A stretch of 64,000 nt of DNA from Candidatus Latescibacterota bacterium (GCA_965197905.1 CBDAOB010000005.1:2400001-2464000), one strand, 5' to 3'; counted from the first letter of the stretch, positions 1 to 64,000 are shown. Program-made: numbers and translations. The notes: generated by a model not told the origin, from the letters alone.

Positions 1-1723
<1,723 letters not shown>

Positions 1724-1729
1724 TTCGGC

Positions 1730-4489
1730 CTACCGGTTCTCAATCATAATTCGGCTTTTTAGATAGTGCCCGGTGCGTGAGCTGGTTGCCGCGACCACCT
1801 CCTCCGGTGTGCCCTTGGCAACAACGAGGCCTCCTTCTTCCCCCGCGCCCGGACCAAGGTCGATCAGATAATCAGAGCAGGCGATGAACTCGATGTGATG
1901 TTCGACCACAACGACACTATTACCCTGATCGACGAGTCGTTGGAGAAGATCGAGTAGATAGCGGATGTCCTCCATATGCAACCCGGTCGTTGGTTCGTCG
2001 AGCACGTAGATGGTTCGATCGTTTCGGGGCCGGCTGAGTTCGCTAGCCAGCTTTACTCGCTGAGCTTCCCCGCCCGAGAGACTTCGTGCAGTCTGTCCCA
2101 AGTGGATGTAGCCTAGTCCAACATCACTCAGAACCGCAAGGATCCTCACGACCTCCGGAATCGATTCGAACAGCTCCAATGCACCATCCACGTCGAGGTC
2201 CAGCACGTCGGCTATGTTGTGGTCGCGAAATCGGATATCCAGAACCTCCCGTTTGAATCGCCGGCCACTGCAAGTCCCACATTCAGCTTCAATTCCGTCG
2301 AGGAGATCGTCCCGACTGCCGGGGGTGCCCGAGCCGCCGCAGTCCAAACACATACCCTCGGGGGCGTTGAAACTGAAATGACCGGGGCGGTAAGCCCTCA
2401 TGCGCGCCTCGGGCATCTTGGCAAAAATGCGGCGGATGGGCAGCAACAATCCCGTGTAGGTCACGACCGTCGACCTCGGATTGAGACCGATCGGCTTTTG
2501 ATCGACACAGACGATCCGCTCCAGCTGTTCCCATCCAGTGCACGATTCGAACGCCAGGGGGTGCCGTTCCGATCCCTGCAGCTGCACTGCGAGGAGGGGA
2601 AATAACGTGCCGTGCACCAGAGAGCTTTTCCCCGACCCGGAGATCCCGGTGACACAGACCAAACAGTTGAGAGGGATCTCCACGTCCACGCTTTTCAGGT
2701 TGTGTCCACGCAGGCCCTGCAACCCGAGCCACCCTCCTGAGCCGGGTACGCGCCGAGCATTGCGACCGAGAGCAAGCCGGCCGCTCAGGTAGCGACCCGT
2801 CAGCGAATCGGATTCGCCAACCTGTCGCGGAGAGCCCTGGGCGACGACGTTCCCGCCTGCCTTGCCAGCACCGGGGCCCATATCGATAAGCAAGTCCGCT
2901 TTGGACAAGATTTCGGGGTCGTGTTCAACCACCAACACTGTGTTTCCCAAGTCCCCCAATCGCCGCAGCGCTTCGAATAGTTTCTCCACGTCGCTCGCGT
3001 GCAATCCCATAGTTGGCTCGTCGAGGATATAGAGTACCTGGGTCATTTCGGAGCCCAACGCGGAGGCCAGGCGCAGACGTTGCAGTTCGCCGCTGGACAG
3101 CGTATCGCTGCGTCGATCGAGCGTTAGATAACCCAAACCCAAACCATCGATGGTTTCCAGCGATCTCCCCAGCGCCGACCCGATTACCTGGCCGATCAGA
3201 GCGTTGGCCCCATGCGGATTCCACTCTCGGAAAAAGGCAAGTGCGGCGACGACCGATTTTTGGCAGATCGTGGCAAGGCTCTCCCCGCCGATCTTTATCG
3301 ACTTTACCTCAGGGCGATACCGGGTGCCTCCGCAGACCTCACAGGGACTATCACCCAACCGATCTTCGAGCCAGTCAAGCTCCCCGCCGGACGCCTTTGC
3401 GCGCAGCTGGTCCACAAGCTTTGCCAGCCCGGGGAACCCGCTCCGCCCTTTCTTCCCCTTCCACAAAACCTCGCGGGAAGAATCGGGAAATTCGGCTATG
3501 GCCAGCTCCAGGCTCAGGTCGTTCTTCTTGCAGAACCGGTCGACGTGGGTGAACAGATTCTCGTGACCGTACTCGCGCCAAAGGGGACCTAGCGCCTCGA
3601 TCAGGCTTGACCTGCCCCCATCGAACAACTGCTCGAACTGCACGCCACTCTGGGTCCCCATGCCTAGACAGCTTTGGCATGCTCCTTGAGGGCTATTGAA
3701 AGAAAACAGACTTTCCGTTATGTCGATGAACGGTTCACCGCACTCGATGCAACATGGCCGAATGGCAAAAGACAACTCCTCCTCTCTCCCCTCCACAACT
3801 ACCTGCGCCTGTCCATCACCCAAATCCAGTGCCGCGTGCAACGAACCCCGAAGGCGGCGGCGGGAATTCTGATTGACCGTCAGCCGATCGACCGCTACTT
3901 CCAAAGAGGAGATGCCAGAAAGACTCAAATCGTCGACGATATGCAGCTGACCCTCAATTCGCAGCCGGCGGTACCCACTGCGTTCCACCCAGTCGGCCAG
4001 TTCCTCGTCGGACTCCCCCTTTTGACGACGACGTGGGGCGAGAACCAGCAACTTCGTCTCGGCCTGCATTCCCGCCAGGATCTCATACGCCTCTTCGAAG
4101 CGCTGCGACGTCACTTCCCCTCCGCAACGCAGGCAGAATGGGGTTCCAACGCGCTCGAAGAGCAGCCGCATCTGATTGTGGACCCCGGCCAGCGTCGCCA
4201 CCGTAGAGCGAGGATGGTGATGCAGACGATCCTGTGACAGCGCGATGGCGGGCAACAATCCCTCGATACTCCGTACCTTGGGTGCACGTCCCATGCGGTT
4301 GACGCCGCGTTTCGCCATCGTCCATAGATACCTGCGGCGAGCTTCCGCGTACAGCGTGTCGAAGACGAGCGACGTCTTTCCGGAACCCGAAAGTCCGCTC
4401 ACCGCGCTGAGCTGACCATGGGGAATATCGACGCTTACGGACTGCAAGTTATGTTCTTCGGCACCTCGGATCGATATGGCGGTTCTCAA
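1730..4489 (-). CDS. uvrA: UvrA-family excinuclease ABC ATPase (divergent)
   Basis: Two Walker A motifs (GLSGSGKTS, GISGSGKSS), signatures LSSGELQR and LSGGEAQR, two LDEPT, CxxC zinc fingers. Start placed at TTG 4489 behind an AGGAG SD, before IRGAEEHNL. Confidence 0.85.
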   Translation of the reverse strand: MRTAISIRGAEEHNLQSVSVDIPHGQLSAVSGLSGSGKTSLVFDTLYAEARRRYLWTMAKRGVNRMGRAPKVRSIEGLLPAIALSQDRLHHHPRSTVATLAGVHNQMRLLFERVGTPFCLRCGGEVTSQRFEEAYEILAGMQAETKLLVLAPRRRQKGESDEELADWVERSGYRRLRIEGQLHIVDDLSLSGISSLEVAVDRLTVNQNSRRRLRGSLHAALDLGDGQAQVVVEGREEELSFAIRPCCIECGEPFIDITESLFSFNSPQGACQSCLGMGTQSGVQFEQLFDGGRSSLIEALGPLWREYGHENLFTHVDRFCKKNDLSLELAIAEFPDSSREVLWKGKKGRSGFPGLAKLVDQLRAKASGGELDWLEDRLGDSPCEVCGGTRYRPEVKSIKIGGESLATICQKSVVAALAFFREWNPHGANALIGQVIGSALGRSLETIDGLGLGYLTLDRRSDTLSSGELQRLRLASALGSEMTQVLYILDEPTMGLHASDVEKLFEALRRLGDLGNTVLVVEHDPEILSKADLLIDMGPGAGKAGGNVVAQGSPRQVGESDSLTGRYLSGRLALGRNARRVPGSGGWLGLQGLRGHNLKSVDVEIPLNCLVCVTGISGSGKSSLVHGTLFPLLAVQLQGSERHPLAFESCTGWEQLERIVCVDQKPIGLNPRSTVVTYTGLLLPIRRIFAKMPEARMRAYRPGHFSFNAPEGMCLDCGGSGTPGSRDDLLDGIEAECGTCSGRRFKREVLDIRFRDHNIADVLDLDVDGALELFESIPEVVRILAVLSDVGLGYIHLGQTARSLSGGEAQRVKLASELSRPRNDRTIYVLDEPTTGLHMEDIRYLLDLLQRLVDQGNSVVVVEHHIEFIACSDYLIDLGPGAGEEGGLVVAKGTPEEVVAATSSRTGHYLKSRIMIENR

Positions 4490-4603
4490 CGTGACGCTCC
4501 TAAACGGTTTGACCAGGAACCCGCCGAGGCTGCTTGACAGAGCGGGCCGTACTCGATTATCAATTAGGAACCCAATCGGTGCGATAACTGCGAAAGGTTT
4601 GGC

Positions 4604-5344
4604 ATGCGGAAGCTGGTTCCTGCGTTGTTCTGCTCGTTGTTCTTGGCCGGGTCGGCAGACGCTCAATTTCAGATCAGTTCGAGCCAAGGCCGCAAGCTCT
4701 TCAACTCTCCCGCGACAAGCACGAACGGTCTGTCGTGTGCCAACTGCCATGCCCACTTCGACGAATCCAAACTGAATGACGGCTTGATTCGTGCCGGACA
4801 CAGTCTTTACAATGCCGCCAAGCGGACGACGTTCTGGGGAAAGGATCCCGAGCTTCCCGGGGCGTTTCCGGATATCTCCTCGGCCGCCGCTATCTGTGTG
4901 AAACAGTTTATGCTCAACGATCATGGGCTGACTGCTGAGCAGATTCAGGTCTTGCAGCTCTACCTCGATTCCATAACCCGGCGGGCTTTGCCCGCTCCGC
5001 TCCCGATCGCTCCCGCTGCTGACAAAACCGGTCGATACGACGGGTTCGAAGACGGAAACAAGCTTCTCGGACGCGACCTGTTTTATGCCGCCTGCAATGT
5101 CTGTCATCCCAACGCCAACGCGGGTATCGCCCCCAACCCGATCCCGCGAAATCGTCCGGCGTCGTACTACGCCAAGATCATTCGCGAAGGGGATGGGCTT
5201 GGTGCGGTGCTGTCGGGCGTAGATCCGAATGCCTACCTGGACGGGTCGGGTAAGTTCATGCCCTTCTTTGGCGCGGATCGCCTCTCCAAGGAGCAGATAC
5301 GGCATATCGTCGCCTTCGTAAAGAGCTTGCCGCCCTCTCAGTAA
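4604..5344 (+). CDS. Exported di-heme c-type cytochrome
   Basis: Signal peptide, CANCH and CNVCH heme motifs, C-terminal KFMPFF possible Met ligand. Confidence 0.85.
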   Translation: MRKLVPALFCSLFLAGSADAQFQISSSQGRKLFNSPATSTNGLSCANCHAHFDESKLNDGLIRAGHSLYNAAKRTTFWGKDPELPGAFPDISSAAAICVKQFMLNDHGLTAEQIQVLQLYLDSITRRALPAPLPIAPAADKTGRYDGFEDGNKLLGRDLFYAACNVCHPNANAGIAPNPIPRNRPASYYAKIIREGDGLGAVLSGVDPNAYLDGSGKFMPFFGADRLSKEQIRHIVAFVKSLPPSQ

Positions 5345-5357
5345 GCTCGAGTCGCGG

Positions 5358-6665
5358 CTACCGCTGCGTTCGATATACCTTCCTGGTTCCCACCTGGAGA
5401 AGTCGAACGAAGTGGTAACCGAACGTAAACACCATCCAAATGACCGCCATCTGAAACCCCAAACCCGGATAGCCCACGAGGGCACCGAGGGTGAAGATCA
5501 ACAAGGTGATATTTCTGCGGGCAGCGATCAGGTGGAAGCTGGCGTCCACGGGGCTGAAATCGAAAATCTCTTTCCCAACCAGGCGTTTGAAGCTGCCGCT
5601 GACGACCTTGTCGAGCGCGAAGACGGCTATGCCGGTGACTGTCCATAACAGTTCAGCACCAGACGCCGCGGATCCAACCGAGCCCAGATACCAACCGAAG
5701 GCGGCGTACCACAACGCCAAGCCGGGCGCTGCCACAATGTGTTCGATAGCGCCCATCCTGTCGCTTAATTGAAGCCGGAGCCGGGCGAGCTTGCCGTCTA
5801 TGGAGTCCAGCAGGACACCCATCCACGCCGAAGAGATTCCGGCAGCCAGATGACCGGTAGCAATACATGGAATAGCCCCCCAGATACCGAGGATGGACAT
5901 CGACGTCAGAAGATTGGGCGCAATGGAGGTAAAGCTCAACGGATAGGTGATGCACCGCACAAGGTGGTAATAGCCATATCGCGCAACCGCGTCGATGACC
6001 CCTTTGAAGGTGCGTCGGTACATTAGCCGACCCAGCGGAGCGAGATCCGCGGGTGAGAGGACGCGTTTCATCATCGGTTCCATGGTCAGCCTCAACGCCG
6101 GCACGTAGTGTCCGATGTCACGAGAGGCGATGGTCTCCAGTTCCTTCCCGGGCAGGATAAGTGGCACTCCAGTTGTTGCCGACGAATCATCGTTGACCTC
6201 GTCGATATCTCTGACGATCTGCTTTACCTGTCCGGCAGTCAGATAGGCTGCAGCCTCGGCGTTGCGGCCAATCACTCTGCACCCGGGACCGGACTGCAGC
6301 AGGTGAACCAGTACTCGATCGTCGTAGACCACGTCCCCCTCCAGCAGAACCACATCGTCCTCCATGTGACCAAGCTCCCGAGCCAACGCGGAAAGCGTCT
6401 CGACATCAACGACGATCAGATCGAGGCGGTAGAGATGGTGCAGGTCGCGACGCCACCTGCTCACCTCATGGGCGCTAAACTGGGAAACCCAAATGTGGAA
6501 CCGTTCAACGCCAAGGAGCGCCATTTCGCGAATCTGACGCTCCACGATGTTCATGCCCCAGAGTTGATACCCCGATGCCTTGCGCCTGGCGTCGATGCAG
6601 ACTATTAGCGGACGCTTTTTTTTCATCAAATCGGGAGAGAATTCTGGAGATTCTGATCCATTCAT
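5358..6665 (-). CDS. CDP-alcohol phosphotransferase with N-terminal degenerate nucleotidyltransferase-like domain
   Basis: APNLLT and DSIDGKLAR (DxxDGxxAR) motifs plus TM helices; N-terminal LWGMNIVERQI...LLEGDVVYD. Confidence 0.8.
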   Translation of the reverse strand: MNGSESPEFSPDLMKKKRPLIVCIDARRKASGYQLWGMNIVERQIREMALLGVERFHIWVSQFSAHEVSRWRRDLHHLYRLDLIVVDVETLSALARELGHMEDDVVLLEGDVVYDDRVLVHLLQSGPGCRVIGRNAEAAAYLTAGQVKQIVRDIDEVNDDSSATTGVPLILPGKELETIASRDIGHYVPALRLTMEPMMKRVLSPADLAPLGRLMYRRTFKGVIDAVARYGYYHLVRCITYPLSFTSIAPNLLTSMSILGIWGAIPCIATGHLAAGISSAWMGVLLDSIDGKLARLRLQLSDRMGAIEHIVAAPGLALWYAAFGWYLGSVGSAASGAELLWTVTGIAVFALDKVVSGSFKRLVGKEIFDFSPVDASFHLIAARRNITLLIFTLGALVGYPGLGFQMAVIWMVFTFGYHFVRLLQVGTRKVYRTQR

Positions 6666-6684
6666 ACGGCGGGTTGCAAACGAC

Positions 6685-7395
6685 TCATCGCAACAGAGGC
6701 AGCACCGTCCCCAGGGCCCGCTTGTAGTCGTCCAGAGAATCTATTTCGGTCCAGGGAAGATCCCCCGCTTCCACCGCGTGAAGACAGCTTGCTTCAATCA
6801 GCTTGCCGTACGCAGATGTGGGAAAGGCGTTTTCGTGACCGCTCTCGATCAACAACTCCACCTCCGACCGCAGCGAAGCAGCGCCCTGGGCATCGAATTT
6901 GGCCAGTTGCATACTCTGAGCCATCGCAACCGCTGGATCTAGTGATTTGCTGATCCTCGTAATGCGTTGTTTCGCGTCGGTAGTGACGTTCATCTCGTTC
7001 GCCGTCAGTTGCCTTCGCGAATCTACGGCTACGGCGTTGGCAAACGGGGCATCGAGCAAACGCCTGAGCACCGAATCGTGGAAGAGAATGTCGCAATTGA
7101 AAAGAAACAGGTCCGTGTTCAGCTCCTCGCGGGCTAGATACAGAGAATATATGCTATTGGTCGTCCTGAACTGGTCGTTTTCGACGTACCGCACGCAGGT
7201 CCCCAGGTGCTCCCTGACCTGAGGTGCTTGATACCCGATCACCAGCACGATGTCCTCGACGCCACAGCTGTGCAACGCGTCGATCTGGTGCTGAATGAGA
7301 GGTTTCTCCCCGGCGTTGACCAGGCATTTGGGAAGGTTGTTGGTAAGCGGATGAAGTCGTGAGCCGATTCCGGCGGCCAGAATAAGTGCCCGCAT
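6685..7395 (-). CDS. Phosphocholine/sugar-phosphate cytidylyltransferase family (LicC/IPCT-like)
   Basis: ILAAGIGSRL...PKCL, TNSIYSL, NCDILF, WTEIDSLDD. Confidence 0.85.
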   Translation of the reverse strand: MRALILAAGIGSRLHPLTNNLPKCLVNAGEKPLIQHQIDALHSCGVEDIVLVIGYQAPQVREHLGTCVRYVENDQFRTTNSIYSLYLAREELNTDLFLFNCDILFHDSVLRRLLDAPFANAVAVDSRRQLTANEMNVTTDAKQRITRISKSLDPAVAMAQSMQLAKFDAQGAASLRSEVELLIESGHENAFPTSAYGKLIEASCLHAVEAGDLPWTEIDSLDDYKRALGTVLPLLR

Positions 7396-7441
7396 TACTC
7401 AGACCTCGAGATTCTTACCGCGTCCCTTGGGCGAGGCGCAG

Positions 7442-7609
7442 CTAGTGCCCTGTATCGGAAGTAGGCTTGTGAAATGAGGACACCGAGTCGCCCGGTCTGC
7501 AAGGCACGCGATCGAGGCGTATTGGTGAAATACGCCGAGTGAGCGTAACACGGCAGAGCGGGATGAATCGGCGAATTAATACAGGCATATTTTCGATACA
7601 GGGCACTAG
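7442..7609. mobile_element. MITE-like element with 29-bp imperfect terminal inverted repeats bounded by CTAG
   Basis: 7442-7470 CTAGTGCCCTGTATCGGAAGTAGGCTTGT matches the reverse complement of 7581-7609 (CTAGTGCCCTGTATCGAAAATATGCCTGT) at 25/29, first 16 perfect. Intergenic, no transposase. Confidence 0.6.
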
Positions 7610-7631
7610 GTTCCGATATGCCAATAGTCTG

Positions 7632-7910
7632 CTAGGCGGAATATTCGGATAGAGAGCGTTCCAGCTCGGAAGGATCAACTTGCTCACCGCTGTTCAGACG
7701 TTCAATGACCGATTCGATCACTTCCTTTGCTGCGTCGGCAGTTTTGTCGCTGCGAATAAAACCATCGAAATAATGGTCACCCGTCATCGCCGCATCTATC
7801 TCTTGATCCTTGTTGTGGTCGTCGAGCTCGGTGAAATAGACCACATTGTAGCGCTGGTTGTAGGAGGACTCGCGGTACACCTCGAACATGATTTTGTCTA
7901 TTGCCGGCAT
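7632..7910 (-). CDS. Small acidic hypothetical protein downstream of the CoA-activase-like gene
   Basis: 92-aa ORF with protein-like composition, co-oriented with the upstream activase genes. Confidence 0.7.
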   Translation of the reverse strand: MPAIDKIMFEVYRESSYNQRYNVVYFTELDDHNKDQEIDAAMTGDHYFDGFIRSDKTADAAKEVIESVIERLNSGEQVDPSELERSLSEYSA

Positions 7911-7990
7911 CAGAATATTCTCGCCCCGTTGGTTTTTTCGAACATAAGAAAGCTTGAGTCGATGGTCCAGTGAGAGAATGCCCCGCGTAC

Positions 7991-8028
7991 ATAGGAACGG
8001 CGTGCTCGCTTCGCACGCCGTTTCCTAT
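7991..8028. terminator. Strong hairpin after the activase gene (terminator or mRNA stabiliser)
   Basis: ATAGGAACGGCGTGC-tcgcttc-GCACGCCGTTTCCTAT with one bulge, 24 nt downstream of the stop at 8052; no clear U-tract. Confidence 0.5.
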
Positions 8029-8051
8029 TAACAAGATGCAGCTTGGAATTC

Positions 8052-11000
8052 TTACGCGACGAGTTCGGGTTCTGCGTTGGATACTCCGACGCTCTCCATC
8101 ACGCCAGACTCGTACTCTTGGCGCAGCTCTCGCTCGAAGTCCGCCAACTGCTCCTCGACCTGGCTCCGGGTGTCGAGCTTGCGCACCAGGTCTTCCCGGT
8201 AACGGCGCAAGAAATAGTCGATCGTCTCAACCCTGATCCTGATCGACCCCGTCGGTCTGTTCTCGTCTACATCCTTGAAACAGAAATAAGGTGTCCCGGA
8301 ATTCTGCACGGTTTCTTCCACCACCGTGTAGATGGGAGCATCGTGACCGCATTTGAAGCTGGAAAGCTCCAGAGCGACCAAGTTCGGGTGTCGGGCAGTA
8401 AACTTCGCTGCCCACACCTTGCGGTTCGTATTCTCGCTGTAGGAGTTCTTCCACGCGTCGGCGATATCCAGCGGATGGTTGATCACCCCTTCCTCAACGT
8501 CCTCTCCGAACAGGCGCTGGAGGATGTCATCGTCGATGGGAAGGCTGTCCTGGGTCAACACCGGATAACCCAGCTTCTGGAACTCTGCCAGGATTTCGTG
8601 GCATGCCCCCGGGTCGTTGTGGTACGGGCGGGCCAGCAGCACGATGCCGATTCGTTTCTCCGATTCCAGTTGTTCGAGAATCTCGCGACCTTGACGGCGC
8701 TGGTCGGCGTTGTAGCGATCCAACGCTGCGTAACCTTCCTCTATGGCGCGCTCGTTTTCCTTCCTGGACACACCGAGAACGTGTTCAAATTGCTCGAACA
8801 TCTGACGTTCCAGCAATTGCGGCTCGCTCGGATTCACGAACGTGTCTATGAACTGGATACCCATCTCGGCGAAAAGGTCACCCTCTTTCGTGAAGGCCGC
8901 CTTCACTGCTGCCGGCGTCGTGGCAACGGTGGGACAGGCGCGACAATCCTGCGTACCTTTCAGATCAGTCGGCAGGCAGTCAATCATGGGGAAGAAGATG
9001 GCATCCAACGCCGATTTCTTGTGATGGGTGTGTATCAGATTGTGGACGTGCGGGATGCAGAGCTTCGACGGAAAACACGGATCCACCGAACCCCGCTTGG
9101 CTCCTTCCTTGTACATCTCCTCGGAGGTGAAGTCCGAATAGACGAGGTTCCTTCCCTTGACCCCGAGGCTCTCGAAATACGCGCTGAACAGCGGGTTTAA
9201 CGAATACATGTTGAGCACTTTGGGGATCCCGATGCGGATGCTCTCCCGATTTTTCATCTGTTCCACGCGCCGCTTTTGCGTTTTGTTGAGACTAAGCCGT
9301 GGCAATGGGTCGGCCACCTCCGCCGGTTTCATCGACCGAAAGACATCGGTGGCAGCCACCTCCTGAAGGTTCGGGTAGGAGCCCCGATTCTCGTCCATGC
9401 CTTTCTTGATCACCTTCATCGCTTCCACATCCTCCACCAGGCCCCGTTCGCATGAATTGCCGACAATGAGCCGCTTCGTCCCGTCTTCGATCGGAATCTT
9501 GGATTTTCGCGGCGGCTCGACGGCCTCGCTCGCGGATTTTACCTTCACGTCGATGAAGGAGCGCAGACATTTATTCTTGCAGAAGAAACATCTCGTATCC
9601 TCGCTGCGATGCGTCGTGTAGCCGATCTTGCTGACCTCATCCAGGCCGATGAAGGTTGACTCCCGCCCGTTCTCCCAGAGACGGACCGCCTCGATAGCGG
9701 CGCCAATCGCGCCGGATTCGCCGCAGTGTTCGTGAACGATGATCTTCGGTTCCACGTCCTTGGAGTTGAAGCGCGACTCAATGAAATCGACCTGTGACTT
9801 CACGGCGGCCATGTTCTTCTGGGTGCCACCTTGAAGCACGAAATTGGTGCCCAACGCCGCCAGGTTGGGGATCTGCGCCACGTAGAGCCAGATGTTTTTG
9901 GGCAATACGGCGGCGAGCCCCGCCATAATCTCTTCCGCTTTCCAACCCTGTCGCTGGAAATCGACGATATCCGACTGCATGAATACGGCGCAACCATAAC
10001 CGAAGATCGGCATCGTTTCGGCGGTAAACGCGGTATCGGCGTACTCTTCAACCGGAATACCGAATCCGCTCGCCGTCGATTGGAGGAAATAGCCGTTGCC
10101 GGCGGAACATTGGGTGTTGAGCTTGAAATCTTTAACCTGGCGATTCTTCAGGACGATGATTTTGATGTCCTGTCCTCCCACATCGCAAATAACATCGACG
10201 TCTTCGTAGAATTGCAGTGCCGATTCGGTGTGAGCCACCGTTTCCACCAGCGCAACGTCCGCGCTGAGCACGTCCCCAAGGATGTCCTTGGCGTAACCCG
10301 TAGTCCCGACGCCCGCCACTTCTAGCACGGCACCTGGTCCTTCCACCTGCTGTCGCAGTAGGTCGAGGACTTCCATCGTGTCTTCGATCGGATTGCCCTT
10401 GGAAAGCTGATATGTCTTCACAAGGACGTTCCGGTTTTCGTCGAGTAGCACCGCTTTCGTAGAGGTGGATCCACCGTCAAGACCGATAAAACCTTTTACC
10501 ACCTGACCCGGTTCAAAGGTGGCGGGGATGAACTTCTTCTCCTTGAACCGCTCTTTGAATTCCTCGAGCTCATCGGTCGACTTACTAAGGCCACTGCCTC
10601 CGGCCTTGGCCTTGTCCTCCAGGCGGCCGAACTCGATGTAATGTTCCAGTGCTTCGGTACCCTGGTACACGCCGACGTCGGCGTCTTCCTGCTTGCCGAA
10701 CTCGACGGCTCCGATCGCAGCAAAGTACTGAGCGTTGTCGGGCACCTTTATGAGTTCCTTGGGATCGACGCCCGCAGGCAGCGGATATTCTCGTTCCTCC
10801 CAAATCTTTGGAATGTTGTGCTTCCACGCTTCGACCATACCACGGATGTAGGTGTTGGGACCACCAAGTAGCAAGACATGCGGGCGCAGTGTATTACCCC
10901 GTGTCAGCACAGAAAGGTTTTGGCCGACGATAGCCTCGAAGAGAGAGGCCATTAGCTGGTCTGTAGGCACACCCATTTTTTGAAGCGAATTGACGTCCGT

Positions 11001-11546
11001 CTCGGCGAAAACACCGCACTTTCCTGCCACGGGATGCAGCTTTACGTCGTAGTACCCCTGGTCGCACAGCTCTTCGGCAGGAATACGTAGTTTAGCGTTG
11101 ATCTTGTCGATGACGGCACCGGTGCCGCCGGCACATTTGTCGTTCATCGAAGGGATTTTTTGTTTCTTGCCTGTCTCGGGGTCCTCCTTGAAGATGATGA
11201 TCTTGGCGTCCTGCCCTCCGAGCTCGATCACCGACCCCGCCTCTGGATACAGCTTTTCCACGGCGAGCGAAACGGCATTCACCTCCTGGACGAACTTTGC
11301 GCCCAGATGGGGCACGAGATTGTTGCCGCCACTGCCGGTTATGAAAATCCGGTAGTTACCCGCCGGCGCGCCGAGGGTTGCTTCGATCTCCTTCAGCAGC
11401 TCCAGCGTCTTTTCTGGTTGTCTGGTGTCGTGGCGCTGGTAGTCTCTCCAGACGATTTCGTCGGTTGCCGCATCCACCACGACGGCTTTTACTGTCGTGG
11501 AGCCGACGTCCATACCAATTTCCAGCTGCCTGGCTTTGCCGTTCAT
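8052..11546 (-). CDS. BadF/BadG/BcrA/BcrD double-activase plus reductase-domain protein (PlsA/Ger-like)
   Basis: Two ASKHA modules (DVGSTTVK..GGQDAK..CAGGTG..CGVFAE; DGGSTSTK..GGQDIK..CSAGNG..CAVFMQ), CxxCxxxC..C cluster, then a 2-hydroxyacyl-CoA dehydratase-like region (IGIPKVL, PCFPSK, ARPYH, FKCGHD). Confidence 0.85.
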   Translation of the reverse strand: MNGKARQLEIGMDVGSTTVKAVVVDAATDEIVWRDYQRHDTRQPEKTLELLKEIEATLGAPAGNYRIFITGSGGNNLVPHLGAKFVQEVNAVSLAVEKLYPEAGSVIELGGQDAKIIIFKEDPETGKKQKIPSMNDKCAGGTGAVIDKINAKLRIPAEELCDQGYYDVKLHPVAGKCGVFAETDVNSLQKMGVPTDQLMASLFEAIVGQNLSVLTRGNTLRPHVLLLGGPNTYIRGMVEAWKHNIPKIWEEREYPLPAGVDPKELIKVPDNAQYFAAIGAVEFGKQEDADVGVYQGTEALEHYIEFGRLEDKAKAGGSGLSKSTDELEEFKERFKEKKFIPATFEPGQVVKGFIGLDGGSTSTKAVLLDENRNVLVKTYQLSKGNPIEDTMEVLDLLRQQVEGPGAVLEVAGVGTTGYAKDILGDVLSADVALVETVAHTESALQFYEDVDVICDVGGQDIKIIVLKNRQVKDFKLNTQCSAGNGYFLQSTASGFGIPVEEYADTAFTAETMPIFGYGCAVFMQSDIVDFQRQGWKAEEIMAGLAAVLPKNIWLYVAQIPNLAALGTNFVLQGGTQKNMAAVKSQVDFIESRFNSKDVEPKIIVHEHCGESGAIGAAIEAVRLWENGRESTFIGLDEVSKIGYTTHRSEDTRCFFCKNKCLRSFIDVKVKSASEAVEPPRKSKIPIEDGTKRLIVGNSCERGLVEDVEAMKVIKKGMDENRGSYPNLQEVAATDVFRSMKPAEVADPLPRLSLNKTQKRRVEQMKNRESIRIGIPKVLNMYSLNPLFSAYFESLGVKGRNLVYSDFTSEEMYKEGAKRGSVDPCFPSKLCIPHVHNLIHTHHKKSALDAIFFPMIDCLPTDLKGTQDCRACPTVATTPAAVKAAFTKEGDLFAEMGIQFIDTFVNPSEPQLLERQMFEQFEHVLGVSRKENERAIEEGYAALDRYNADQRRQGREILEQLESEKRIGIVLLARPYHNDPGACHEILAEFQKLGYPVLTQDSLPIDDDILQRLFGEDVEEGVINHPLDIADAWKNSYSENTNRKVWAAKFTARHPNLVALELSSFKCGHDAPIYTVVEETVQNSGTPYFCFKDVDENRPTGSIRIRVETIDYFLRRYREDLVRKLDTRSQVEEQLADFERELRQEYESGVMESVGVSNAEPELVA

Positions 11547-11568
11547 CGCTCGCTCCGGATCGGTTGCT

Positions 11569-13416
11569 TCAATTCTGATTGATTACGACAAGCTCTTTGT
11601 TGAGATCGTCAATCTTGGTCGTCGCCGAAGAGGTTGCATCCGCTTCGGCCGCCGAGCTCCGCTCGCGACCCATTAGTTGTGCGATATGCGCCGCGAAGTT
11701 GGCTGCCGTCCCTATGTGTCCCTTGGTGTGAGGCACGACGTACAACCCCTCTTTGAGCTCGGGATGTTCCTCGACATACGCTTCGATTTCAGAGGTCGAT
11801 ATCCCCCACTCATCCAAGGTCCGGGCAAACTCCCCTTTGCACTTGGTCTTGGCTTCGCCAAGAGCCATCTGAACGCGACTGTGGGCATTGATTTCGCCCT
11901 CACCCGAGGTCTCGATTGGCAGGTAGATGATATCCTTAAAATTGTTGATCACCGCTGACTGCGCCCCGTCAGATTGGGTGCTGGGCATGCAACCAAATGG
12001 TTTGAGCCCCAGGACCATATGGGCGAGATCCTTATTGTGGTAGTAGATATTCTTCGCCACCTCCATGTATCCCTCTCCCCCGCCGGCCTTGGTGCTGTAA
12101 AAGGGATCCCCAAGGCGCTGCAGCTCGTACTGATTGCACAAATCGTGGGGGACGTCGGACAGCGCCGTCCGCAGCCGTCGCCACTCGCGGCTGAAAAGCT
12201 TCTCTACCACGGTAAGGAGGACGAGAGGGCGGTAGTCTTTATAGAGACGTTTTGCCTTAGCCCCGAACTGCCACCAGTCCAATTTCTCCCGTAGTTCGTC
12301 GAGCCCGGCTCTATCCTCCATCTTGCGTTTCGACTGGCGAATGACATAGGTCAACCAGGTTCCGATCGGTTCGACCATCACCTGAGCTCCCTCGCGCTGA
12401 AGGAACTCGAACATGTTGAAGTTGCCGTCCCCTTCGGTGGTCTGGGCCCAGAACTCTCCGGTGATCTTAACTATCGGCTTCGGGCGCGTCCGATCGACCT
12501 CCACCTCGTTAAAGCGCGCGCCTGCACGCTGCAGAGCCTGCACGTAGTCCTCACCGAGCAACTGGCGATAAAACTGACCAGCTAGCTTGGCTTTACCCTG
12601 GATGCTTGGAAACTTGGCCAGAAACCTGGCCAATCTGCCGTCGGGAGCGTAAACCGCCCCCTTCTTGAGAACCTCGCGCATCTCTTCTACGCAATCTTTC
12701 AAAACGCGATCGGTATCCCCTTCGTTCACCTCGTAGGGGCGCAACTGGTAGGCAACGTCATTGAGTTGGTCACCGATACAAAAAGCGTTCAACAAACCCA
12801 GGAAGAATTCGGGATTCAGCTCGAGCCCGGCTTCCAACTCGGATTGAGAAAGTCCACCCGTTTGCGAGAACAGCAGGACCCTGAATCCATCGAAACCCGA
12901 ATTGCGCAAAGCCAAGCGGTACTCAGCCTCGTACATACCGAAGCGACAGGGCCCGCAGGCGCCAGCGGTCAGGAACACGTAGTTGTCGATTATCTGCTCG
13001 CGGCTTTCACCATTTCTTTCCAACCCCTGGAGGTATTGAACAAGATTTCCGACGGTGAAATAGGTCGGATTGCACTGGCCGTTGTTGCCATATTCCTTCC
13101 CCAACTGGAAAGCCTCCACGTCGGCCGTAGGAATATTCATGGCCTTGTACCCTAACCCTTCGAGCACTCCGTGGATGAGGCGCTCGTGTTTCCAGGTCAA
13201 ACCACCGTAGAGAATGGTGGTGTGATGCCGCTGGTCTTTGGTGAAAAACCGTTCCTCAGGTTTGGCAAAGTGTTTCCGCTCTTCCTCTTCCAAACCTAGT
13301 TCGGCTTCCAACGAAGCGCGTTTTTCCGCCAGCTTTTCTTGGATCTGCTTTTCCACGCTGCCTGGGTTCGCTGTCGCCGGATTTGCGACATCCAATTTTT
13401 GTTCCATCAAGCTCAC
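11569..13416 (-). CDS. 2-hydroxyacyl-CoA dehydratase-like Fe-S protein (PlsR-like)
   Basis: GQCNP, GACGPCRFGMY, ITGEFW, GGEG, KPFGCMP motifs. Start placed at GTG 13416 after a GGAGG SD. Confidence 0.8.
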   Translation of the reverse strand: MSLMEQKLDVANPATANPGSVEKQIQEKLAEKRASLEAELGLEEEERKHFAKPEERFFTKDQRHHTTILYGGLTWKHERLIHGVLEGLGYKAMNIPTADVEAFQLGKEYGNNGQCNPTYFTVGNLVQYLQGLERNGESREQIIDNYVFLTAGACGPCRFGMYEAEYRLALRNSGFDGFRVLLFSQTGGLSQSELEAGLELNPEFFLGLLNAFCIGDQLNDVAYQLRPYEVNEGDTDRVLKDCVEEMREVLKKGAVYAPDGRLARFLAKFPSIQGKAKLAGQFYRQLLGEDYVQALQRAGARFNEVEVDRTRPKPIVKITGEFWAQTTEGDGNFNMFEFLQREGAQVMVEPIGTWLTYVIRQSKRKMEDRAGLDELREKLDWWQFGAKAKRLYKDYRPLVLLTVVEKLFSREWRRLRTALSDVPHDLCNQYELQRLGDPFYSTKAGGGEGYMEVAKNIYYHNKDLAHMVLGLKPFGCMPSTQSDGAQSAVINNFKDIIYLPIETSGEGEINAHSRVQMALGEAKTKCKGEFARTLDEWGISTSEIEAYVEEHPELKEGLYVVPHTKGHIGTAANFAAHIAQLMGRERSSAAEADATSSATTKIDDLNKELVVINQN

Positions 13417-13479
13417 GAGATTACCTCCTAGAGGGTAGTACAAGGTGTGGTGCGATCGTTTTAGGCTCTCAAGACTTCA

Positions 13480-13499
13480 TAGACTGACATGTCAGTCTA
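13480..13499. promoter_or_regulatory. Perfect 20-bp palindrome, probable TetR operator
   Basis: TAGACTGACATGTCAGTCTA is its own reverse complement; it lies between tetR and the PlsR-like gene and overlaps the -10 box. Confidence 0.75.
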
Positions 13500-13522
13500 A
13501 CAAGGTTTCGGTCAAAAAGCAA
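13494..13522 (-). promoter_or_regulatory. sigma70-type promoter for the PlsR/PlsA-like operon
   Basis: Minus strand TTGCTT-N17-TAGACT. Confidence 0.55.
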
Positions 13523-13603
13523 TCGCTAACTTTCGCTAGCGTCAAGCAGATGTTTGAAATGAATTAGTGGAGCAGAAGGCCTGCCCGGATCAACCGGCAC
13601 GCC

Positions 13604-14242
13604 TTAGAAGATTCTCAGAGTAAGCAGGCCCTGCATTCCGAATTTGAATAATTCATCCAAAATTGCATCAATCCCGATCGAGCCGTCCTCATCCGTGGAA
13701 ATCAAGTATATGATCTCCTTGACTGAGCCGAGCACGCAGCGAGCCGCAATCTGCGGCTCGCAGTCCCGTACCAAACCTAGGCTCGTACCATGTTTGATAG
13801 CGGCTTCGATCCGCTCCAAGAGTATGTCGTAGAATTCGTCCAACTTCTGGTCAAAATCGGTGTCCAGGCCGCCGGCTCGATTGAGCAATATTTGAGTCTG
13901 GCCCTTGTCCTCGAGAGCCAGCTCGATCAGCGCACGAAGTATTCGCTTGAGCTGCTCGAGGGGTGGTGGTTCGCCCTCCTGCAGACTGATCGGCTGGATA
14001 ATCTGCTCTAGCCGTGCCAGAAGGTGATCTAGAATACTCTCGAAGACGTCGCGTTTGTTCTCGAAATACAGATAAAACGTACCCCTGGCGATGCCTGCCC
14101 TTTGAATGATGTCGGAAATCTTCGCCCGATGATACCCTTTCTCCGAAAACACCTCCTTGGCATGACGGAGCACGATCTCTTTGCGTTCTTCCTTTGTTAA
14201 CACCAACTCAATCCCCTGGAGAGCAGTCTCGCGTGTAGGCAC
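13604..14242 (-). CDS. TetR/AcrR family transcriptional regulator
   Basis: HTH region VFSEKGYHRAKISDIIQRAGIARGTFYLYFENK; the true start may be about 30 nt downstream. Confidence 0.92.
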   Translation of the reverse strand: MPTRETALQGIELVLTKEERKEIVLRHAKEVFSEKGYHRAKISDIIQRAGIARGTFYLYFENKRDVFESILDHLLARLEQIIQPISLQEGEPPPLEQLKRILRALIELALEDKGQTQILLNRAGGLDTDFDQKLDEFYDILLERIEAAIKHGTSLGLVRDCEPQIAARCVLGSVKEIIYLISTDEDGSIGIDAILDELFKFGMQGLLTLRIF

Positions 14243-14445
14243 CGGAGCCGAACGTAGAGTCAGCTCTACATCGGCTCGGGTTAGTCGAATTCAACTGATT
14301 CGATACTAATAAAGTAGGTACTAATATAACCATGAATCGCTGGAGCGTCGGCCAAATTGGACGCTAGCTCCGAAAACGGCCGCCCCACGATTCGAGAGCA
14401 GCGTCTCGCGGGGCCTCCGCGAACCATCAAATCGTACCTATATCG

Positions 14446-14474
14446 TTGCCCCAAATACACTTCCTCGCTATATT
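14446..14474 (+). promoter_or_regulatory. Candidate sigma70 promoter for the 14.6-23.6 kb operon
   Basis: TTGCCC-N17-TATATT. Confidence 0.4.
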
Positions 14475-14624
14475 TTCTACGCGAAAATTGACATCTCGGC
14501 GAAATTCCGCAGTTCGCTAATGGTGAACCATCCACTCCCGTCCAGAGATTTGGCAACAGCGTCGGGCGTCTCGTTGAGCCCCCGACGGCGCAGCAGTGTG
14601 CGCACACCCAACCGGGCTAGATAA

Positions 14625-15395
14625 TTGTTGAGACTTGCTGCTAAAGCAGTGATTCTGGTTGCAGGCAGAGGTCGTCGACTCCTGCCGCGTACGCAGTCGT
14701 GCCCGAAGTGCCTTCTTCCCATCGGCGAAAGTACGATTCTCGAGCATCAGTTACTGAACCTCTACAACGTGGGCTTCGAAGAGGTGGTCCTCGTGTGTGG
14801 GTTCGGAGCCGACAAGATCCGCCGGGCTGCCGCCGAGTTCGGCGGGGCCATGAATATCGAGATCGTCGTGAATGAACATTTTGCCGTCGGCGACAATCTG
14901 ATATCTCTGTGGGCTGCGCGTCACACCTTGGATGGCAGTTTCGTGTTGCTTAACGGCGACAACCTGTTCCACCCGAGTATCCTGGAAGGCCTGACCAGGT
15001 CGCAGGATCCCTGCTGTCTGATGATCAGTCGGAAAGACTGTTACGACGATGACGACATGAAAGTCCACATGGAGGGAAGTCGGATCGTGAGGATAGGCAA
15101 GGAACTCGATCCTCACACTACCGACGCCGAATCCATCGGAATAATGCGGTTTGCGTCCGACGCAGTTGATGAACTCAAGGAACGACTGGAAGGGATCATC
15201 TCAGGCGACCACGAAACCGACTGCTGCTATCTCACCGCGGTGCAAGCAATGATAAACACCGGTTACCCGGTCAACTTTCGCGATGCAGAAGACCTGCCCT
15301 GGGCAGATGTCGATACCTTTGAAGACTTGAGTTTTGCCAGGACGCACATGCCCATGTTTTCCCAGTCGACAAGGAACCGGCTCGAACCGGTATAG
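14625..15395 (+). CDS. Phosphocholine/sugar-phosphate cytidylyltransferase family (second copy)
   Basis: ILVAGRGRRL...PKCLL, DNLISLW, NGDNLF, DDDMKV, ESIGI, WADVDTFED. Confidence 0.85.
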   Translation: MLRLAAKAVILVAGRGRRLLPRTQSCPKCLLPIGESTILEHQLLNLYNVGFEEVVLVCGFGADKIRRAAAEFGGAMNIEIVVNEHFAVGDNLISLWAARHTLDGSFVLLNGDNLFHPSILEGLTRSQDPCCLMISRKDCYDDDDMKVHMEGSRIVRIGKELDPHTTDAESIGIMRFASDAVDELKERLEGIISGDHETDCCYLTAVQAMINTGYPVNFRDAEDLPWADVDTFEDLSFARTHMPMFSQSTRNRLEPV

Positions 15396-15403
15396 GCTCG
15401 CCT

Positions 15404-16813
15404 ATGGTGAAGAAAGGCGTTCTCGTTTTCGAGAACACGGGAGCCGGGTTGAGAGCCATGAAACAGCGAGTCGCCGGCTTGACGCTTCTGGAGCGCGGCA
15501 TTCGGACGATGGCCAGGGCTGGCCTCCGATCGATCGTCGTGCTTTGTCCGTCAGGGGGACAGACCAAGCTCAGTCCGGTGACCCGAAAGTTGGAGATCGA
15601 GATCGATTTCGTTGCCTGGGAATCCCCTGAGGACGCCATGGATTCTTCGGAAGGTCATCTTCTCCTTTGGGGGGACCACGTGCACCATCACTCCTCGCTG
15701 TGCGAATTGATGGAAACGGAACTCGGTCCGCACGAGTTGATCGTCCATGCCGGACAAACGCACCAAGCTGTAAACCTGCCGGTCGGTTTGGACCAACTCC
15801 AGAGAGGGGCTGATACAGCTGCTGAAGACGGTTTGGCGAGCACCGGCGCTTTTCTTTGTGCAGCCGGGGTTCTCACTCCCGGCGCCATCTCATCCAGATG
15901 CTGCGACTTGGAAGCCCTCATTAGGCAGGGTATCGACGGGTTGCGATTCGAACTGCGCCGGTCGGAGCAGGAACTCTGGCGCCGGGTGGTCGATCGGTCG
16001 AGCAGTCGCAGCGCCAAGAACATGCTGTTCAGCCAAGTGACCAAATCTACGAGCGGGTTCGTATCGCGCAATATCAATGCCCGCATCTCTATCCCTACTA
16101 GCAAACTGCTGGTCGAGACCGGACTCTCTCCCCATGCAGTGACCGTCCTGTTCGTGCTCACGACCGGTTTGGCGGCAGCGTATTTTGTCACCTTGGCGGA
16201 AGATTACAAGATGCTGCTTCTTTCCGGTGTGTTGTGGCAGTTCGCCGCCATCTTCGATCGTTGCGACGGCGAGATTGCCAGAGTTCGCCTCTGCGAATCC
16301 AAATTTGGCGCCTGGTTCGATACCGTGACGGACAACATTGCTTATATCGCAGCCTATGTAGGACTACTGATCGGCGTACAGCGCCTCTACCCCGACCATC
16401 ACTACTACATGGGGCTGGGAGTTTCTGCCGTGATCGCCCTGTTCCTCTATCTTGGCGTGGCTTACAGGTACGCGCTAAAAACGGGCTCCGGGAGTTTGCA
16501 ACATTACTTGAGGGACTCTATCCAGAACGTGCCGGCGGACGAGAAGATTTTCGTTTACAAGATCATGGAGAGGTACGGATTTATCGCCAAGCGCGACTTC
16601 TTCTCATTCTTCTTTTTTATCACCGCCGCAACGAATATGATTCAAGCAACCTACTGGTTCGTGATCATTGGCCAACATCTCCTGGTGGTGGCGGTTCTCG
16701 TTTCGCAGCGGAAGGTCCATGAGACCTACCAGCGCAATCGCATTGCCAAAGACGACGGCGTTCCGGCTCTCGAGCCGGTGCCGATCACGCCCGGATCTGA
16801 GAAGGCGCGATGA
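15404..16813 (+). CDS. CDP-alcohol phosphotransferase with N-terminal degenerate nucleotidyltransferase-like domain (second copy)
   Basis: VAGLTLLERGI N-terminus; SRNINARIS, SPHAVT, DRCDGEIAR...GAWFDTVTD; multiple TM helices. Confidence 0.85.
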   Translation: MVKKGVLVFENTGAGLRAMKQRVAGLTLLERGIRTMARAGLRSIVVLCPSGGQTKLSPVTRKLEIEIDFVAWESPEDAMDSSEGHLLLWGDHVHHHSSLCELMETELGPHELIVHAGQTHQAVNLPVGLDQLQRGADTAAEDGLASTGAFLCAAGVLTPGAISSRCCDLEALIRQGIDGLRFELRRSEQELWRRVVDRSSSRSAKNMLFSQVTKSTSGFVSRNINARISIPTSKLLVETGLSPHAVTVLFVLTTGLAAAYFVTLAEDYKMLLLSGVLWQFAAIFDRCDGEIARVRLCESKFGAWFDTVTDNIAYIAAYVGLLIGVQRLYPDHHYYMGLGVSAVIALFLYLGVAYRYALKTGSGSLQHYLRDSIQNVPADEKIFVYKIMERYGFIAKRDFFSFFFFITAATNMIQATYWFVIIGQHLLVVAVLVSQRKVHETYQRNRIAKDDGVPALEPVPITPGSEKAR

Positions 16814-17871
16814 AGTTTTTCAAGCTGGTCATGCCGGGCTTGGGGCTATTGTTCCTGGGGTATCTGATCGGCAAGCTCGGACCGGACGAAATTCTGCGCA
16901 ACTTCGTTCTCATGAAGTGGTCGTTTCCACTCGTCCTCCTTCTCGCCGGTTCCTGGCACGTAACCAATTCGTTGGCGTGGAGCTTCGCCTTTCCGCCAGG
17001 TGCGTTTCGTCCGCGCTTTCGGATGCTGATCATGGCAAAACTCGCCGGGGACGCGGTCAACCAGCTGACGCCGCTTGCCAACATCGGCGGCGAACCGCTC
17101 AAGGCGTACCTGCTCAAACACGAGTCTCCAACCTCCCGGGGGCTTGCATCCGTGGTGATCAACAAGACCGCCCAGATAATGACCGGGCTTCTATTCACCA
17201 CGGTTGGGCTCGGATTGGTCGTAATCCACAATCTTCAGGCGCCCTACGCAATTCCCCTTCCATTGCGTGTGGGCTTCGCGTTACTGCTGATGCTAGGCGC
17301 GGGCCTTATGTGGCTGTTCTTCATGAAACAGCAACACATGTTTTCTTCTTTGCTCAACCTCCTTCGACGGGTCGGAGTAAACACGCGACTTCTGGAAAGC
17401 AGAATGGCCAAAGCCGCTAATATTGACGACAACATCAAACGTTTCTACCGCGACTACAAAGGACGCTTCTTTCTGGTCCTGTTGTTCCACGCCATGGGTT
17501 GGCTGCTCGGCGCCTGCGAGACATTCGTCATCCTGAAAACCCTCGTTCCCAGCACCGGTTTTCAGGTCGCCTTTCTCATCACCGCTCTCACCGTCGTGAT
17601 CAACAGCCTGTTCTTCTTTATGCCGTCGAATATCGGCGTCCTCGAAGGTGGCCAGGTCTTCCTGTTCCTGACGCTCGGGCTTAGCCCGACGATGGGCCTT
17701 TCCCTGGGCATCGTGAAACGCATGCGCAAGATATTTTGGATTTTCCTCGGCTGGCTTTTCCTAACGCGCATGAGCCGGGGCGTGTTGGAGGCGAACATTC
17801 TGGAAAAAAGTCGCGCCTCGGCGGCATTTGATTCTGCTATGGAACAGAGCAATCGCTTGAATTATCCCTGA
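16810..17871 (+). CDS. Lysylphosphatidylglycerol-synthase-TM / UPF0104 flippase-like membrane protein (HpnL-like)
   Basis: NQLTPLANIGGEPLKAY and PSNIGVLEG motifs, multiple TMs, ATGA overlap with the upstream gene. Confidence 0.8.
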   Translation: MKFFKLVMPGLGLLFLGYLIGKLGPDEILRNFVLMKWSFPLVLLLAGSWHVTNSLAWSFAFPPGAFRPRFRMLIMAKLAGDAVNQLTPLANIGGEPLKAYLLKHESPTSRGLASVVINKTAQIMTGLLFTTVGLGLVVIHNLQAPYAIPLPLRVGFALLLMLGAGLMWLFFMKQQHMFSSLLNLLRRVGVNTRLLESRMAKAANIDDNIKRFYRDYKGRFFLVLLFHAMGWLLGACETFVILKTLVPSTGFQVAFLITALTVVINSLFFFMPSNIGVLEGGQVFLFLTLGLSPTMGLSLGIVKRMRKIFWIFLGWLFLTRMSRGVLEANILEKSRASAAFDSAMEQSNRLNYP

Positions 17872-17873
17872 CG

Positions 17874-19220
17874 ATGCACAAAGTCACGATTGTTCTCTAT
17901 TGTGCTGCCGCAGGCGTACTCTGCGCAAGCCCATCCCAATCCCAATCATCAATCCACAGGTATAGCCTTTCGGAACTCATCGAAAGAGCGACGAGTCACA
18001 ATTCCGAGATCGGGGAAGCGAAGTGGCGGCTCCGCAAGGCCGAAGCCCGGCAAAGACAGGCGTCGGCAAGCCGGATTTTGCCTCGGCTGCGGCTGTCCAG
18101 CGAAACGGGACTCGTACCGGAAGCGGAAGGTGACATCTTTAATCCACCATCCGATACGACCGGGGTCAGACCCCTTGGCCCTTTCGTGCGAGCAGAGCTC
18201 GAATTCGCCCAACCGATCTATGCATTTGGCAAGTTTGGCAACCTCATACGAGCCGTAGAAGCAGGGGTGGCGGTGGAGGAGGCCGCATTTGATGAGACTT
18301 CGCTGGCTGTAGCGTTCGAAACCAAAGAGTTGTACTACAGCCTTTTGTTGGCGCTCGATTTGCAAGATCTGGTCGATGGTCTGATCGACCAGCTCGAGGA
18401 AAGACGGCTGGAGTTCGAGGACAATCCAGATGTCACCCTCGCCAATGAGTACAAGCTGCGCCTGGCCCTCGTCGAGCTCAAACATCAGGCCGCAGAAGCC
18501 GGAGCCAACGCGGATCTCGCCCGCGCCGCTCTGGCGTGGAAGGTGGGTGTGGCAAAGGCCGATTCGCTGCAACTGGCGGATGAGTGGCTTGAACCGGAGG
18601 TTCCTATTGTGCCGTCTTTGAATGACCTGGTGTCTCAAGCGTTGGCCACGCGTCCCGATTGGCGCAGATTACAGGCCGGCATGAACGCCAAGAGAGCCCT
18701 GCGCAACGCCGCACAAAATGCCTATTTCCCCGAGATCTTTGTGGGGGGCGGCATTCGTTATGCCGTCGCTCCGCATCGAACCGACCAGCACAGCCCATTC
18801 GTCGTGGACAATTTCAATTACTTCAATGGGGGGGTTTTCCTGGGGCTCCGGCAGTCTTTCGAATGGGCGATGTTGCGCGGCGAGTTGGACCAAGCGCGGG
18901 CGGAGTATCGCGAATTGGTGGAAAAGGAAAGAGGAGCCAGCCAAGGCGTCAGGGTCGACGTCAAACGCGCCTACTCCCGATACACGATAGCCGAGACCGG
19001 ATTCGAGGTCGCCCGGGAGCGACGCAAGCTCACCCGCGAGTGGTTGCGACTCGCAAAGGAGGAGCAGGAATTCGACCCCGGGCAGGTGAAGGAACTGGTA
19101 ACCGCTTACGAGGCGTGGGCTCAGCAGGAACGGGATTACCTGGAGGCGATTTACGCCTTCAACATAAACCTGGCAAAACTCGAGAAAACGGTGGGCGGCA
19201 CCAGCCTGGTCAAACGATGA
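17874..19220 (+). CDS. TolC family outer-membrane efflux protein
   Basis: Signal peptide, two OEP-like repeats (LPRLRL..QPIY; ALATRPDW..YFPEI..LRQSF), C-terminal LAKLEKTVG. Confidence 0.85.
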   Translation: MHKVTIVLYCAAAGVLCASPSQSQSSIHRYSLSELIERATSHNSEIGEAKWRLRKAEARQRQASASRILPRLRLSSETGLVPEAEGDIFNPPSDTTGVRPLGPFVRAELEFAQPIYAFGKFGNLIRAVEAGVAVEEAAFDETSLAVAFETKELYYSLLLALDLQDLVDGLIDQLEERRLEFEDNPDVTLANEYKLRLALVELKHQAAEAGANADLARAALAWKVGVAKADSLQLADEWLEPEVPIVPSLNDLVSQALATRPDWRRLQAGMNAKRALRNAAQNAYFPEIFVGGGIRYAVAPHRTDQHSPFVVDNFNYFNGGVFLGLRQSFEWAMLRGELDQARAEYRELVEKERGASQGVRVDVKRAYSRYTIAETGFEVARERRKLTREWLRLAKEEQEFDPGQVKELVTAYEAWAQQERDYLEAIYAFNINLAKLEKTVGGTSLVKR

Positions 19221-20560
19221 GTGTGGCGATTGCGATTCTGACCATCATCCTCGCGCTGATGGGGACGGCGGAGATCCGGGGACAGCAGCAGCTAGCGGTC
19301 GAGGGAGAGAGTTTTCTCCTCCGGGAAGTCCGCCTGCTAAATGGGCACCTCGAAGCTCCAAAGGAGAATCTGCGCCAGGATCTGGTCGCCATGGCTGACG
19401 GTCTGATCGACTATCAGCACCTTACCGATGCAAGCTTCGACGGGTACTGCGAGTCGAGCCTGAGCAGCTATCGCAACACCAAAGGCGAGAGCGAGCTGGA
19501 GATCCTGATCGGCAACTGCCAAAAAGAGCTGTCAGCGGCATATCGCAACCGCCTCCTCGCTGATTTCGCCCGATTCGTTCGTTACAATCTGGGAGGCGCG
19601 ATCCAGATACTGGCGTGCGACTTGCGTAGCGATTCGGGGATCGTGCAGGCCAAGCTCAGCTCCTCCCACGGCGAGTTCGATTTGGAGATCGCGCTCCGCC
19701 GCAGCGGTGATCTGTGGACCATCGGCGATCTGTCCATAGACAAAACCCTGCTCAGCAAACATTATCGAAAGCTCGGAAAATCCGTAGAGAAGAAGAACTA
19801 TTCGCTGCCGGTCATGCTGGCCAGACTGGAAGACCGGAACCACATCGTCCTGGAGGATTTTTCGTCCAGCTCGGTTGGCGAGCTGCCAACAGGATGGGGA
19901 TGGCGAGATCGGGATGACAACAAACCGAAGCCTTACAAGGTGGGCGCCTCCAAGGACCGTCATTTCCTCGCCGCAAAAGACTCCGGTGGATCGGTCATCC
20001 TGCTGAAATTTGCGCACTGGAATCCTCGTGAGTTCCCCATACTGACCTGGTGCTGGAGGGTCAATGCCTTGCCCCCGGGTGGAGATGAGCGCTACGACAA
20101 CACCAACGACAGCGCGGCGGGTCTATACGTCAACTTCTCCACAAACTGGATCGGTTTACCGAAGTACATCAAGTACGTCTGGAGCAGCACGCTGCCCGTC
20201 GGTACGGTAAACCGTCGCAACCGGATCGCGCGCCCGTGGTTCTTCGTCGTCGAGAGCGGGGAAGACAACCTCGGCCAATGGATCTTCGAAAAAACCGACC
20301 TCTCAAGGGACTACCAGCGGATCTATTCAGAGCACCCCCCGAAGCGCACGATCGGCCTTGGCATTCTTACAGACGCGAACTCTACGGCGTCGGTGGCCCA
20401 CGCAGATTACGCCGATTTCCGCGCCTGGACGCGCGAAGCCGATGTCGATGGCTCCATCTACGATCACTGCAAGTGTGATTCTGGAGGAAGGTCAACCTTG
20501 GAACACCGCGATTACCGCGACGACGTATCCCTAGTAACAAAGGAGGAGAGGGAATGGTAA
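19217..20560 (+). CDS. Exported MlaC-like plus DUF3047 fusion protein
   Basis: Start at ATG 19217 (ATGA overlap with the tolC stop), signal peptide, MlaC-like end (WTIGDLSID..HYRK..MLARLE), then DUF3047-like FPILTWCWRV..YVWSS..VVESG..ILTDAN. Confidence 0.65.
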   Translation: MSVAIAILTIILALMGTAEIRGQQQLAVEGESFLLREVRLLNGHLEAPKENLRQDLVAMADGLIDYQHLTDASFDGYCESSLSSYRNTKGESELEILIGNCQKELSAAYRNRLLADFARFVRYNLGGAIQILACDLRSDSGIVQAKLSSSHGEFDLEIALRRSGDLWTIGDLSIDKTLLSKHYRKLGKSVEKKNYSLPVMLARLEDRNHIVLEDFSSSSVGELPTGWGWRDRDDNKPKPYKVGASKDRHFLAAKDSGGSVILLKFAHWNPREFPILTWCWRVNALPPGGDERYDNTNDSAAGLYVNFSTNWIGLPKYIKYVWSSTLPVGTVNRRNRIARPWFFVVESGEDNLGQWIFEKTDLSRDYQRIYSEHPPKRTIGLGILTDANSTASVAHADYADFRAWTREADVDGSIYDHCKCDSGGRSTLEHRDYRDDVSLVTKEEREW

Positions 20561-21174
20561 CACCCCTCTGGATCGCCTCCGCGCTTTGTCTTTGTTACAT
20601 GTCTCCCATCGAGACTCGGGCCGAGGAACCGATCGTGAATTCGCCCATACACGTCCTCAAAGAACACGATCGGGCGGTGCAGGCTATCCTCGACAGCACC
20701 GGTGGAGACTCGTTGAATTTAGCGGTGCGCCAAAGAATCAAGAATCACATCAATGCCACCTTCGATTTTAAGGAGCTGAGCAAACTGTCACTGGGCCCAC
20801 ACTGGATGGAACGCAGTTCGGCGGAACAGCAGCACTTCGTGTCCGTTTTTAGCGGGATCATTCAAGAGCAGAACTTTGAAAGTTTCCTGCGCTACTATCG
20901 CGAGAGCGAGATCTCCTATCACGACGAACGGATTGACAGCACTTTCGCCACCGTAAACGCTCTCGTGCCGCTGAAAGCCGAGCAGGTCGAAATCACCTAC
21001 CATCTTCATCGCGTCGACGGAGAGTGGAGGGTATACGACCTGTTGATCGATGGTTCCAGCACCGCTGCTGGACACCGGCGAAGACACATTCGCTACATTG
21101 CCAAGTACTCCTATGAACGACTCGTCGAACAGCTGGAGAAACAGTTGGCAAGACAAACGGGCGGCAACAGCTGA
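20554..21174 (+). CDS. MlaC/Ttg2D (HpnM-like) periplasmic lipid-binding protein
   Basis: FDFKELSKLSLGPHW..QQHFVSVF..ITYHLHRVDGEWRVYDLLIDG; signal peptide. Confidence 0.85.
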   Translation: MVTPLWIASALCLCYMSPIETRAEEPIVNSPIHVLKEHDRAVQAILDSTGGDSLNLAVRQRIKNHINATFDFKELSKLSLGPHWMERSSAEQQHFVSVFSGIIQEQNFESFLRYYRESEISYHDERIDSTFATVNALVPLKAEQVEITYHLHRVDGEWRVYDLLIDGSSTAAGHRRRHIRYIAKYSYERLVEQLEKQLARQTGGNS

Positions 21175-21182
21175 ATCCATCG

Positions 21183-23567
21183 ATGCGATTTAGTTATCAA
21201 CGGCTGGTTCACTACATATACCACCACTATCTCAGCATAATTGGAGTCGCAACCTTGCTGACCTTGGTTGCAGTCTATTTTGCCGGACAGCTCCGCGTCA
21301 AAAGCAACATCGTAAACTTGCTGCCCGCCGACCACGTAAGCGTCAGCGAGCTGACCAAAATACAGGAACGCGTCGGAGGCATCGGACCGTTGATGATCGT
21401 TATCACCGGAGACGATATCGACAAGTCGTTGGACTTCATGCTTGCCCTTGCGGACTCGTTGGAACACAACGCCTACATCAGCTCCGTCAGCCGTGGCAAG
21501 GATACGCAATTTTGGAGCAAGAACCGGCTGCTATATATGGACATGGAGGACCTGGAGACCATTCACTCTAGGGTTGCATATTTCATAGAGGAAGAAAAGG
21601 TCCGCCGCTCACCCCTGTACTTTGCCTTCGAAGACGAAGAAGAGAACGTGCTGGATTTTTCCGACCTGGAAGAGAAGTACCAGGGAACGGGCACCTCAAA
21701 GCGGCAGGACAACTATTATCTCACGAAAGAGGGAAACGGGGTCATTCTTAGACTTTACCCCGGCGGAATCATCACCGACGTCTCGTTTAATCAGCTGCTT
21801 TTCGAAAGCCTCGACCGGACCATCGCAGCCATCGAGCCGAAAAGCTATCACCCCAGCATCGAATACCGCTACAAGGGAAGCTTCAAGAACAGTTCGTACG
21901 AATACAAGCTGGTTATTGACGATCTGAAGTCGACGGCGGTTTACGGATTGCTGGGGGTTCTGGTTCTCATATCGGTCTACTTTCGCCAGGTTTTTGCTTC
22001 CCTCTTCATCGTCTTTCCGTTGCTGATGGGCGTTGCGTGGACCTTCGGCCTCACCTACCTGGTCATCGAAAATCTGAATCTCGTTACGGTCGGATTGTTC
22101 GCCATACTATTCGGGTTGGGCATCGACTTCGGGATTCACATCTTCGCCCGCTACCGCGAGGCACGCCGCCGGGGCGTCGACATTGAAGCAGCGCTGAGCT
22201 TGACGGTTGTCCACACCGGAAGCACGCTTACCACAACGGCCATAACGACTTCGGGCGCTTTTTTCTCGCTAATGGTAACCGAGTTCAAAGGATTCTCCGA
22301 ATTCGGTTTCATCGTGGGTTGCGGGATACTCTTTTCTCTCGCGGCCATGTTGGTCGTATGTCCCGCCTTCATCATACTCGCCGAGCGTCTCCGAGTCATC
22401 AAATTGAGCCAGAGCAACGTTCCGGCACACCTGTTCAGGCGCGGCAAATATCCGTTCGCACAACTGACCGTATTGTTGGCCGCAATCGCCACCGGCTATT
22501 CGATATACCACGTGTCCAGCCTCGAGTTCGAGTACGATTTCAGCAAGCTGAAACCTGCCAAACCCGTGCAAGAGCCAGGAAGTCTGCCGGAATCGTTGAA
22601 GGAAACTCGGTCGCCGGCTATCGTGCTGACGGAGAGTTTTGAGGAAGCTTCGGAAGTGGTTGCAACCGTGAAGAAAATCAAGGCCATCAACGGAGATTCT
22701 TCGACGGTCAGCTCGGTGAGGAGCGTCTATTCCGCGCTGCCCAGACGCCAGCCGGAGAAACTCGATCTCATCGATCGGATAGAGACGCTAATCGACGAAT
22801 CCCAGAAGTATCTGGATCAAGTCCAGAAGGACAAGGTCGACTCGCTGAGCCCGTACCTGGAGGTAACACAGCTCGAGCTCAGCGACCTCCCGGAGGACAT
22901 TACCAAACAGTTCTCCAGCAAAAATGGCGAACTTCTTGATATCGTCATGATCAACTCCGCCGTGCCTCTGAAAGACGGCCGCCAGGCTATACGTTTTGCC
23001 GAGGAGGTGAAGAAGATCAACACCCCCTCCGGCAGGGTGTATCACGCATCGAGCGCCCACATAATCTTCGCCGAGATGCTGGAGATCATGCTCGATGACA
23101 GCGCTGTAGCGATCGTGCTCACGTTATTGGTCGTTTCGCTGGTATTGTTCATAGATCTGAGAAACCTTACGCAAACCCTTCTCGTTCTTACGCCGCTGCT
23201 CACAGCCTTGGTGCTGATTACCGGATTCATGTATCTGTTCGACATAAAGTTGAATCTGTACAACATGGTAGCCTTTCCGACAGTCATCGGCATGGGTATC
23301 GACAACGGGGTCCATATTTTTCACAGATACCGGGAAGAAGGAGCGGGTTCGTTGCGTCTCGTCCTTAGAACCACGGGTGTGGCCTTGCTGGCCACAACCA
23401 TGACGACGATGGTCGGATTCTCCGGTCTGATTCCCGCAAATCACCCTGCTCTGCCTTCGATCGGTATACTCTCGCTCATCGGCCTTGGATGCTGTTTCGT
23501 AACGGCCGTTACGCTGCTGCCTGCACTGTTGCAACTACGCGAGAACCGCAACCGTCCACGCGAATAA
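21183..23567 (+). CDS. MMPL/RND family lipid transporter (HpnN-like)
   Basis: Two RND halves with GLGIDFGIH and GMGIDNGVH motifs. Confidence 0.9.
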   Translation: MRFSYQRLVHYIYHHYLSIIGVATLLTLVAVYFAGQLRVKSNIVNLLPADHVSVSELTKIQERVGGIGPLMIVITGDDIDKSLDFMLALADSLEHNAYISSVSRGKDTQFWSKNRLLYMDMEDLETIHSRVAYFIEEEKVRRSPLYFAFEDEEENVLDFSDLEEKYQGTGTSKRQDNYYLTKEGNGVILRLYPGGIITDVSFNQLLFESLDRTIAAIEPKSYHPSIEYRYKGSFKNSSYEYKLVIDDLKSTAVYGLLGVLVLISVYFRQVFASLFIVFPLLMGVAWTFGLTYLVIENLNLVTVGLFAILFGLGIDFGIHIFARYREARRRGVDIEAALSLTVVHTGSTLTTTAITTSGAFFSLMVTEFKGFSEFGFIVGCGILFSLAAMLVVCPAFIILAERLRVIKLSQSNVPAHLFRRGKYPFAQLTVLLAAIATGYSIYHVSSLEFEYDFSKLKPAKPVQEPGSLPESLKETRSPAIVLTESFEEASEVVATVKKIKAINGDSSTVSSVRSVYSALPRRQPEKLDLIDRIETLIDESQKYLDQVQKDKVDSLSPYLEVTQLELSDLPEDITKQFSSKNGELLDIVMINSAVPLKDGRQAIRFAEEVKKINTPSGRVYHASSAHIIFAEMLEIMLDDSAVAIVLTLLVVSLVLFIDLRNLTQTLLVLTPLLTALVLITGFMYLFDIKLNLYNMVAFPTVIGMGIDNGVHIFHRYREEGAGSLRLVLRTTGVALLATTMTTMVGFSGLIPANHPALPSIGILSLIGLGCCFVTAVTLLPALLQLRENRNRPRE

Positions 23568-23595
23568 ACCGAACTTTCCAGGCATCTCACCGGGC

Positions 23596-23626
23596 AAAAA
23601 AAAACCGGTTGAATGATTCAACCAGG
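23596..23626 (-). terminator. Rho-independent terminator downstream of tRNA-Gly
   Basis: Minus strand GGTTGAA-tca-TTCAACC hairpin followed by a T9 tract. Confidence 0.6.
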
Positions 23627-23664
23627 CTGCTCGCTTGCCACTACCTGAAGGCTAATTGTAATAG

Positions 23665-23740
23665 TGGAGCGGGAGACGGGACTCGAACCCGCGACAGCTT
23701 CGTTGGCAACGAAGGGCTCTACCAACTGAGCTACTCCCGC
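23665..23740 (-). tRNA. tRNA-Gly(GCC)
   Basis: GCGGGAGTAGCTCAGTTGGTAGAGCCCTTCGTTGCCAACGAAGCTGTCGCGGGTTCGAGTCCCGTCTCCCGCTCCA: 76 nt cloverleaf, anticodon GCC, encoded CCA. Confidence 0.97.
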
Positions 23741-23766
23741 CCCGCATTTCCGAAAACAAGGGTGGA

Positions 23767-23795
23767 AATATACCCATGGCTGCGAACTTCGTCAA
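23767..23795 (-). promoter_or_regulatory. sigma70 promoter of tRNA-Gly
   Basis: TTGACG-N17-TATATT, -10 box ending 27 nt before the tRNA; overlaps the nominal ATG of the divergent CDS. Confidence 0.6.
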
Positions 23796-26700
23796 GATAA
23801 TCACCTCCTATGCGGCGGCCCTGTCGATGTTGTTCATCGGTTGTTCCAACGATGGCCCCACGCAGGCTCAACGCGATGCCCGGTGGCACAACAATCAAGG
23901 TGTGGTTCAGATGGACCAACACCAATACGCCCGAGCCGTCGAGGAGTTCAAAGCGGCTGTTGTATTGGACGAGGGTTATGCGATCGGCCTGGCCAATCTG
24001 GGTATCGCTTACTTCAGCTTGGGGAAATATGACAGCGCCGCAGTTTCGGTCGAGCGGGCATTGCAGTCGGATTCCGCAAACCGGCACGCAAACTATACAC
24101 TGGGATTGATCTACAGTGCCCAAGGAACGCAATACGATTCCGCTCTATCAGCTTTTGAGCGCGTCGCCGTCGCAGACGACGAGGATCCTTTGGTCTATTA
24201 CTATCGCGGACAGGTCAAGGCTAAGATGGGACGATCCGAGAGCGCGATTGAGGACTTCAAGGCATCTATACACCTGGATTCGTTGAATGTGTCTGCCTTC
24301 TATGCGTTGGCGAATCAGTATCGCAGAATCGGCCAAAAAGAGAAATGGCTGGAGACCTTGAATCGGTTCAACCAGCTGAGCCAGAATGGGCACGGCGGAG
24401 TGAGTTCATCCTACCAGGGCCAGGGTAAATACGCGGAAGTGGTTGCGGATGCAAGCCTTGCCAGGCCCGATGAAGAGGATAGAGGCGGTCCCTTCCGATT
24501 TACAACAGAAAACGTTTCGGTTTCGGGTCGGTTTGCGAGCATCGGTGACCTGGATCAAGACGGCGACCCCGATCTCTTGGTCGGCGACGGAAGGATTCTG
24601 TTGTTGGAGAATCACGGTGGGGAGTTGTCCGGCGGGGCCGATCTGGGAGACTCCGCATGGACCGCCCAAGGTTCCGCAATCGGTGATCTGGATAACGATG
24701 GCCGGCAGGATCTCGTATTTTTCGGGGCTGGCTACCGGCTTCTGCGTCAAAACCCTGAGGGTTTCTGGAGTCATTACCAGGAGATACCCGGGGACGACGA
24801 CGAAGGGGTCCTGGCTGATCCGGATCACGACGGCGACCTGGATCTTCTCGCTCTGCGATCGCGCGGGTTGCGCTACTTCTACAACGATGGGACCGGCGCC
24901 TTCGTCGCCGAGTCGGACTCTAGCGGGCTATTCGCGAATGGCACCATCGACAAGGTGGAATGCTCCGACCTGGACAACGATCGCGACCTGGACTGCATCG
25001 CACTGTCGTCGGGTGTGCTACTCCACTTTTCGAACAATCGAGATGGCACGTTTTCCAGATTCCAAATCGAGCTCCAGCCGGAACACTCCTCGGTGCTGGA
25101 TTTCGTCATTGAAGACTTTACCCAGGACGGCTCCATGGACCTGGCGGTGCTTCTGCCGCTCGGCGAGATCGGCTTGTATGAGAGCGCGGCGGGGAACGCC
25201 TTCGAATCGATTGGCAGCGTGAGAAGCACAGATGATTCCAAGCGGACCGTTGTTGCGGCCGATCTTGACAACGATGGCGACCTGGATCTGGTTGCCGCCG
25301 GCGCGGAGGGAATGCATGCGGCCGCGTATTATCGGAATCAACTAGATCTACACAGTGATGCCATAATCGACCAACCGGCAACCCATGTTCTGGCAGCCGA
25401 CTTCAATCTCGACGGAGCTGTCGATCTCTGGGCAGATGGGGTGATGTTGCGAAACGAGTTGGTTACCCAGAATTGGCTCTCGGTTTCGCTGGAGGGCTTG
25501 AACAGCAATCGGGATGGCGTTGGCGCCAAGATTGAGGTCAAGTCGGCGAACCGGCTGCAAAAACGGGAGGTCAAGGGCAATGGCGATAGCTACGTCGTCG
25601 CGAATTTCGGCCTCGCCGGTGCCGACTCCGTTGAGTTCGTCCGGATTCTTTGGCCCAGCGGGGTGCGGCAAACGGAATCGGCTATGGCAGCCAACCGATC
25701 CTTGCGGTTGACGGAACTCAATCGCAAGGGAACCTCATGCCCCATCGTCTACGCGTGGGATGGTGAGCGCTTCAAGTTCGTTTCTGACATCATGGGAGGG
25801 GCGATCATCGGCTACCTTCTTGGACCCGGCGAATACAACCGGCCCGACACGGACGAGTATCTCCCCCTTGGCGAGATCGCCACGAAGGATGGCTGCTACA
25901 TCATTCAACTGGCCAATCAGCTGGAGGAGATCATCTATGCAGACGCTTTGCACCTCATAGCTGTGGATCATCGAACGGGCACGATGGTTTTCCCCAACGA
26001 GAGATTGCTGTCGGAACCACCCTATCCCCAATCCGACATCTTTGCGCTAGAGGGGTTGCGTTCTCCTGTGCGGGCTGAAGATCATCTCGGGACCGACGTC
26101 CTCGCGAAGATTCTCGCTGTCGACGGCGATTGGATCGAAAGTTTCGAAACCACCGGGATCCATGGCTACGTGAGCGATCACCACGTGACCCTGGACCTGG
26201 GAGATCTTAACGATGCAGCTCGCCCCGTACTCGTGGCGCACGGATGGGTGGACTACGCCCATTCTACCTCCAACTGGGCGGCAGCTCAGCGGGGATTGGC
26301 TCTCTATCCGCCCACTCTCGAGGTGATCGACGAAACCGGAAAATGGGTACAGGTAACATCTGACATGGGGGTTCCAGCCGGATTGCCCAAATACATGGTC
26401 TTCGATCTGACAGACCTTTTCCCAAGCGACGACTACAGGATTCGAGTGGCGACCAACGCTGCCGTATACTGGGATCAGTTTTTGATAGGTTCGGCTGTGG
26501 ATGACGTCGCTGCTATCCATCGGCTCGCGCCCACGCGCAGTGACTTGCATTGGCGCGGCTATCCAGAGCACACTTCGATCAACGGAACCTTTGCTTTTAC
26601 GTATGAGTACGGAAACCTGAAGCAAACAGCCCCATGGGGCAGCCATTCCGGGAGCTACACGCGCTTCGGCGACGTCACGCCGCTCATGCGGGAGGTGGAC

Positions 26701-26985
26701 GATCGTTTCGCGATCCTATTCCACGGTGACGAGTTGACCGTCGAGTTTCGAGATACCCTGCCTGAGCTTTCCGCAGGCAACAGCCGCACGTTCCTACTGT
26801 ACGCCGACGGATTTGGCAAGGATATGGACTATCACTCCGCCTATTCCCTGTCGGTCGAACCTCTCCCCTTTCACGGCATGTCCGGATATCCGTATGCGTC
26901 CAACGAGGAGTATCCTCGGAGTCGGGAAAACCAGGCATACAGGCAGGAGTACAACACGCGTCGTATCAGGGGATACTTCGAGTGA
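23776..26985 (+). CDS. TPR + FG-GAP repeat + ASPIC/UnbV (CRTAC1-like) lipoprotein
   Basis: Lipobox LFIGC, N-terminal TPRs, repeated D-x-D-x-D-G-x-x-D-L motifs, SNRDGVGAKI..FGL..WPSG ASPIC motif, conserved-looking C-terminal domain (SCPIVYAWDG..GFGKDMD). Confidence 0.85.
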   Translation: MAANFVKIITSYAAALSMLFIGCSNDGPTQAQRDARWHNNQGVVQMDQHQYARAVEEFKAAVVLDEGYAIGLANLGIAYFSLGKYDSAAVSVERALQSDSANRHANYTLGLIYSAQGTQYDSALSAFERVAVADDEDPLVYYYRGQVKAKMGRSESAIEDFKASIHLDSLNVSAFYALANQYRRIGQKEKWLETLNRFNQLSQNGHGGVSSSYQGQGKYAEVVADASLARPDEEDRGGPFRFTTENVSVSGRFASIGDLDQDGDPDLLVGDGRILLLENHGGELSGGADLGDSAWTAQGSAIGDLDNDGRQDLVFFGAGYRLLRQNPEGFWSHYQEIPGDDDEGVLADPDHDGDLDLLALRSRGLRYFYNDGTGAFVAESDSSGLFANGTIDKVECSDLDNDRDLDCIALSSGVLLHFSNNRDGTFSRFQIELQPEHSSVLDFVIEDFTQDGSMDLAVLLPLGEIGLYESAAGNAFESIGSVRSTDDSKRTVVAADLDNDGDLDLVAAGAEGMHAAAYYRNQLDLHSDAIIDQPATHVLAADFNLDGAVDLWADGVMLRNELVTQNWLSVSLEGLNSNRDGVGAKIEVKSANRLQKREVKGNGDSYVVANFGLAGADSVEFVRILWPSGVRQTESAMAANRSLRLTELNRKGTSCPIVYAWDGERFKFVSDIMGGAIIGYLLGPGEYNRPDTDEYLPLGEIATKDGCYIIQLANQLEEIIYADALHLIAVDHRTGTMVFPNERLLSEPPYPQSDIFALEGLRSPVRAEDHLGTDVLAKILAVDGDWIESFETTGIHGYVSDHHVTLDLGDLNDAARPVLVAHGWVDYAHSTSNWAAAQRGLALYPPTLEVIDETGKWVQVTSDMGVPAGLPKYMVFDLTDLFPSDDYRIRVATNAAVYWDQFLIGSAVDDVAAIHRLAPTRSDLHWRGYPEHTSINGTFAFTYEYGNLKQTAPWGSHSGSYTRFGDVTPLMREVDDRFAILFHGDELTVEFRDTLPELSAGNSRTFLLYADGFGKDMDYHSAYSLSVEPLPFHGMSGYPYASNEEYPRSRENQAYRQEYNTRRIRGYFE

Positions 26986-27007
26986 AGGGATTGAGACGGT
27001 TTCGTAT

Positions 27008-27949
27008 CTATTCGACGTCGTAATCCATGGCGCAGCGAAAACCGATGTACTCCTGTGAGGTGGCCGACATGGCGAAATGGCGCGCAACAGATCTGATATC
27101 CATCCTGTTGCCCTGGAATCCGCCACCGCGATACACCTTGCGGTTGCCGCTCGGAGGGCCTTGCGGATCGAGATCTGTGCTTGACTGGTAATACTGATCG
27201 TCATACCAGTCGTTTACCCACTCTCCGACGTTGCCGCACATGTCCCACGCCCCTGACGCGGCCTGGCCGCGAGGGAATTTGTCGATGTCTGTAGTCTTGC
27301 CGTCTGGATTGTCATAGTTCGCACAATCGGGATTACAGGTTCGCCCCCAGGGGTAGTCGAATGTTTGGTCGCCTCGCGCCGCCCACTCCCATTCAGCTTC
27401 TGTCGGCAGACGTTTGCCGATCCAATCGGCGTACGCTTTGGCGTCTTCCCAGGAGACGTTTACCACCGGATGGCTAGCGCGGCGCGCCTCGGGAAAGGTA
27501 CGATTCCTCCAGTGAACCGGTACGCGATGATCCGTCGCGTCGACAAAATCCTTGTACTGTAGATTGGTGACCTCGAACCGGTCGAGGTAGAATTGGGTGA
27601 TGGTAACCTTGTGTTCCGGCTGCTCATCGATGTGACCAGAGGTGGCTGAGCCCATCTCGAAGGTACCACCCGCTACGAGGATCATCTCTTTCGTATTGAG
27701 CTCCTCCTGCAGCCCGACGCGCTTCTCCTCAAGTTCCTCGATTTCCTTGCTCATCGAGGCGATGGATTGTTGGATATCCTGAGTATTCGTCTCCGATTGG
27801 CTGATCTTGTCGGAGTAGCCCTCCTTGCGGGAGCTCACCGAGTCTATCCCTGGCGCCATCCGGGCGAGTTTCTTGCGGTAGTCGATGAGCTGATGAATCC
27901 AGATGAAGGTGCAGATAATTATGATGAACGCATATGTCCAGTCACCCAT
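27008..27949 (-). CDS. Membrane-anchored coiled-coil + SUMF1/FGE-sulfatase-domain protein
   Basis: Start at MGDWTY (27949); TM, coiled coil, then FEMGS, EVTN, PVVNVSW, RLPTEAEWE, DMCGNVGEW, GFRC. Confidence 0.85.
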   Translation of the reverse strand: MGDWTYAFIIIICTFIWIHQLIDYRKKLARMAPGIDSVSSRKEGYSDKISQSETNTQDIQQSIASMSKEIEELEEKRVGLQEELNTKEMILVAGGTFEMGSATSGHIDEQPEHKVTITQFYLDRFEVTNLQYKDFVDATDHRVPVHWRNRTFPEARRASHPVVNVSWEDAKAYADWIGKRLPTEAEWEWAARGDQTFDYPWGRTCNPDCANYDNPDGKTTDIDKFPRGQAASGAWDMCGNVGEWVNDWYDDQYYQSSTDLDPQGPPSGNRKVYRGGGFQGNRMDIRSVARHFAMSATSQEYIGFRCAMDYDVE

Positions 27950-28050
27950 GATTGGCGTTTCCCTGCTTGACGGTTGTTCTACCCAGGCGGATATTTCGTG
28001 TGATCCCGTTCCGCCGTTCCTAGCCAGCCCAAGATAACCGAAACCCGACA

Positions 28051-30153
28051 ATGCTGAAGAGACTTGCTGTTCTCATCGCCGTCCTCGGAGCAACCTATTT
28101 GTTGCTCTTCCTGGGGACCTATCTGGCTTTCAACGACAATCTACCCGACATCGACGATTGGAGTTTTCAGCCGAAGCGGATCACCAAGGTGTATTCGGCA
28201 GACGGCCAGCACCTCAAGGATTTTCTCGAGGAGAACCGGGAAATCCTGACTTACGACGAGATTCCGAAGTCGATGCGCAGCGCCCTCATCGCCACGGAGG
28301 ACCAGCGATTCTTTTCCCACTGGGGAATCGACATTCGAAGAATCTTCGGAGCCACATTCGCCAACGTCAAATCGCTTAATATGACAGCTCAAGGAGCCAG
28401 TACGATTACCCAACAACTGGCTCGCAACTTGTTTACGAAGGTTGGTCGCCAGAGAGGAAGCGAGTCGCTGGATGCTGTGCGAGCCGGCTACGCCCGCAAG
28501 ATGCGTGAGCAGATTACGGCGGTTAACATCGAGCGCCGGTACACGAAACGCGAAATCCTGACGATGTACCTCAACACCGTGTACTTCGGCCACGGGTGTT
28601 ACGGCTTGAAATCTGCCGCCCGATATTATTTTGACAAAAATGTGAAGAATCTGCAAGTCGAAGAATCCGCCCTTTTGGTCGGCCTCCTGAAGGCGCCAGC
28701 AACCTACAGTCCTATACGCAATCCGCATCGAGCCACTAAGCGCCGCAATCAGGTCCTGCTCAATATGACGAAGATTGGCAGGTTGTCGCGCACAACTTAT
28801 ACACGGCTCAAAGGAAGGGAGATTCGGCTGCGGAGAAGACGTCTTGCCGAGACCTACGGTCTGGCTCCCTACTTTGTCGAACACATTCGCCAACGGCTGA
28901 ACCGGCAATTCGGCTCCTCCCTCTATCGAGACGGATTCACGGTACACACAACCTTGAACTCGCAGCTGCAGAGAATCGCGGAAAGATATTTTGAAATCGA
29001 GATCGGAAAAGTGCAGGCGCGGGTCGACCAATACCTGGCAGAGCAGGATTCGACCTCCGCCGCGGTCGACTCCAACGCCATCGTACAGGCGGCGTTCGTG
29101 GCGATGGACCCTGGTACGGGGCGGGTTTTGGCGATGATCGGCGGCCGCAATTTCGAGGAAAGCAAGTTCAACCGCGCCACGCAGGCTAAACGGTTGCCCG
29201 GTTCATCGTTCAAACCCTTCGTGTTTACCGCTGCCATCGACAACGGTCGGTTTCCCATCGATATATTGGACGACAACGCCGTCACTATATGGGAAAGGGA
29301 TGGCGAGCTTTGGGACCCGGAGAATTACGATCGGAAATTCAAAGGCCCCATGACGTTAAGGGAAGCGTTCAAGCAATCCCGCAACCTCATCGCCATCAAG
29401 CTGGCGCAAGAGATCGGACCCGGCCTCATCAAGAACTACGCCCGACATATGGGAATAACCACTAGAATTAGCGCCGTTCCTACCATTGGAATCGGTACCA
29501 GCGCTGTCCACCTATTGGATCTCGTCGCGGCGTACTGCGTTTTTCCCAACAAAGGTGTCTATGTCGAGCCGGTCGTGACCGCCCGTGTGGAGGACTGGGA
29601 GGGAAACAGGGTTTTCGAGCGCGCCGCGGGACGAAAACGCGAGGTTCTGCGACCTGCGGCTGCCATCGTCATGACGGACATGTTGCGTTCCGTCATCGAC
29701 GAACGGGGCGGCACCGGCCACCGGATTCGATCGGGCTACCGCTTCAAACCGGCCGCCGCAGGCAAAACCGGGACCACCAACGACTATGCAGACGCCTGGT
29801 TTATCGGATTCACCCCACACATAGTAGCGGGGGTGTGGGTGGGAATGGACGATCAGAGTCTGGCGTTGTGGCCGAAACAGGCCGGATCCGTGGCAGCGTT
29901 GCCGCTCTGGGTGCAATTCATGAAAGAGGTTTACTCGGAGGTAGATTACTACAAGGAGCGCGCCGACGAAACGTTCGACTATCCGGAGGAGTTAGTCGTT
30001 CGCCTGGCGGTCTGCAACGTTACCCACAAAATCGCCACGAGGTACTGTCCCGATCAGGCCGAAGATCTGTTCATCAAGAACGAACCGGTACCAAGCGGTT
30101 GCGTATTGCACAGTTCCGCCCGCAGCCACAACGGTCGGATCCAGCGCTTTTGA
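28051..30153 (+). CDS. Class A penicillin-binding protein (PBP1A family)
   Basis: Transglycosylase EDQRFFSHWGID and GASTITQQLARN; transpeptidase SSFK, SRN, KTG. Confidence 0.95.
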   Translation: MLKRLAVLIAVLGATYLLLFLGTYLAFNDNLPDIDDWSFQPKRITKVYSADGQHLKDFLEENREILTYDEIPKSMRSALIATEDQRFFSHWGIDIRRIFGATFANVKSLNMTAQGASTITQQLARNLFTKVGRQRGSESLDAVRAGYARKMREQITAVNIERRYTKREILTMYLNTVYFGHGCYGLKSAARYYFDKNVKNLQVEESALLVGLLKAPATYSPIRNPHRATKRRNQVLLNMTKIGRLSRTTYTRLKGREIRLRRRRLAETYGLAPYFVEHIRQRLNRQFGSSLYRDGFTVHTTLNSQLQRIAERYFEIEIGKVQARVDQYLAEQDSTSAAVDSNAIVQAAFVAMDPGTGRVLAMIGGRNFEESKFNRATQAKRLPGSSFKPFVFTAAIDNGRFPIDILDDNAVTIWERDGELWDPENYDRKFKGPMTLREAFKQSRNLIAIKLAQEIGPGLIKNYARHMGITTRISAVPTIGIGTSAVHLLDLVAAYCVFPNKGVYVEPVVTARVEDWEGNRVFERAAGRKREVLRPAAAIVMTDMLRSVIDERGGTGHRIRSGYRFKPAAAGKTGTTNDYADAWFIGFTPHIVAGVWVGMDDQSLALWPKQAGSVAALPLWVQFMKEVYSEVDYYKERADETFDYPEELVVRLAVCNVTHKIATRYCPDQAEDLFIKNEPVPSGCVLHSSARSHNGRIQRF

Positions 30154-30240
30154 CGTTTCGATTCATCGTTTGGGAGGCAGCGACAGGAAATCGTCGCCGG
30201 TGGCGGGCTAAAATCCGCGGCGCCGAGGTGTGGTAGGGCC

Positions 30241-30549
30241 CTACTCTTCCAGCTTGAATTTAGTGGGCTTTCGGCGGCGCTCGCGCTGCCGGTATTCCTC
30301 TACCTTCTTGCCGGTCTCGGCGAGTTCCTTCTCCATCTCGCTGATCTCTTTCTGCAACGCCTCGACCGTTTCTTTGGTCGTGTTGGCGGCAGTTTCTTCG
30401 GTCTCGATTTTCATCTCGCATTGCCGGATTTCCTGCCGCGCGAGATCCGCCTTCGGTTTCAAGGCGGACGAGGAATTGAGGTAATCCACGATTATCCACA
30501 CCAGGAAACCACCCGCGCCCAGCGCTATTGTAACATACACCCAGGCCAT
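30241..30549 (-). CDS. Small membrane-anchored coiled-coil protein
   Basis: N-terminal TM followed by an E/K-rich heptad region. Confidence 0.75.
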   Translation of the reverse strand: MAWVYVTIALGAGGFLVWIIVDYLNSSSALKPKADLARQEIRQCEMKIETEETAANTTKETVEALQKEISEMEKELAETGKKVEEYRQRERRRKPTKFKLEE

Positions 30550-30560
30550 TCTTCACCCGT

Positions 30561-31139
30561 TCATGGAGAGAGATCCCGCAGGATCTTCGTAATGCGCGCC
30601 GCGTATTCGGCGTTCATAAACCCCATTATCTTTGCCATCTTCGCTGGTTGCAAATTTCTCAAAAGCATGGCGACGGTGGTATCCGGAAGCTCCGCTTCCT
30701 GCTGCAATATTTCAGCCGCCGCCGCCGGTTTGAGCTGATTGTAAAACTTCGCCAGCTCCTTTATGCTCTCGGCCTGCCGGGCCTGCATCGTGCTATCTTC
30801 GATGAGTCCCAACTCTTGCTGCAACTGGAGGAGGCTATCCTCCTTGGAGCTGATCTTGGCTTTCTCGATTGCAAGGCTGTCTTTGACGGTTTCCGTTTCC
30901 ACCGTCTGCGCCTCATAGTACTCGCGATATTCGTCCGCCAACGCGAATACGTCCTGCAATCTGTCTTCCTTCAGACGAAATTCTTGGGCGAGTCGGGTCG
31001 AATCCCTGGTCCCCAGCAGCATATCGCGCAAATCGGCTGGTTTGCGAACCGTTTCGGTAAAAAAGAGCATCGCAACCAGCGCTGCCGTGAATGAAACGAA
31101 CATCCCGACTATGAGCAGAGGCACCAGGAGAAACTTCAC
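30561..31139 (-). CDS. MotE/MgtE-N-like flagellar-associated protein
   Basis: TM, coiled coil and C-terminal LAKFYNQLKPAAAAEIL..LQPAKMAKIMGFMNAEYAARIT. Confidence 0.7.
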   Translation of the reverse strand: MKFLLVPLLIVGMFVSFTAALVAMLFFTETVRKPADLRDMLLGTRDSTRLAQEFRLKEDRLQDVFALADEYREYYEAQTVETETVKDSLAIEKAKISSKEDSLLQLQQELGLIEDSTMQARQAESIKELAKFYNQLKPAAAAEILQQEAELPDTTVAMLLRNLQPAKMAKIMGFMNAEYAARITKILRDLSP

Positions 31140-31178
31140 TCGTTCATCTCACAACAGAGTCGGGCGTCGAAAAACTCC

Positions 31179-31913
31179 TCAAAGTATGAAGAAAATGTAA
31201 AACAACCCGCTGACCAGTGCGGTGGACAATCCGAACTCCACGATCCTATTATCAACCGGAACAGACGTCTGGTCAACAAGAGCACTGCTTGCCAGCTCTG
31301 CAGATCCCTCTCCGAATGGCCCGGCTTCCATTCGTAGATCCCTGCTACGAGCCCAGCCAATGCTTCCGTTCTGACTCTCCAGACGCAGAAAAATGGCACC
31401 TCGAGCGACGCGGCGCACGCCGCGACCAAAGACAAGCCATTTCGGCTTTTGAGGTTCATATACCACCTGTGGATCGACCATGCGGTAGTACAACCTCCAC
31501 ACCCCCTCATTTCGCTCAGGTCGCTTCAATACAACCGGGATGTGGCGACGCAGGGCCTCCCGTGCAAGTGCATCTTCGGCAATCCAATTCCGAGCCTGGC
31601 GCTCGTCCGGCAATAGCACGATCCCCTTCCCCGCCTGGTCCGGAAGCTCGTCTAATAGCTCGCTCACAACCCCATGGACAGCACGGCTGAAGAGCTGCAA
31701 GTCGGTGAGGCCACTCCCGGTACGCGCGTCAACCTCGGCGGATTTCGAGTTCGCCCAAGCGCCGCCGGCTACTCCGGATATTGCCAGCCAAAGGCCAAGA
31801 ACGATACCTGTCAGTTTCGCCAACTTCAGGTCCAAAAAACATTGTTTTTCAGCTTCGATAATCTGCCGAAACTGTATAAGCCACTTACACTTGCAACAGT
31901 CGAACCTTAACAC
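31179..31913 (-). CDS. Hypothetical exported protein with C-terminal membrane anchor
   Basis: Signal-like segment after a probably spurious N-terminal extension; hydrophobic C-terminus. Confidence 0.55.
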   Translation of the reverse strand: MLRFDCCKCKWLIQFRQIIEAEKQCFLDLKLAKLTGIVLGLWLAISGVAGGAWANSKSAEVDARTGSGLTDLQLFSRAVHGVVSELLDELPDQAGKGIVLLPDERQARNWIAEDALAREALRRHIPVVLKRPERNEGVWRLYYRMVDPQVVYEPQKPKWLVFGRGVRRVARGAIFLRLESQNGSIGWARSRDLRMEAGPFGEGSAELASSALVDQTSVPVDNRIVEFGLSTALVSGLFYIFFIL

Positions 31914-32067
31914 AAATCCCCCTAGCTGTCAAGGCATTTCTGGCCTTGATTGCCCCCGTTTTGTCGGTGTTGCAAGGACCTGTCTTGACTTGGCTTTAGA
32001 TAATCGAATACGTTATTGAAAAGGGCTCAGCGCGCTTCCGATCCTCACGTCTCTTCCGGCCGAAACC

Positions 32068-32793
32068 TTGTCAGATTACCTTGTATATAGCCTCCTAGGA
32101 GTCTTCATCGCTTTCTTCTTGCTGCCAATTAGAGTCGCGCTGCAGATTCGGCGGCAAGACTATGAAGCACCTCTCGAGTTCGACCTTCGCTGGGCCTTTT
32201 TCCGCGGACTGGCGGGGATAGAGATCCAGAGGAAGTCGCCGAGCTGGCTTATTCGACCCCTCTTGTTAGGTATCAGCATCGCCAGACCTCGGCTGCGGCT
32301 GACCCCGGGACCGAAGAAACCGAAAAAAGAAGCTGTCGAGAAACCGGGGGGGCCGGAGAAACCGAAAAAACGCACTCGAGAGGTGGTGAATCAAGTGCGG
32401 GGGTTGGCTGATTTGCTGGCGGCTCCGGGTCTTGGGCTGGTGCGTCGGCTGCCTAAATCGATCTCGTTGCATAGATTGGCCCTCAAGGGCTCCTTCGGTT
32501 TGGCAAATCCCGCGTCCACCGGATCGCTGTGTGGGTATCTCCACGCAATAAATGGTTGGGATTCTGCTCCGCTCACCCTATCGATCCATCCCGAGTTCAC
32601 CAGGAGTGGGCTCAAGGGTCAAATCAGTCTCGCTCTACATCTCCACCACGGGTACGCCCTATTTTCCTTGCTGCAGTTTGCCGGCGTCGTCGCCTATCGC
32701 TACGTGACGCGATTCGCTGCCGGCAAGATGCACAGGATCCGACACTTAGTACACGCACCGAACCGGAGAACCTCAGATGACGGCAAGCCTTGA
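32068..32793 (+). CDS. DUF2953 (YtfI-like) protein
   Basis: N-terminal TM, FGLANPASTGSLCG..IHPEF motif; adjacent to ytfJ/gerW. Confidence 0.7.
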   Translation: MSDYLVYSLLGVFIAFFLLPIRVALQIRRQDYEAPLEFDLRWAFFRGLAGIEIQRKSPSWLIRPLLLGISIARPRLRLTPGPKKPKKEAVEKPGGPEKPKKRTREVVNQVRGLADLLAAPGLGLVRRLPKSISLHRLALKGSFGLANPASTGSLCGYLHAINGWDSAPLTLSIHPEFTRSGLKGQISLALHLHHGYALFSLLQFAGVVAYRYVTRFAAGKMHRIRHLVHAPNRRTSDDGKP

Positions 32794-33163
32794 AAGCCTG
32801 ATCGAACGCGTGCTCGGCGAACTCCACCGCATGGTGAAAACCGAAACCATTGTCGGCGAGCCCGTGGAAGCTGGAGAAGTAACGCTAATACCTGTATCGA
32901 AGATTTCTTTCGGGTTTGGAGCTGGAGGCGGTTCCGAAGGGGGCAAGGGTCAAAGCGGCACGGGTGGCGGCGCCTCGGTAGAGCCGATCGCCTTCGTCGT
33001 AGTGCACCCGGACGGCAAGACCGAGATTCTGCCCATTGGCGACAAGGACGGCGGTTTGGGGCAGCTCGCCCAACTGATGCCGGAAGCCCTTTCCAAGGTC
33101 AAGAAGTTCATGGCGAGGAAGAAGGACCAGGCGATCGACGAGGAAGAAGACCCAGGCGAGTGA
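32777..33163 (+). CDS. GerW/YtfJ family protein
   Basis: TETIVGEP..LIPVSKISFGFGAGG..GTGGGASVEPIAFVVV. Confidence 0.9.
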   Translation: MTASLESLIERVLGELHRMVKTETIVGEPVEAGEVTLIPVSKISFGFGAGGGSEGGKGQSGTGGGASVEPIAFVVVHPDGKTEILPIGDKDGGLGQLAQLMPEALSKVKKFMARKKDQAIDEEEDPGE

Positions 33164-33191
33164 CCCGTCCGCCCAACGCGGCACTTCTCTA

Positions 33192-33704
33192 TCAGAGATG
33201 GTCTCTGTCTGTCGGAAATAGCTTGAAATACCCGTCGAGCACCAGATGGACGTACCAGCCCACCACGCAGGCGACCAGATATATCTTGTTGCCCAGAACG
33301 AATTGAAATCCGTCCGGGAATAACCCATCGACGATGGTCAGGTTCCAAAAACCGAACAACAGGAAAAGCAGGGACGGTACGAACAACGGCGCCAAGCGCC
33401 AGTGGGTCCATCCCCTGTGATGGTCGATAACCGGGAGTAAAGCCACAACTCCAAGGAGGGCTGCAAGTCTGTAGCGGTCGAACCAGGCCAACACAAGCAT
33501 AGAAGACAGGATAGCGCGGAAGAACCACCGTTGGGGTATGGAGGATGTATCCAGGTCGGGAAAGAGTGAGAAGAAAAGCGTCAGCGCGAACAGCTGCCCC
33601 CACGTGCTGAAATCATAGTGGGCGATATTTCCGGTCTGCACCGCAAGCTCGGCAAAAGCAACGCCAGCAAGACATCCTCCCACTAAGTGGCCGCGGAATT
33701 GCAC
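33192..33704 (-). CDS. Membrane-bound metal-dependent hydrolase (YdjM-like)
   Basis: N-terminal GH, FPDLD, HRGWTH, HLVLD motifs in TM context. Confidence 0.8.
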   Translation of the reverse strand: MQFRGHLVGGCLAGVAFAELAVQTGNIAHYDFSTWGQLFALTLFFSLFPDLDTSSIPQRWFFRAILSSMLVLAWFDRYRLAALLGVVALLPVIDHHRGWTHWRLAPLFVPSLLFLLFGFWNLTIVDGLFPDGFQFVLGNKIYLVACVVGWYVHLVLDGYFKLFPTDRDHL

Positions 33705-34792
33705 CCGGCCGCCTCGCTATTGCTCGTCTTGCCCTGAGCTTTCTGGTTTTGGTGGTAGAGCTGACCGCAAGCGGCCAAGACATCTCTTCCCTTGCTTTCG
33801 CGGATCGTGACGGCTACTCGGGTCGAACCTGTGAGAATATCTCTGAACAGGCGGATTCTATCCGGCGTCGGGCGACGGTAATCGTCGGAAGGTTCGAACT
33901 GGTTGTACGGAATCAGGTTGATCTTGCAGGGAACTCGCCTGCTGAGCCCGGCGAGACGAGCGGCGTCCGCATCCGAATCGGTCAAACCTTCCATCAAAAC
34001 ATACTCGAAGGTGACCCTTCGGCCGGTCAGATCGAAGTACTCTCCGGCGGCGGCGACAAGCTGATCGATATCGAACTTGCGGTTGATCGGCATGATGGTG
34101 CTTCTCAGCGGGTCGGTGGTTCCGTTGAGGGAAATGGCGAGACCAACGTTGAGGCCCTCGCGCGCCAGCCTTCGAATGCCCGGGACATAACCGGCGGTAG
34201 ACACGGTTGTTTTGCGACCCCCTATCGCGAGACCCTGTTCCTGCCGCATTATCCGCAAGGACCTCACCAGGGGGTCGTAGTTGAGTAGCGGCTCACCCAT
34301 TCCCATCATCACCACGTTCGTAACGCGGCCGTGTTGCTCCAACGCCAGGCGTTGCATCTGAATGAGCTGATCCACGATTTCGGCGGCCCTCAGATTGCGA
34401 ACGAACCCCATCTTAGCGGTGGCGCAGAATGTGCAACCTAAGGGACAGCCGACCTGCGAAGAGAGACAAGCGGTGACGCGCGACCCTTCACGCATCAGAA
34501 CGGACTCCACGTGCAAGCCATCCCGCAATTGAAAAAGGAACTTCGTCGCACAGTCTGCGTTGGAGCTGACCGTCGAAGTCAGACGCAAGCCGGTCACCTG
34601 AACCCGCTGTTTGAGTTGCTCGCGAAACGACTTCGATAGATCGGTCATATCGTCTAGATCGGTAGTGCCACGTGCATGCACCCAGGACATGAGCTGCCCG
34701 GCGCGGTACGGCTCATGCCCGAGCCCTTCGACGAGGGCAGTCAGCTCCTCGGGGAGCAGGTCTTTTAGATCGACGATATCGGGGTCATTCAT
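33683..34792 (-). CDS. rlmN: Dual-specificity RNA methyltransferase RlmN
   Basis: SSQVGCPLGCTFC (radical SAM), MGMGEPLLN, NLIPYN, AACGQL. Confidence 0.95.
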   Translation of the reverse strand: MNDPDIVDLKDLLPEELTALVEGLGHEPYRAGQLMSWVHARGTTDLDDMTDLSKSFREQLKQRVQVTGLRLTSTVSSNADCATKFLFQLRDGLHVESVLMREGSRVTACLSSQVGCPLGCTFCATAKMGFVRNLRAAEIVDQLIQMQRLALEQHGRVTNVVMMGMGEPLLNYDPLVRSLRIMRQEQGLAIGGRKTTVSTAGYVPGIRRLAREGLNVGLAISLNGTTDPLRSTIMPINRKFDIDQLVAAAGEYFDLTGRRVTFEYVLMEGLTDSDADAARLAGLSRRVPCKINLIPYNQFEPSDDYRRPTPDRIRLFRDILTGSTRVAVTIRESKGRDVLAACGQLYHQNQKAQGKTSNSEAAGCNSAAT

Positions 34793-34815
34793 GACGTGCT
34801 TCGATGCGGATCCGC

Positions 34816-34844
34816 TTGACGGAAGAGTGCCGTAGGTTTATTAT
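34816..34844 (+). promoter_or_regulatory. sigma70 promoter upstream of the M23 peptidase
   Basis: TTGACG-N17-TATTAT. Confidence 0.55.
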
Positions 34845-34937
34845 AATAAACATCTTGCGAATAATTCGGTAGGTCGGCGCCGGGGCCGCCGCGCGTCGAT
34901 CCCCCACCCTTCGAGTCACTGATCAGCACGCTCTAAC

Positions 34938-36275
34938 TTGAAAACCAGCCTCCCATCGGCAGCTTGGTTCTGGGCTAGCATCATCTCCATTCTCGTGCTG
35001 ATGGGCCTCCGCTTTGAAATCCTAAGTCAGCGCAGCCTGGCACATCCGGCAGGCCCGCGCACCCTGGTTGCGCTCGTCGAAGATTCCACAGGAATCGCGT
35101 TCGTCGGGCCGCTGCCGGCGCAACCTAAAGCGGTGATTCGGGATCCCAGCGTGAGGGTGATTCGCGATACCCTGCGGCGCGACGATTCCATCTACAGCTC
35201 GCTGAAACAGCACGGCATTTCCGAGCTCCAGATCGCCCAGCTGACCCAGGCGCTCGGAAAAGTTTTCGATGCCAAGAACCGCTCGAGGCCCCGCGACAAC
35301 TATATATTGACCGCCGACATGAGCGGTCAGCTTCGCGAATTCAGATACGTGTCACATTCGCAACCGGAAAAACCAATCCTTGTTGAGCGAAATGGGGACG
35401 GCCTGTACGGACGCCGCCTCAGTCTTCCGTTGGAACGCAGGACTGAAGTATTAGAAATTATGATCGCCGACAATCTTTCCAACGCCATGAATCGAGCCGG
35501 GGAAAGCGACGTATTAACCGATCTCCTCGCAGATAAAATCTTCGGAGCTGTAATCGATTTCCAGAAGGATCCACGGGAAGGAGATCGCCTGGGCGTCGTG
35601 TTCGAGAAGCTCTATCAGGATGACCGTTTTGTTCGCTACGGAGGCGTGCGCCTTGCTCGTTACGAAGGCGAGCAAGTATCCAAGACCGCGGTGAGCTTCG
35701 ATGAAGGAGATGGCCGAGCCCGATTTTACGATGACGACGGCAACACATTGCGCCGCCCGTTCCTCCTGAAACCCCTTTCATTCCGCCGCATAAGCTCGCG
35801 CTTCAACCGCCGGCGCTTTCACCCCATTCTGAAGAAAACGATCGCCCACCTCGGCACTGATTACGCTGCCCGTCGAGGTACCCCCGTTTGGGCTACTGGC
35901 AGGGGCACGGTAGTTCATGCGGGCTGGAAAGGAAGCTACGGCAAAATGGTCGAAATCGAACACCCCAACGGCTACCGCACCAGGTTTGCGCATTTGAGCA
36001 GAGTTAAGGTCCGACTGGGACAGCGGGTGGACCAGTTTGATACAATCGGTCTGGTGGGGGCGACTGGACGAGCCACCGGTCCCCATCTTCACTACGAGTT
36101 GATCAAGCGTGGCAGGCACCTCGATCCTGGCAGTGTCAATCGCGGCATCAAAGGTACGCCACTGGCCGATGACCACCGCGGCGCCTTCGTCGATCAACGC
36201 GATCGGTTGCTGGAACTCCTGGAAGCCAAGTCACGCCACCGATCGACACAGACGGTGTTGGCTTCGGGCATCTGA
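34938..36275 (+). CDS. M23 family peptidoglycan DD-endopeptidase (MepM-like)
   Basis: HLGTDY, FAHL, TGPHLHYE zinc motifs; N-terminal TM. Confidence 0.9.
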   Translation: MKTSLPSAAWFWASIISILVLMGLRFEILSQRSLAHPAGPRTLVALVEDSTGIAFVGPLPAQPKAVIRDPSVRVIRDTLRRDDSIYSSLKQHGISELQIAQLTQALGKVFDAKNRSRPRDNYILTADMSGQLREFRYVSHSQPEKPILVERNGDGLYGRRLSLPLERRTEVLEIMIADNLSNAMNRAGESDVLTDLLADKIFGAVIDFQKDPREGDRLGVVFEKLYQDDRFVRYGGVRLARYEGEQVSKTAVSFDEGDGRARFYDDDGNTLRRPFLLKPLSFRRISSRFNRRRFHPILKKTIAHLGTDYAARRGTPVWATGRGTVVHAGWKGSYGKMVEIEHPNGYRTRFAHLSRVKVRLGQRVDQFDTIGLVGATGRATGPHLHYELIKRGRHLDPGSVNRGIKGTPLADDHRGAFVDQRDRLLELLEAKSRHRSTQTVLASGI

Positions 36276-36342
36276 ACACCACCTGCTTTACCCGGGCGAT
36301 GGCTTGACAGCGGCTGTCCCGTGGCATTGTGTTTCTCCAATA

Positions 36343-36753
36343 ATGGAACGCGATTTCCTCGAGGACATCGAAAAGGTCGTCGACGCCGATGGGCGCTTTC
36401 GCAAGGAGGCATATCTCTTCGTTTTCGATGCCTTGCAACACACGGTGGAGTCGATGGGCAAGACCGATCTGCCCAAAGACCGCCGGCACGTCTCGGGGAA
36501 GGAACTGCTCTCTGGAATCAGCGCTTTTGCGTTGGACCAATTCGGACCCCTCACACGCTCGGTATTCCACCATTGGGGCGTGACCTGTACCCGCGATTTC
36601 GGCGGCATCGTTTTCAGCCTCGTCGACGCAAACCTCATGAGTAAAACAGAAAACGACAACATCGAAGACTTTTCCGAGGTCTTCGATTTTGACGAGGAAT
36701 TCGACTGGAGGAAACGAAGGGCCGAATTCAGACCGAAATCGTCAGCCACATGA
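36343..36753 (+). CDS. Conserved hypothetical protein (Minf_1886-like)
   Basis: Start at MERDF; DGRFRKEAYLFV..RHVSGKELL..QFGPL..WGV..DFGGIVF..DF. Confidence 0.75.
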   Translation: MERDFLEDIEKVVDADGRFRKEAYLFVFDALQHTVESMGKTDLPKDRRHVSGKELLSGISAFALDQFGPLTRSVFHHWGVTCTRDFGGIVFSLVDANLMSKTENDNIEDFSEVFDFDEEFDWRKRRAEFRPKSSAT

Positions 36754-37958
36754 GAGTCGCCTATTTCGAGTGTTTCTCCGGCATCAGCGGCGACATGACC
36801 CTCGGTGCCCTGCTCGATGCCGGTGCCGATATCGCCGAGGTTTCCGCCGCTATCGACAAGCTTGATATCCCTGGCGTAGGACTACAGACCCGGCGCACCA
36901 CCCGCAACTCCATCGCCGCCACCGCCGTCGATGTTCTCGTCGCCGGCAAACCTATCGTCGAGGACCGGGAGCATCTCCACGACGGGCAGTCCGGGCACCA
37001 CGTGCCAGAGATCGTCGGGATTATCGAAAAAAGCGAGCTTGCCAACGAGGACAAACGACGGTCCGTGGAGGTCTTTCAACGATTGGCCGCAGCGGAGTCC
37101 CGAGTTCACGGCATTCCGCTGGAGCAAGTCCACCTCCATGAGGTAGGCGCCGTGGACGCTATTGTTGACGTTGTGGGCTCGATCGTCGCGCTTTCATCTC
37201 TGGGCATCGACCGTGTCTACTCTTCGAGACTTCGCTTCGGCACTGGATTTGTGACCTGCAGCCACGGGAAAATTCCTGTTCCAGTGCCCGCCGTTGTCGA
37301 GTTGTGCAAGGACGTGCCCTCGGAACAGACCGACATTGCGGCGGAATTGGTGACACCTACTGGCGCGGCGTTGATAACAACCCTTGCAGATGGATTTGGA
37401 TCGGTACCAGCCTTCGTTCAAGATCGAGTCGGTTACGGGTGCGGCAAGAGGGAATTGGATGTGTTGCCCAATCTACTGCGCGTTCGCGTAGGAGAGTGTT
37501 CCGAGCGCCCTCAAGGCGACCAGTGTTTGATGGTCGAAGCAAATATCGACGACATGAATCCGGAGATATTCGGCTACTTGTTTGATATCCTTCTTGATCG
37601 CGGCGCCAAAGACGTCTTCGTCACTCCTGTTCTCATGAAGAAGGGCAGACCAGGGCAGCTTCTTTCCGCGCTCGTGGACAGCGCCCGGTTGGACGATGTC
37701 GCCGGGGCGATACTCCGAGAAACCACCACTCTCGGGGTCAGGCACTATCCGGTAGATCGAAAAACAATCCACCGTCGCTCAGAAACGGTGGCGACGAAAT
37801 TCGGGTCGATTAGGGTGAAGGTCAGCGAGTTCGATGGCAGACGCAGATTTGCTCCCGAGTACGACGACTGCCTTCGCGTTGCCAAAGAAAAAAAGGTGCC
37901 TATTCTATCTGTATTCTCGGCAGCCCGTAGTGCTATTCCGGAGGATGACTTTCAATGA
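36750..37958 (+). CDS. larC: Nickel pincer cofactor biosynthesis protein LarC
   Basis: SGISGDMTLGAL, HLHEVGAVDAIVD, ELVTPTGA, EANIDD, MKKGRPG, ETTTLGVR, PEYDDC. Confidence 0.95.
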   Translation: MRVAYFECFSGISGDMTLGALLDAGADIAEVSAAIDKLDIPGVGLQTRRTTRNSIAATAVDVLVAGKPIVEDREHLHDGQSGHHVPEIVGIIEKSELANEDKRRSVEVFQRLAAAESRVHGIPLEQVHLHEVGAVDAIVDVVGSIVALSSLGIDRVYSSRLRFGTGFVTCSHGKIPVPVPAVVELCKDVPSEQTDIAAELVTPTGAALITTLADGFGSVPAFVQDRVGYGCGKRELDVLPNLLRVRVGECSERPQGDQCLMVEANIDDMNPEIFGYLFDILLDRGAKDVFVTPVLMKKGRPGQLLSALVDSARLDDVAGAILRETTTLGVRHYPVDRKTIHRRSETVATKFGSIRVKVSEFDGRRRFAPEYDDCLRVAKEKKVPILSVFSAARSAIPEDDFQ

Positions 37959-38728
37959 AACCCATTTCAAAATGGGCGCTAGCGAGTGCCCTGTGTGCTT
38001 CCGCCTTCTGCACTTCTACCCTCAAAGCGGAGCGCCCTATCGAGCTGGGTGAACTGGAGAGATTCGATCTTCTGCGGGTGTTGCCTGTTATCGAGGGGCA
38101 CCAACCCAGAATGATCTTGGGCGATATTCATGGCTTCGTCAGGGTTTTCGAGCAACGCGAAGTGGGTTTCGAGGAAATTTGGGTCAGCGAGTACCTTGAA
38201 GGTGCCATCGGCGGTGTCGAGGTGATCGACATGGACAACGATTCGAAGGAAGAGATCGTCCTCTACACTGAAACGGGCAGACTTCATTATCTCGACGTCA
38301 AGTCTTATACCATCAAGTGGAGCAACCCACCGTCTGAATATGAGCGAATAACCGCGCTGACGGCGCAGAATGTGGACGATGACCCACAACCGGAGCTTAT
38401 CTTCTGCGCCGACGGCCGGCTCATAATCTACGACGGCCGCGACCAGTTCGAGGAGTGGCGGAGCGACCAGGACAACATCACTGCCACCGAGCTGTTGATC
38501 GCCGATGTCGACGGCGACGATGAACGAGAGATCGTGCTCAACGATGGGTTCGTCTTCGACGCCTCCTTCCACGATCTCGAATGGCAGTCTCCCACCCAGT
38601 TCGGCGACAAGATGGGAGTACTCGACCTGGACAACGATGGAATCGTCGAGCTCGTCGGCGAATTTCGCGGCCGCTTCATCCGCATATTCGATGTGGATTT
38701 GCGACGGGAGAAGTCGCTCAAACGTTGA
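37955..38728 (+). CDS. Exported FG-GAP-like repeat protein
   Basis: Signal peptide; DMDNDSKEEI, NVDDDPQPEL, DVDGDDEREI, DLDNDGIVEL repeats. Confidence 0.75.
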   Translation: MKPISKWALASALCASAFCTSTLKAERPIELGELERFDLLRVLPVIEGHQPRMILGDIHGFVRVFEQREVGFEEIWVSEYLEGAIGGVEVIDMDNDSKEEIVLYTETGRLHYLDVKSYTIKWSNPPSEYERITALTAQNVDDDPQPELIFCADGRLIIYDGRDQFEEWRSDQDNITATELLIADVDGDDEREIVLNDGFVFDASFHDLEWQSPTQFGDKMGVLDLDNDGIVELVGEFRGRFIRIFDVDLRREKSLKR

Positions 38729-38767
38729 GGTTCTTGCGGGCGCGAATCGTACACGAAAGGAGTTCGA

Positions 38768-39760
38768 ATGTCTAGACCGGTGACGCTGTTTACAGGTCAA
38801 TGGGCCGATCTCGATATCGAGACCATGTGCCAGAAAGCCATCTCTTTCGGCTTTGACGGATTGGAACTGGGCTGCTGGGGTGACCATTTCGAGGTCGAGA
38901 AGGCAGATGCCGCCTACTGCGAAGCGAGACGCCAACTTCTAGAGGCACATAACCTGCAGCTGTATTCGATCTCGAATCACCTTGCGGGTCAGGCTGTCTG
39001 CGACAATATAGATGATCGACACAAGGCGATTCTGCCCGGATATGTCTGGGGCGATGGTGACCCCGAAGGCGTGCGACGACGAGCCGCCGATGAGATGGTG
39101 GCGACGGCAGAGGCGGCCAAACACCTGGGGGTGGAAGTCGTCAACGGTTTTACCGGATCCTCCATCTGGCACCTGCTCTACTCCTTCCCACCGGTTCTGC
39201 CAGCCATGATAGACAACGGGTTCCGCGACTTTGCGGAACGTTGGCGGCCAATTCTGGATGAATTTCAAAGTCGTGGCATCCGCTTTGCGTTGGAGGTGCA
39301 TCCCACCGAAATCGCCTTCGACATCGCTTCAGCTGAACGCGCCATCGACGCAGTGGAAGGACACCCCGCCTTCGGATTCAATTACGATCCGAGCCACCTG
39401 GGTTACCAGGGAGTTGATTACGTCGAGTTTCTGTACAGGTTCGGCGAGCGCATTTTTCACGTTCACATGAAAGATGTCACCTGGTCCAGCTCGCCCACGG
39501 ATGCGGGTGTATTTGGTGGTCATTTGGATTTTGGAGACCGTCGAAGATTTTGGGACTTCAGGTCGGTGGGGCGCGGTAGAATCGACTTCGAGGAAATCAT
39601 TCGCGCCTTGAACCGCATCAACTATTCCGGGCCGCTTTCCATAGAGTGGGAAGACAGCGGTATGGATAGAGAGCATGGCGCGGCTGAATCCTGTGCCTAT
39701 GTAAAGGAGGCCGATTTCGAACCTTCCGCCTTTGCCTTCGACTCCACTTTCGCAGATTAA
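38768..39760 (+). CDS. Sugar phosphate isomerase/epimerase (xylose-isomerase-like TIM barrel)
   Basis: [38 protein letters not shown]. Confidence 0.9.
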
Positions 39761-40427
39761 GGAACGTTCGAGATTGCCCCCCGCGCAATTGAGGTTGACA
39801 ACTCTCCTGATTTCATTGATGTCGCTTGCGCCGTGCTTCGGACAGGGGCATGCCGGAGGAATGACGGAGGAGGAGCTGAAGATTGCCACGGAGAGTCTTC
39901 AGAAGGCACTGGCCGGCCCCAAGGAAGAGGCCTATCTGCAGGTACTCGTCGACGCCAAGGTCTTTTACAATCCCTACGCCGACACCGCCTCATCCTACGA
40001 TATAGTTGTCCGCTACGATCCGGCGCGCTACCGCAATGACCGGGTCGGCGTCTACCCGATCACCTTCGAGGATCAGTTCATTCTTTGGGGAAAACGAATT
40101 TCCCTTTTCACCCGCAGCACCGAATGGGAGAGCGGCTCGTTCTATTTACGGGACATCGGCAGCGCCAGGGAGGCATGGATCTCCACCGAGGATTGTCGCC
40201 GGTTGTATCAGCCTAGAACGAAGAAGCTACCGCCCATTGGCGACAACCCCGCGACCTTCAGGAAGTGGCTACGCTTGATATACAAGATCGAGCCTGGAAC
40301 GGAGTTGCGCACCATGAGTCGATGGCTGCAGCTGCTGAAGGAAGAACGGCGCGCGCTCGTCGTGAAGCGCATGCGCGAAGCCCATTCCGCCGCCCAGGCT
40401 GCGGCTCAGGCTGCCGCCGAACAATAG
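39732..40427 (+). CDS. Hypothetical exported protein (start probably downstream)
   Basis: Co-oriented ORF filling the gap; signal-like [16 protein letters not shown] segment. Confidence 0.6.
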
Positions 40428-40431
40428 CGCT

Positions 40432-41994
40432 TTGCGATCCCTCATCTACGGTTTAACCGTCTTTTTCTCTGCGGCACTTGCGGGGTGCGACACCCCACCT
40501 GCCGACGTGTTGATCTTTGGCCGCGGGTCGGATTCGATCGGCCTTGATCCTGCTCTCGAAAACGATGGCGAGTCGTTCAAGGTCTGCGACAACATCTATG
40601 AAACGCTGGTTCAATACGCCGCTGGAAACACGTCGGTAGAACCACTTCTTGCCACTTCCTGGGAGGTCTCATCCGACCGCCTGGTCTGGACCTTTCGGTT
40701 GCGCTCCGGCGTCCAGTTCCACGACGGCACCGCATTCGATGCCGCGGCGATGAAGTTTTCACTAGACAGACAGTTCGTGAAAGATCATCCTTATCACGAC
40801 GTAGAGGGGGCCTTCAAATACTGGAAGGATATGGGCATGGACGCCATCGTCGAGCAGATCGCTGCTCCCGACGACAGCACCCTGGTGATCTCTCTCGGCC
40901 AACCCAACGCTCCATTCCTGTCCAACCTGGCGATGAACTTCACCGCTGCGGTGAGCCCGACAGCGGTACGGCGGTATGGAGACGACTTCTTCAAGAACCC
41001 CGTGGGTACGGGACCGTTTCGTTTCGTCGAATGGCGCAAGGATGAACGCATCGTGCTGCAACGAAACGAGAGCTATTGGGGACGCGTCCCAGAACTCCAG
41101 CGGTTGATATTCAAGCCGATTCAGGATGCCTCGGTGCGGTACCTGGAGCTCAAGACCGGTGCCATTCACGGCCTGGACAACCTGAGCCCCGAATTCATCG
41201 ACGAGATTCGCCAGAATCCCGAGCTGCGGCTGCTCGAGCAGGCAGGCATGAACACCGGCTATCTGGCAATGAACATGGAGCGCCCACCGTTCGACAATCG
41301 GCTGGTTCGCCTGGCCATAAACCACGCAATCGACAAGAATTCACTGGCAGCAAACTTCTACCAAGGGTTGGCGACTCCCGCAAAGAATCCGATCCCTCCG
41401 ACCATGTGGGGGTACAACGATACGATCGTAGCCTACCCACACGACCCGGCGAGGGCGCGAGAGCTCCTCGCCGAAGCCGGATACCCCAACGGTTTCGATA
41501 CGGAGCTATGGGCCATGCCTGTGCCGCGACCGTACATGCCGCAGCCGGACAAGATTGCCCAGGCGCTGCAATCGGATTTAAGCGAGGTGGGCATCCGCAG
41601 CAAGATCGTCCAGTGGGAGTGGGGAACCTACCTCGACAAGGTGTCCGCCGGCGAACATTCGATGGCTCTCTTGGGGTGGACGGGAGACAACGGCGATCCG
41701 GACAATTTTCTGTTCGTCCTGTTGGACAAAACCGCTGCGGAGAAACCCGCCCAGAATATCGCCTTCTACCGTAGCGATGAGCTGCACGAAATTCTCGTTC
41801 GCGCCCGCCAAATGCCATCCCAGGCAGAGCGGGAGGTTTTATATCGCCGCGCCCAGGAACTGGTTCACCACGACGTTCCCTGGGTACCTCTGGTTCATGC
41901 CACCCAGACTGCTGCCTTCCAGAGGGTCGTCCGGGGGTTCGCGCTGCACCCCACCGGAAGCAAGTGGTTTCAAAACGTGCACTTCGCGCCTTGA
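40432..41994 (+). CDS. dppA: Peptide ABC transporter substrate-binding lipoprotein (family 5, DppA-like)
   Basis: Lipobox LAGC, PLLATSW, FHDGT, PVGTGPF, WAMPVPRPYMP, GWTGDNGDPDNF. Confidence 0.9.
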   Translation: MRSLIYGLTVFFSAALAGCDTPPADVLIFGRGSDSIGLDPALENDGESFKVCDNIYETLVQYAAGNTSVEPLLATSWEVSSDRLVWTFRLRSGVQFHDGTAFDAAAMKFSLDRQFVKDHPYHDVEGAFKYWKDMGMDAIVEQIAAPDDSTLVISLGQPNAPFLSNLAMNFTAAVSPTAVRRYGDDFFKNPVGTGPFRFVEWRKDERIVLQRNESYWGRVPELQRLIFKPIQDASVRYLELKTGAIHGLDNLSPEFIDEIRQNPELRLLEQAGMNTGYLAMNMERPPFDNRLVRLAINHAIDKNSLAANFYQGLATPAKNPIPPTMWGYNDTIVAYPHDPARARELLAEAGYPNGFDTELWAMPVPRPYMPQPDKIAQALQSDLSEVGIRSKIVQWEWGTYLDKVSAGEHSMALLGWTGDNGDPDNFLFVLLDKTAAEKPAQNIAFYRSDELHEILVRARQMPSQAEREVLYRRAQELVHHDVPWVPLVHATQTAAFQRVVRGFALHPTGSKWFQNVHFAP

Positions 41995-42001
41995 CGCCCT
42001 C

Positions 42002-42164
42002 GCAGCCCGTGGTGAAAGGCACTTGGGATAGCAAGGCCGTGGAATTGCAGCCGAGATCGAGGCGTGTGAGTGAGACGCATCAGAGAGATGCAGCGATCGA
42101 GCACAACGCAGAGATCGGCTGCAAGGGCCGGCCGGAGCCCGAATGGCTTTTTGCCACGGGCCGC
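42002..42164. mobile_element. Degenerate MITE/REP-like folded element between dppA and dppB
   Basis: Imperfect terminal IR (GCAGCCCGTGGTGAAAG versus reverse complement GCGGCCCGTGGCAAAAA) with a nested perfect IR TTGCAGCCGA/TCGGCTGCAA. Confidence 0.45.
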
Positions 42165-42170
42165 TAATCT

Positions 42171-43178
42171 ATGCTCAGCTACATCTTTGGGCGACTGACC
42201 ATACTGGTGCCAACGCTGCTGTGCATTTCGCTGCTCGTCTTCCTGATGATTTACCTCGTACCGGGCGATCCAGCCCAGGTAATGCTGGGAGAGCGCGCCA
42301 ACGCCGAAACACTTGCAGCCCTGCGAAAAGAGATGGGGCTGGATCAGCCGTGGTACGTCCAGTTCGGTAGATTCTTCGGCGGTCTGATTCAGGGGGACCT
42401 GGGCCGTTCAATCCGCACCCATGAAAGGATCTCCACCGAGATCCTGCAGCGCTTCCCGGCGACATGCGAGCTCACATTCACCAGCATGATTCTTGCTACC
42501 GTCGGCGGCACCCTCGCCGGTATCTTGGCCGCGGCACGCAGGGCGCGTTTCTTGGACTACCTCAGCATGGCCGTTTCCACCGCGGGAATCTCCATACCCA
42601 TATTCTGGCTCGGTTTGATGTTGATGCTGCTCTTGGCCGTGTACCTTCCGGCGTTTCCGATCTCGGGAAGGAGCAGTCCCCATATCTTCCTCGAGATGCG
42701 CTCCAACTTCTACCTGCTCGACGCTATTCTCGCGGGCAGCTGGAGAGGGCTGGTGGATGCCATGTGGCACCTGGTCCTGCCTGCCCTTACGCTCAGTACT
42801 GTGCCAATGGCGGTGATCGCCAGGATGACGCGGGCCAGTCTGCTCGAGGTGCTGGGTGAAGATTACATACGCACGGCGCGATCGAAGGGCCTGTCTGCAG
42901 GCATGGTGTTGATCCGACATGCCATCAAGAACGCCTACATTCCGTCGTTGACCGTCCTGGCGTTGCAATTCGGATATCTTCTGGGAGGAGCGATCCTCAC
43001 GGAAACGATATTCGCCTGGCCCGGTCTCGGTCGCTGGTTGTTCCTTGCGGTTCAGGCCAGGGATTTTCGCGCCGTGCAGGGGGGCGTACTGTTCCTAGCG
43101 ACGCTGTTCATCCTGATCAACCTCGCTGCGGATGTCCTCTATGCCTGGTTGGATCCGCGCATAAAGTACAGCAAATAA
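42171..43178 (+). CDS. dppB: Peptide ABC transporter permease (DppB-like)
   Basis: PGDPA, GDLGRS, HLVLPALTL, DYIRTARSKGL, ETIFAWPGLG, LDPRI. Confidence 0.92.
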   Translation: MLSYIFGRLTILVPTLLCISLLVFLMIYLVPGDPAQVMLGERANAETLAALRKEMGLDQPWYVQFGRFFGGLIQGDLGRSIRTHERISTEILQRFPATCELTFTSMILATVGGTLAGILAAARRARFLDYLSMAVSTAGISIPIFWLGLMLMLLLAVYLPAFPISGRSSPHIFLEMRSNFYLLDAILAGSWRGLVDAMWHLVLPALTLSTVPMAVIARMTRASLLEVLGEDYIRTARSKGLSAGMVLIRHAIKNAYIPSLTVLALQFGYLLGGAILTETIFAWPGLGRWLFLAVQARDFRAVQGGVLFLATLFILINLAADVLYAWLDPRIKYSK

Positions 43179-43185
43179 TCGGCGA

Positions 43186-43944
43186 TCAATCGGTTTCCCC
43201 CGCTCGCGCCGCCGCCAGTGGTATTCCACGCAGAAACTCCTCCCGGGGGATGCCTCCATTGAGATGGATTTCTCCGTACTCGAGCTGGAGATGGTTGTCG
43301 CCCTGCCGTACAGACATTTTGCCGGGCAAATACGAATCGCCCAGCCGTCTGTAGGCAGTCATTTCCCGAACCCAGATCGCTCGTGGCGATTCGAATCGCT
43401 CTGCCACAATAAAACCTCGAAACAGATCGACGGTCACGGTTCTGGAGGCTTCAGCGTGTGCGATCGGTACGATGGCGCGGTCTGCCCTTGGGTAAGCCAC
43501 CGAGCGGGTTGAATCGATCCGGGCGGGTTGCACGACACCCAGTAGCAGGTACCCCAAATCGTACCCGCCCAAATCGATACCGATCATTCTTCGCAGAGAT
43601 GTATTCGGGTCGCCCTTCCAACTCCCTTCGCGCGTTATTACGGTGAGGGAATCGTCGTGCATCACGGCGGTTAGGATATGCGAAAAAAGCGGACCGCGCA
43701 CGTCGAATCGGAACATGTCCGGCTTCGCATAGAGCAAGAGTGCCGTCGCCCGCTCGTCGCGCCCCTCCACACGCAAAGAGACTTGAGCTCGCAGCTTCAG
43801 ATCCTCAATCCGAGAAAACTGTTTGTGGTGGGCAGCCAGGAGTGTGGCCAGATCGCCGTTCGGTTTCCAGTGTTTAAACAACACTGCAGGCTGCCCGCAG
43901 CCGATCGCCAAGGCCAGGCAACCGAATGCGGTCAGGCGAACCAA
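43186..43944 (-). CDS. DUF4292/LolB-like lipoprotein
   Basis: Start at TTG 43944 right after the TPR stop; lipobox LAIGC; KPDMFRFDVRGPL motif; TPR-LolB-like gene order. Confidence 0.6.
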   Translation of the reverse strand: MVRLTAFGCLALAIGCGQPAVLFKHWKPNGDLATLLAAHHKQFSRIEDLKLRAQVSLRVEGRDERATALLLYAKPDMFRFDVRGPLFSHILTAVMHDDSLTVITREGSWKGDPNTSLRRMIGIDLGGYDLGYLLLGVVQPARIDSTRSVAYPRADRAIVPIAHAEASRTVTVDLFRGFIVAERFESPRAIWVREMTAYRRLGDSYLPGKMSVRQGDNHLQLEYGEIHLNGGIPREEFLRGIPLAAARAGETD

Positions 43945-43945
43945 T

Positions 43946-45869
43946 TCAGGGTGCTTGAATGGCGAGCTTGTTTTTGAGATCCTGATTCTCCGGGGCAAGC
44001 TCGAGGGCTCGGGTCCAGTGAGTCACGGCCTGGGAGAGATCGCCCAGGGCGTACGCAATATCTCCCGCGTGGTCGAATATGATCGCTTGATCGGCGGCGT
44101 TAGCTTCATGTTCCTCTTCCCCTTCCATCTTGCTCAGCGCCCGCGCCATGAAGTGGTATGCGCGCTCGACATCACCCGAACGAAAATAGGCCCAGCCCAA
44201 ACTGTCGAGAAAAGCGCTATTGTCGGGATCGAGCGAAACCGCTCGCGTAAGCAACTCAACCGCTTTGTCCAGGCGAGTGCCGCCGTCTGCAAACATGTAG
44301 CCGAGGTAGTTCAGAGCATACGCGTCTTGAGGATCAATGCGAAGCAGCCGTTCGAAGGCCTCTACAGCCGCGTCGAAGTAGTCGGAACGCCCGGTCTCGC
44401 GAGACGCCAGCTCGAAGCAGCTTCCCAAGTAGAACAATCCCCGGGTGTCGTCGGCGTCCAACTGGGAAGCCCTCTCGAGTTTGGTGACCGCTCCTTCCCA
44501 CCTCTTGAGGCGTTGCAGAGCCAATCCCCAGTGTAGAAATACGTCCGCCGAGAGCGAGTCCAACTCCGCCGCGCGGGCGTAGCGTGCCAACGCTTCCTCC
44601 CACCGATCCTGTTTGGTCAGCACGATGCCCCATCGGAGATGGAAGTCGGGACCTTGCGGATCTATATCGAGCGCCCGCTCGTACACCGAAAGCGCCTCGG
44701 GCCACCGCCGCTGCTGCTCGAGCGCCAGTCCCCAGAAAAGGTGTAGCTCCATCTCTTCCGGATGCCGCTCGAGCCCCCGAATGTAGACTTGGATAGCCTG
44801 CTCATAACGATTTGCACGCTCCAATGCAGTGCCCCAGAACAAGAATATCTCGGTGCTGTCGGGCATCGCCCGGACAGCCCGATCCATTACCGTATCGAGC
44901 CGCTCGTAGTCTTCCTTGTAGATGTAATACCTGGCAACATCCAGCCATCTCATCAACCGTTTGCGGCTCCATCGCCACTATGTATTCGAACACCCGAACG
45001 GCCTCTTTGAATCTGCCGGCTTCGGAAAGAGCGATGCCGAGGCGATACAGAAAACGGGGGGCCTCTTCCCGCATGATCTGGTCGAGTCCGGAATCGCCAT
45101 CGATGTGTCGCGCCAGCTCGTGATAAAACACGCTGCTTTCCGGTAAGACGCGGGCGGCCTTTCGGTACTGCGCTACTCCCTCTTCCTTATGTCCGCGCGC
45201 GATCTGAACCTCTGCCAAGCCCAACCAGGCGTTTTCCACTTCTGGGTGAGCCCGCACCACCTCTCTAAACACGCGCTCCGCTTTCTTGCTGTTCCCGCTG
45301 CGAGAAAGGACGTAAGCGATGTTGACTCGCACCTCGGAAGGGGTATCAACGCGCTTTAAGGCGCGATCGAAGAGGGGCTCTATCTTCTTGCCCTGGTTTG
45401 TTTCCAGATAGAGATGAACCAAGCGGAAGTAGAGCCGCCAGTTGGCCGGCTCCATCTCCAGCAACTTTTCGATTTCCCTGGCGGCTTCCGCCTTCTGACC
45501 CGTACGCCGGTACACCCGCAACAGCATGCGGCGCAGATCCGCCCGCTCCGGGTCGATATCAAGTGCCCTTTCGGCGAAGATCAGCGCCATGCGGTCGTCG
45601 CGAATCACCTCGTAGTTGCGGGCCAATTGCGCGAATATCGTTGCGGATGTCGGATCCAGATCCGCGGCGTTTCTGAGGGCCACGATGGCCCCGTGGTGAT
45701 CCTTCTTGGCTTCGAACACCTTTGCCTTCAGGAAGTATTGCATCGCCTCTCTCTGGTGCTGCTCCGCCTCTTGGCTCCCCGATCCGGAAAGCAGAGGAAT
45801 CCTGGCGGCGCACCCCAAGCCACCCTGTAGTAAGAGAATACCCAAGACGATATTCGAAGCGCGGAACAT
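43946..45869 (-). pseudogene. TPR lipoprotein split by a 1-nt frameshift (about 640 aa if joined; may be a sequencing error)
   Basis: ORFs 44802-45869 and 43946-44956 join as ..EPQTVDE|WLDVARYY.. if one base near 44948 is removed; C-terminal ALNYLGY..AFLDSLGWAYF typical of this TPR family. Confidence 0.7.
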
Positions 45870-45875
45870 CCCGTC

Positions 45876-46724
45876 CTATTCCCGTGAGACAAACCTGCGT
45901 GGATCCAATGCATCGCGAAGGCCGTCACCGAGTAGGTTCAAGCCCAGCACAACTATAAATATAGCCATTCCGGGAAAAGCCATCACCCAGGGAGCCTTCA
46001 AAAGAAGCTCCCGACCGCCGGACAACATCGACCCCCATTCGGGCGTCGGAGGTTGAGCACCCAATCCGAGAAAACTCAAGCCGGCGGCGTCGAGCATCGC
46101 CGTTCCGAGACTCAGGGTGGTCTGTACGATCAGCGGAGCCAGACAGTTGGGCAAGACGCCCCGCAGCATGAGCCTGAGCTCGCCGCTGCCCAGGGCCCTG
46201 GTTGCCTCGATGTAGGCCATTTCCCGAACCGATAGCGCGGACGCCCGCACGAGCCGGGCGAATTGAGGCACCATCACGATGCTGACAGCTATCATGACGT
46301 TCTCGATGCCCGGTCCGATGATCGCCACGATGGCGATGGCAAGGAGGATGCTGGGGAACGCCAACAGGATGTCCATAAAACGCATGGATAAGGAATCGAC
46401 TACACCACCCCGGTAACCGGCGACGAGTCCGATCGCCGAGCCGGCCAGCAAGGCGACCGAGATGGATATGAGCCCGATGCGTAGCGAGATGCGCGAACCG
46501 AATATGACCCGGCTCAGAATGTCCCTGCCGAAATCGTCCGTGCCGAGTGGATATGTGATAGAGGGACTCTGGAGGCGATTGTAGAGATCTTGCCGCAGCG
46601 GGTCCTGGGGTGCGAGAAGGGGCGCCAGGAGAGCAACGATCAGCAGAGCGCCAACGACGGAGGCGCCGCATAGGGCAAGACGGTGTTGACGGAGGTGAAG
46701 CCAGGTAGCGCGGAACAGGTTCAC
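45876..46724 (-). CDS. dppC: Peptide ABC transporter permease (DppC-like)
   Basis: LGTDDFGRDILSR, YIEATRALG, LSFLGLGAQPPTPEWG, GDGLRDALDP. Confidence 0.92.
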   Translation of the reverse strand: MNLFRATWLHLRQHRLALCGASVVGALLIVALLAPLLAPQDPLRQDLYNRLQSPSITYPLGTDDFGRDILSRVIFGSRISLRIGLISISVALLAGSAIGLVAGYRGGVVDSLSMRFMDILLAFPSILLAIAIVAIIGPGIENVMIAVSIVMVPQFARLVRASALSVREMAYIEATRALGSGELRLMLRGVLPNCLAPLIVQTTLSLGTAMLDAAGLSFLGLGAQPPTPEWGSMLSGGRELLLKAPWVMAFPGMAIFIVVLGLNLLGDGLRDALDPRRFVSRE

Positions 46725-47683
46725 CGCTCCTTGTTGATGACTTCCTCCACCACAGTCTGCAGATGCTTCAGACTAACCGGCTTGTCGATGAATCCGTCGA
46801 ATTCGTGATTGCTTATCTCGGCGGCATCGACATAACCGGACACGGCGAGCACGGGCAGATCCGGAAACTGACCGCGTAGGTTTGCGAGCAGCGCGAACCC
46901 ATCCATATTGGGCATGCGAATATCGGTCAGAACCAGATTGAGCTGCTCTTCGCGCACGACGTCGAGTGCCGACTGACCGTCGTCGGCTTCGAGGACCATA
47001 TAGTACGGCAATGCCCGCTTCACAAGATTGCGAAACTCCGCTTCGTCGTCGACGACAAGAATGCGGGGAATGAGATCCTTAACCTGGTCGTTGATCTGGA
47101 GATCGACTTCATCGCGACTGACATCCCCGCAGTTCGCCGCGAGCTCGACCGCCGCATTGGTGCGGGCCTCCTGTTGGTCCAACTGACGTTGTAAAACGCT
47201 GATCTGCCCTTGAAATCGATCCCGCTCGATCTGATAGTCTCGCAATCGCACATTGTCGTTGTTGAGCTTTCCCGACATCACGTCTATGATGTTGCGATAA
47301 ACGGTGGCGCGCATCTCCCGATCTTCCTTCATACTGTGGTCGAAGGTCGCTTTGCGCAACGTAAAGACGTTGCTCGGCTTGCTGACCTCCACGGTGGCGG
47401 AACGGGGTTCGCCGGTTATGACGCCCATCTCGCCGACGGTTGTAACCGGGAGTATGGTCGCCACCTTTACCCCTTCCGCAGTGACTACCACCAGCTCGCC
47501 GGCAAGCAGAATATACATCTCATCGCTGGGCGAGTTGCTCTGGCAGATCTTCTCTTCAGGCTGGCAGGTTCGGTGACTGCACAACGACAGGATCGTTCGC
47601 ACGTGCGATGGCGAAAGCCCCTTGAAGATTGGGATCTTCCGTAGCACCTGAACGAGAAGCTTTTCCTTGGATTCAGAGGGCAT
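46721..47683 (-). CDS. cNMP-binding + coiled-coil + receiver-domain protein
   Basis: Start at MPSESK (47683); VGEMGVITGEPRSATV; receiver ILVVDDE..LTDIRMPNMDG..VSG..DKP; GTGA overlap with dppC. Confidence 0.85.
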   Translation of the reverse strand: MPSESKEKLLVQVLRKIPIFKGLSPSHVRTILSLCSHRTCQPEEKICQSNSPSDEMYILLAGELVVVTAEGVKVATILPVTTVGEMGVITGEPRSATVEVSKPSNVFTLRKATFDHSMKEDREMRATVYRNIIDVMSGKLNNDNVRLRDYQIERDRFQGQISVLQRQLDQQEARTNAAVELAANCGDVSRDEVDLQINDQVKDLIPRILVVDDEAEFRNLVKRALPYYMVLEADDGQSALDVVREEQLNLVLTDIRMPNMDGFALLANLRGQFPDLPVLAVSGYVDAAEISNHEFDGFIDKPVSLKHLQTVVEEVINKER

Positions 47684-47765
47684 TTGTAAATGGGATGAGG
47701 TTAGACAGAGAGGCGTTCCACGAAATATAACTTTTGCCCCTGGGCTTGCAAACGCTCGCGGTTGG

Positions 47766-48413
47766 TCAGGCCTCAGTGACTGCTCCATGACTGCGGAGGT
47801 GTTGGTGATCATGGGACCGATGCACCAGAACGTGCAACAGCGACCCCGCCACCAATGCCCGAAAACAGGCAACCGCGGGACGGCCCGCCTCGCCAAAAGG
47901 AAGGTCGCCTGCCAGAAACCCGACACCGGTGGCGATGCCCACCACCGACAGTGCGGCAACCGCTATCGGCTTGCCATGATTGGAGGAAACCAGAAACCAG
48001 ACCGCCATCCCTGCAGGAATCCGGTGCAACACTACGGCGAGCGGCAACGTTTCTATAGACTTGACGCCAGTAGGGGCGGCGATCGCCATGCCGTCTATGA
48101 AGCCGTGAAGCGTGATCCCCGCGACCGCCAGCAGCAAGGCGGCAGCGTGGGCACGGGTCGCCAGGTGGTGGAGTTTTCTCTCCACCAATGATGGAACCGC
48201 CAGACCGGCTGCAGCGCATGCGACGGCCCACACGCCACCCTCCACTATGACGTCTGGAAGGATGTGGAGTAGAACCAGTAAACCTACCGCGACGGTGACA
48301 ACGGCATTTACCGACTTCAACAGGTGGGGTACGCGGTGAGCCAAGTGTTGTAGGAGGGGACCGGCGGCAAGCACCAGAATGCTCAGAAGGAGATAGCGGA
48401 GATCAACCGGCAT
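47766..48413 (-). CDS. ZIP-like metal permease
   Basis: Multiple TMs with LHGFIDG and VLHRIPAG motifs and a His-rich tail; start at MPVDL. Confidence 0.65.
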   Translation of the reverse strand: MPVDLRYLLLSILVLAAGPLLQHLAHRVPHLLKSVNAVVTVAVGLLVLLHILPDVIVEGGVWAVACAAAGLAVPSLVERKLHHLATRAHAAALLLAVAGITLHGFIDGMAIAAPTGVKSIETLPLAVVLHRIPAGMAVWFLVSSNHGKPIAVAALSVVGIATGVGFLAGDLPFGEAGRPAVACFRALVAGSLLHVLVHRSHDHQHLRSHGAVTEA

Positions 48414-48676
48414 CGTTGCTGCCAGAGCGCCTTGAGCTTGTTTGCATGTGACACAGTCACCTTTAGGAAAATGGTGTTCAAATGTAAGGCCTGCGCGGTG
48501 CCGCAACCACAGACGGCTAGTTTGCCGCTGGCTTCGCCTCTTCCTATCATAGATCTGCCCTTCCCCCCAACTCGAACTCTTCCCTCTAGGCCGCCCATCA
48601 TCTCAATGCCTCGTCCTTCGGACATACTCTGCCACCCGACCGATCCCGCCATTCAGGCAACCATCGCGCGGCTGCC

Positions 48677-50005
48677 ATGACCCTGGAGCAAGTCAGCGGA
48701 TGGGGAAGATTTCCGCGATTGGTGGCGCGCGTGGAGCGCGCAAGATTCCACGGGGATCTGGTTCGACGCTCCAGAGAAGCCGAACCGCTCCTGGCCTTGG
48801 GCAGCGGCAGGAGCTACGGCGACGCCTGCATTTTCGAGAATCTGGTATCCACGCTCCATCTCAATCATCTTCTCGAGTTTGACGAAGCAACGGGGCTACT
48901 AAGGGTCGAAGCGGGCGCGACTCTCGAGAAAATCTTGCGTTTTGGCGTTCCACGCGGATGGTTCCTTCCCGTTACACCGGGCACGAAATTCCCGACCCTT
49001 GGAGGCTGTATAGCCGCGGACGTGCACGGCAAGAATCATCATGTGGATGGGTCGATCGCGAGATTCGTTCTAGAGCTGGAGATGGTGTTGGCAGACGGTC
49101 ACAGCCTGCGCTGCTCGGCAACGGAGAACGGCGATCTGTTTGAAGCGACCGTCGGAGGCATGGGACTGACCGGATTTATCTACGCTGCGACGCTCCAGCT
49201 GCGGCAAATCTCCTCGGCTTACATCTCCATGCGTTCGATCAAAACGACCGGCTTCGCGGAGACCTGTGACGTCTTGAAAGACACGGCAAGTGAGTACGCC
49301 TATTCTGTTGCCTGGGTAGATTGTCTTGCTGCAGGCAAACGACTGGGTAAGGGCATCGTGCACCTGGGAAATCATGCGACCCCTGGTACTGAGCAGGGAG
49401 AAGCACTCGCACTGCATCGTCCCCAGCGGTTCTCCTTGCCATTCACGTTGCCTCACTTCGTGCTGAACGGACGGAACGTCCGCCTCTTCAACAGATTGTA
49501 TTACCTCAGACACAGCAGTCACCGGGATGAGCGGCTCATTCATTATGATCCGTTCTTCTACCCCCTCGACTCGTTAGGACATTGGAATCGGCTCTACGGG
49601 CGCGACGGGTTCGTGCAGTATCAGTTCGTTGTCCCGCTGGAGGGCGGGCGTCTGGTGATGGAGAAGATTCTGGCGAAGATAGCATCCCAGGGGAACGCAT
49701 CGTTCCTGGCTGTGCTCAAGACCTTTGGACCCGGGCGGGGACTCCTTTCCTTCCCGATAGAAGGTTATACTCTGGCGCTGGATTTCCCACTGCGGTCAGG
49801 GGTGACGGTAGCTTTCCTGCACCGGTTGGACACGGAGATTTCCGCAGCCGGGGGGCGCGTATACCTGGCCAAAGATGCCGTTTTGCAGCGCCATGATTTC
49901 GAAGCGATGTATCCGCAGATCGATGACTTCAAGGCCATCAAAGAGAAATACGACCCAACGAACCTATTCCGCTCAGCGCAGTCGATGAGGTTGGGGATTT
50001 CGTGA
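48677..50005 (+). CDS. FAD-binding oxidoreductase, DprE1-like
   Basis: GSGRSYGD, PVTPGT, DVHGKNHH, GGMGLTG, YSVAWVD, FFYPLD, QYQFV, SFLAVLK, GGRVYLAKD. Confidence 0.9.
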   Translation: MTLEQVSGWGRFPRLVARVERARFHGDLVRRSREAEPLLALGSGRSYGDACIFENLVSTLHLNHLLEFDEATGLLRVEAGATLEKILRFGVPRGWFLPVTPGTKFPTLGGCIAADVHGKNHHVDGSIARFVLELEMVLADGHSLRCSATENGDLFEATVGGMGLTGFIYAATLQLRQISSAYISMRSIKTTGFAETCDVLKDTASEYAYSVAWVDCLAAGKRLGKGIVHLGNHATPGTEQGEALALHRPQRFSLPFTLPHFVLNGRNVRLFNRLYYLRHSSHRDERLIHYDPFFYPLDSLGHWNRLYGRDGFVQYQFVVPLEGGRLVMEKILAKIASQGNASFLAVLKTFGPGRGLLSFPIEGYTLALDFPLRSGVTVAFLHRLDTEISAAGGRVYLAKDAVLQRHDFEAMYPQIDDFKAIKEKYDPTNLFRSAQSMRLGIS

Positions 50006-50748
50006 CCGACAGGACGTTGATTCTTGGCGCGAAGTCGGTCATCGCACACGCGCTCGCCACCCAATTGGCGCGAGCGGGCTCCGATCTCGTTCTGGCCGCC
50101 CGCCAGTGCCACGAGCTGCAGCCGTTCGCCACTGACTTGAACTTGCGCACCGGTCAGCGTATCGACCTGCTTGAGTTCGATATCCTGTCGTCACAGGGTG
50201 ACAGCGGCTTTGCCGATGAAGTCCGGTCCAAGTTTGGCGAGTTCGAGCTAGTGATTCTGGTCGTTGGTTACCTGGGCCAACACCAGGAAGCGATCGGCGG
50301 CGATCTTGAAGAGCTGGAGCGGATCATGGAAACGAACTTCACCGGCGCCGCACGGGTTTTGAGCGAACTCGCCAACTATTTGGAGGGGAGAGGAACGACG
50401 GGGGGCATAATCGGCATCTCCTCCGTGGCGGGAGACCGAGGTAGACAGAGCAACTACCTGTACGGCGCCGCCAAAGGAGGGCTTGCCATTTTTCTCCAGG
50501 GTCTGCGGAACCGGCTCGCATCAACGGTCGTACACGTCATGACCGTAAAGCCGGGGTTCGTCGATACCCCGATGACCGAGAATCTGGAGGGACTGTTTCT
50601 GGTGGCGTCGCCGGAGCGAGTTGCCCGAGATATCCTCCGCGCCTATGAGAAGAAGCAGGACATCCTCTACACGCCTTGGTTCTGGAGGTACATAATGTTG
50701 GTGATCAAATGCCTTCCGGAACGGGTGTTCAAGCGACTGAAGCTGTAG
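50002..50748 (+). CDS. Short-chain dehydrogenase, DprE2-like
   Basis: SSVAGDRGRQSNYLYGAAK, KPGFVDTPM; overlaps the DprE1-like stop. Confidence 0.88.
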   Translation: MTDRTLILGAKSVIAHALATQLARAGSDLVLAARQCHELQPFATDLNLRTGQRIDLLEFDILSSQGDSGFADEVRSKFGEFELVILVVGYLGQHQEAIGGDLEELERIMETNFTGAARVLSELANYLEGRGTTGGIIGISSVAGDRGRQSNYLYGAAKGGLAIFLQGLRNRLASTVVHVMTVKPGFVDTPMTENLEGLFLVASPERVARDILRAYEKKQDILYTPWFWRYIMLVIKCLPERVFKRLKL

Positions 50749-50751
50749 ATA

Positions 50752-52893
50752 TCAGATCGGCTCCCCCGCCGTCTCCATGGTGCGCAATCGTTCGGCAAGG
50801 GTCGTATTGCGGGCGGCGACCGCGTCGTTCGAAATGGTGAGATTGAGGGCTTTTCTGGTTCCGACAATAACAATGATCTCTTTGGCCCGAGTAACCGCGG
50901 TATAGAGCAGGTTGCGTTGCAACATGACGAAATGCTGCGTGCTGAGCGGTAGCACGACCGCTTTGAATTCGGAGCCCTGGGCGCGGTGTATGCTAATGGC
51001 GTACGCCAGGCGCAGCTGATGGAGGTCGGTCAGGTCATACCGCACCAGCTGGTCGAACCGCACCTCTACCTCCTGTTCCTCGATGTCGATCCTTTGTAGA
51101 ATGCCGGAGTCGCCGTTGAAAACTCCCTTGTCGTAATCGTTTCGAACCTGCATCACTTTGTCCCCTTGGCGCAGTTCGTACCCGCCTTGTCCGACACCTT
51201 CTCCCGTCGGATTCAACCGCTGTTGCAGCCGCAAATTGAGATTGTCGGCCCCGGTTTCACCGCGATACATCGGTGTAAGCACCTGGATATCCCGCATGGG
51301 ATCGTACCCCTTGTGGGCGGGCAGTCGGCGGGCACATAGGTCCTCGATGGCATCGGCGACCTGTTCCGGCTTGTCCTCCTGGACGAAGAAGAAATCCGAA
51401 TCCTCAATGTTGTTCAGATCTGGGGATTCCCCGCTGTTGATGAGGTGAGCGTTCACCACAATCCTGCTTTCGCTGGCCTGCCGGAAGATCTCTTGCAGTC
51501 TAACCACCGGAACGGTCGTTGATTCGATGATGTCCCTCAGCACGTTGCCAGGTCCCACTGAAGGGAGCTGATCCACGTCCCCGATGAGCACCAGCCGGGC
51601 AGAATTGGCCACCGCCCGTAATAGGGCGTTCATGAGCATCAGATCTATCATCGAGGTTTCGTCGACGATAATCGCGTCGGCTTCCAGCTTGTCGTTGATC
51701 CCTTTCTTGAATCCGCGCTCGGAGGCCGAGAATTCCAGCAACCGGTGAATCGTCTTTGCCTGCTTCCCGGTAGCCGCAGACAGCCGCTTAGCGGCGCGGC
51801 CGGTGGGAGAGCACAGGGCGACCCGGAGTCGCCCCCGCTCGAACAACCCGAGCAACTCCCTGGTCAAGGTCGTTTTGCCGGTGCCTGGGCCTCCGGTGAG
51901 CACGAGCACCTTCTCCCGGGCCGCGAGGTCGATTGCCGACTGCTGTCCTTTCGACAACTGTAATCCGTCGGTTGTGGATGAGTGTGGAGCCAGCGGGATC
52001 TTCGTCGCCCGGGCGTGGCATAACCGGTGTATTGCCTGTGTCACGCCCGCTTCAGCCCTATAGAGGGGCGGCAGGTAGTACCGTTCTTGCTCGCGATCTA
52101 CACCTTCCTCAGCTTCGAGGCCCTCGAGTTCCGGGGGAATCAACTCCTTGTCGACTTCCAAAATCTCCGCGCACTTTTGGATCAGCTCTTTCTGTGGCAG
52201 AAATACGTGACCTTGCTCTGCCGCCTGTTCCAGCAGATAGCGGATTCCCGCCCTGATTCTCTGGGGCGCATTCTTGGCGATTCCGGTTTTCTGGGCAATG
52301 CCATCGGCAATCTGAAAACCAATCCCGGCGATGTCTCGCTCGAGCCGGTAGGGATTTTCCTGGACCATGGCGATCGTGCTCGACCCGTATTTCTTAAAAA
52401 TCCGCGTCGCGTAACCGGTCGTCACGCCGTTCGATTGCAAGAAAACCATGACGTCCTTCATGTGGCGCTGCTCCTCCCAGGCCGCTGTTATCTTTTCTAC
52501 CCGTTTTTTGCCTAAATTTGGAACGTCCAGCAGCTTTTTGGGCTGCGTGTCAATTATTTCCAGGGTTTCTTCCCCAAACTGCTCGACGATGCGGTCGGCA
52601 AAAACCGGACCGATACCACGAATCAACCCCGACCCCAGATATTTGCGAATCCCCTCGAGGGTTGAAGGTATTACCTGGGTATAGGAATTTATCTTCAATT
52701 GGCGGCCGTACCGCTTGTGAGTGACCCACTCTCCCTCGACCGAGATTCCGTCCCCTTGCCGAGGATCCAGTATGGTGCCAACCACTGTGACCCTTTCTTG
52801 TTGCCCCTCGGGAAGAAGCCGCGCAATGGTGTATCCGTTCTCCGGATTATGAAAGGTTATGACCTCTATTTGGCCCTTGAGTTCCTCACTCAT
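50752..52893 (-). CDS. recD2: ATP-dependent RecD-like DNA helicase RecD2
   Basis: N-terminal OB/HhH region, TGGPGTGKTT, PTGRAAKRL, DETSM, GDVDQLPSVG, HRAQGSEF, LYTAVTRA. Confidence 0.95.
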   Translation of the reverse strand: MSEELKGQIEVITFHNPENGYTIARLLPEGQQERVTVVGTILDPRQGDGISVEGEWVTHKRYGRQLKINSYTQVIPSTLEGIRKYLGSGLIRGIGPVFADRIVEQFGEETLEIIDTQPKKLLDVPNLGKKRVEKITAAWEEQRHMKDVMVFLQSNGVTTGYATRIFKKYGSSTIAMVQENPYRLERDIAGIGFQIADGIAQKTGIAKNAPQRIRAGIRYLLEQAAEQGHVFLPQKELIQKCAEILEVDKELIPPELEGLEAEEGVDREQERYYLPPLYRAEAGVTQAIHRLCHARATKIPLAPHSSTTDGLQLSKGQQSAIDLAAREKVLVLTGGPGTGKTTLTRELLGLFERGRLRVALCSPTGRAAKRLSAATGKQAKTIHRLLEFSASERGFKKGINDKLEADAIIVDETSMIDLMLMNALLRAVANSARLVLIGDVDQLPSVGPGNVLRDIIESTTVPVVRLQEIFRQASESRIVVNAHLINSGESPDLNNIEDSDFFFVQEDKPEQVADAIEDLCARRLPAHKGYDPMRDIQVLTPMYRGETGADNLNLRLQQRLNPTGEGVGQGGYELRQGDKVMQVRNDYDKGVFNGDSGILQRIDIEEQEVEVRFDQLVRYDLTDLHQLRLAYAISIHRAQGSEFKAVVLPLSTQHFVMLQRNLLYTAVTRAKEIIVIVGTRKALNLTISNDAVAARNTTLAERLRTMETAGEPI

Positions 52894-53591
52894 ATCATTG
52901 TAAATAAAAAAGTTAGGAAACTATCTCCGGCATTGACGTGACGCAGTACGATCAGGGTTGCGTAGCTTGAACAGCTGCCTACCAGAGCGCCTGATGCCAA
53001 TTGCCCCAGGGAATGGGACTGCAGCGCCCACCTGGACCATCCCACGACGGGCAACGCCAGCGCCAGAGGCCAGAGACCGATGCCGCCCCCCGACATGAGG
53101 ATTGCAATGCCGGCGCTGACGCCCACCGCGTGGATGCTGATTTTCCACCGTCGATTGATCTGCCACACCAACAAAGCGTTGCCGCAGAAAACCGCTCCGG
53201 CTCCCAGCATGATGCCAGGCGCGCCGAAAAACGCCAACACCGGTATTCCCAGCAGATAGCAGCCGGCTCCCAGGAGCAATAGTGGCGAGCGCTGACTCCG
53301 ATCGACTGGATACAGCTCGGAGATATATCCTACGCCCCGCAGAGCGATGAGCACGACACCTGGTATAATACAATAGAATAAGACCCCGATCGCCGCCGCA
53401 CCCCATATCCCGCCCCTGAACCAGCCCAGCCCCATAAACACCACCAGGGCTACCATGGCGGGATTCAGCAGGTGCGACAGGAAGATAGCTGCGTGCCGGA
53501 CTCTCCGCCTAAGCAGAATATTCGTTTCTCCCTGCCCCAGCTCTGAATTCGGGTTCACCTGTTTCGAGCGGGGTTCTTCTTGCGTTTCCAT
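52890..53591 (-). CDS. PAP2-like integral membrane protein
   Basis: Multiple TMs, WKISIHA and WSR..HSLGQ motifs. Confidence 0.65.
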   Translation of the reverse strand: METQEEPRSKQVNPNSELGQGETNILLRRRVRHAAIFLSHLLNPAMVALVVFMGLGWFRGGIWGAAAIGVLFYCIIPGVVLIALRGVGYISELYPVDRSQRSPLLLLGAGCYLLGIPVLAFFGAPGIMLGAGAVFCGNALLVWQINRRWKISIHAVGVSAGIAILMSGGGIGLWPLALALPVVGWSRWALQSHSLGQLASGALVGSCSSYATLIVLRHVNAGDSFLTFLFTMI

Positions 53592-53607
53592 CTGGCGCAG
53601 AAATTTC

Positions 53608-53635
53608 TAAAGGAAAAGTCAGCCTGTACCGATAT
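53608..53635 (+). promoter_or_regulatory. sigma28 (FliA/SigD)-type promoter for flagellin
   Basis: TAAA-N16-ACCGATAT, close to consensus TAAA-N15/16-GCCGATAW, upstream of flagellin. Confidence 0.65.
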
Positions 53636-53851
53636 TAGGCATAGATATACTAAGTGGTATTGAGTTATTTTTAGATCGTGAATTTTGTATCTTTTAGTAT
53701 CGTGCATACCAAATAAGGCTTAATTTGTTGAAAATTAAACAGATACGTCCGAAGGAGGTGTCTTCGAAGAGCATTTCGTTGATTCAAGGTTTCTTGTAAC
53801 ACAGTAGACACAACCAAAGGGCATTTCTCGCCGGGTTCGCACACCTGGCCT

Positions 53852-53900
53852 GATCAAGGAAGAATCTAAACACTAATTAGAAACAAGGAGGTTTCTAATG
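53852..53900 (+). promoter_or_regulatory. CsrA-type GGA sites and SD hairpin in the flagellin leader
   Basis: ATTAGAAAC-AAGGAG-GTTTCTAAT (53876-53899), a 9-bp stem with the SD in a hexaloop; a second AAGGA at 53856. Confidence 0.65.
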
Positions 53901-55094
53901 CCATTAAGGGTAAATAATAACGTTGCGGCCATGAACGCTCGCCGCAGGCTCAACAACAACAACCGGGACCTGAATCTCCGCCTGGAGCGTCTGTCCTCGG
54001 GGTTGCGTGTGAACCGGGCAGCTGATGACGCAGCGGGTCTTTCGGTGCGGGAAGGCATGAGGGCCGAAATTAGCGGCCTGAAGATGAACGTCTTGAACGC
54101 CGAGCAAGGCAGCAACCTGCTCCAGGTTGCCGAGGGTTCGTTAAACGAGATCAGCGCCATGTTGATCCGCATGCGCGAGCTCGCAGTGCAATCCTCTTCT
54201 AGTACCATAAACGATCTCAACAGGGACTCGATCCAGGCTGAATATACCCAGTTGACGCAGGAAATCGACCGCATTTCACTGTCGACCACCTACAACGACC
54301 AGGTTTTGCTGACCGGTTTCGGGAATCAGGTCGATGACGCCCTGTCCAGTACCATAACCGCAAGCAACACCAGCGGGGTCCTCGATATCAAGGTTTCGGG
54401 TGCCAGCTCAGGCACCTACACCTTCCTCGATGACGGCGCTGGAAATGCGACCGGCAACGGTACGACAACAGACGACAGCGAGATTACGTTGGGTAACGGC
54501 ATCGTTAGTCAGACTATCCGTGTGGGCCAGCTTTTGGATAGCAACGCGGTTGCCACCGGAACTACCGTGGTAGCCAACTTCGATCGCCTCGGCATTCAGG
54601 TCACTCTCGCCGGACCCAACGTGCAGAATGCGACCGGCAGCTACCAGGACGGCAGCTTGAACGATCAAACGATCGTTGTCGGCGAAGGTACGGGCGGCTC
54701 CTTCCAGGTCGGACCTGACGACGGCATCAACAACCGGATCGAGGTCACCATCAATGATATGCGTGCGACGGGCAACATCCTGAACCTCACCCCGACCTCC
54801 GTGGCCACCCTAGATTCGGCGCGATCCGCCATAACCCAGATCGACCAGGCCGTTAACAAGGTCTCCAATCAGCGCGGCGACTTAGGTGCCTGGATGAATC
54901 GTTTGGCCTTTACCATTTCGTTCACCGAGAACGAGATCGAGAACATTCAAAACTCGGAGGCTGCTATCAGCGACGCTGACATCGCAGCCGAAGTAACCGC
55001 CTTCACGAGAGCTCAGATTCTCTCGCAGGCTGCGACTTCAATGCTGGCGCAGGCAAATATCATTCCACAAACGGCACTGTCCCTGCTCCAGTAA
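53898..55094 (+). CDS. fliC: Flagellin
   Basis: RVNNNVAAMNA..ERLSSGLRVNRAADDAAGL; C-terminal RGDLGAWMNRL..ISDADIAAE..QILSQAATSMLAQAN. Confidence 0.97.
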   Translation: MPLRVNNNVAAMNARRRLNNNNRDLNLRLERLSSGLRVNRAADDAAGLSVREGMRAEISGLKMNVLNAEQGSNLLQVAEGSLNEISAMLIRMRELAVQSSSSTINDLNRDSIQAEYTQLTQEIDRISLSTTYNDQVLLTGFGNQVDDALSSTITASNTSGVLDIKVSGASSGTYTFLDDGAGNATGNGTTTDDSEITLGNGIVSQTIRVGQLLDSNAVATGTTVVANFDRLGIQVTLAGPNVQNATGSYQDGSLNDQTIVVGEGTGGSFQVGPDDGINNRIEVTINDMRATGNILNLTPTSVATLDSARSAITQIDQAVNKVSNQRGDLGAWMNRLAFTISFTENEIENIQNSEAAISDADIAAEVTAFTRAQILSQAATSMLAQANIIPQTALSLLQ

Positions 55095-55119
55095 TAAACA
55101 GTACTACACCTACACTACG

Positions 55120-55154
55120 GCCAGGTGCGAAACTCTCGCACCTGGCTGTTTTTT
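55120..55154 (+). terminator. Rho-independent terminator of flagellin
   Basis: GCCAGGTGCGA-aactc-TCGCACCTGGC followed by TGTTTTTT. Confidence 0.85.
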
Positions 55155-55208
55155 ATTATTGAGTCCCCCCACCGAAACCGAAGACGATGCCATTCCGGGG
55201 CGCCTCTC

Positions 55209-55634
55209 CTATCCCCACTTCTTACCGCTGGCGGCTCCCCGCTCGGTCTTGCCCTTGTCACCCTCTATGAGGAAACCCACAAACCTCTTCTGACCCAGCG
55301 TCTTGAGATAAGAAAGCAACGACACCTCCGCTTCCTTCCGATTGAGTTGATACTTCTTGCCCAGTCGTTCGATCATTTGAGCAACCGAGGTCTTTCCATT
55401 GCACATCTGCCAAACCTCGGTTCCAACTTCATCCAGCGTTATCTTGCGCTCCTGGGGTATGTAGAAAATCTTCGAGAGCAGGCGAACGCGCAGATTCTCC
55501 TGGCGTTCCACCATGATCACTACTTCCCCATCATCGTTTTCGTCCCAGGCAAGAGCTTCATTGCGCGCCGGTCGCGAGTTCAGCATTGCCTCGCGGCTCA
55601 GCTTCGGACTCTTCCGAGTGGCAAAGATACCCAT
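55209..55634 (-). CDS. PqqD-family (RiPP-recognition-element fold) protein
   Basis: KITLDEVGTEVWQMCNGKTSVAQMIERL..YLKTLGQKRFV, typical of the PqqD winged helix. Confidence 0.8.
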   Translation of the reverse strand: MGIFATRKSPKLSREAMLNSRPARNEALAWDENDDGEVVIMVERQENLRVRLLSKIFYIPQERKITLDEVGTEVWQMCNGKTSVAQMIERLGKKYQLNRKEAEVSLLSYLKTLGQKRFVGFLIEGDKGKTERGAASGKKWG

Positions 55635-56568
55635 CCACCAATTGCTCCGTGATATCGCCGGAGGATTCCTTCTTCCGGTATAGGTAGTCTACAATACAGA
55701 TCTTGTTGGTTTCGGCGCAAATCCAGACGCGACCGTCCATGTACTGTCGAGGTCTGGGGCTGAGGAACGGCAGCGGACGCAGGAGCTGGCGCCAACGGCT
55801 TCTCGGCCTGCCGGTCACGTGTAATCCAGGGTGCCCCTTAACCGGTGTTTCCGAAATCTCGATTTTCAGATCGCGAAGATCCTTGCGAAAGAATTCCGGA
55901 TACCAATCCGTTAGCGACCGATCTTTGAGCAGCATGCTGGCCATGCTCAATCGCTGTATCCGGCACCCGAGCTTGCCTTTCTGAAACGAGAACTGGATGT
56001 GACCCGACTTCAACTCCTGTTTCTGCAGATCGAAGCCGAGCGGCGTGTGGAAATTGAAATCGAACACGGACCAATACTGGCGTTCGTCGTCGGAATGATC
56101 GCGCAGCGACCGAAATAGCTGCTGCACCTGCGACTCCATATGCTCATCGGGCCTGCACAAGATCCGCAACAAGACGATTCGCCCGCATTGGATGCAGCTC
56201 CGCGCCAGGTTGTATGCGCGGAAATCGGCATCCCAGGTAAAGACTTCATAGTCGTGGTGATCGAGCCAGGTCTTGTCTTTCAGGAACTTTGCGCGGCGTT
56301 GAACGGTCAGCGAGGTCCCCGTCTTGCGGGCTTTCTTTTCGAGCCCCTCGACGTAGCGGTCGACAATCTGTGATATGGGAGAAGGCCGTCTGGAGTTGCT
56401 TTTGGTATCGCGCCACTCCAGTTCGGCGCGGACGATCTCGGCGTCATCCAACCTTGCGTAGCCGCTCTTATGGTCGCCGGTGACGCGCCCGAGATTCCAG
56501 TCGCTGGGGACACTGAGGTACAGACCCTGCCAGGCGAAATCCGACCACTGGTTCTGCGTCGAAGCCAT
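55558..56568 (-). CDS. Hypothetical soluble protein with apparent internal duplication
   Basis: 336-aa ORF in the operon with no signal peptide; repeated W..F/L..P..(W/F).L..KSG segments. Confidence 0.75.
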   Translation of the reverse strand: MASTQNQWSDFAWQGLYLSVPSDWNLGRVTGDHKSGYARLDDAEIVRAELEWRDTKSNSRRPSPISQIVDRYVEGLEKKARKTGTSLTVQRRAKFLKDKTWLDHHDYEVFTWDADFRAYNLARSCIQCGRIVLLRILCRPDEHMESQVQQLFRSLRDHSDDERQYWSVFDFNFHTPLGFDLQKQELKSGHIQFSFQKGKLGCRIQRLSMASMLLKDRSLTDWYPEFFRKDLRDLKIEISETPVKGHPGLHVTGRPRSRWRQLLRPLPFLSPRPRQYMDGRVWICAETNKICIVDYLYRKKESSGDITEQLVDGYLCHSEESEAEPRGNAELATGAQ

Positions 56569-56572
56569 GCGG

Positions 56573-58993
56573 TCAGAACAGCAGGACAGATACCGACTTC
56601 TGAATCAGTGCGATCGCAATCGAGGCCATGCCCATCAGCGCCATTCCACAGGCGAAACCGACCGCAAGCACTGGTGCATACTGGCGCCACTGCTGCTTGC
56701 CGAATCGATTCCAGAAGTAATAGCGCGCCAGCATGGCGCCGACAAACTCGGTGATCAACAGGTGCGGCATCGCGGTCAGCGAGCGAATCGCGCCGAATAT
56801 GATCAGAATCGGAAGGCCGGCCAGTGAGAGAAACACATAGGCTCCCAGACCGAATGCAGCTCCGACTGCAATGATATTCGGCTTGAGCGCGCGGAACAAC
56901 CAGGCTTCATCCGTCGATCGCTGTATCCAGGAGCTGGCAAACAGGGGGTCGGTGTCGGCCGCGAAGTAATAGGACCAGCCCGCGGGTAGCCCATCGGCCA
57001 CATCGGCGCCGAGACGAGGTCTTGCCTCCCTCATTGTGCCACCATCCGGTGGACCCAGCGCTGTCAGCTTGGGAAGATCCTGCACGAGCACGACGGTGCC
57101 CGGCTCCTCGTCTTCCGCGGTCACTTCGATGGGCTCGGGCACCTCCCGCGCCTCGCCGGAATCGTAGTGTGTGTAGAACGTCTCCGTCTTCGACCAGGGG
57201 CCGACCTTGCCCCTCTTGCCCTCCGAGTCCAGCCATTCCTGATCGACCAGGCGGACCCGCCAGTACCACCACTCATGCTCGATCAGATTGGACGGCGTCC
57301 ACGACGCGCTGGCGCGATTGTCGGCCACCTCCATCTCGCTGGTCATGGTTCCGGTAATAAACAGACATTGCTGGTACGCCCTTAAGCGCCAGACGAATTG
57401 GGCGTAGGGATACGAGGACGAGGGTATCGGAGCCAGCTTCCAGATATACGAGCCGTAGAGGAACGTGGAGGTGAGAATGATCGGCACCATGAATACTTCG
57501 GCGCGAATGATACTGGTGAACGTCGTACCGGTGAGTTCTATCTCGCGAAACTTCTGGGTCTGCGTGCCGTAGTTACCGAGGGGAAAGGGCACGAACCAGA
57601 TCTCGACCCCTTTGTACCCCGACAGGATCAAGGTCACTTCCTTCAAGAATGGAATATCCACCGCATGCCCCACGAGGCCAACGAGACGGGCGTTAACGAA
57701 GGATTGGAACGGCGTAAAGATGAATCCGAAAAACAGAAAGAACCACAGAAAATTGCCGAATCCGGGGAGGAATTGAGAGGCAATAATCACCAGAAGTGTA
57801 ACGCTGAGGGCGTAAAGGCCCAGCGCCACCCAGATTGGAAAATCACCCCGGCCCTTGGGAGCCGCAAAGCTACGTGGTCCACCACTCTCCAGGCTCCCGG
57901 CGCGGGCGGTACGCACGCTCTGGGCAACCTGGTAGATACCGATGAGGGCGATGGCAATGGTGGTCCCTATCCCGAAGCTCAGCCAGAAATCGACCAGATT
58001 CAGGAAGAAGGTGTCGATGGAGCCCATTCCCGGACGCCAGAGAGTCAGGAACCCTGCGTCGTGCAACAGTGGATTTGCGATGGCTGCCCCCACGATACCC
58101 AGGAAGGTCCCGACGACACCCCAAAAGGGCATCACCATTCCGGTAAATATGGGGCCTAAGTGCGCTGTGAAACCCAACGGCGTGGCGGGAATGAAGTTGC
58201 CGGTCACCTGCGTAAAATCGACCCACGGAATCGGGATGAGCTCGATCGGTTGTGTTAACAAAGCCCCCGAAATTGCCGGAATAGCTACGTACACGGCGCC
58301 GAACACAAGACCGATCATGGCTCCGGTGGAGAACACCCTCCAGCGCCAGGTATCTTCACCGGTAGTACTTTCGGCCAGAGCGATGGCGCCCTGGGCGGCT
58401 ACGGGGGCATACGGAAATGGAAGGCGCTCGTAGTCAGAATTGATCCGGAACAAAGTGTAGGCAACGGTGAACCAAGAGATGCGAGCAATCAGCACACCTG
58501 CAACCAGAATCACGATGGGCATGATCCAATCGCTGTGCAGAAAGGTCCTGGCGATGATGGCGGGTGAATCCGGGGGCGGGGCTACCCATGGAGGGATGAG
58601 TCTGGTTATACCGAACTGCTTTGCCGCCGGCGACTGCACCAGGTACTGGTTGTACATCAAACCGTCGAAGGTGCCGCTCTCGGCGGCAATCAACGCCGCT
58701 GCGACGTAATAGAGGAGATAGGTCTCCTGTCGCTTTAACGTCGTAAACGACCGCTTGATGACCTCGGCGAAGAGGATGATCGTCACCCACTCGGCCGCGG
58801 CTCCCAGCGAACCACCAATCATGAGGCTCAGGTACATGTTGCCCGGAACCATCACGAAGGAGACGAACAGGACCCCCAGAATGGCTTTGGTGGTGAAGCC
58901 ATTCTCGAACTCCGCGGGCGCCTCCATCAGGGCCCGATATTCTTCTAGCTCCGCGTTCGGATCTGGCTTCGAACCGCGGTTGCGTCCCAGCAT
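56573..58993 (-). CDS. OPT-superfamily-like membrane transporter with inserted soluble domain
   Basis: Many TMs, ERLPFPYAPV motif, PIPSSSYPY; about 145-aa polar insert. Confidence 0.7.
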   Translation of the reverse strand: MLGRNRGSKPDPNAELEEYRALMEAPAEFENGFTTKAILGVLFVSFVMVPGNMYLSLMIGGSLGAAAEWVTIILFAEVIKRSFTTLKRQETYLLYYVAAALIAAESGTFDGLMYNQYLVQSPAAKQFGITRLIPPWVAPPPDSPAIIARTFLHSDWIMPIVILVAGVLIARISWFTVAYTLFRINSDYERLPFPYAPVAAQGAIALAESTTGEDTWRWRVFSTGAMIGLVFGAVYVAIPAISGALLTQPIELIPIPWVDFTQVTGNFIPATPLGFTAHLGPIFTGMVMPFWGVVGTFLGIVGAAIANPLLHDAGFLTLWRPGMGSIDTFFLNLVDFWLSFGIGTTIAIALIGIYQVAQSVRTARAGSLESGGPRSFAAPKGRGDFPIWVALGLYALSVTLLVIIASQFLPGFGNFLWFFLFFGFIFTPFQSFVNARLVGLVGHAVDIPFLKEVTLILSGYKGVEIWFVPFPLGNYGTQTQKFREIELTGTTFTSIIRAEVFMVPIILTSTFLYGSYIWKLAPIPSSSYPYAQFVWRLRAYQQCLFITGTMTSEMEVADNRASASWTPSNLIEHEWWYWRVRLVDQEWLDSEGKRGKVGPWSKTETFYTHYDSGEAREVPEPIEVTAEDEEPGTVVLVQDLPKLTALGPPDGGTMREARPRLGADVADGLPAGWSYYFAADTDPLFASSWIQRSTDEAWLFRALKPNIIAVGAAFGLGAYVFLSLAGLPILIIFGAIRSLTAMPHLLITEFVGAMLARYYFWNRFGKQQWRQYAPVLAVGFACGMALMGMASIAIALIQKSVSVLLF

Positions 58994-59049
58994 CTGCTAG
59001 GCTCCCTGGTCGTTCACACCAGCGGTGTGAGCACCGTTGCAGTTGAGCA

Positions 59050-62000
59050 TCACGTGGCAACTCCGACAGTCGTGTCGAGCATTTCCTGCCCTTGTCCTTC
59101 GTAGTTTTCCTTGGCCTCCGCATCGACGGTACGCCAGATAAGAAACTGTTTTCTAATCACGTTCATGAATCTCTGGTTTACCCGACGCCATGATGCGTCC
59201 TCCCCGCTCAGGCGCCGGATTTGCAGGGTGACCGTATAGATGTTGTGTAGGTCTTCGGGTGCTGCCTTGAATTTTACGTTTTGGCTCACCCCCAAATCGA
59301 ACGGAGCCAGCCATATATTCATGTCGATGAGATATCCGTCGCCGTTCGGCGTGGAAAAACGAGATAGCTTGGCGCCATCCGTATAGAAGGTGCCAATCGA
59401 CTCTTCGCTGTAGGAATCAAAGTACCCTATGAGAAAGACGCTGAGACCGAGAACCTCGTGGCCACTCACCGTGAAGGGGAAATCGAAGTTCCACTCATCG
59501 CCGTCTGGGGGCGGAAGCTTCCATTTGCGGGTGACGTCCGGCACCGCCATCTGTGAGGCCTTGCGCGCCGGATAGATCGTCGAAAGCATAACCACCGCCA
59601 TCACCAGCATACACGACATGACGGCCGAGAGCGAGGAGTAGTTCAGAGTGAGTCCGGACACCAGGTCGAGGGTGATCAGTACCTTGCCTACGAGTTGACC
59701 GACCAGATAACCGGCCACCACCCCAAGAACCGAATAAACACACGACTCGGCGATGAAGAGCCAGGCGATGTGTCCCGGAGCGAGCCCGACGGACGAATAG
59801 ATGCTGATCTCCCGGAACCGTTCGTAGACCGACCCCATCATGGTATTCAGAACGATAAGGGAGGCGATCAGAATCGGGATGAAGAGGTTGGCCAGACCGG
59901 AAAAGGAAGTGAGGCCCAGGGAGCTGTAGATGGAGACCTTTATGAAATCATTGTCTCCCTCTCGAATGCCGGCAAAAAGGGTGACGGCCAACCGCGAAAG
60001 GAACTCCTTGATCTCGACCACCACATCGACCCCGTCCTTGAATCGCACGCCAACCGACTGCAAGGGGTTCCCGCTACCCACGTTGCGCAGGGTGCGATGC
60101 GGAATGATGATGATGTTGGCAGGTTCCAGATGGACGAACGGTTTCACGACGACCTTGGCGTCTTCCAGTCCCTGTTTCTCCCGCTCCTCTTCCTCTGCCA
60201 TCTCCTCGACCGCCTGGCCTCCGGTTACGGCGAAGTCGGCGGGGGTCATCACCTCGTCATCCAGGTCTTTGAGCTCCTTCATCTTCTTGGAGTCGATGAC
60301 GCCGATCACCGTGAACTGCTCACCAAAGACTCGAATCTGGGTTTTTCCGACGGTGGCTATGTCGATATTGAGGTTGTCGACACCCAGCATATCATTCGGA
60401 AGGATGCAGACCTTTTCGTCCCCTTCCTCGAACCACCTGCCGGCGACCAGGGCCTGATTCAGTCCGGTGACGTTCCTCTCCTGCGGCGTCAGCCCCAAAA
60501 CCCCCAGGGCGTTATGGGAGTGAGGACCGTTCTTGAGCTTGATGTGCGCCTTCTCGTCGTTCTTATACCAGGACCGGGGCGCGACGGTTGCCAGCGCCTC
60601 GAAGTTGCTAGCGGCGTAGTCCAGCACCGACTCCTCCAGCGGTATCCACGCCTTGCTACGGATGAGGATGCCCTCGTAGAGCCCTTCGTTGTCGCGCTCA
60701 ATCTGGTTGAATCGCAGACTGGTCTGAATCGAGGTGAAGGACAAAACGGTAAAGGTCAGCAGCAGCAGCGTTAGAAATGTCAAGACGGTGCGGGTCTTGC
60801 GGCGTTTCATGTTGGAGATGCCCAACGCAAACGCGGTCATCGAGGCGCTGGAACGGCTGACGTCGGTATCGTGGATAACCGCTACCTCGGTTCGCAGTCG
60901 TTTCATCTGATCGTTGAAGCGACCCGATATGATAAACATCACCAGAATCGCCAGAGTCATGATCACAAACGCCAACAGAATTACAAACGGATTGGAGAGC
61001 TGAAAGGCTGGGTGCACGAGCGAGAGCACGGCCCAGATAGCGGCGAAGATCGACACAAAACCGATGATCTGGTTGCGAATGGTAGCCGCGGAAATGATCA
61101 GGCGCTCGGTGAAAAAGGCGCAGGGAAGCACCAACGCCATGAAAAAGATGATGCCGCGGACAACGTCGTCCTGCGTCGCTCGCACGTCGGGATAAGCGCG
61201 GGACTCGAGTCCGATAGCTGCTCTGGTGTGCCGCACGAATTCGCCCCAGCGCAGATCTTCGAGAGCGACGGCGGCGGAGTCGAATTCCGCCTTGGAACGG
61301 TTGTGCAGATTCTCGAGACGCTGATTCCGGATTCCAAAACTCTTGAGCTCACGCATGCGCGCCTCGTCCAGCGTCCACATATCCTTGGAGGCCTGAAAGG
61401 TGGTGCGTGCAAAGGAGGTCGCGCGGTTGATTTCGAATCCCTCGCCCTGGGCTTTCTCCTTGTCGGTAACGCTGGTCGAGTTGAGCAATAGATAGCGGAA
61501 CCCTGAAAGTCCCGCGCCGAACCCCATCTTTAGATTGGCCCCTGGTCGGGCGAAGAGCACCCCCACTGGCTCGTCTTTGGACGAAGGTCCCTCGCCAATG
61601 GTATATCCATATTCCACCGGCCAGCTGTTGCCTTCGTCGAAAACGCTCACTTCTGAGAGTTTGGTGAGGTAGCGGGGATCCACGATGTCGAAATAGTTAT
61701 AGGCGACGCAGGGGAAGAGGATCACCATCCACTCTTTGTCCCGCCAATCCATCTCAATCAACATCGGATAGGTCCAGTCTCCCTGAATACCGCGATCGGG
61801 AGCATAGGTAATCTGCCCACTGATGGGATCGGTGTAGTACCCTTCGATCTGAAGCTTCTTAACCCGGATTCGGTTCAGATAAAACATGCCAGTGTTGTCC
61901 ACCACTTCGAAATACTCACCCCGCACCCCTTTGTACGACTTGTTCTTGCCGTTGCGGACGGCGGCCACGGCGCCAGTCCGCGGAAGATCGGGCACGATGC

Positions 62001-63816
62001 TGCGGCGGGGAAACACCATGGTTCGTCCGCGGAGGGTCCGCAGATTGTCCTTCAAGCGCATCTTGAAATCTGGGAAAAGCTCCGGATCCTCGAACGCCAT
62101 GTGAAACATTCCCGCCAGCACGCGGATCTGTTTCGCCAGATTTCCCGCGTTTGACTTCTCCGGCTTGTCCAGCGGCGTGTCCACCAGGAAACGGGCGTCA
62201 TTGACGGTCACGAAAGCGAGTGCCGGCGTTCCCGCATCGAGAACCAATTCGCTGTTGACCGATATCTCACCGGGTACGAAGGTCTCCCAGCTCATACCAC
62301 CTTCGGGACTGATCCCGTTGACCAGCGCGTCCTTGTAGTCGTAACCGAGCTCCCGGCTGATCCTCCGCGCGTAGTTCATGAAATGTTTTCCGAAAGGCGC
62401 GAAGTACCGTTTGTAATAGAAACTCGTGTTGCTGTTCCACACTCCCAGCTCGTCCGTCCCCATCGACAGATCCAGACTCACAAAGAGCTTGACAGCAACG
62501 GTGTCCACTTTCGGATCGACCCATTCGCGGTAGAACTCGAGGCGCAGATCTTCGTCGTCTACCAACTCTGCAAGCATCTCGCCCCGATCGTCGAACTCTT
62601 CGTCGCCAAAGCTCAACTGGGCTCCGCTCGAACGCACCAGACCTTCGTCGATCGCGTCATCGAGAATCCGGCTGACCAGCAATGTGTCCTGCTCGGCCAA
62701 GTGGCGAACCAGCGCCTCGCGCCCCACCAACTCGTCGTGCCCCAACCGGTAGCGAACCCCTTCTTGTTCGATAAGACCGCGCGCCAAAGAGGCCTCGATG
62801 ACGCGCCGGACAACCATGTGCCCTACGAACGGATCCTCCTTGCGCAGATATCGCTGGATAAAGTCATCGACGCCGCGCAAGGCCTGGTGGTGGGCGGAGG
62901 TCGCGAGAAAAACGATGGTACGAGCCGGCGGATGGCGCTGGAAGTAGTGTGCAAGCTCGATGAGCGCGACAATGCCGGCTGCCTGTTCGGCACCCGGGGC
63001 GAGCGCCGGCACGACCGACATGGCGTCGTAGAACGACTCGATGACGACAACGTCGTCCCGCAACAGCGGATCATACCCCGGAACGGTCCCGAGAATATTC
63101 CACGCCGGACGTCGCTCCCAATCCATTTTATAATCGAGGTTTATGTCGGTGGGGCCTTCTCGAGCGATGATGTCACGCAGCCGATTGCCATTCTCCTTGT
63201 CAATCCAGAACCGTGGAACATCCAGAGGCATGGTGAGAAATTTCTTTTCGCCCTCCAGATATACCGTAGAGTCGGGCTCGATGAATATGACCGCCGTGGC
63301 TCCCAGATATGCGGCGTTCAGCCAGTTGTCACCGGAGTTGAAATCCATGAGGGCAAACGCACCGGAAATAATGGTGCCGTCCATGTCTCGGTACTCACCG
63401 CCCCCGGTATCGACCAGCCTACCGGTGACGCCCCCGTCGGGAAGAGACGATGTTTTGACGAGATTAGGCCAGATTCCGTGAAGCGGTACAGGCTCTCCAG
63501 CCGCAGCCAGCCGCAGCGAGCCGTGCTTCTCTACGGGTACAGAAACGTCGAATTCGTGGACCGTGATGTCGTGCAGACCGGCATCGCGGAAATCTTGCTG
63601 AATGAAGCGGGCCGCGTCTTCGGCGCCAGGATAACCCGCAACGCGCGACTTCGCTGCACTGAAACGCGCCACCAGCTCTTGCACGCGCTGATCGGGAGCG
63701 GTGTTGCGGAGATCGTCAACGTTGAGGCCCGTTGCCCCTGCTTCGCCCACAAACAGCGCGCACAACACCACCAGGGCGTGCACGGGGGCAATCCTGCTGA
63801 ATTCGGAAAACCTCAT
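59050..63816 (-). CDS. Giant PA + M28-like (degenerate) + FtsX/MacB-type permease fusion
   Basis: Start at ATG 63816 (ATGA overlap), signal peptide, SRVAGYPG, PA domain, WNILGTVPG..VVVIESFYD, NMKRRKTRTVLT, VYERFREISIYSSVGL FtsX motif. Confidence 0.8.
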   Translation of the reverse strand: MRFSEFSRIAPVHALVVLCALFVGEAGATGLNVDDLRNTAPDQRVQELVARFSAAKSRVAGYPGAEDAARFIQQDFRDAGLHDITVHEFDVSVPVEKHGSLRLAAAGEPVPLHGIWPNLVKTSSLPDGGVTGRLVDTGGGEYRDMDGTIISGAFALMDFNSGDNWLNAAYLGATAVIFIEPDSTVYLEGEKKFLTMPLDVPRFWIDKENGNRLRDIIAREGPTDINLDYKMDWERRPAWNILGTVPGYDPLLRDDVVVIESFYDAMSVVPALAPGAEQAAGIVALIELAHYFQRHPPARTIVFLATSAHHQALRGVDDFIQRYLRKEDPFVGHMVVRRVIEASLARGLIEQEGVRYRLGHDELVGREALVRHLAEQDTLLVSRILDDAIDEGLVRSSGAQLSFGDEEFDDRGEMLAELVDDEDLRLEFYREWVDPKVDTVAVKLFVSLDLSMGTDELGVWNSNTSFYYKRYFAPFGKHFMNYARRISRELGYDYKDALVNGISPEGGMSWETFVPGEISVNSELVLDAGTPALAFVTVNDARFLVDTPLDKPEKSNAGNLAKQIRVLAGMFHMAFEDPELFPDFKMRLKDNLRTLRGRTMVFPRRSIVPDLPRTGAVAAVRNGKNKSYKGVRGEYFEVVDNTGMFYLNRIRVKKLQIEGYYTDPISGQITYAPDRGIQGDWTYPMLIEMDWRDKEWMVILFPCVAYNYFDIVDPRYLTKLSEVSVFDEGNSWPVEYGYTIGEGPSSKDEPVGVLFARPGANLKMGFGAGLSGFRYLLLNSTSVTDKEKAQGEGFEINRATSFARTTFQASKDMWTLDEARMRELKSFGIRNQRLENLHNRSKAEFDSAAVALEDLRWGEFVRHTRAAIGLESRAYPDVRATQDDVVRGIIFFMALVLPCAFFTERLIISAATIRNQIIGFVSIFAAIWAVLSLVHPAFQLSNPFVILLAFVIMTLAILVMFIISGRFNDQMKRLRTEVAVIHDTDVSRSSASMTAFALGISNMKRRKTRTVLTFLTLLLLTFTVLSFTSIQTSLRFNQIERDNEGLYEGILIRSKAWIPLEESVLDYAASNFEALATVAPRSWYKNDEKAHIKLKNGPHSHNALGVLGLTPQERNVTGLNQALVAGRWFEEGDEKVCILPNDMLGVDNLNIDIATVGKTQIRVFGEQFTVIGVIDSKKMKELKDLDDEVMTPADFAVTGGQAVEEMAEEEEREKQGLEDAKVVVKPFVHLEPANIIIIPHRTLRNVGSGNPLQSVGVRFKDGVDVVVEIKEFLSRLAVTLFAGIREGDNDFIKVSIYSSLGLTSFSGLANLFIPILIASLIVLNTMMGSVYERFREISIYSSVGLAPGHIAWLFIAESCVYSVLGVVAGYLVGQLVGKVLITLDLVSGLTLNYSSLSAVMSCMLVMAVVMLSTIYPARKASQMAVPDVTRKWKLPPPDGDEWNFDFPFTVSGHEVLGLSVFLIGYFDSYSEESIGTFYTDGAKLSRFSTPNGDGYLIDMNIWLAPFDLGVSQNVKFKAAPEDLHNIYTVTLQIRRLSGEDASWRRVNQRFMNVIRKQFLIWRTVDAEAKENYEGQGQEMLDTTVGVAT

Positions 63817-64000
63817 ATCCAATACACCACGTTGTCCGTCATGCCAGTGCAAAAATCGATCGCAAGCCAGGCGCCAGCCGCGGCGAACTGGCCGGCAATC
63901 AAACCCAAAAAAAACGGGCGCGTCGCCCGGAAAATTCGCGGCCCGCCGTACTTTAATACAACGATCTTGATGCTCCATGCCACGAAGATGCTGAACCAAA
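63813..64000 (-). CDS. C-terminus of a DUF6784/DUF6785-type membrane protein (starts outside the window)
   Basis: Not in the ORF track. Frame from 63998 reads WFSIFVAWSIKIVVLKYGGPRIFRATRPFFLGLIAGQFAAAGAWLAIDFCTGMTDNVVYWI*, and its stop overlaps the next ATG. Confidence 0.75.
   Translation of the reverse strand, partial: WFSIFVAWSIKIVVLKYGGPRIFRATRPFFLGLIAGQFAAAGAWLAIDFCTGMTDNVVYWI

What the first reader, a model, noticed from the sequence alone, without database searches (positions are those of the whole stretch)
5358..23567. Divergent lipid locus: PlsA/PlsR(Ger)-like ester reduction, head-group transfer and trans-envelope export
Seen: one arm has TetR, a dehydratase-like Fe-S protein, a double-ASKHA activase, a 92-aa ORF, a cytidylyltransferase and a CDP-alcohol phosphotransferase. 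The other arm has a second cytidylyltransferase and phosphotransferase, a flippase-like protein, TolC, MlaC-DUF3047, MlaC and MMPL. Known: this activase/dehydratase architecture is that of anaerobic plasmalogen synthase PlsA/PlsR and glycerol ester reductase Ger; HpnL/HpnM/HpnN-type proteins are linked to lipid trafficking. Inference: a complete pathway making an ether or vinyl-ether lipid with an unusual phospho-head group and delivering it to or across the outer membrane.
Basis: partly seen in the sequence, partly recalled or inferred. Interest (0 to 1): 0.85.

Follow-up and report, generated by a model that had tools for sequence, protein, structure and literature searches.

The report
Ether-lipid cassette inserted into export locus
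In one small lineage of uncultured Latescibacterota bacteria, a horizontally moved gene cassette that likely turns ester membrane lipids into ether lipids sits inside an older, family-wide gene cluster that likely adds an inositol-type head group to a lipid and carries it to the outer membrane, so the region is two lipid modules side by side and not one conserved pathway.

Summary
The activase and its partner are a split PlsA/PlsR/Ger-type reductase: B-B-D domains, 11 cysteines shared with PlsA-type proteins, grouping away from catabolic activases. They belong to the untested subfamily of Solibacter Acid_0922/0921. The link to the other genes is not conserved. The head-group/export arm is family-wide (CAPT2 40 of 41 relatives, MMPL 72 of 76), the reductase occurs in 3 of 132 class genomes and is linked in 2; of 154 fetched reductase loci only 1, the same genus, has these neighbours. 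A third genome of the genus keeps a decayed TetR, the operator and a cut orf92, with plsR/plsA deleted. The cassette and a palindromic operator are shared with Poribacteria. The host cluster is IPCT/DIPPS-like, co-occurs with inositol-phosphate synthase (40 of 41), and the genome gave no hopanoid or sphingolipid synthase. Best reading: a low-oxygen ether-lipid cassette captured in an inositol-lipid export locus; an exported ether-inositol lipid is possible but unproven. This scan noted both modules before, separately, on other DNA.

The parts
5358..6665 (-). CAPT1: CDP-alcohol phosphotransferase-like protein with a degenerate N-terminal nucleotidyltransferase-like domain; catalytic motif lacks the last aspartate (D3 to E, D4 lost). 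Host locus, left arm.
   Evidence: PF01066 21.6 bits; motif in 12 aligned copies; 22 of 24 same-family relatives; fused to a CAPT2 orthologue in G030
6685..7395 (-). NT1: LicC/IPCT-type cytidylyltransferase. Host locus, left arm.
   Evidence: PF12804; best PDB hit LicC 1jyk over residues 2-109; divergent from NT2 in relatives
7632..7910 (-). orf92: conserved 92-aa accessory protein of the reductase cassette, function unknown
   Evidence: follows plsA in 22 of 80 and 39 of 74 loci; model pLDDT 83.7; no clear fold match
8052..11546 (-). PlsA/Ger-like activase-reductase, B-B-D architecture
   Evidence: PF01869 x2 + PF09989; 11 Cys shared with six PlsA-type proteins, one position uncertain in one of them; trees
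11569..13443 (-). PlsR-like Fe-S subunit (likely start GTG at 13416, 615 aa)
   Evidence: aligns with PlsR-type proteins E 4e-11 and 1e-21, Cys 124/166/485 kept; no alignment to HgdAB-like or YjiM
13480..13499 (.). 20-bp perfect palindrome just upstream of plsR; likely TetR operator
   Evidence: single exact copy in the genome; kept in G002, G001 and three Poribacteria loci
13604..14242 (-). TetR-family regulator of the cassette (likely start near 14203)
   Evidence: PF00440; upstream of plsR in 5 of 80 loci, 52-60% identical in Poribacteria; pseudogene in G001
14437..14483 (.). conserved block in the divergent intergenic region, holding a sigma-70-like site for the right arm
   Evidence: nearly invariant in G000, G002, G001; consensus match 14446-14474, though promoter hits overall were at chance level
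14625..15395 (+). NT2: IPCT-like cytidylyltransferase, likely makes CDP-inositol or a related CDP-polyol
   Evidence: full-length hits to inositol-1-phosphate cytidylyltransferases 2xme/4mnd and to 4jd0; NF041135 66 bits, below cut-off
15404..16813 (+). CAPT2: DIPPS/AF2299-like CDP-alcohol phosphotransferase with intact motif and a degenerate N-terminal transferase domain
   Evidence: PDB 4o6m, 4mnd; 40 of 41 relatives; orthologues in other families keep the N-terminal nucleotide-binding motif, NF041135 255-291 bits
16810..17871 (+). HpnL-like / LPG-synthase TM flippase-like protein
   Evidence: PF03706; TIGR03476 139 bits, cut-off 195.65
17874..19220 (+). TolC-like outer membrane factor; no adaptor protein gene in the cluster
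   Evidence: PF02321; conserved position
19217..20560 (+). signal peptide-like start + MlaC-like domain + DUF3047
20554..21174 (+). MlaC/HpnM-like periplasmic lipid shuttle
   Evidence: PF05494; TIGR03481 55.6 bits, cut-off 160.1
21183..23567 (+). MMPL/HpnN-like RND lipid transporter
   Evidence: PF03176; TIGR03480 305 bits, cut-off 752; 72 of 76 family genomes

Best explanation
The region is a composite: a TetR-plsR-plsA-orf92 cassette, shared with Poribacteria and likely moved horizontally, lies between the two arms of a family-wide cluster; the cassette likely reduces ester bonds of existing membrane glycerolipids to ether bonds under low oxygen, and the host cluster likely builds an inositol-phosphate lipid and moves it to the outer membrane. 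Cassette (architecture shown, chemistry inferred from PlsA/PlsR and Ger): TetR binds the palindrome before plsR; the two ASKHA domains of PlsA use ATP to push low-potential electrons from their [4Fe-4S] clusters to the clusters of the DUF2229 domain and PlsR, which reduce the sn-1 ester to an alkyl or vinyl ether; which of the two cannot be told from sequence. Host cluster (conservation shown, chemistry inferred): inositol-phosphate synthase elsewhere in the genome supplies the precursor, NT2 makes CDP-inositol, CAPT2 transfers phospho-inositol to a glycerolipid acceptor, CAPT1 with its incomplete motif is a partner or a second, different step, the HpnL-like protein flips the product, and MMPL, two MlaC-type shuttles and the TolC-like protein deliver it outward. 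The modules are independent; where both are present the reductase would act on bulk lipids, and the exported lipid may then be partly ether-linked.
For: Composite origin: CAPT2 40 of 41, CAPT1 24 of 41, MMPL 72 of 76, but plsR 3 of 132 class genomes and PF09989 4 of 41. None of 20 family loci around CAPT2 has plsR/plsA; 12 have CAPT1 diverging on the same locus and 4 more NT1, some with only a few hundred bases between NT1 and NT2. G001 deletion scar. Head-group/export neighbours in 1 of 80 GTDB loci and 0 of 74 metagenome loci. PlsA sister to Poribacteria (81-82% identity, support 92); one clade of the five Latescibacterota copies rejected, p-AU 1.9e-62. Lipid role of the cassette: same domain coordinates as S. 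usitatus Acid_0922/0921; same BBD architecture as the Ger homologue listed for the ether producer E. aggregans; neighbours elsewhere are other lipid genes: Tes-like 18 of 74 and 5 strong of 80, squalene/hopanoid genes in 5-9 of 80, HAD phosphatase and a flippase-like gene in Poribacteria. Inositol reading; no SHC, Spt, PEP mutase or choline kinase over cut-off in G000. Weak: five RNA contigs of 157-251 nt with 0-4 differences on plsA/plsR in one sponge metatranscriptome, none on a 19.9-kb control stretch.
Against: No member of this reductase subfamily has been assayed in the papers read; it is only about 28-32% identical to PlsA-type proteins, and the characterised C. perfringens and T. maritima sequences were not in my trees. 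The cassette is co-oriented with NT1-CAPT1 and its operator survives in G001, which fits some regulatory coupling. P0002 (PlsR) and P0127 (CAPT2) both list a longest contig of 46,403 bases and both branch near the window's copies, so the link may be older than the genus; this was not verified. NT2 and CAPT2 score far below the IPCT/DIPPS cut-off and ino1 is not in the cluster, so the head group is not established. The surveys hold the best 80 of 564 and 74 of 471 confirmed relatives, and only 53 of 80 and 24 of 74 loci are 15 kb or longer. GC3 of the cassette (0.62-0.71) equals that of its flanks, so composition gives no sign of transfer, and the direction of transfer is open (4 of 101 Poribacteria-phylum genomes).
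Confidence: 0.6

Rival explanations
1. One reading: in this lineage the genes have become one co-regulated pathway that makes a mono- or dialkyl (or vinyl) ether glycerophosphoinositol-type lipid and exports it, as a mesophilic counterpart of the Rhodothermus IPCT/BEPIS route.
For: Insertion in line with NT1-CAPT1; intact in G000 and G002 at 85-98% identity; possible second lineage on one contig; BEPIS uses CDP-inositol and a dialkylether acceptor (PMC4587543, passage); in Poribacteria the cassette is again next to a phosphatase and a flippase-like gene.
Against: The host cluster is intact in about 70 family genomes without this reductase and in G001 after its deletion. The same NT1-NT2 site holds unrelated inserts in other genomes: polysaccharide flippase, GT4 glycosyltransferases. 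No ElbD-size fusion was found in G000 as a second ether source.
Confidence: 0.2
2. The reductase cassette acts on a soluble acyl-CoA or aromatic substrate (BCR/HAD-type catabolism) and its place among lipid genes is an accident of an insertion hotspot.
For: Family ancestry is BCR/HAD; automated names say 'activator of 2-hydroxyglutaryl-CoA dehydratase'; a deep, untested subfamily; TetR's best model is FadR-like, below cut-off.
Against: B-B-D fusion and the PlsR-type partner are not found in the catabolic enzymes compared; no CoA transferase or acyl-CoA dehydrogenase is among the recurrent neighbour clusters annotated, while Tes and hopanoid genes are.
Confidence: 0.1
3. The cytidylyltransferase/phosphotransferase pairs do not make a glycerolipid head group but a soluble phosphodiester (di-myo-inositol-phosphate type) or a phospho-decoration of a surface glycan or glycolipid; the transporters serve another cargo.
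For: Closest characterised enzymes make solutes (4mnd, 2xme). CAPT1 lies beside GT4 and polysaccharide-flippase genes in several relatives (L114, L117-L121) and lacks the last catalytic aspartate.
Against: CAPT2 is in one gene string with flippase-like, TolC, MlaC and MMPL genes in families f1, f2 and f4, with overlapping start/stop codons here.
Confidence: 0.1

Closest known systems
PlsA/PlsR plasmalogen synthase (C. perfringens CPE1195/CPE1194) and glycerol ester reductase Ger (T. maritima Tmari_0479, D. alkenivorans)
   Same: Two PF01869 activation domains plus PF09989, a PlsR-type partner, conserved Fe-S cysteines (PMC13159169 passages, PMC12838417 passages).
   Different: Gene order plsR then plsA, extra orf92, own TetR and operator; about 28-32% identity to PlsA-type proteins; product (alkyl or vinyl ether) cannot be assigned from sequence (PMC13274423 passage).
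Acidobacterial PlsAR-like pair, S. usitatus Acid_0922/Acid_0921 and E. aggregans WP_064742671.1; 'ger architecture 2' hits in sponge Latescibacterota MAGs
   Same: Same lengths and domain coordinates (1188/589 aa; PF09989 771-1003), BBD architecture; 68-69% identity to Solibacter MAG copies. Ger-like hits in sponge Latescibacterota are already reported (bioRxiv 10.64898/2026.06.23.733905 passages).
   Different: Those are homology-based proposals, not assays; no Tes-like gene lies beside this copy or was found in G000; the neighbourhood here was not mentioned in the passages read.
IPCT/DIPPS (A. fulgidus, PDB 4mnd, 2xme), AF2299, Rhodothermus IPCT + BEPIS, Bacteroidetes alternative inositol-lipid cluster
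   Same: Cytidylyltransferase + CDP-alcohol phosphotransferase logic; inositol-phosphate synthase in the genome; an LPG-synthase-like gene nearby in the Bacteroidetes clusters (PMC9246714, PMC4587543 passages).
   Different: ino1 not in the cluster; scores below NF041135 cut-off; second pair with a degenerate motif; coupled to TolC/MlaC/MMPL. BEPIS itself could not be aligned.
HpnN-HpnM-HpnS(-HpnL) hopanoid trafficking and BstABC sterol transport
   Same: MMPL-type pump, MlaC-type shuttle, HpnL-like membrane protein (PMC12324291, PMC11713862 passages).
   Different: No squalene-hopene cyclase found in G000; a TolC-like protein in place of the MlaA-like HpnS or BstC; all Hpn models below cut-off.

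Membership tests
PlsA/PlsR/Ger ester reductases | two BcrAD_BadFG domains followed by DUF2229 (BBD) | tested here: met
PlsA/PlsR/Ger ester reductases | Fe-S cysteines in both activation domains, linker, D domain and PlsR | tested here: met
   C138, 177, 480, 519, 653, 656, 660, 699, 824, 871, 1066 match six PlsA-type proteins from named records (C871 uncertain in one); PlsR C124, C166, C485 match. The comparison set are homologues, not the assayed enzymes.
PlsA/PlsR/Ger ester reductases | PlsR-type reduction/dehydration partner | tested here: met
   E 4e-11 and 1e-21 to PlsR-type proteins; PF06050 itself is not hit, as for Acid_0921 in the figure text
PlsA/PlsR/Ger ester reductases | clade with the assayed enzymes | tested here: inconclusive
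PlsA/PlsR/Ger ester reductases | converts a glycerolipid ester to a vinyl or alkyl ether | not testable with these tools
   needs expression and lipid analysis
Catabolic 2-hydroxyacyl-CoA dehydratase / benzoyl-CoA reductase | single-domain activase with HgdAB/BcrBC-type (PF06050) subunits | tested here: not met
IPCT/DIPPS/BEPIS | complete CDP-alcohol phosphotransferase motif (CAPT2) | tested here: met
IPCT/DIPPS/BEPIS | complete CDP-alcohol phosphotransferase motif (CAPT1) | tested here: not met
   D3 is E and D4 is absent in the 10 close copies; the 2 distant copies have D3, and one of them D4; the G030 fusion half has E3 and D4
IPCT/DIPPS/BEPIS | score above NF041135 cut-off (580 bits) | tested here: not met
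   66 (NT2), 87 (CAPT2), 255-291 (fused orthologues); model is a Thermococcales equivalog
IPCT/DIPPS/BEPIS | inositol-phosphate synthase in the same operon | tested here: not met
   present in 40 of 41 genomes, in G000 on another contig
IPCT/DIPPS/BEPIS | uses CDP-inositol and a (di)alkylglycerol acceptor | not testable with these tools
   needs assay
HpnL/HpnM/HpnN hopanoid trafficking | model cut-offs and a squalene-hopene cyclase in the genome | tested here: not met
   (genome 91% complete)
Bacterial sphingolipid head-group cluster | serine palmitoyltransferase in the genome | tested here: not met
   the two AONS-family genes are a BioF in a biotin operon and a Kbl above cut-off; genome 91% complete
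LicA/LicC phosphocholine route | choline kinase in the genome | tested here: not met
   no PF01633 match over cut-off; LicC similarity of NT1 covers residues 2-109 only

The most novel reading that the evidence does not exclude
A sponge-associated Latescibacterota lineage has wired a horizontally acquired, oxygen-sensitive ester reductase into its inositol-lipid locus and so makes an ether-linked phosphoinositol lipid that an adaptor-less MMPL-MlaC-TolC system delivers to the outer membrane, with CAPT1 as a catalytically altered partner of CAPT2: a compact, expressible gene set for an undescribed bacterial ether lipid and an undescribed trans-envelope route.
Probability: 0.22. Interest if true: 0.8.

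Novelty: new variant of a known kind. Interest (0 to 1): 0.48.

Why it matters
The producers and enzymes of bacterial ether lipids in sponges and soils are open questions, and this widespread reductase subfamily (the one proposed for brGDGT precursors in Acidobacteria) has no assay in the papers read. This locus offers a natural with/without comparison inside one genus (G000 and G002 against G001), a defined operator, and a third conserved gene (orf92) to include in expression tests. The host cluster points to an inositol-type envelope lipid and a TolC-terminated lipid export route in a class with no hopanoid synthase in the genome tested.

Tried and rejected
orf92: ESM Atlas gave only unnamed clusters under 0.9; Foldseek no match at E 0.001 and VIA-align best Z 4.1 to DegV/FakB fatty-acid-binding proteins, too weak to use; no homologous stretch in the PlsA-type loci L143-L152 by HMM. 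Complex prediction of orf92 with PlsR 60-598 and PlsA 755-1122: no answer, score 0.00; not evidence either way. RNA run X1 gave no near-identical contig on TetR, orf92, NT1, CAPT1 or the right arm; one shallow run of contigs, chosen through this stretch, so no conclusion on co-transcription. Promoter and terminator scans were at chance level. GC and GC3 show no foreign signal. Hopanoid, sphingolipid, phosphonate, phosphocholine and ElbD readings: marker genes not found over cut-off in G000; PF02913 hits were not examined for an AGPS orthologue. No Tes-like gene in G000. Plasmid search with CAPT2 gave only weak hits. Whether P0002 and P0127 lie on one contig stayed unchecked. The careful tree did not finish; the quick tree was used. 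Literature: searches (open-licence papers only) showed no description of this joint arrangement; Jackson 2021 and Jorge 2015 were seen only as cited by other papers; supplements of the bioRxiv sponge preprint, which list its Ger hits, are closed and may bear on novelty.

Full report
Observation. Two divergent arms leave a 380-bp intergenic region at 14.24-14.62 kb. Left: TetR, a 624-aa ORF without family hit, a 1164-aa protein with two BcrAD_BadFG domains and DUF2229, a 92-aa ORF, a cytidylyltransferase (NT1) and a phosphotransferase (CAPT1). Right: NT2, CAPT2, a flippase-like protein, TolC-like protein, MlaC-like+DUF3047, MlaC and MMPL.

The reductase. The 1164-aa protein has the BBD layout that PMC13159169 (passages) gives as the conserved core of Ger in alkyl-ether producers. 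Eleven cysteines align with six PlsA-type proteins taken from named plasmid records. The 624-aa protein aligns with PlsR-type sequences (E 4e-11, 1e-21) with three cysteines kept and does not align with an Azoarcus dehydratase subunit or E. coli YjiM. In a domain tree each ASKHA domain groups with the matching domain of PlsA-architecture proteins (SH-aLRT 99 and 95), apart from YjiL and the Azoarcus activase (quick tree, long-branch warning; the assayed enzymes were not available). Lengths and domain coordinates match S. usitatus Acid_0922/Acid_0921, proposed by homology as the ether-forming step for brGDGT precursors (PMC10087280 passages and supplement); the ether producer E. aggregans has a BBD homologue (supplement table of PMC13159169). 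PMC13274423 (passage) states that Ger and PlsA cannot be told apart from sequence. A 2026 preprint (introduction and passages) already reports Ger-like BBD hits in sponge Latescibacterota MAGs.

What travels with the reductase. In the best 80 of 564 confirmed GTDB loci, plsA follows in 74, orf92 in 22, TetR precedes in 5, and the head-group/export genes appear in 1, the same genus (53 loci are 15 kb or longer). In 74 metagenome loci, orf92 is in 39 and the head-group/export genes in 0 (24 are 15 kb or longer). Recurrent neighbours are other lipid genes: Tes-like radical SAM (18 of 74; 5 strong of 80), squalene/hopanoid genes (HpnC-like 9, SHC 5 of 80), and in Poribacteria a HAD phosphatase between plsR and plsA and a flippase-like gene after orf92. 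This supports a membrane-lipid substrate but not a tie to this head-group cluster.

What travels with the head-group/export genes. CAPT2 is in 40 of 41 relatives, CAPT1 in 24 of 41 (22 of 24 in the family), the MMPL orthologue in 72 of 76 family genomes. The plsR subfamily is in 3 of 132 class genomes: G000, G002 and G021, the last on another contig than its CAPT2. Twenty family loci around CAPT2 show the older order UvrA-(cytochrome c)-CAPT1-NT1 / NT2-CAPT2-flippase-TolC-MlaC_DUF3047-MlaC-MMPL-TPR/ASPIC-PBP; none has plsR or plsA; 12 carry CAPT1 and 4 more NT1 on the diverging side; 4 are rearranged. The NT1-NT2 gap is a few hundred bases in several and holds polysaccharide-flippase or GT4 genes in others. 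The site is an insertion hotspot.

History. G001, of the same genus, keeps a TetR with a stop and frameshifts, a perfect palindrome, and a 5'-cut orf92, with plsR and plsA removed and all host genes in place. The palindrome at 13480-13499 has one exact copy in G000 and recurs before plsR in G002 and three Poribacteria loci: a likely TetR operator. PlsA is 81-82% identical to Poribacteria copies and sister to them (support 92); one clade of the five Latescibacterota copies is rejected (p-AU 1.9e-62). The cassette is also patchy in that phylum (4 of 101), so the direction is open, and GC3 is the same as in the flanks. Against a strictly genus-level event: P0002 and P0127 list the same longest-contig length and branch near the window's PlsR and CAPT2; unverified.

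Head group and cargo. CAPT2 has a complete motif and resembles AF2299 and A. fulgidus IPCT/DIPPS. Its orthologues in three other families keep the N-terminal nucleotide-binding motif and score 255-291 bits on the IPCT/DIPPS model, under the 580 cut-off; in this family that domain is degenerate and NT2, with full-length similarity to inositol-1-phosphate cytidylyltransferases, stands in front. Inositol-phosphate synthase is in 40 of 41 genomes, unlinked in G000. G000 (91% complete) gave no squalene-hopene cyclase, serine palmitoyltransferase, PEP mutase or choline kinase over cut-off, and has four further ordinary phosphotransferases. A CDP-inositol route like Rhodothermus IPCT/BEPIS or the Bacteroidetes alternative cluster (PMC4587543 and PMC9246714 passages) is the best guess. 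CAPT1 lacks the last catalytic aspartate in its 10 close copies and is fused to a CAPT2 orthologue in one 934-aa frame in G030, so the two likely work together; it also sits beside glycosyltransferases in several relatives. The transporters resemble the HpnN-HpnM-HpnL set and BstA (PMC12324291, PMC11713862 passages) but are below their cut-offs and end in a TolC-like protein.

Expression. One metatranscriptome recorded as sponge metagenome holds five contigs of 157-251 nt with 0-4 differences on plsA and plsR, one across their junction; a 19.9-kb control stretch of the window gave none. This is a weak hint of transcription. Three DNA data sets cover all 30 bins of the region.

Verdict. Observation confirmed, interpretation partly supported. 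Shown: gene content, family assignment by architecture, composite distribution, deletion scar, shared palindrome. Inferred: ester-to-ether chemistry, inositol head group, outward transport. Because heterologous PlsA and Ger convert the host's own lipids, the reductase needs no dedicated head-group enzymes, and the host cluster plainly exists without it. An exported ether-inositol lipid in this lineage remains possible (about 0.2). Earlier notes of this scan describe each module on other genomes; none shown covers their junction. Interest 0.48; new variant of a known kind.

Noticed in passing
L114:9255-12059 (-), G030: 934-aa single frame: nucleotidyltransferase + CAPT2-like + CAPT1-like, next to a polysaccharide-flippase-like gene; a three-part fusion.
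   Followed up: partly
L099:14940-16877, L100:7328-9286: About 650-aa proteins with a C-terminal MlaC domain at the place of the MlaC_DUF3047 and MlaC genes; apparently a fusion of the two.
   Followed up: partly
L013:12082-12570, L014:12054-12800, L012-L014 after orf92: Poribacteria versions of the cassette carry a HAD-IB phosphatase between plsR and plsA (shortened in L013) and a flippase-like gene after orf92 (then an Lgt-like gene in L012).
   Followed up: partly
L155, L158, L165, L202, L214, L033, L042, L070 and others: plsR-plsA-orf92 is often directly followed by a Tes-like radical SAM gene in soil and sediment loci.
   Followed up: partly
G000 C5:2028896-2030560: Stand-alone fatty acyl reductase-like protein (NAD_binding_4 + Sterile, 554 aa) upstream of an Lgt-like gene; a possible fatty-alcohol source; no ElbD-size fusion found.
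   Followed up: partly
G000 C3:724974-725954 and C5:5997-6977: Two flippase-like hits with identical scores on different contigs; possible duplication or assembly overlap.
   Followed up: no
window 7480-7500 and 23665-23740: Short stretches with much higher contig depth in DNA runs; the second has tRNA-like loose ends, the first looks like a repeated element in the orf92-NT1 gap.
   Followed up: no
window 1730-4550 (-): A divergent UvrA-like gene directly downstream of CAPT1, conserved next to this locus across the family; a cytochrome c-like gene lies between them in many relatives and in G001.
   Followed up: no
window 23776-26985 (+): TPR + FG-GAP + ASPIC/UnbV protein conserved right after MMPL in most family loci; may belong to the export cluster.
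   Followed up: no
L143 (Brevibacillus laterosporus record): A Firmicutes copy of the same reductase subfamily (49% identity), a cultured host in which the subfamily could be tested.
   Followed up: partly
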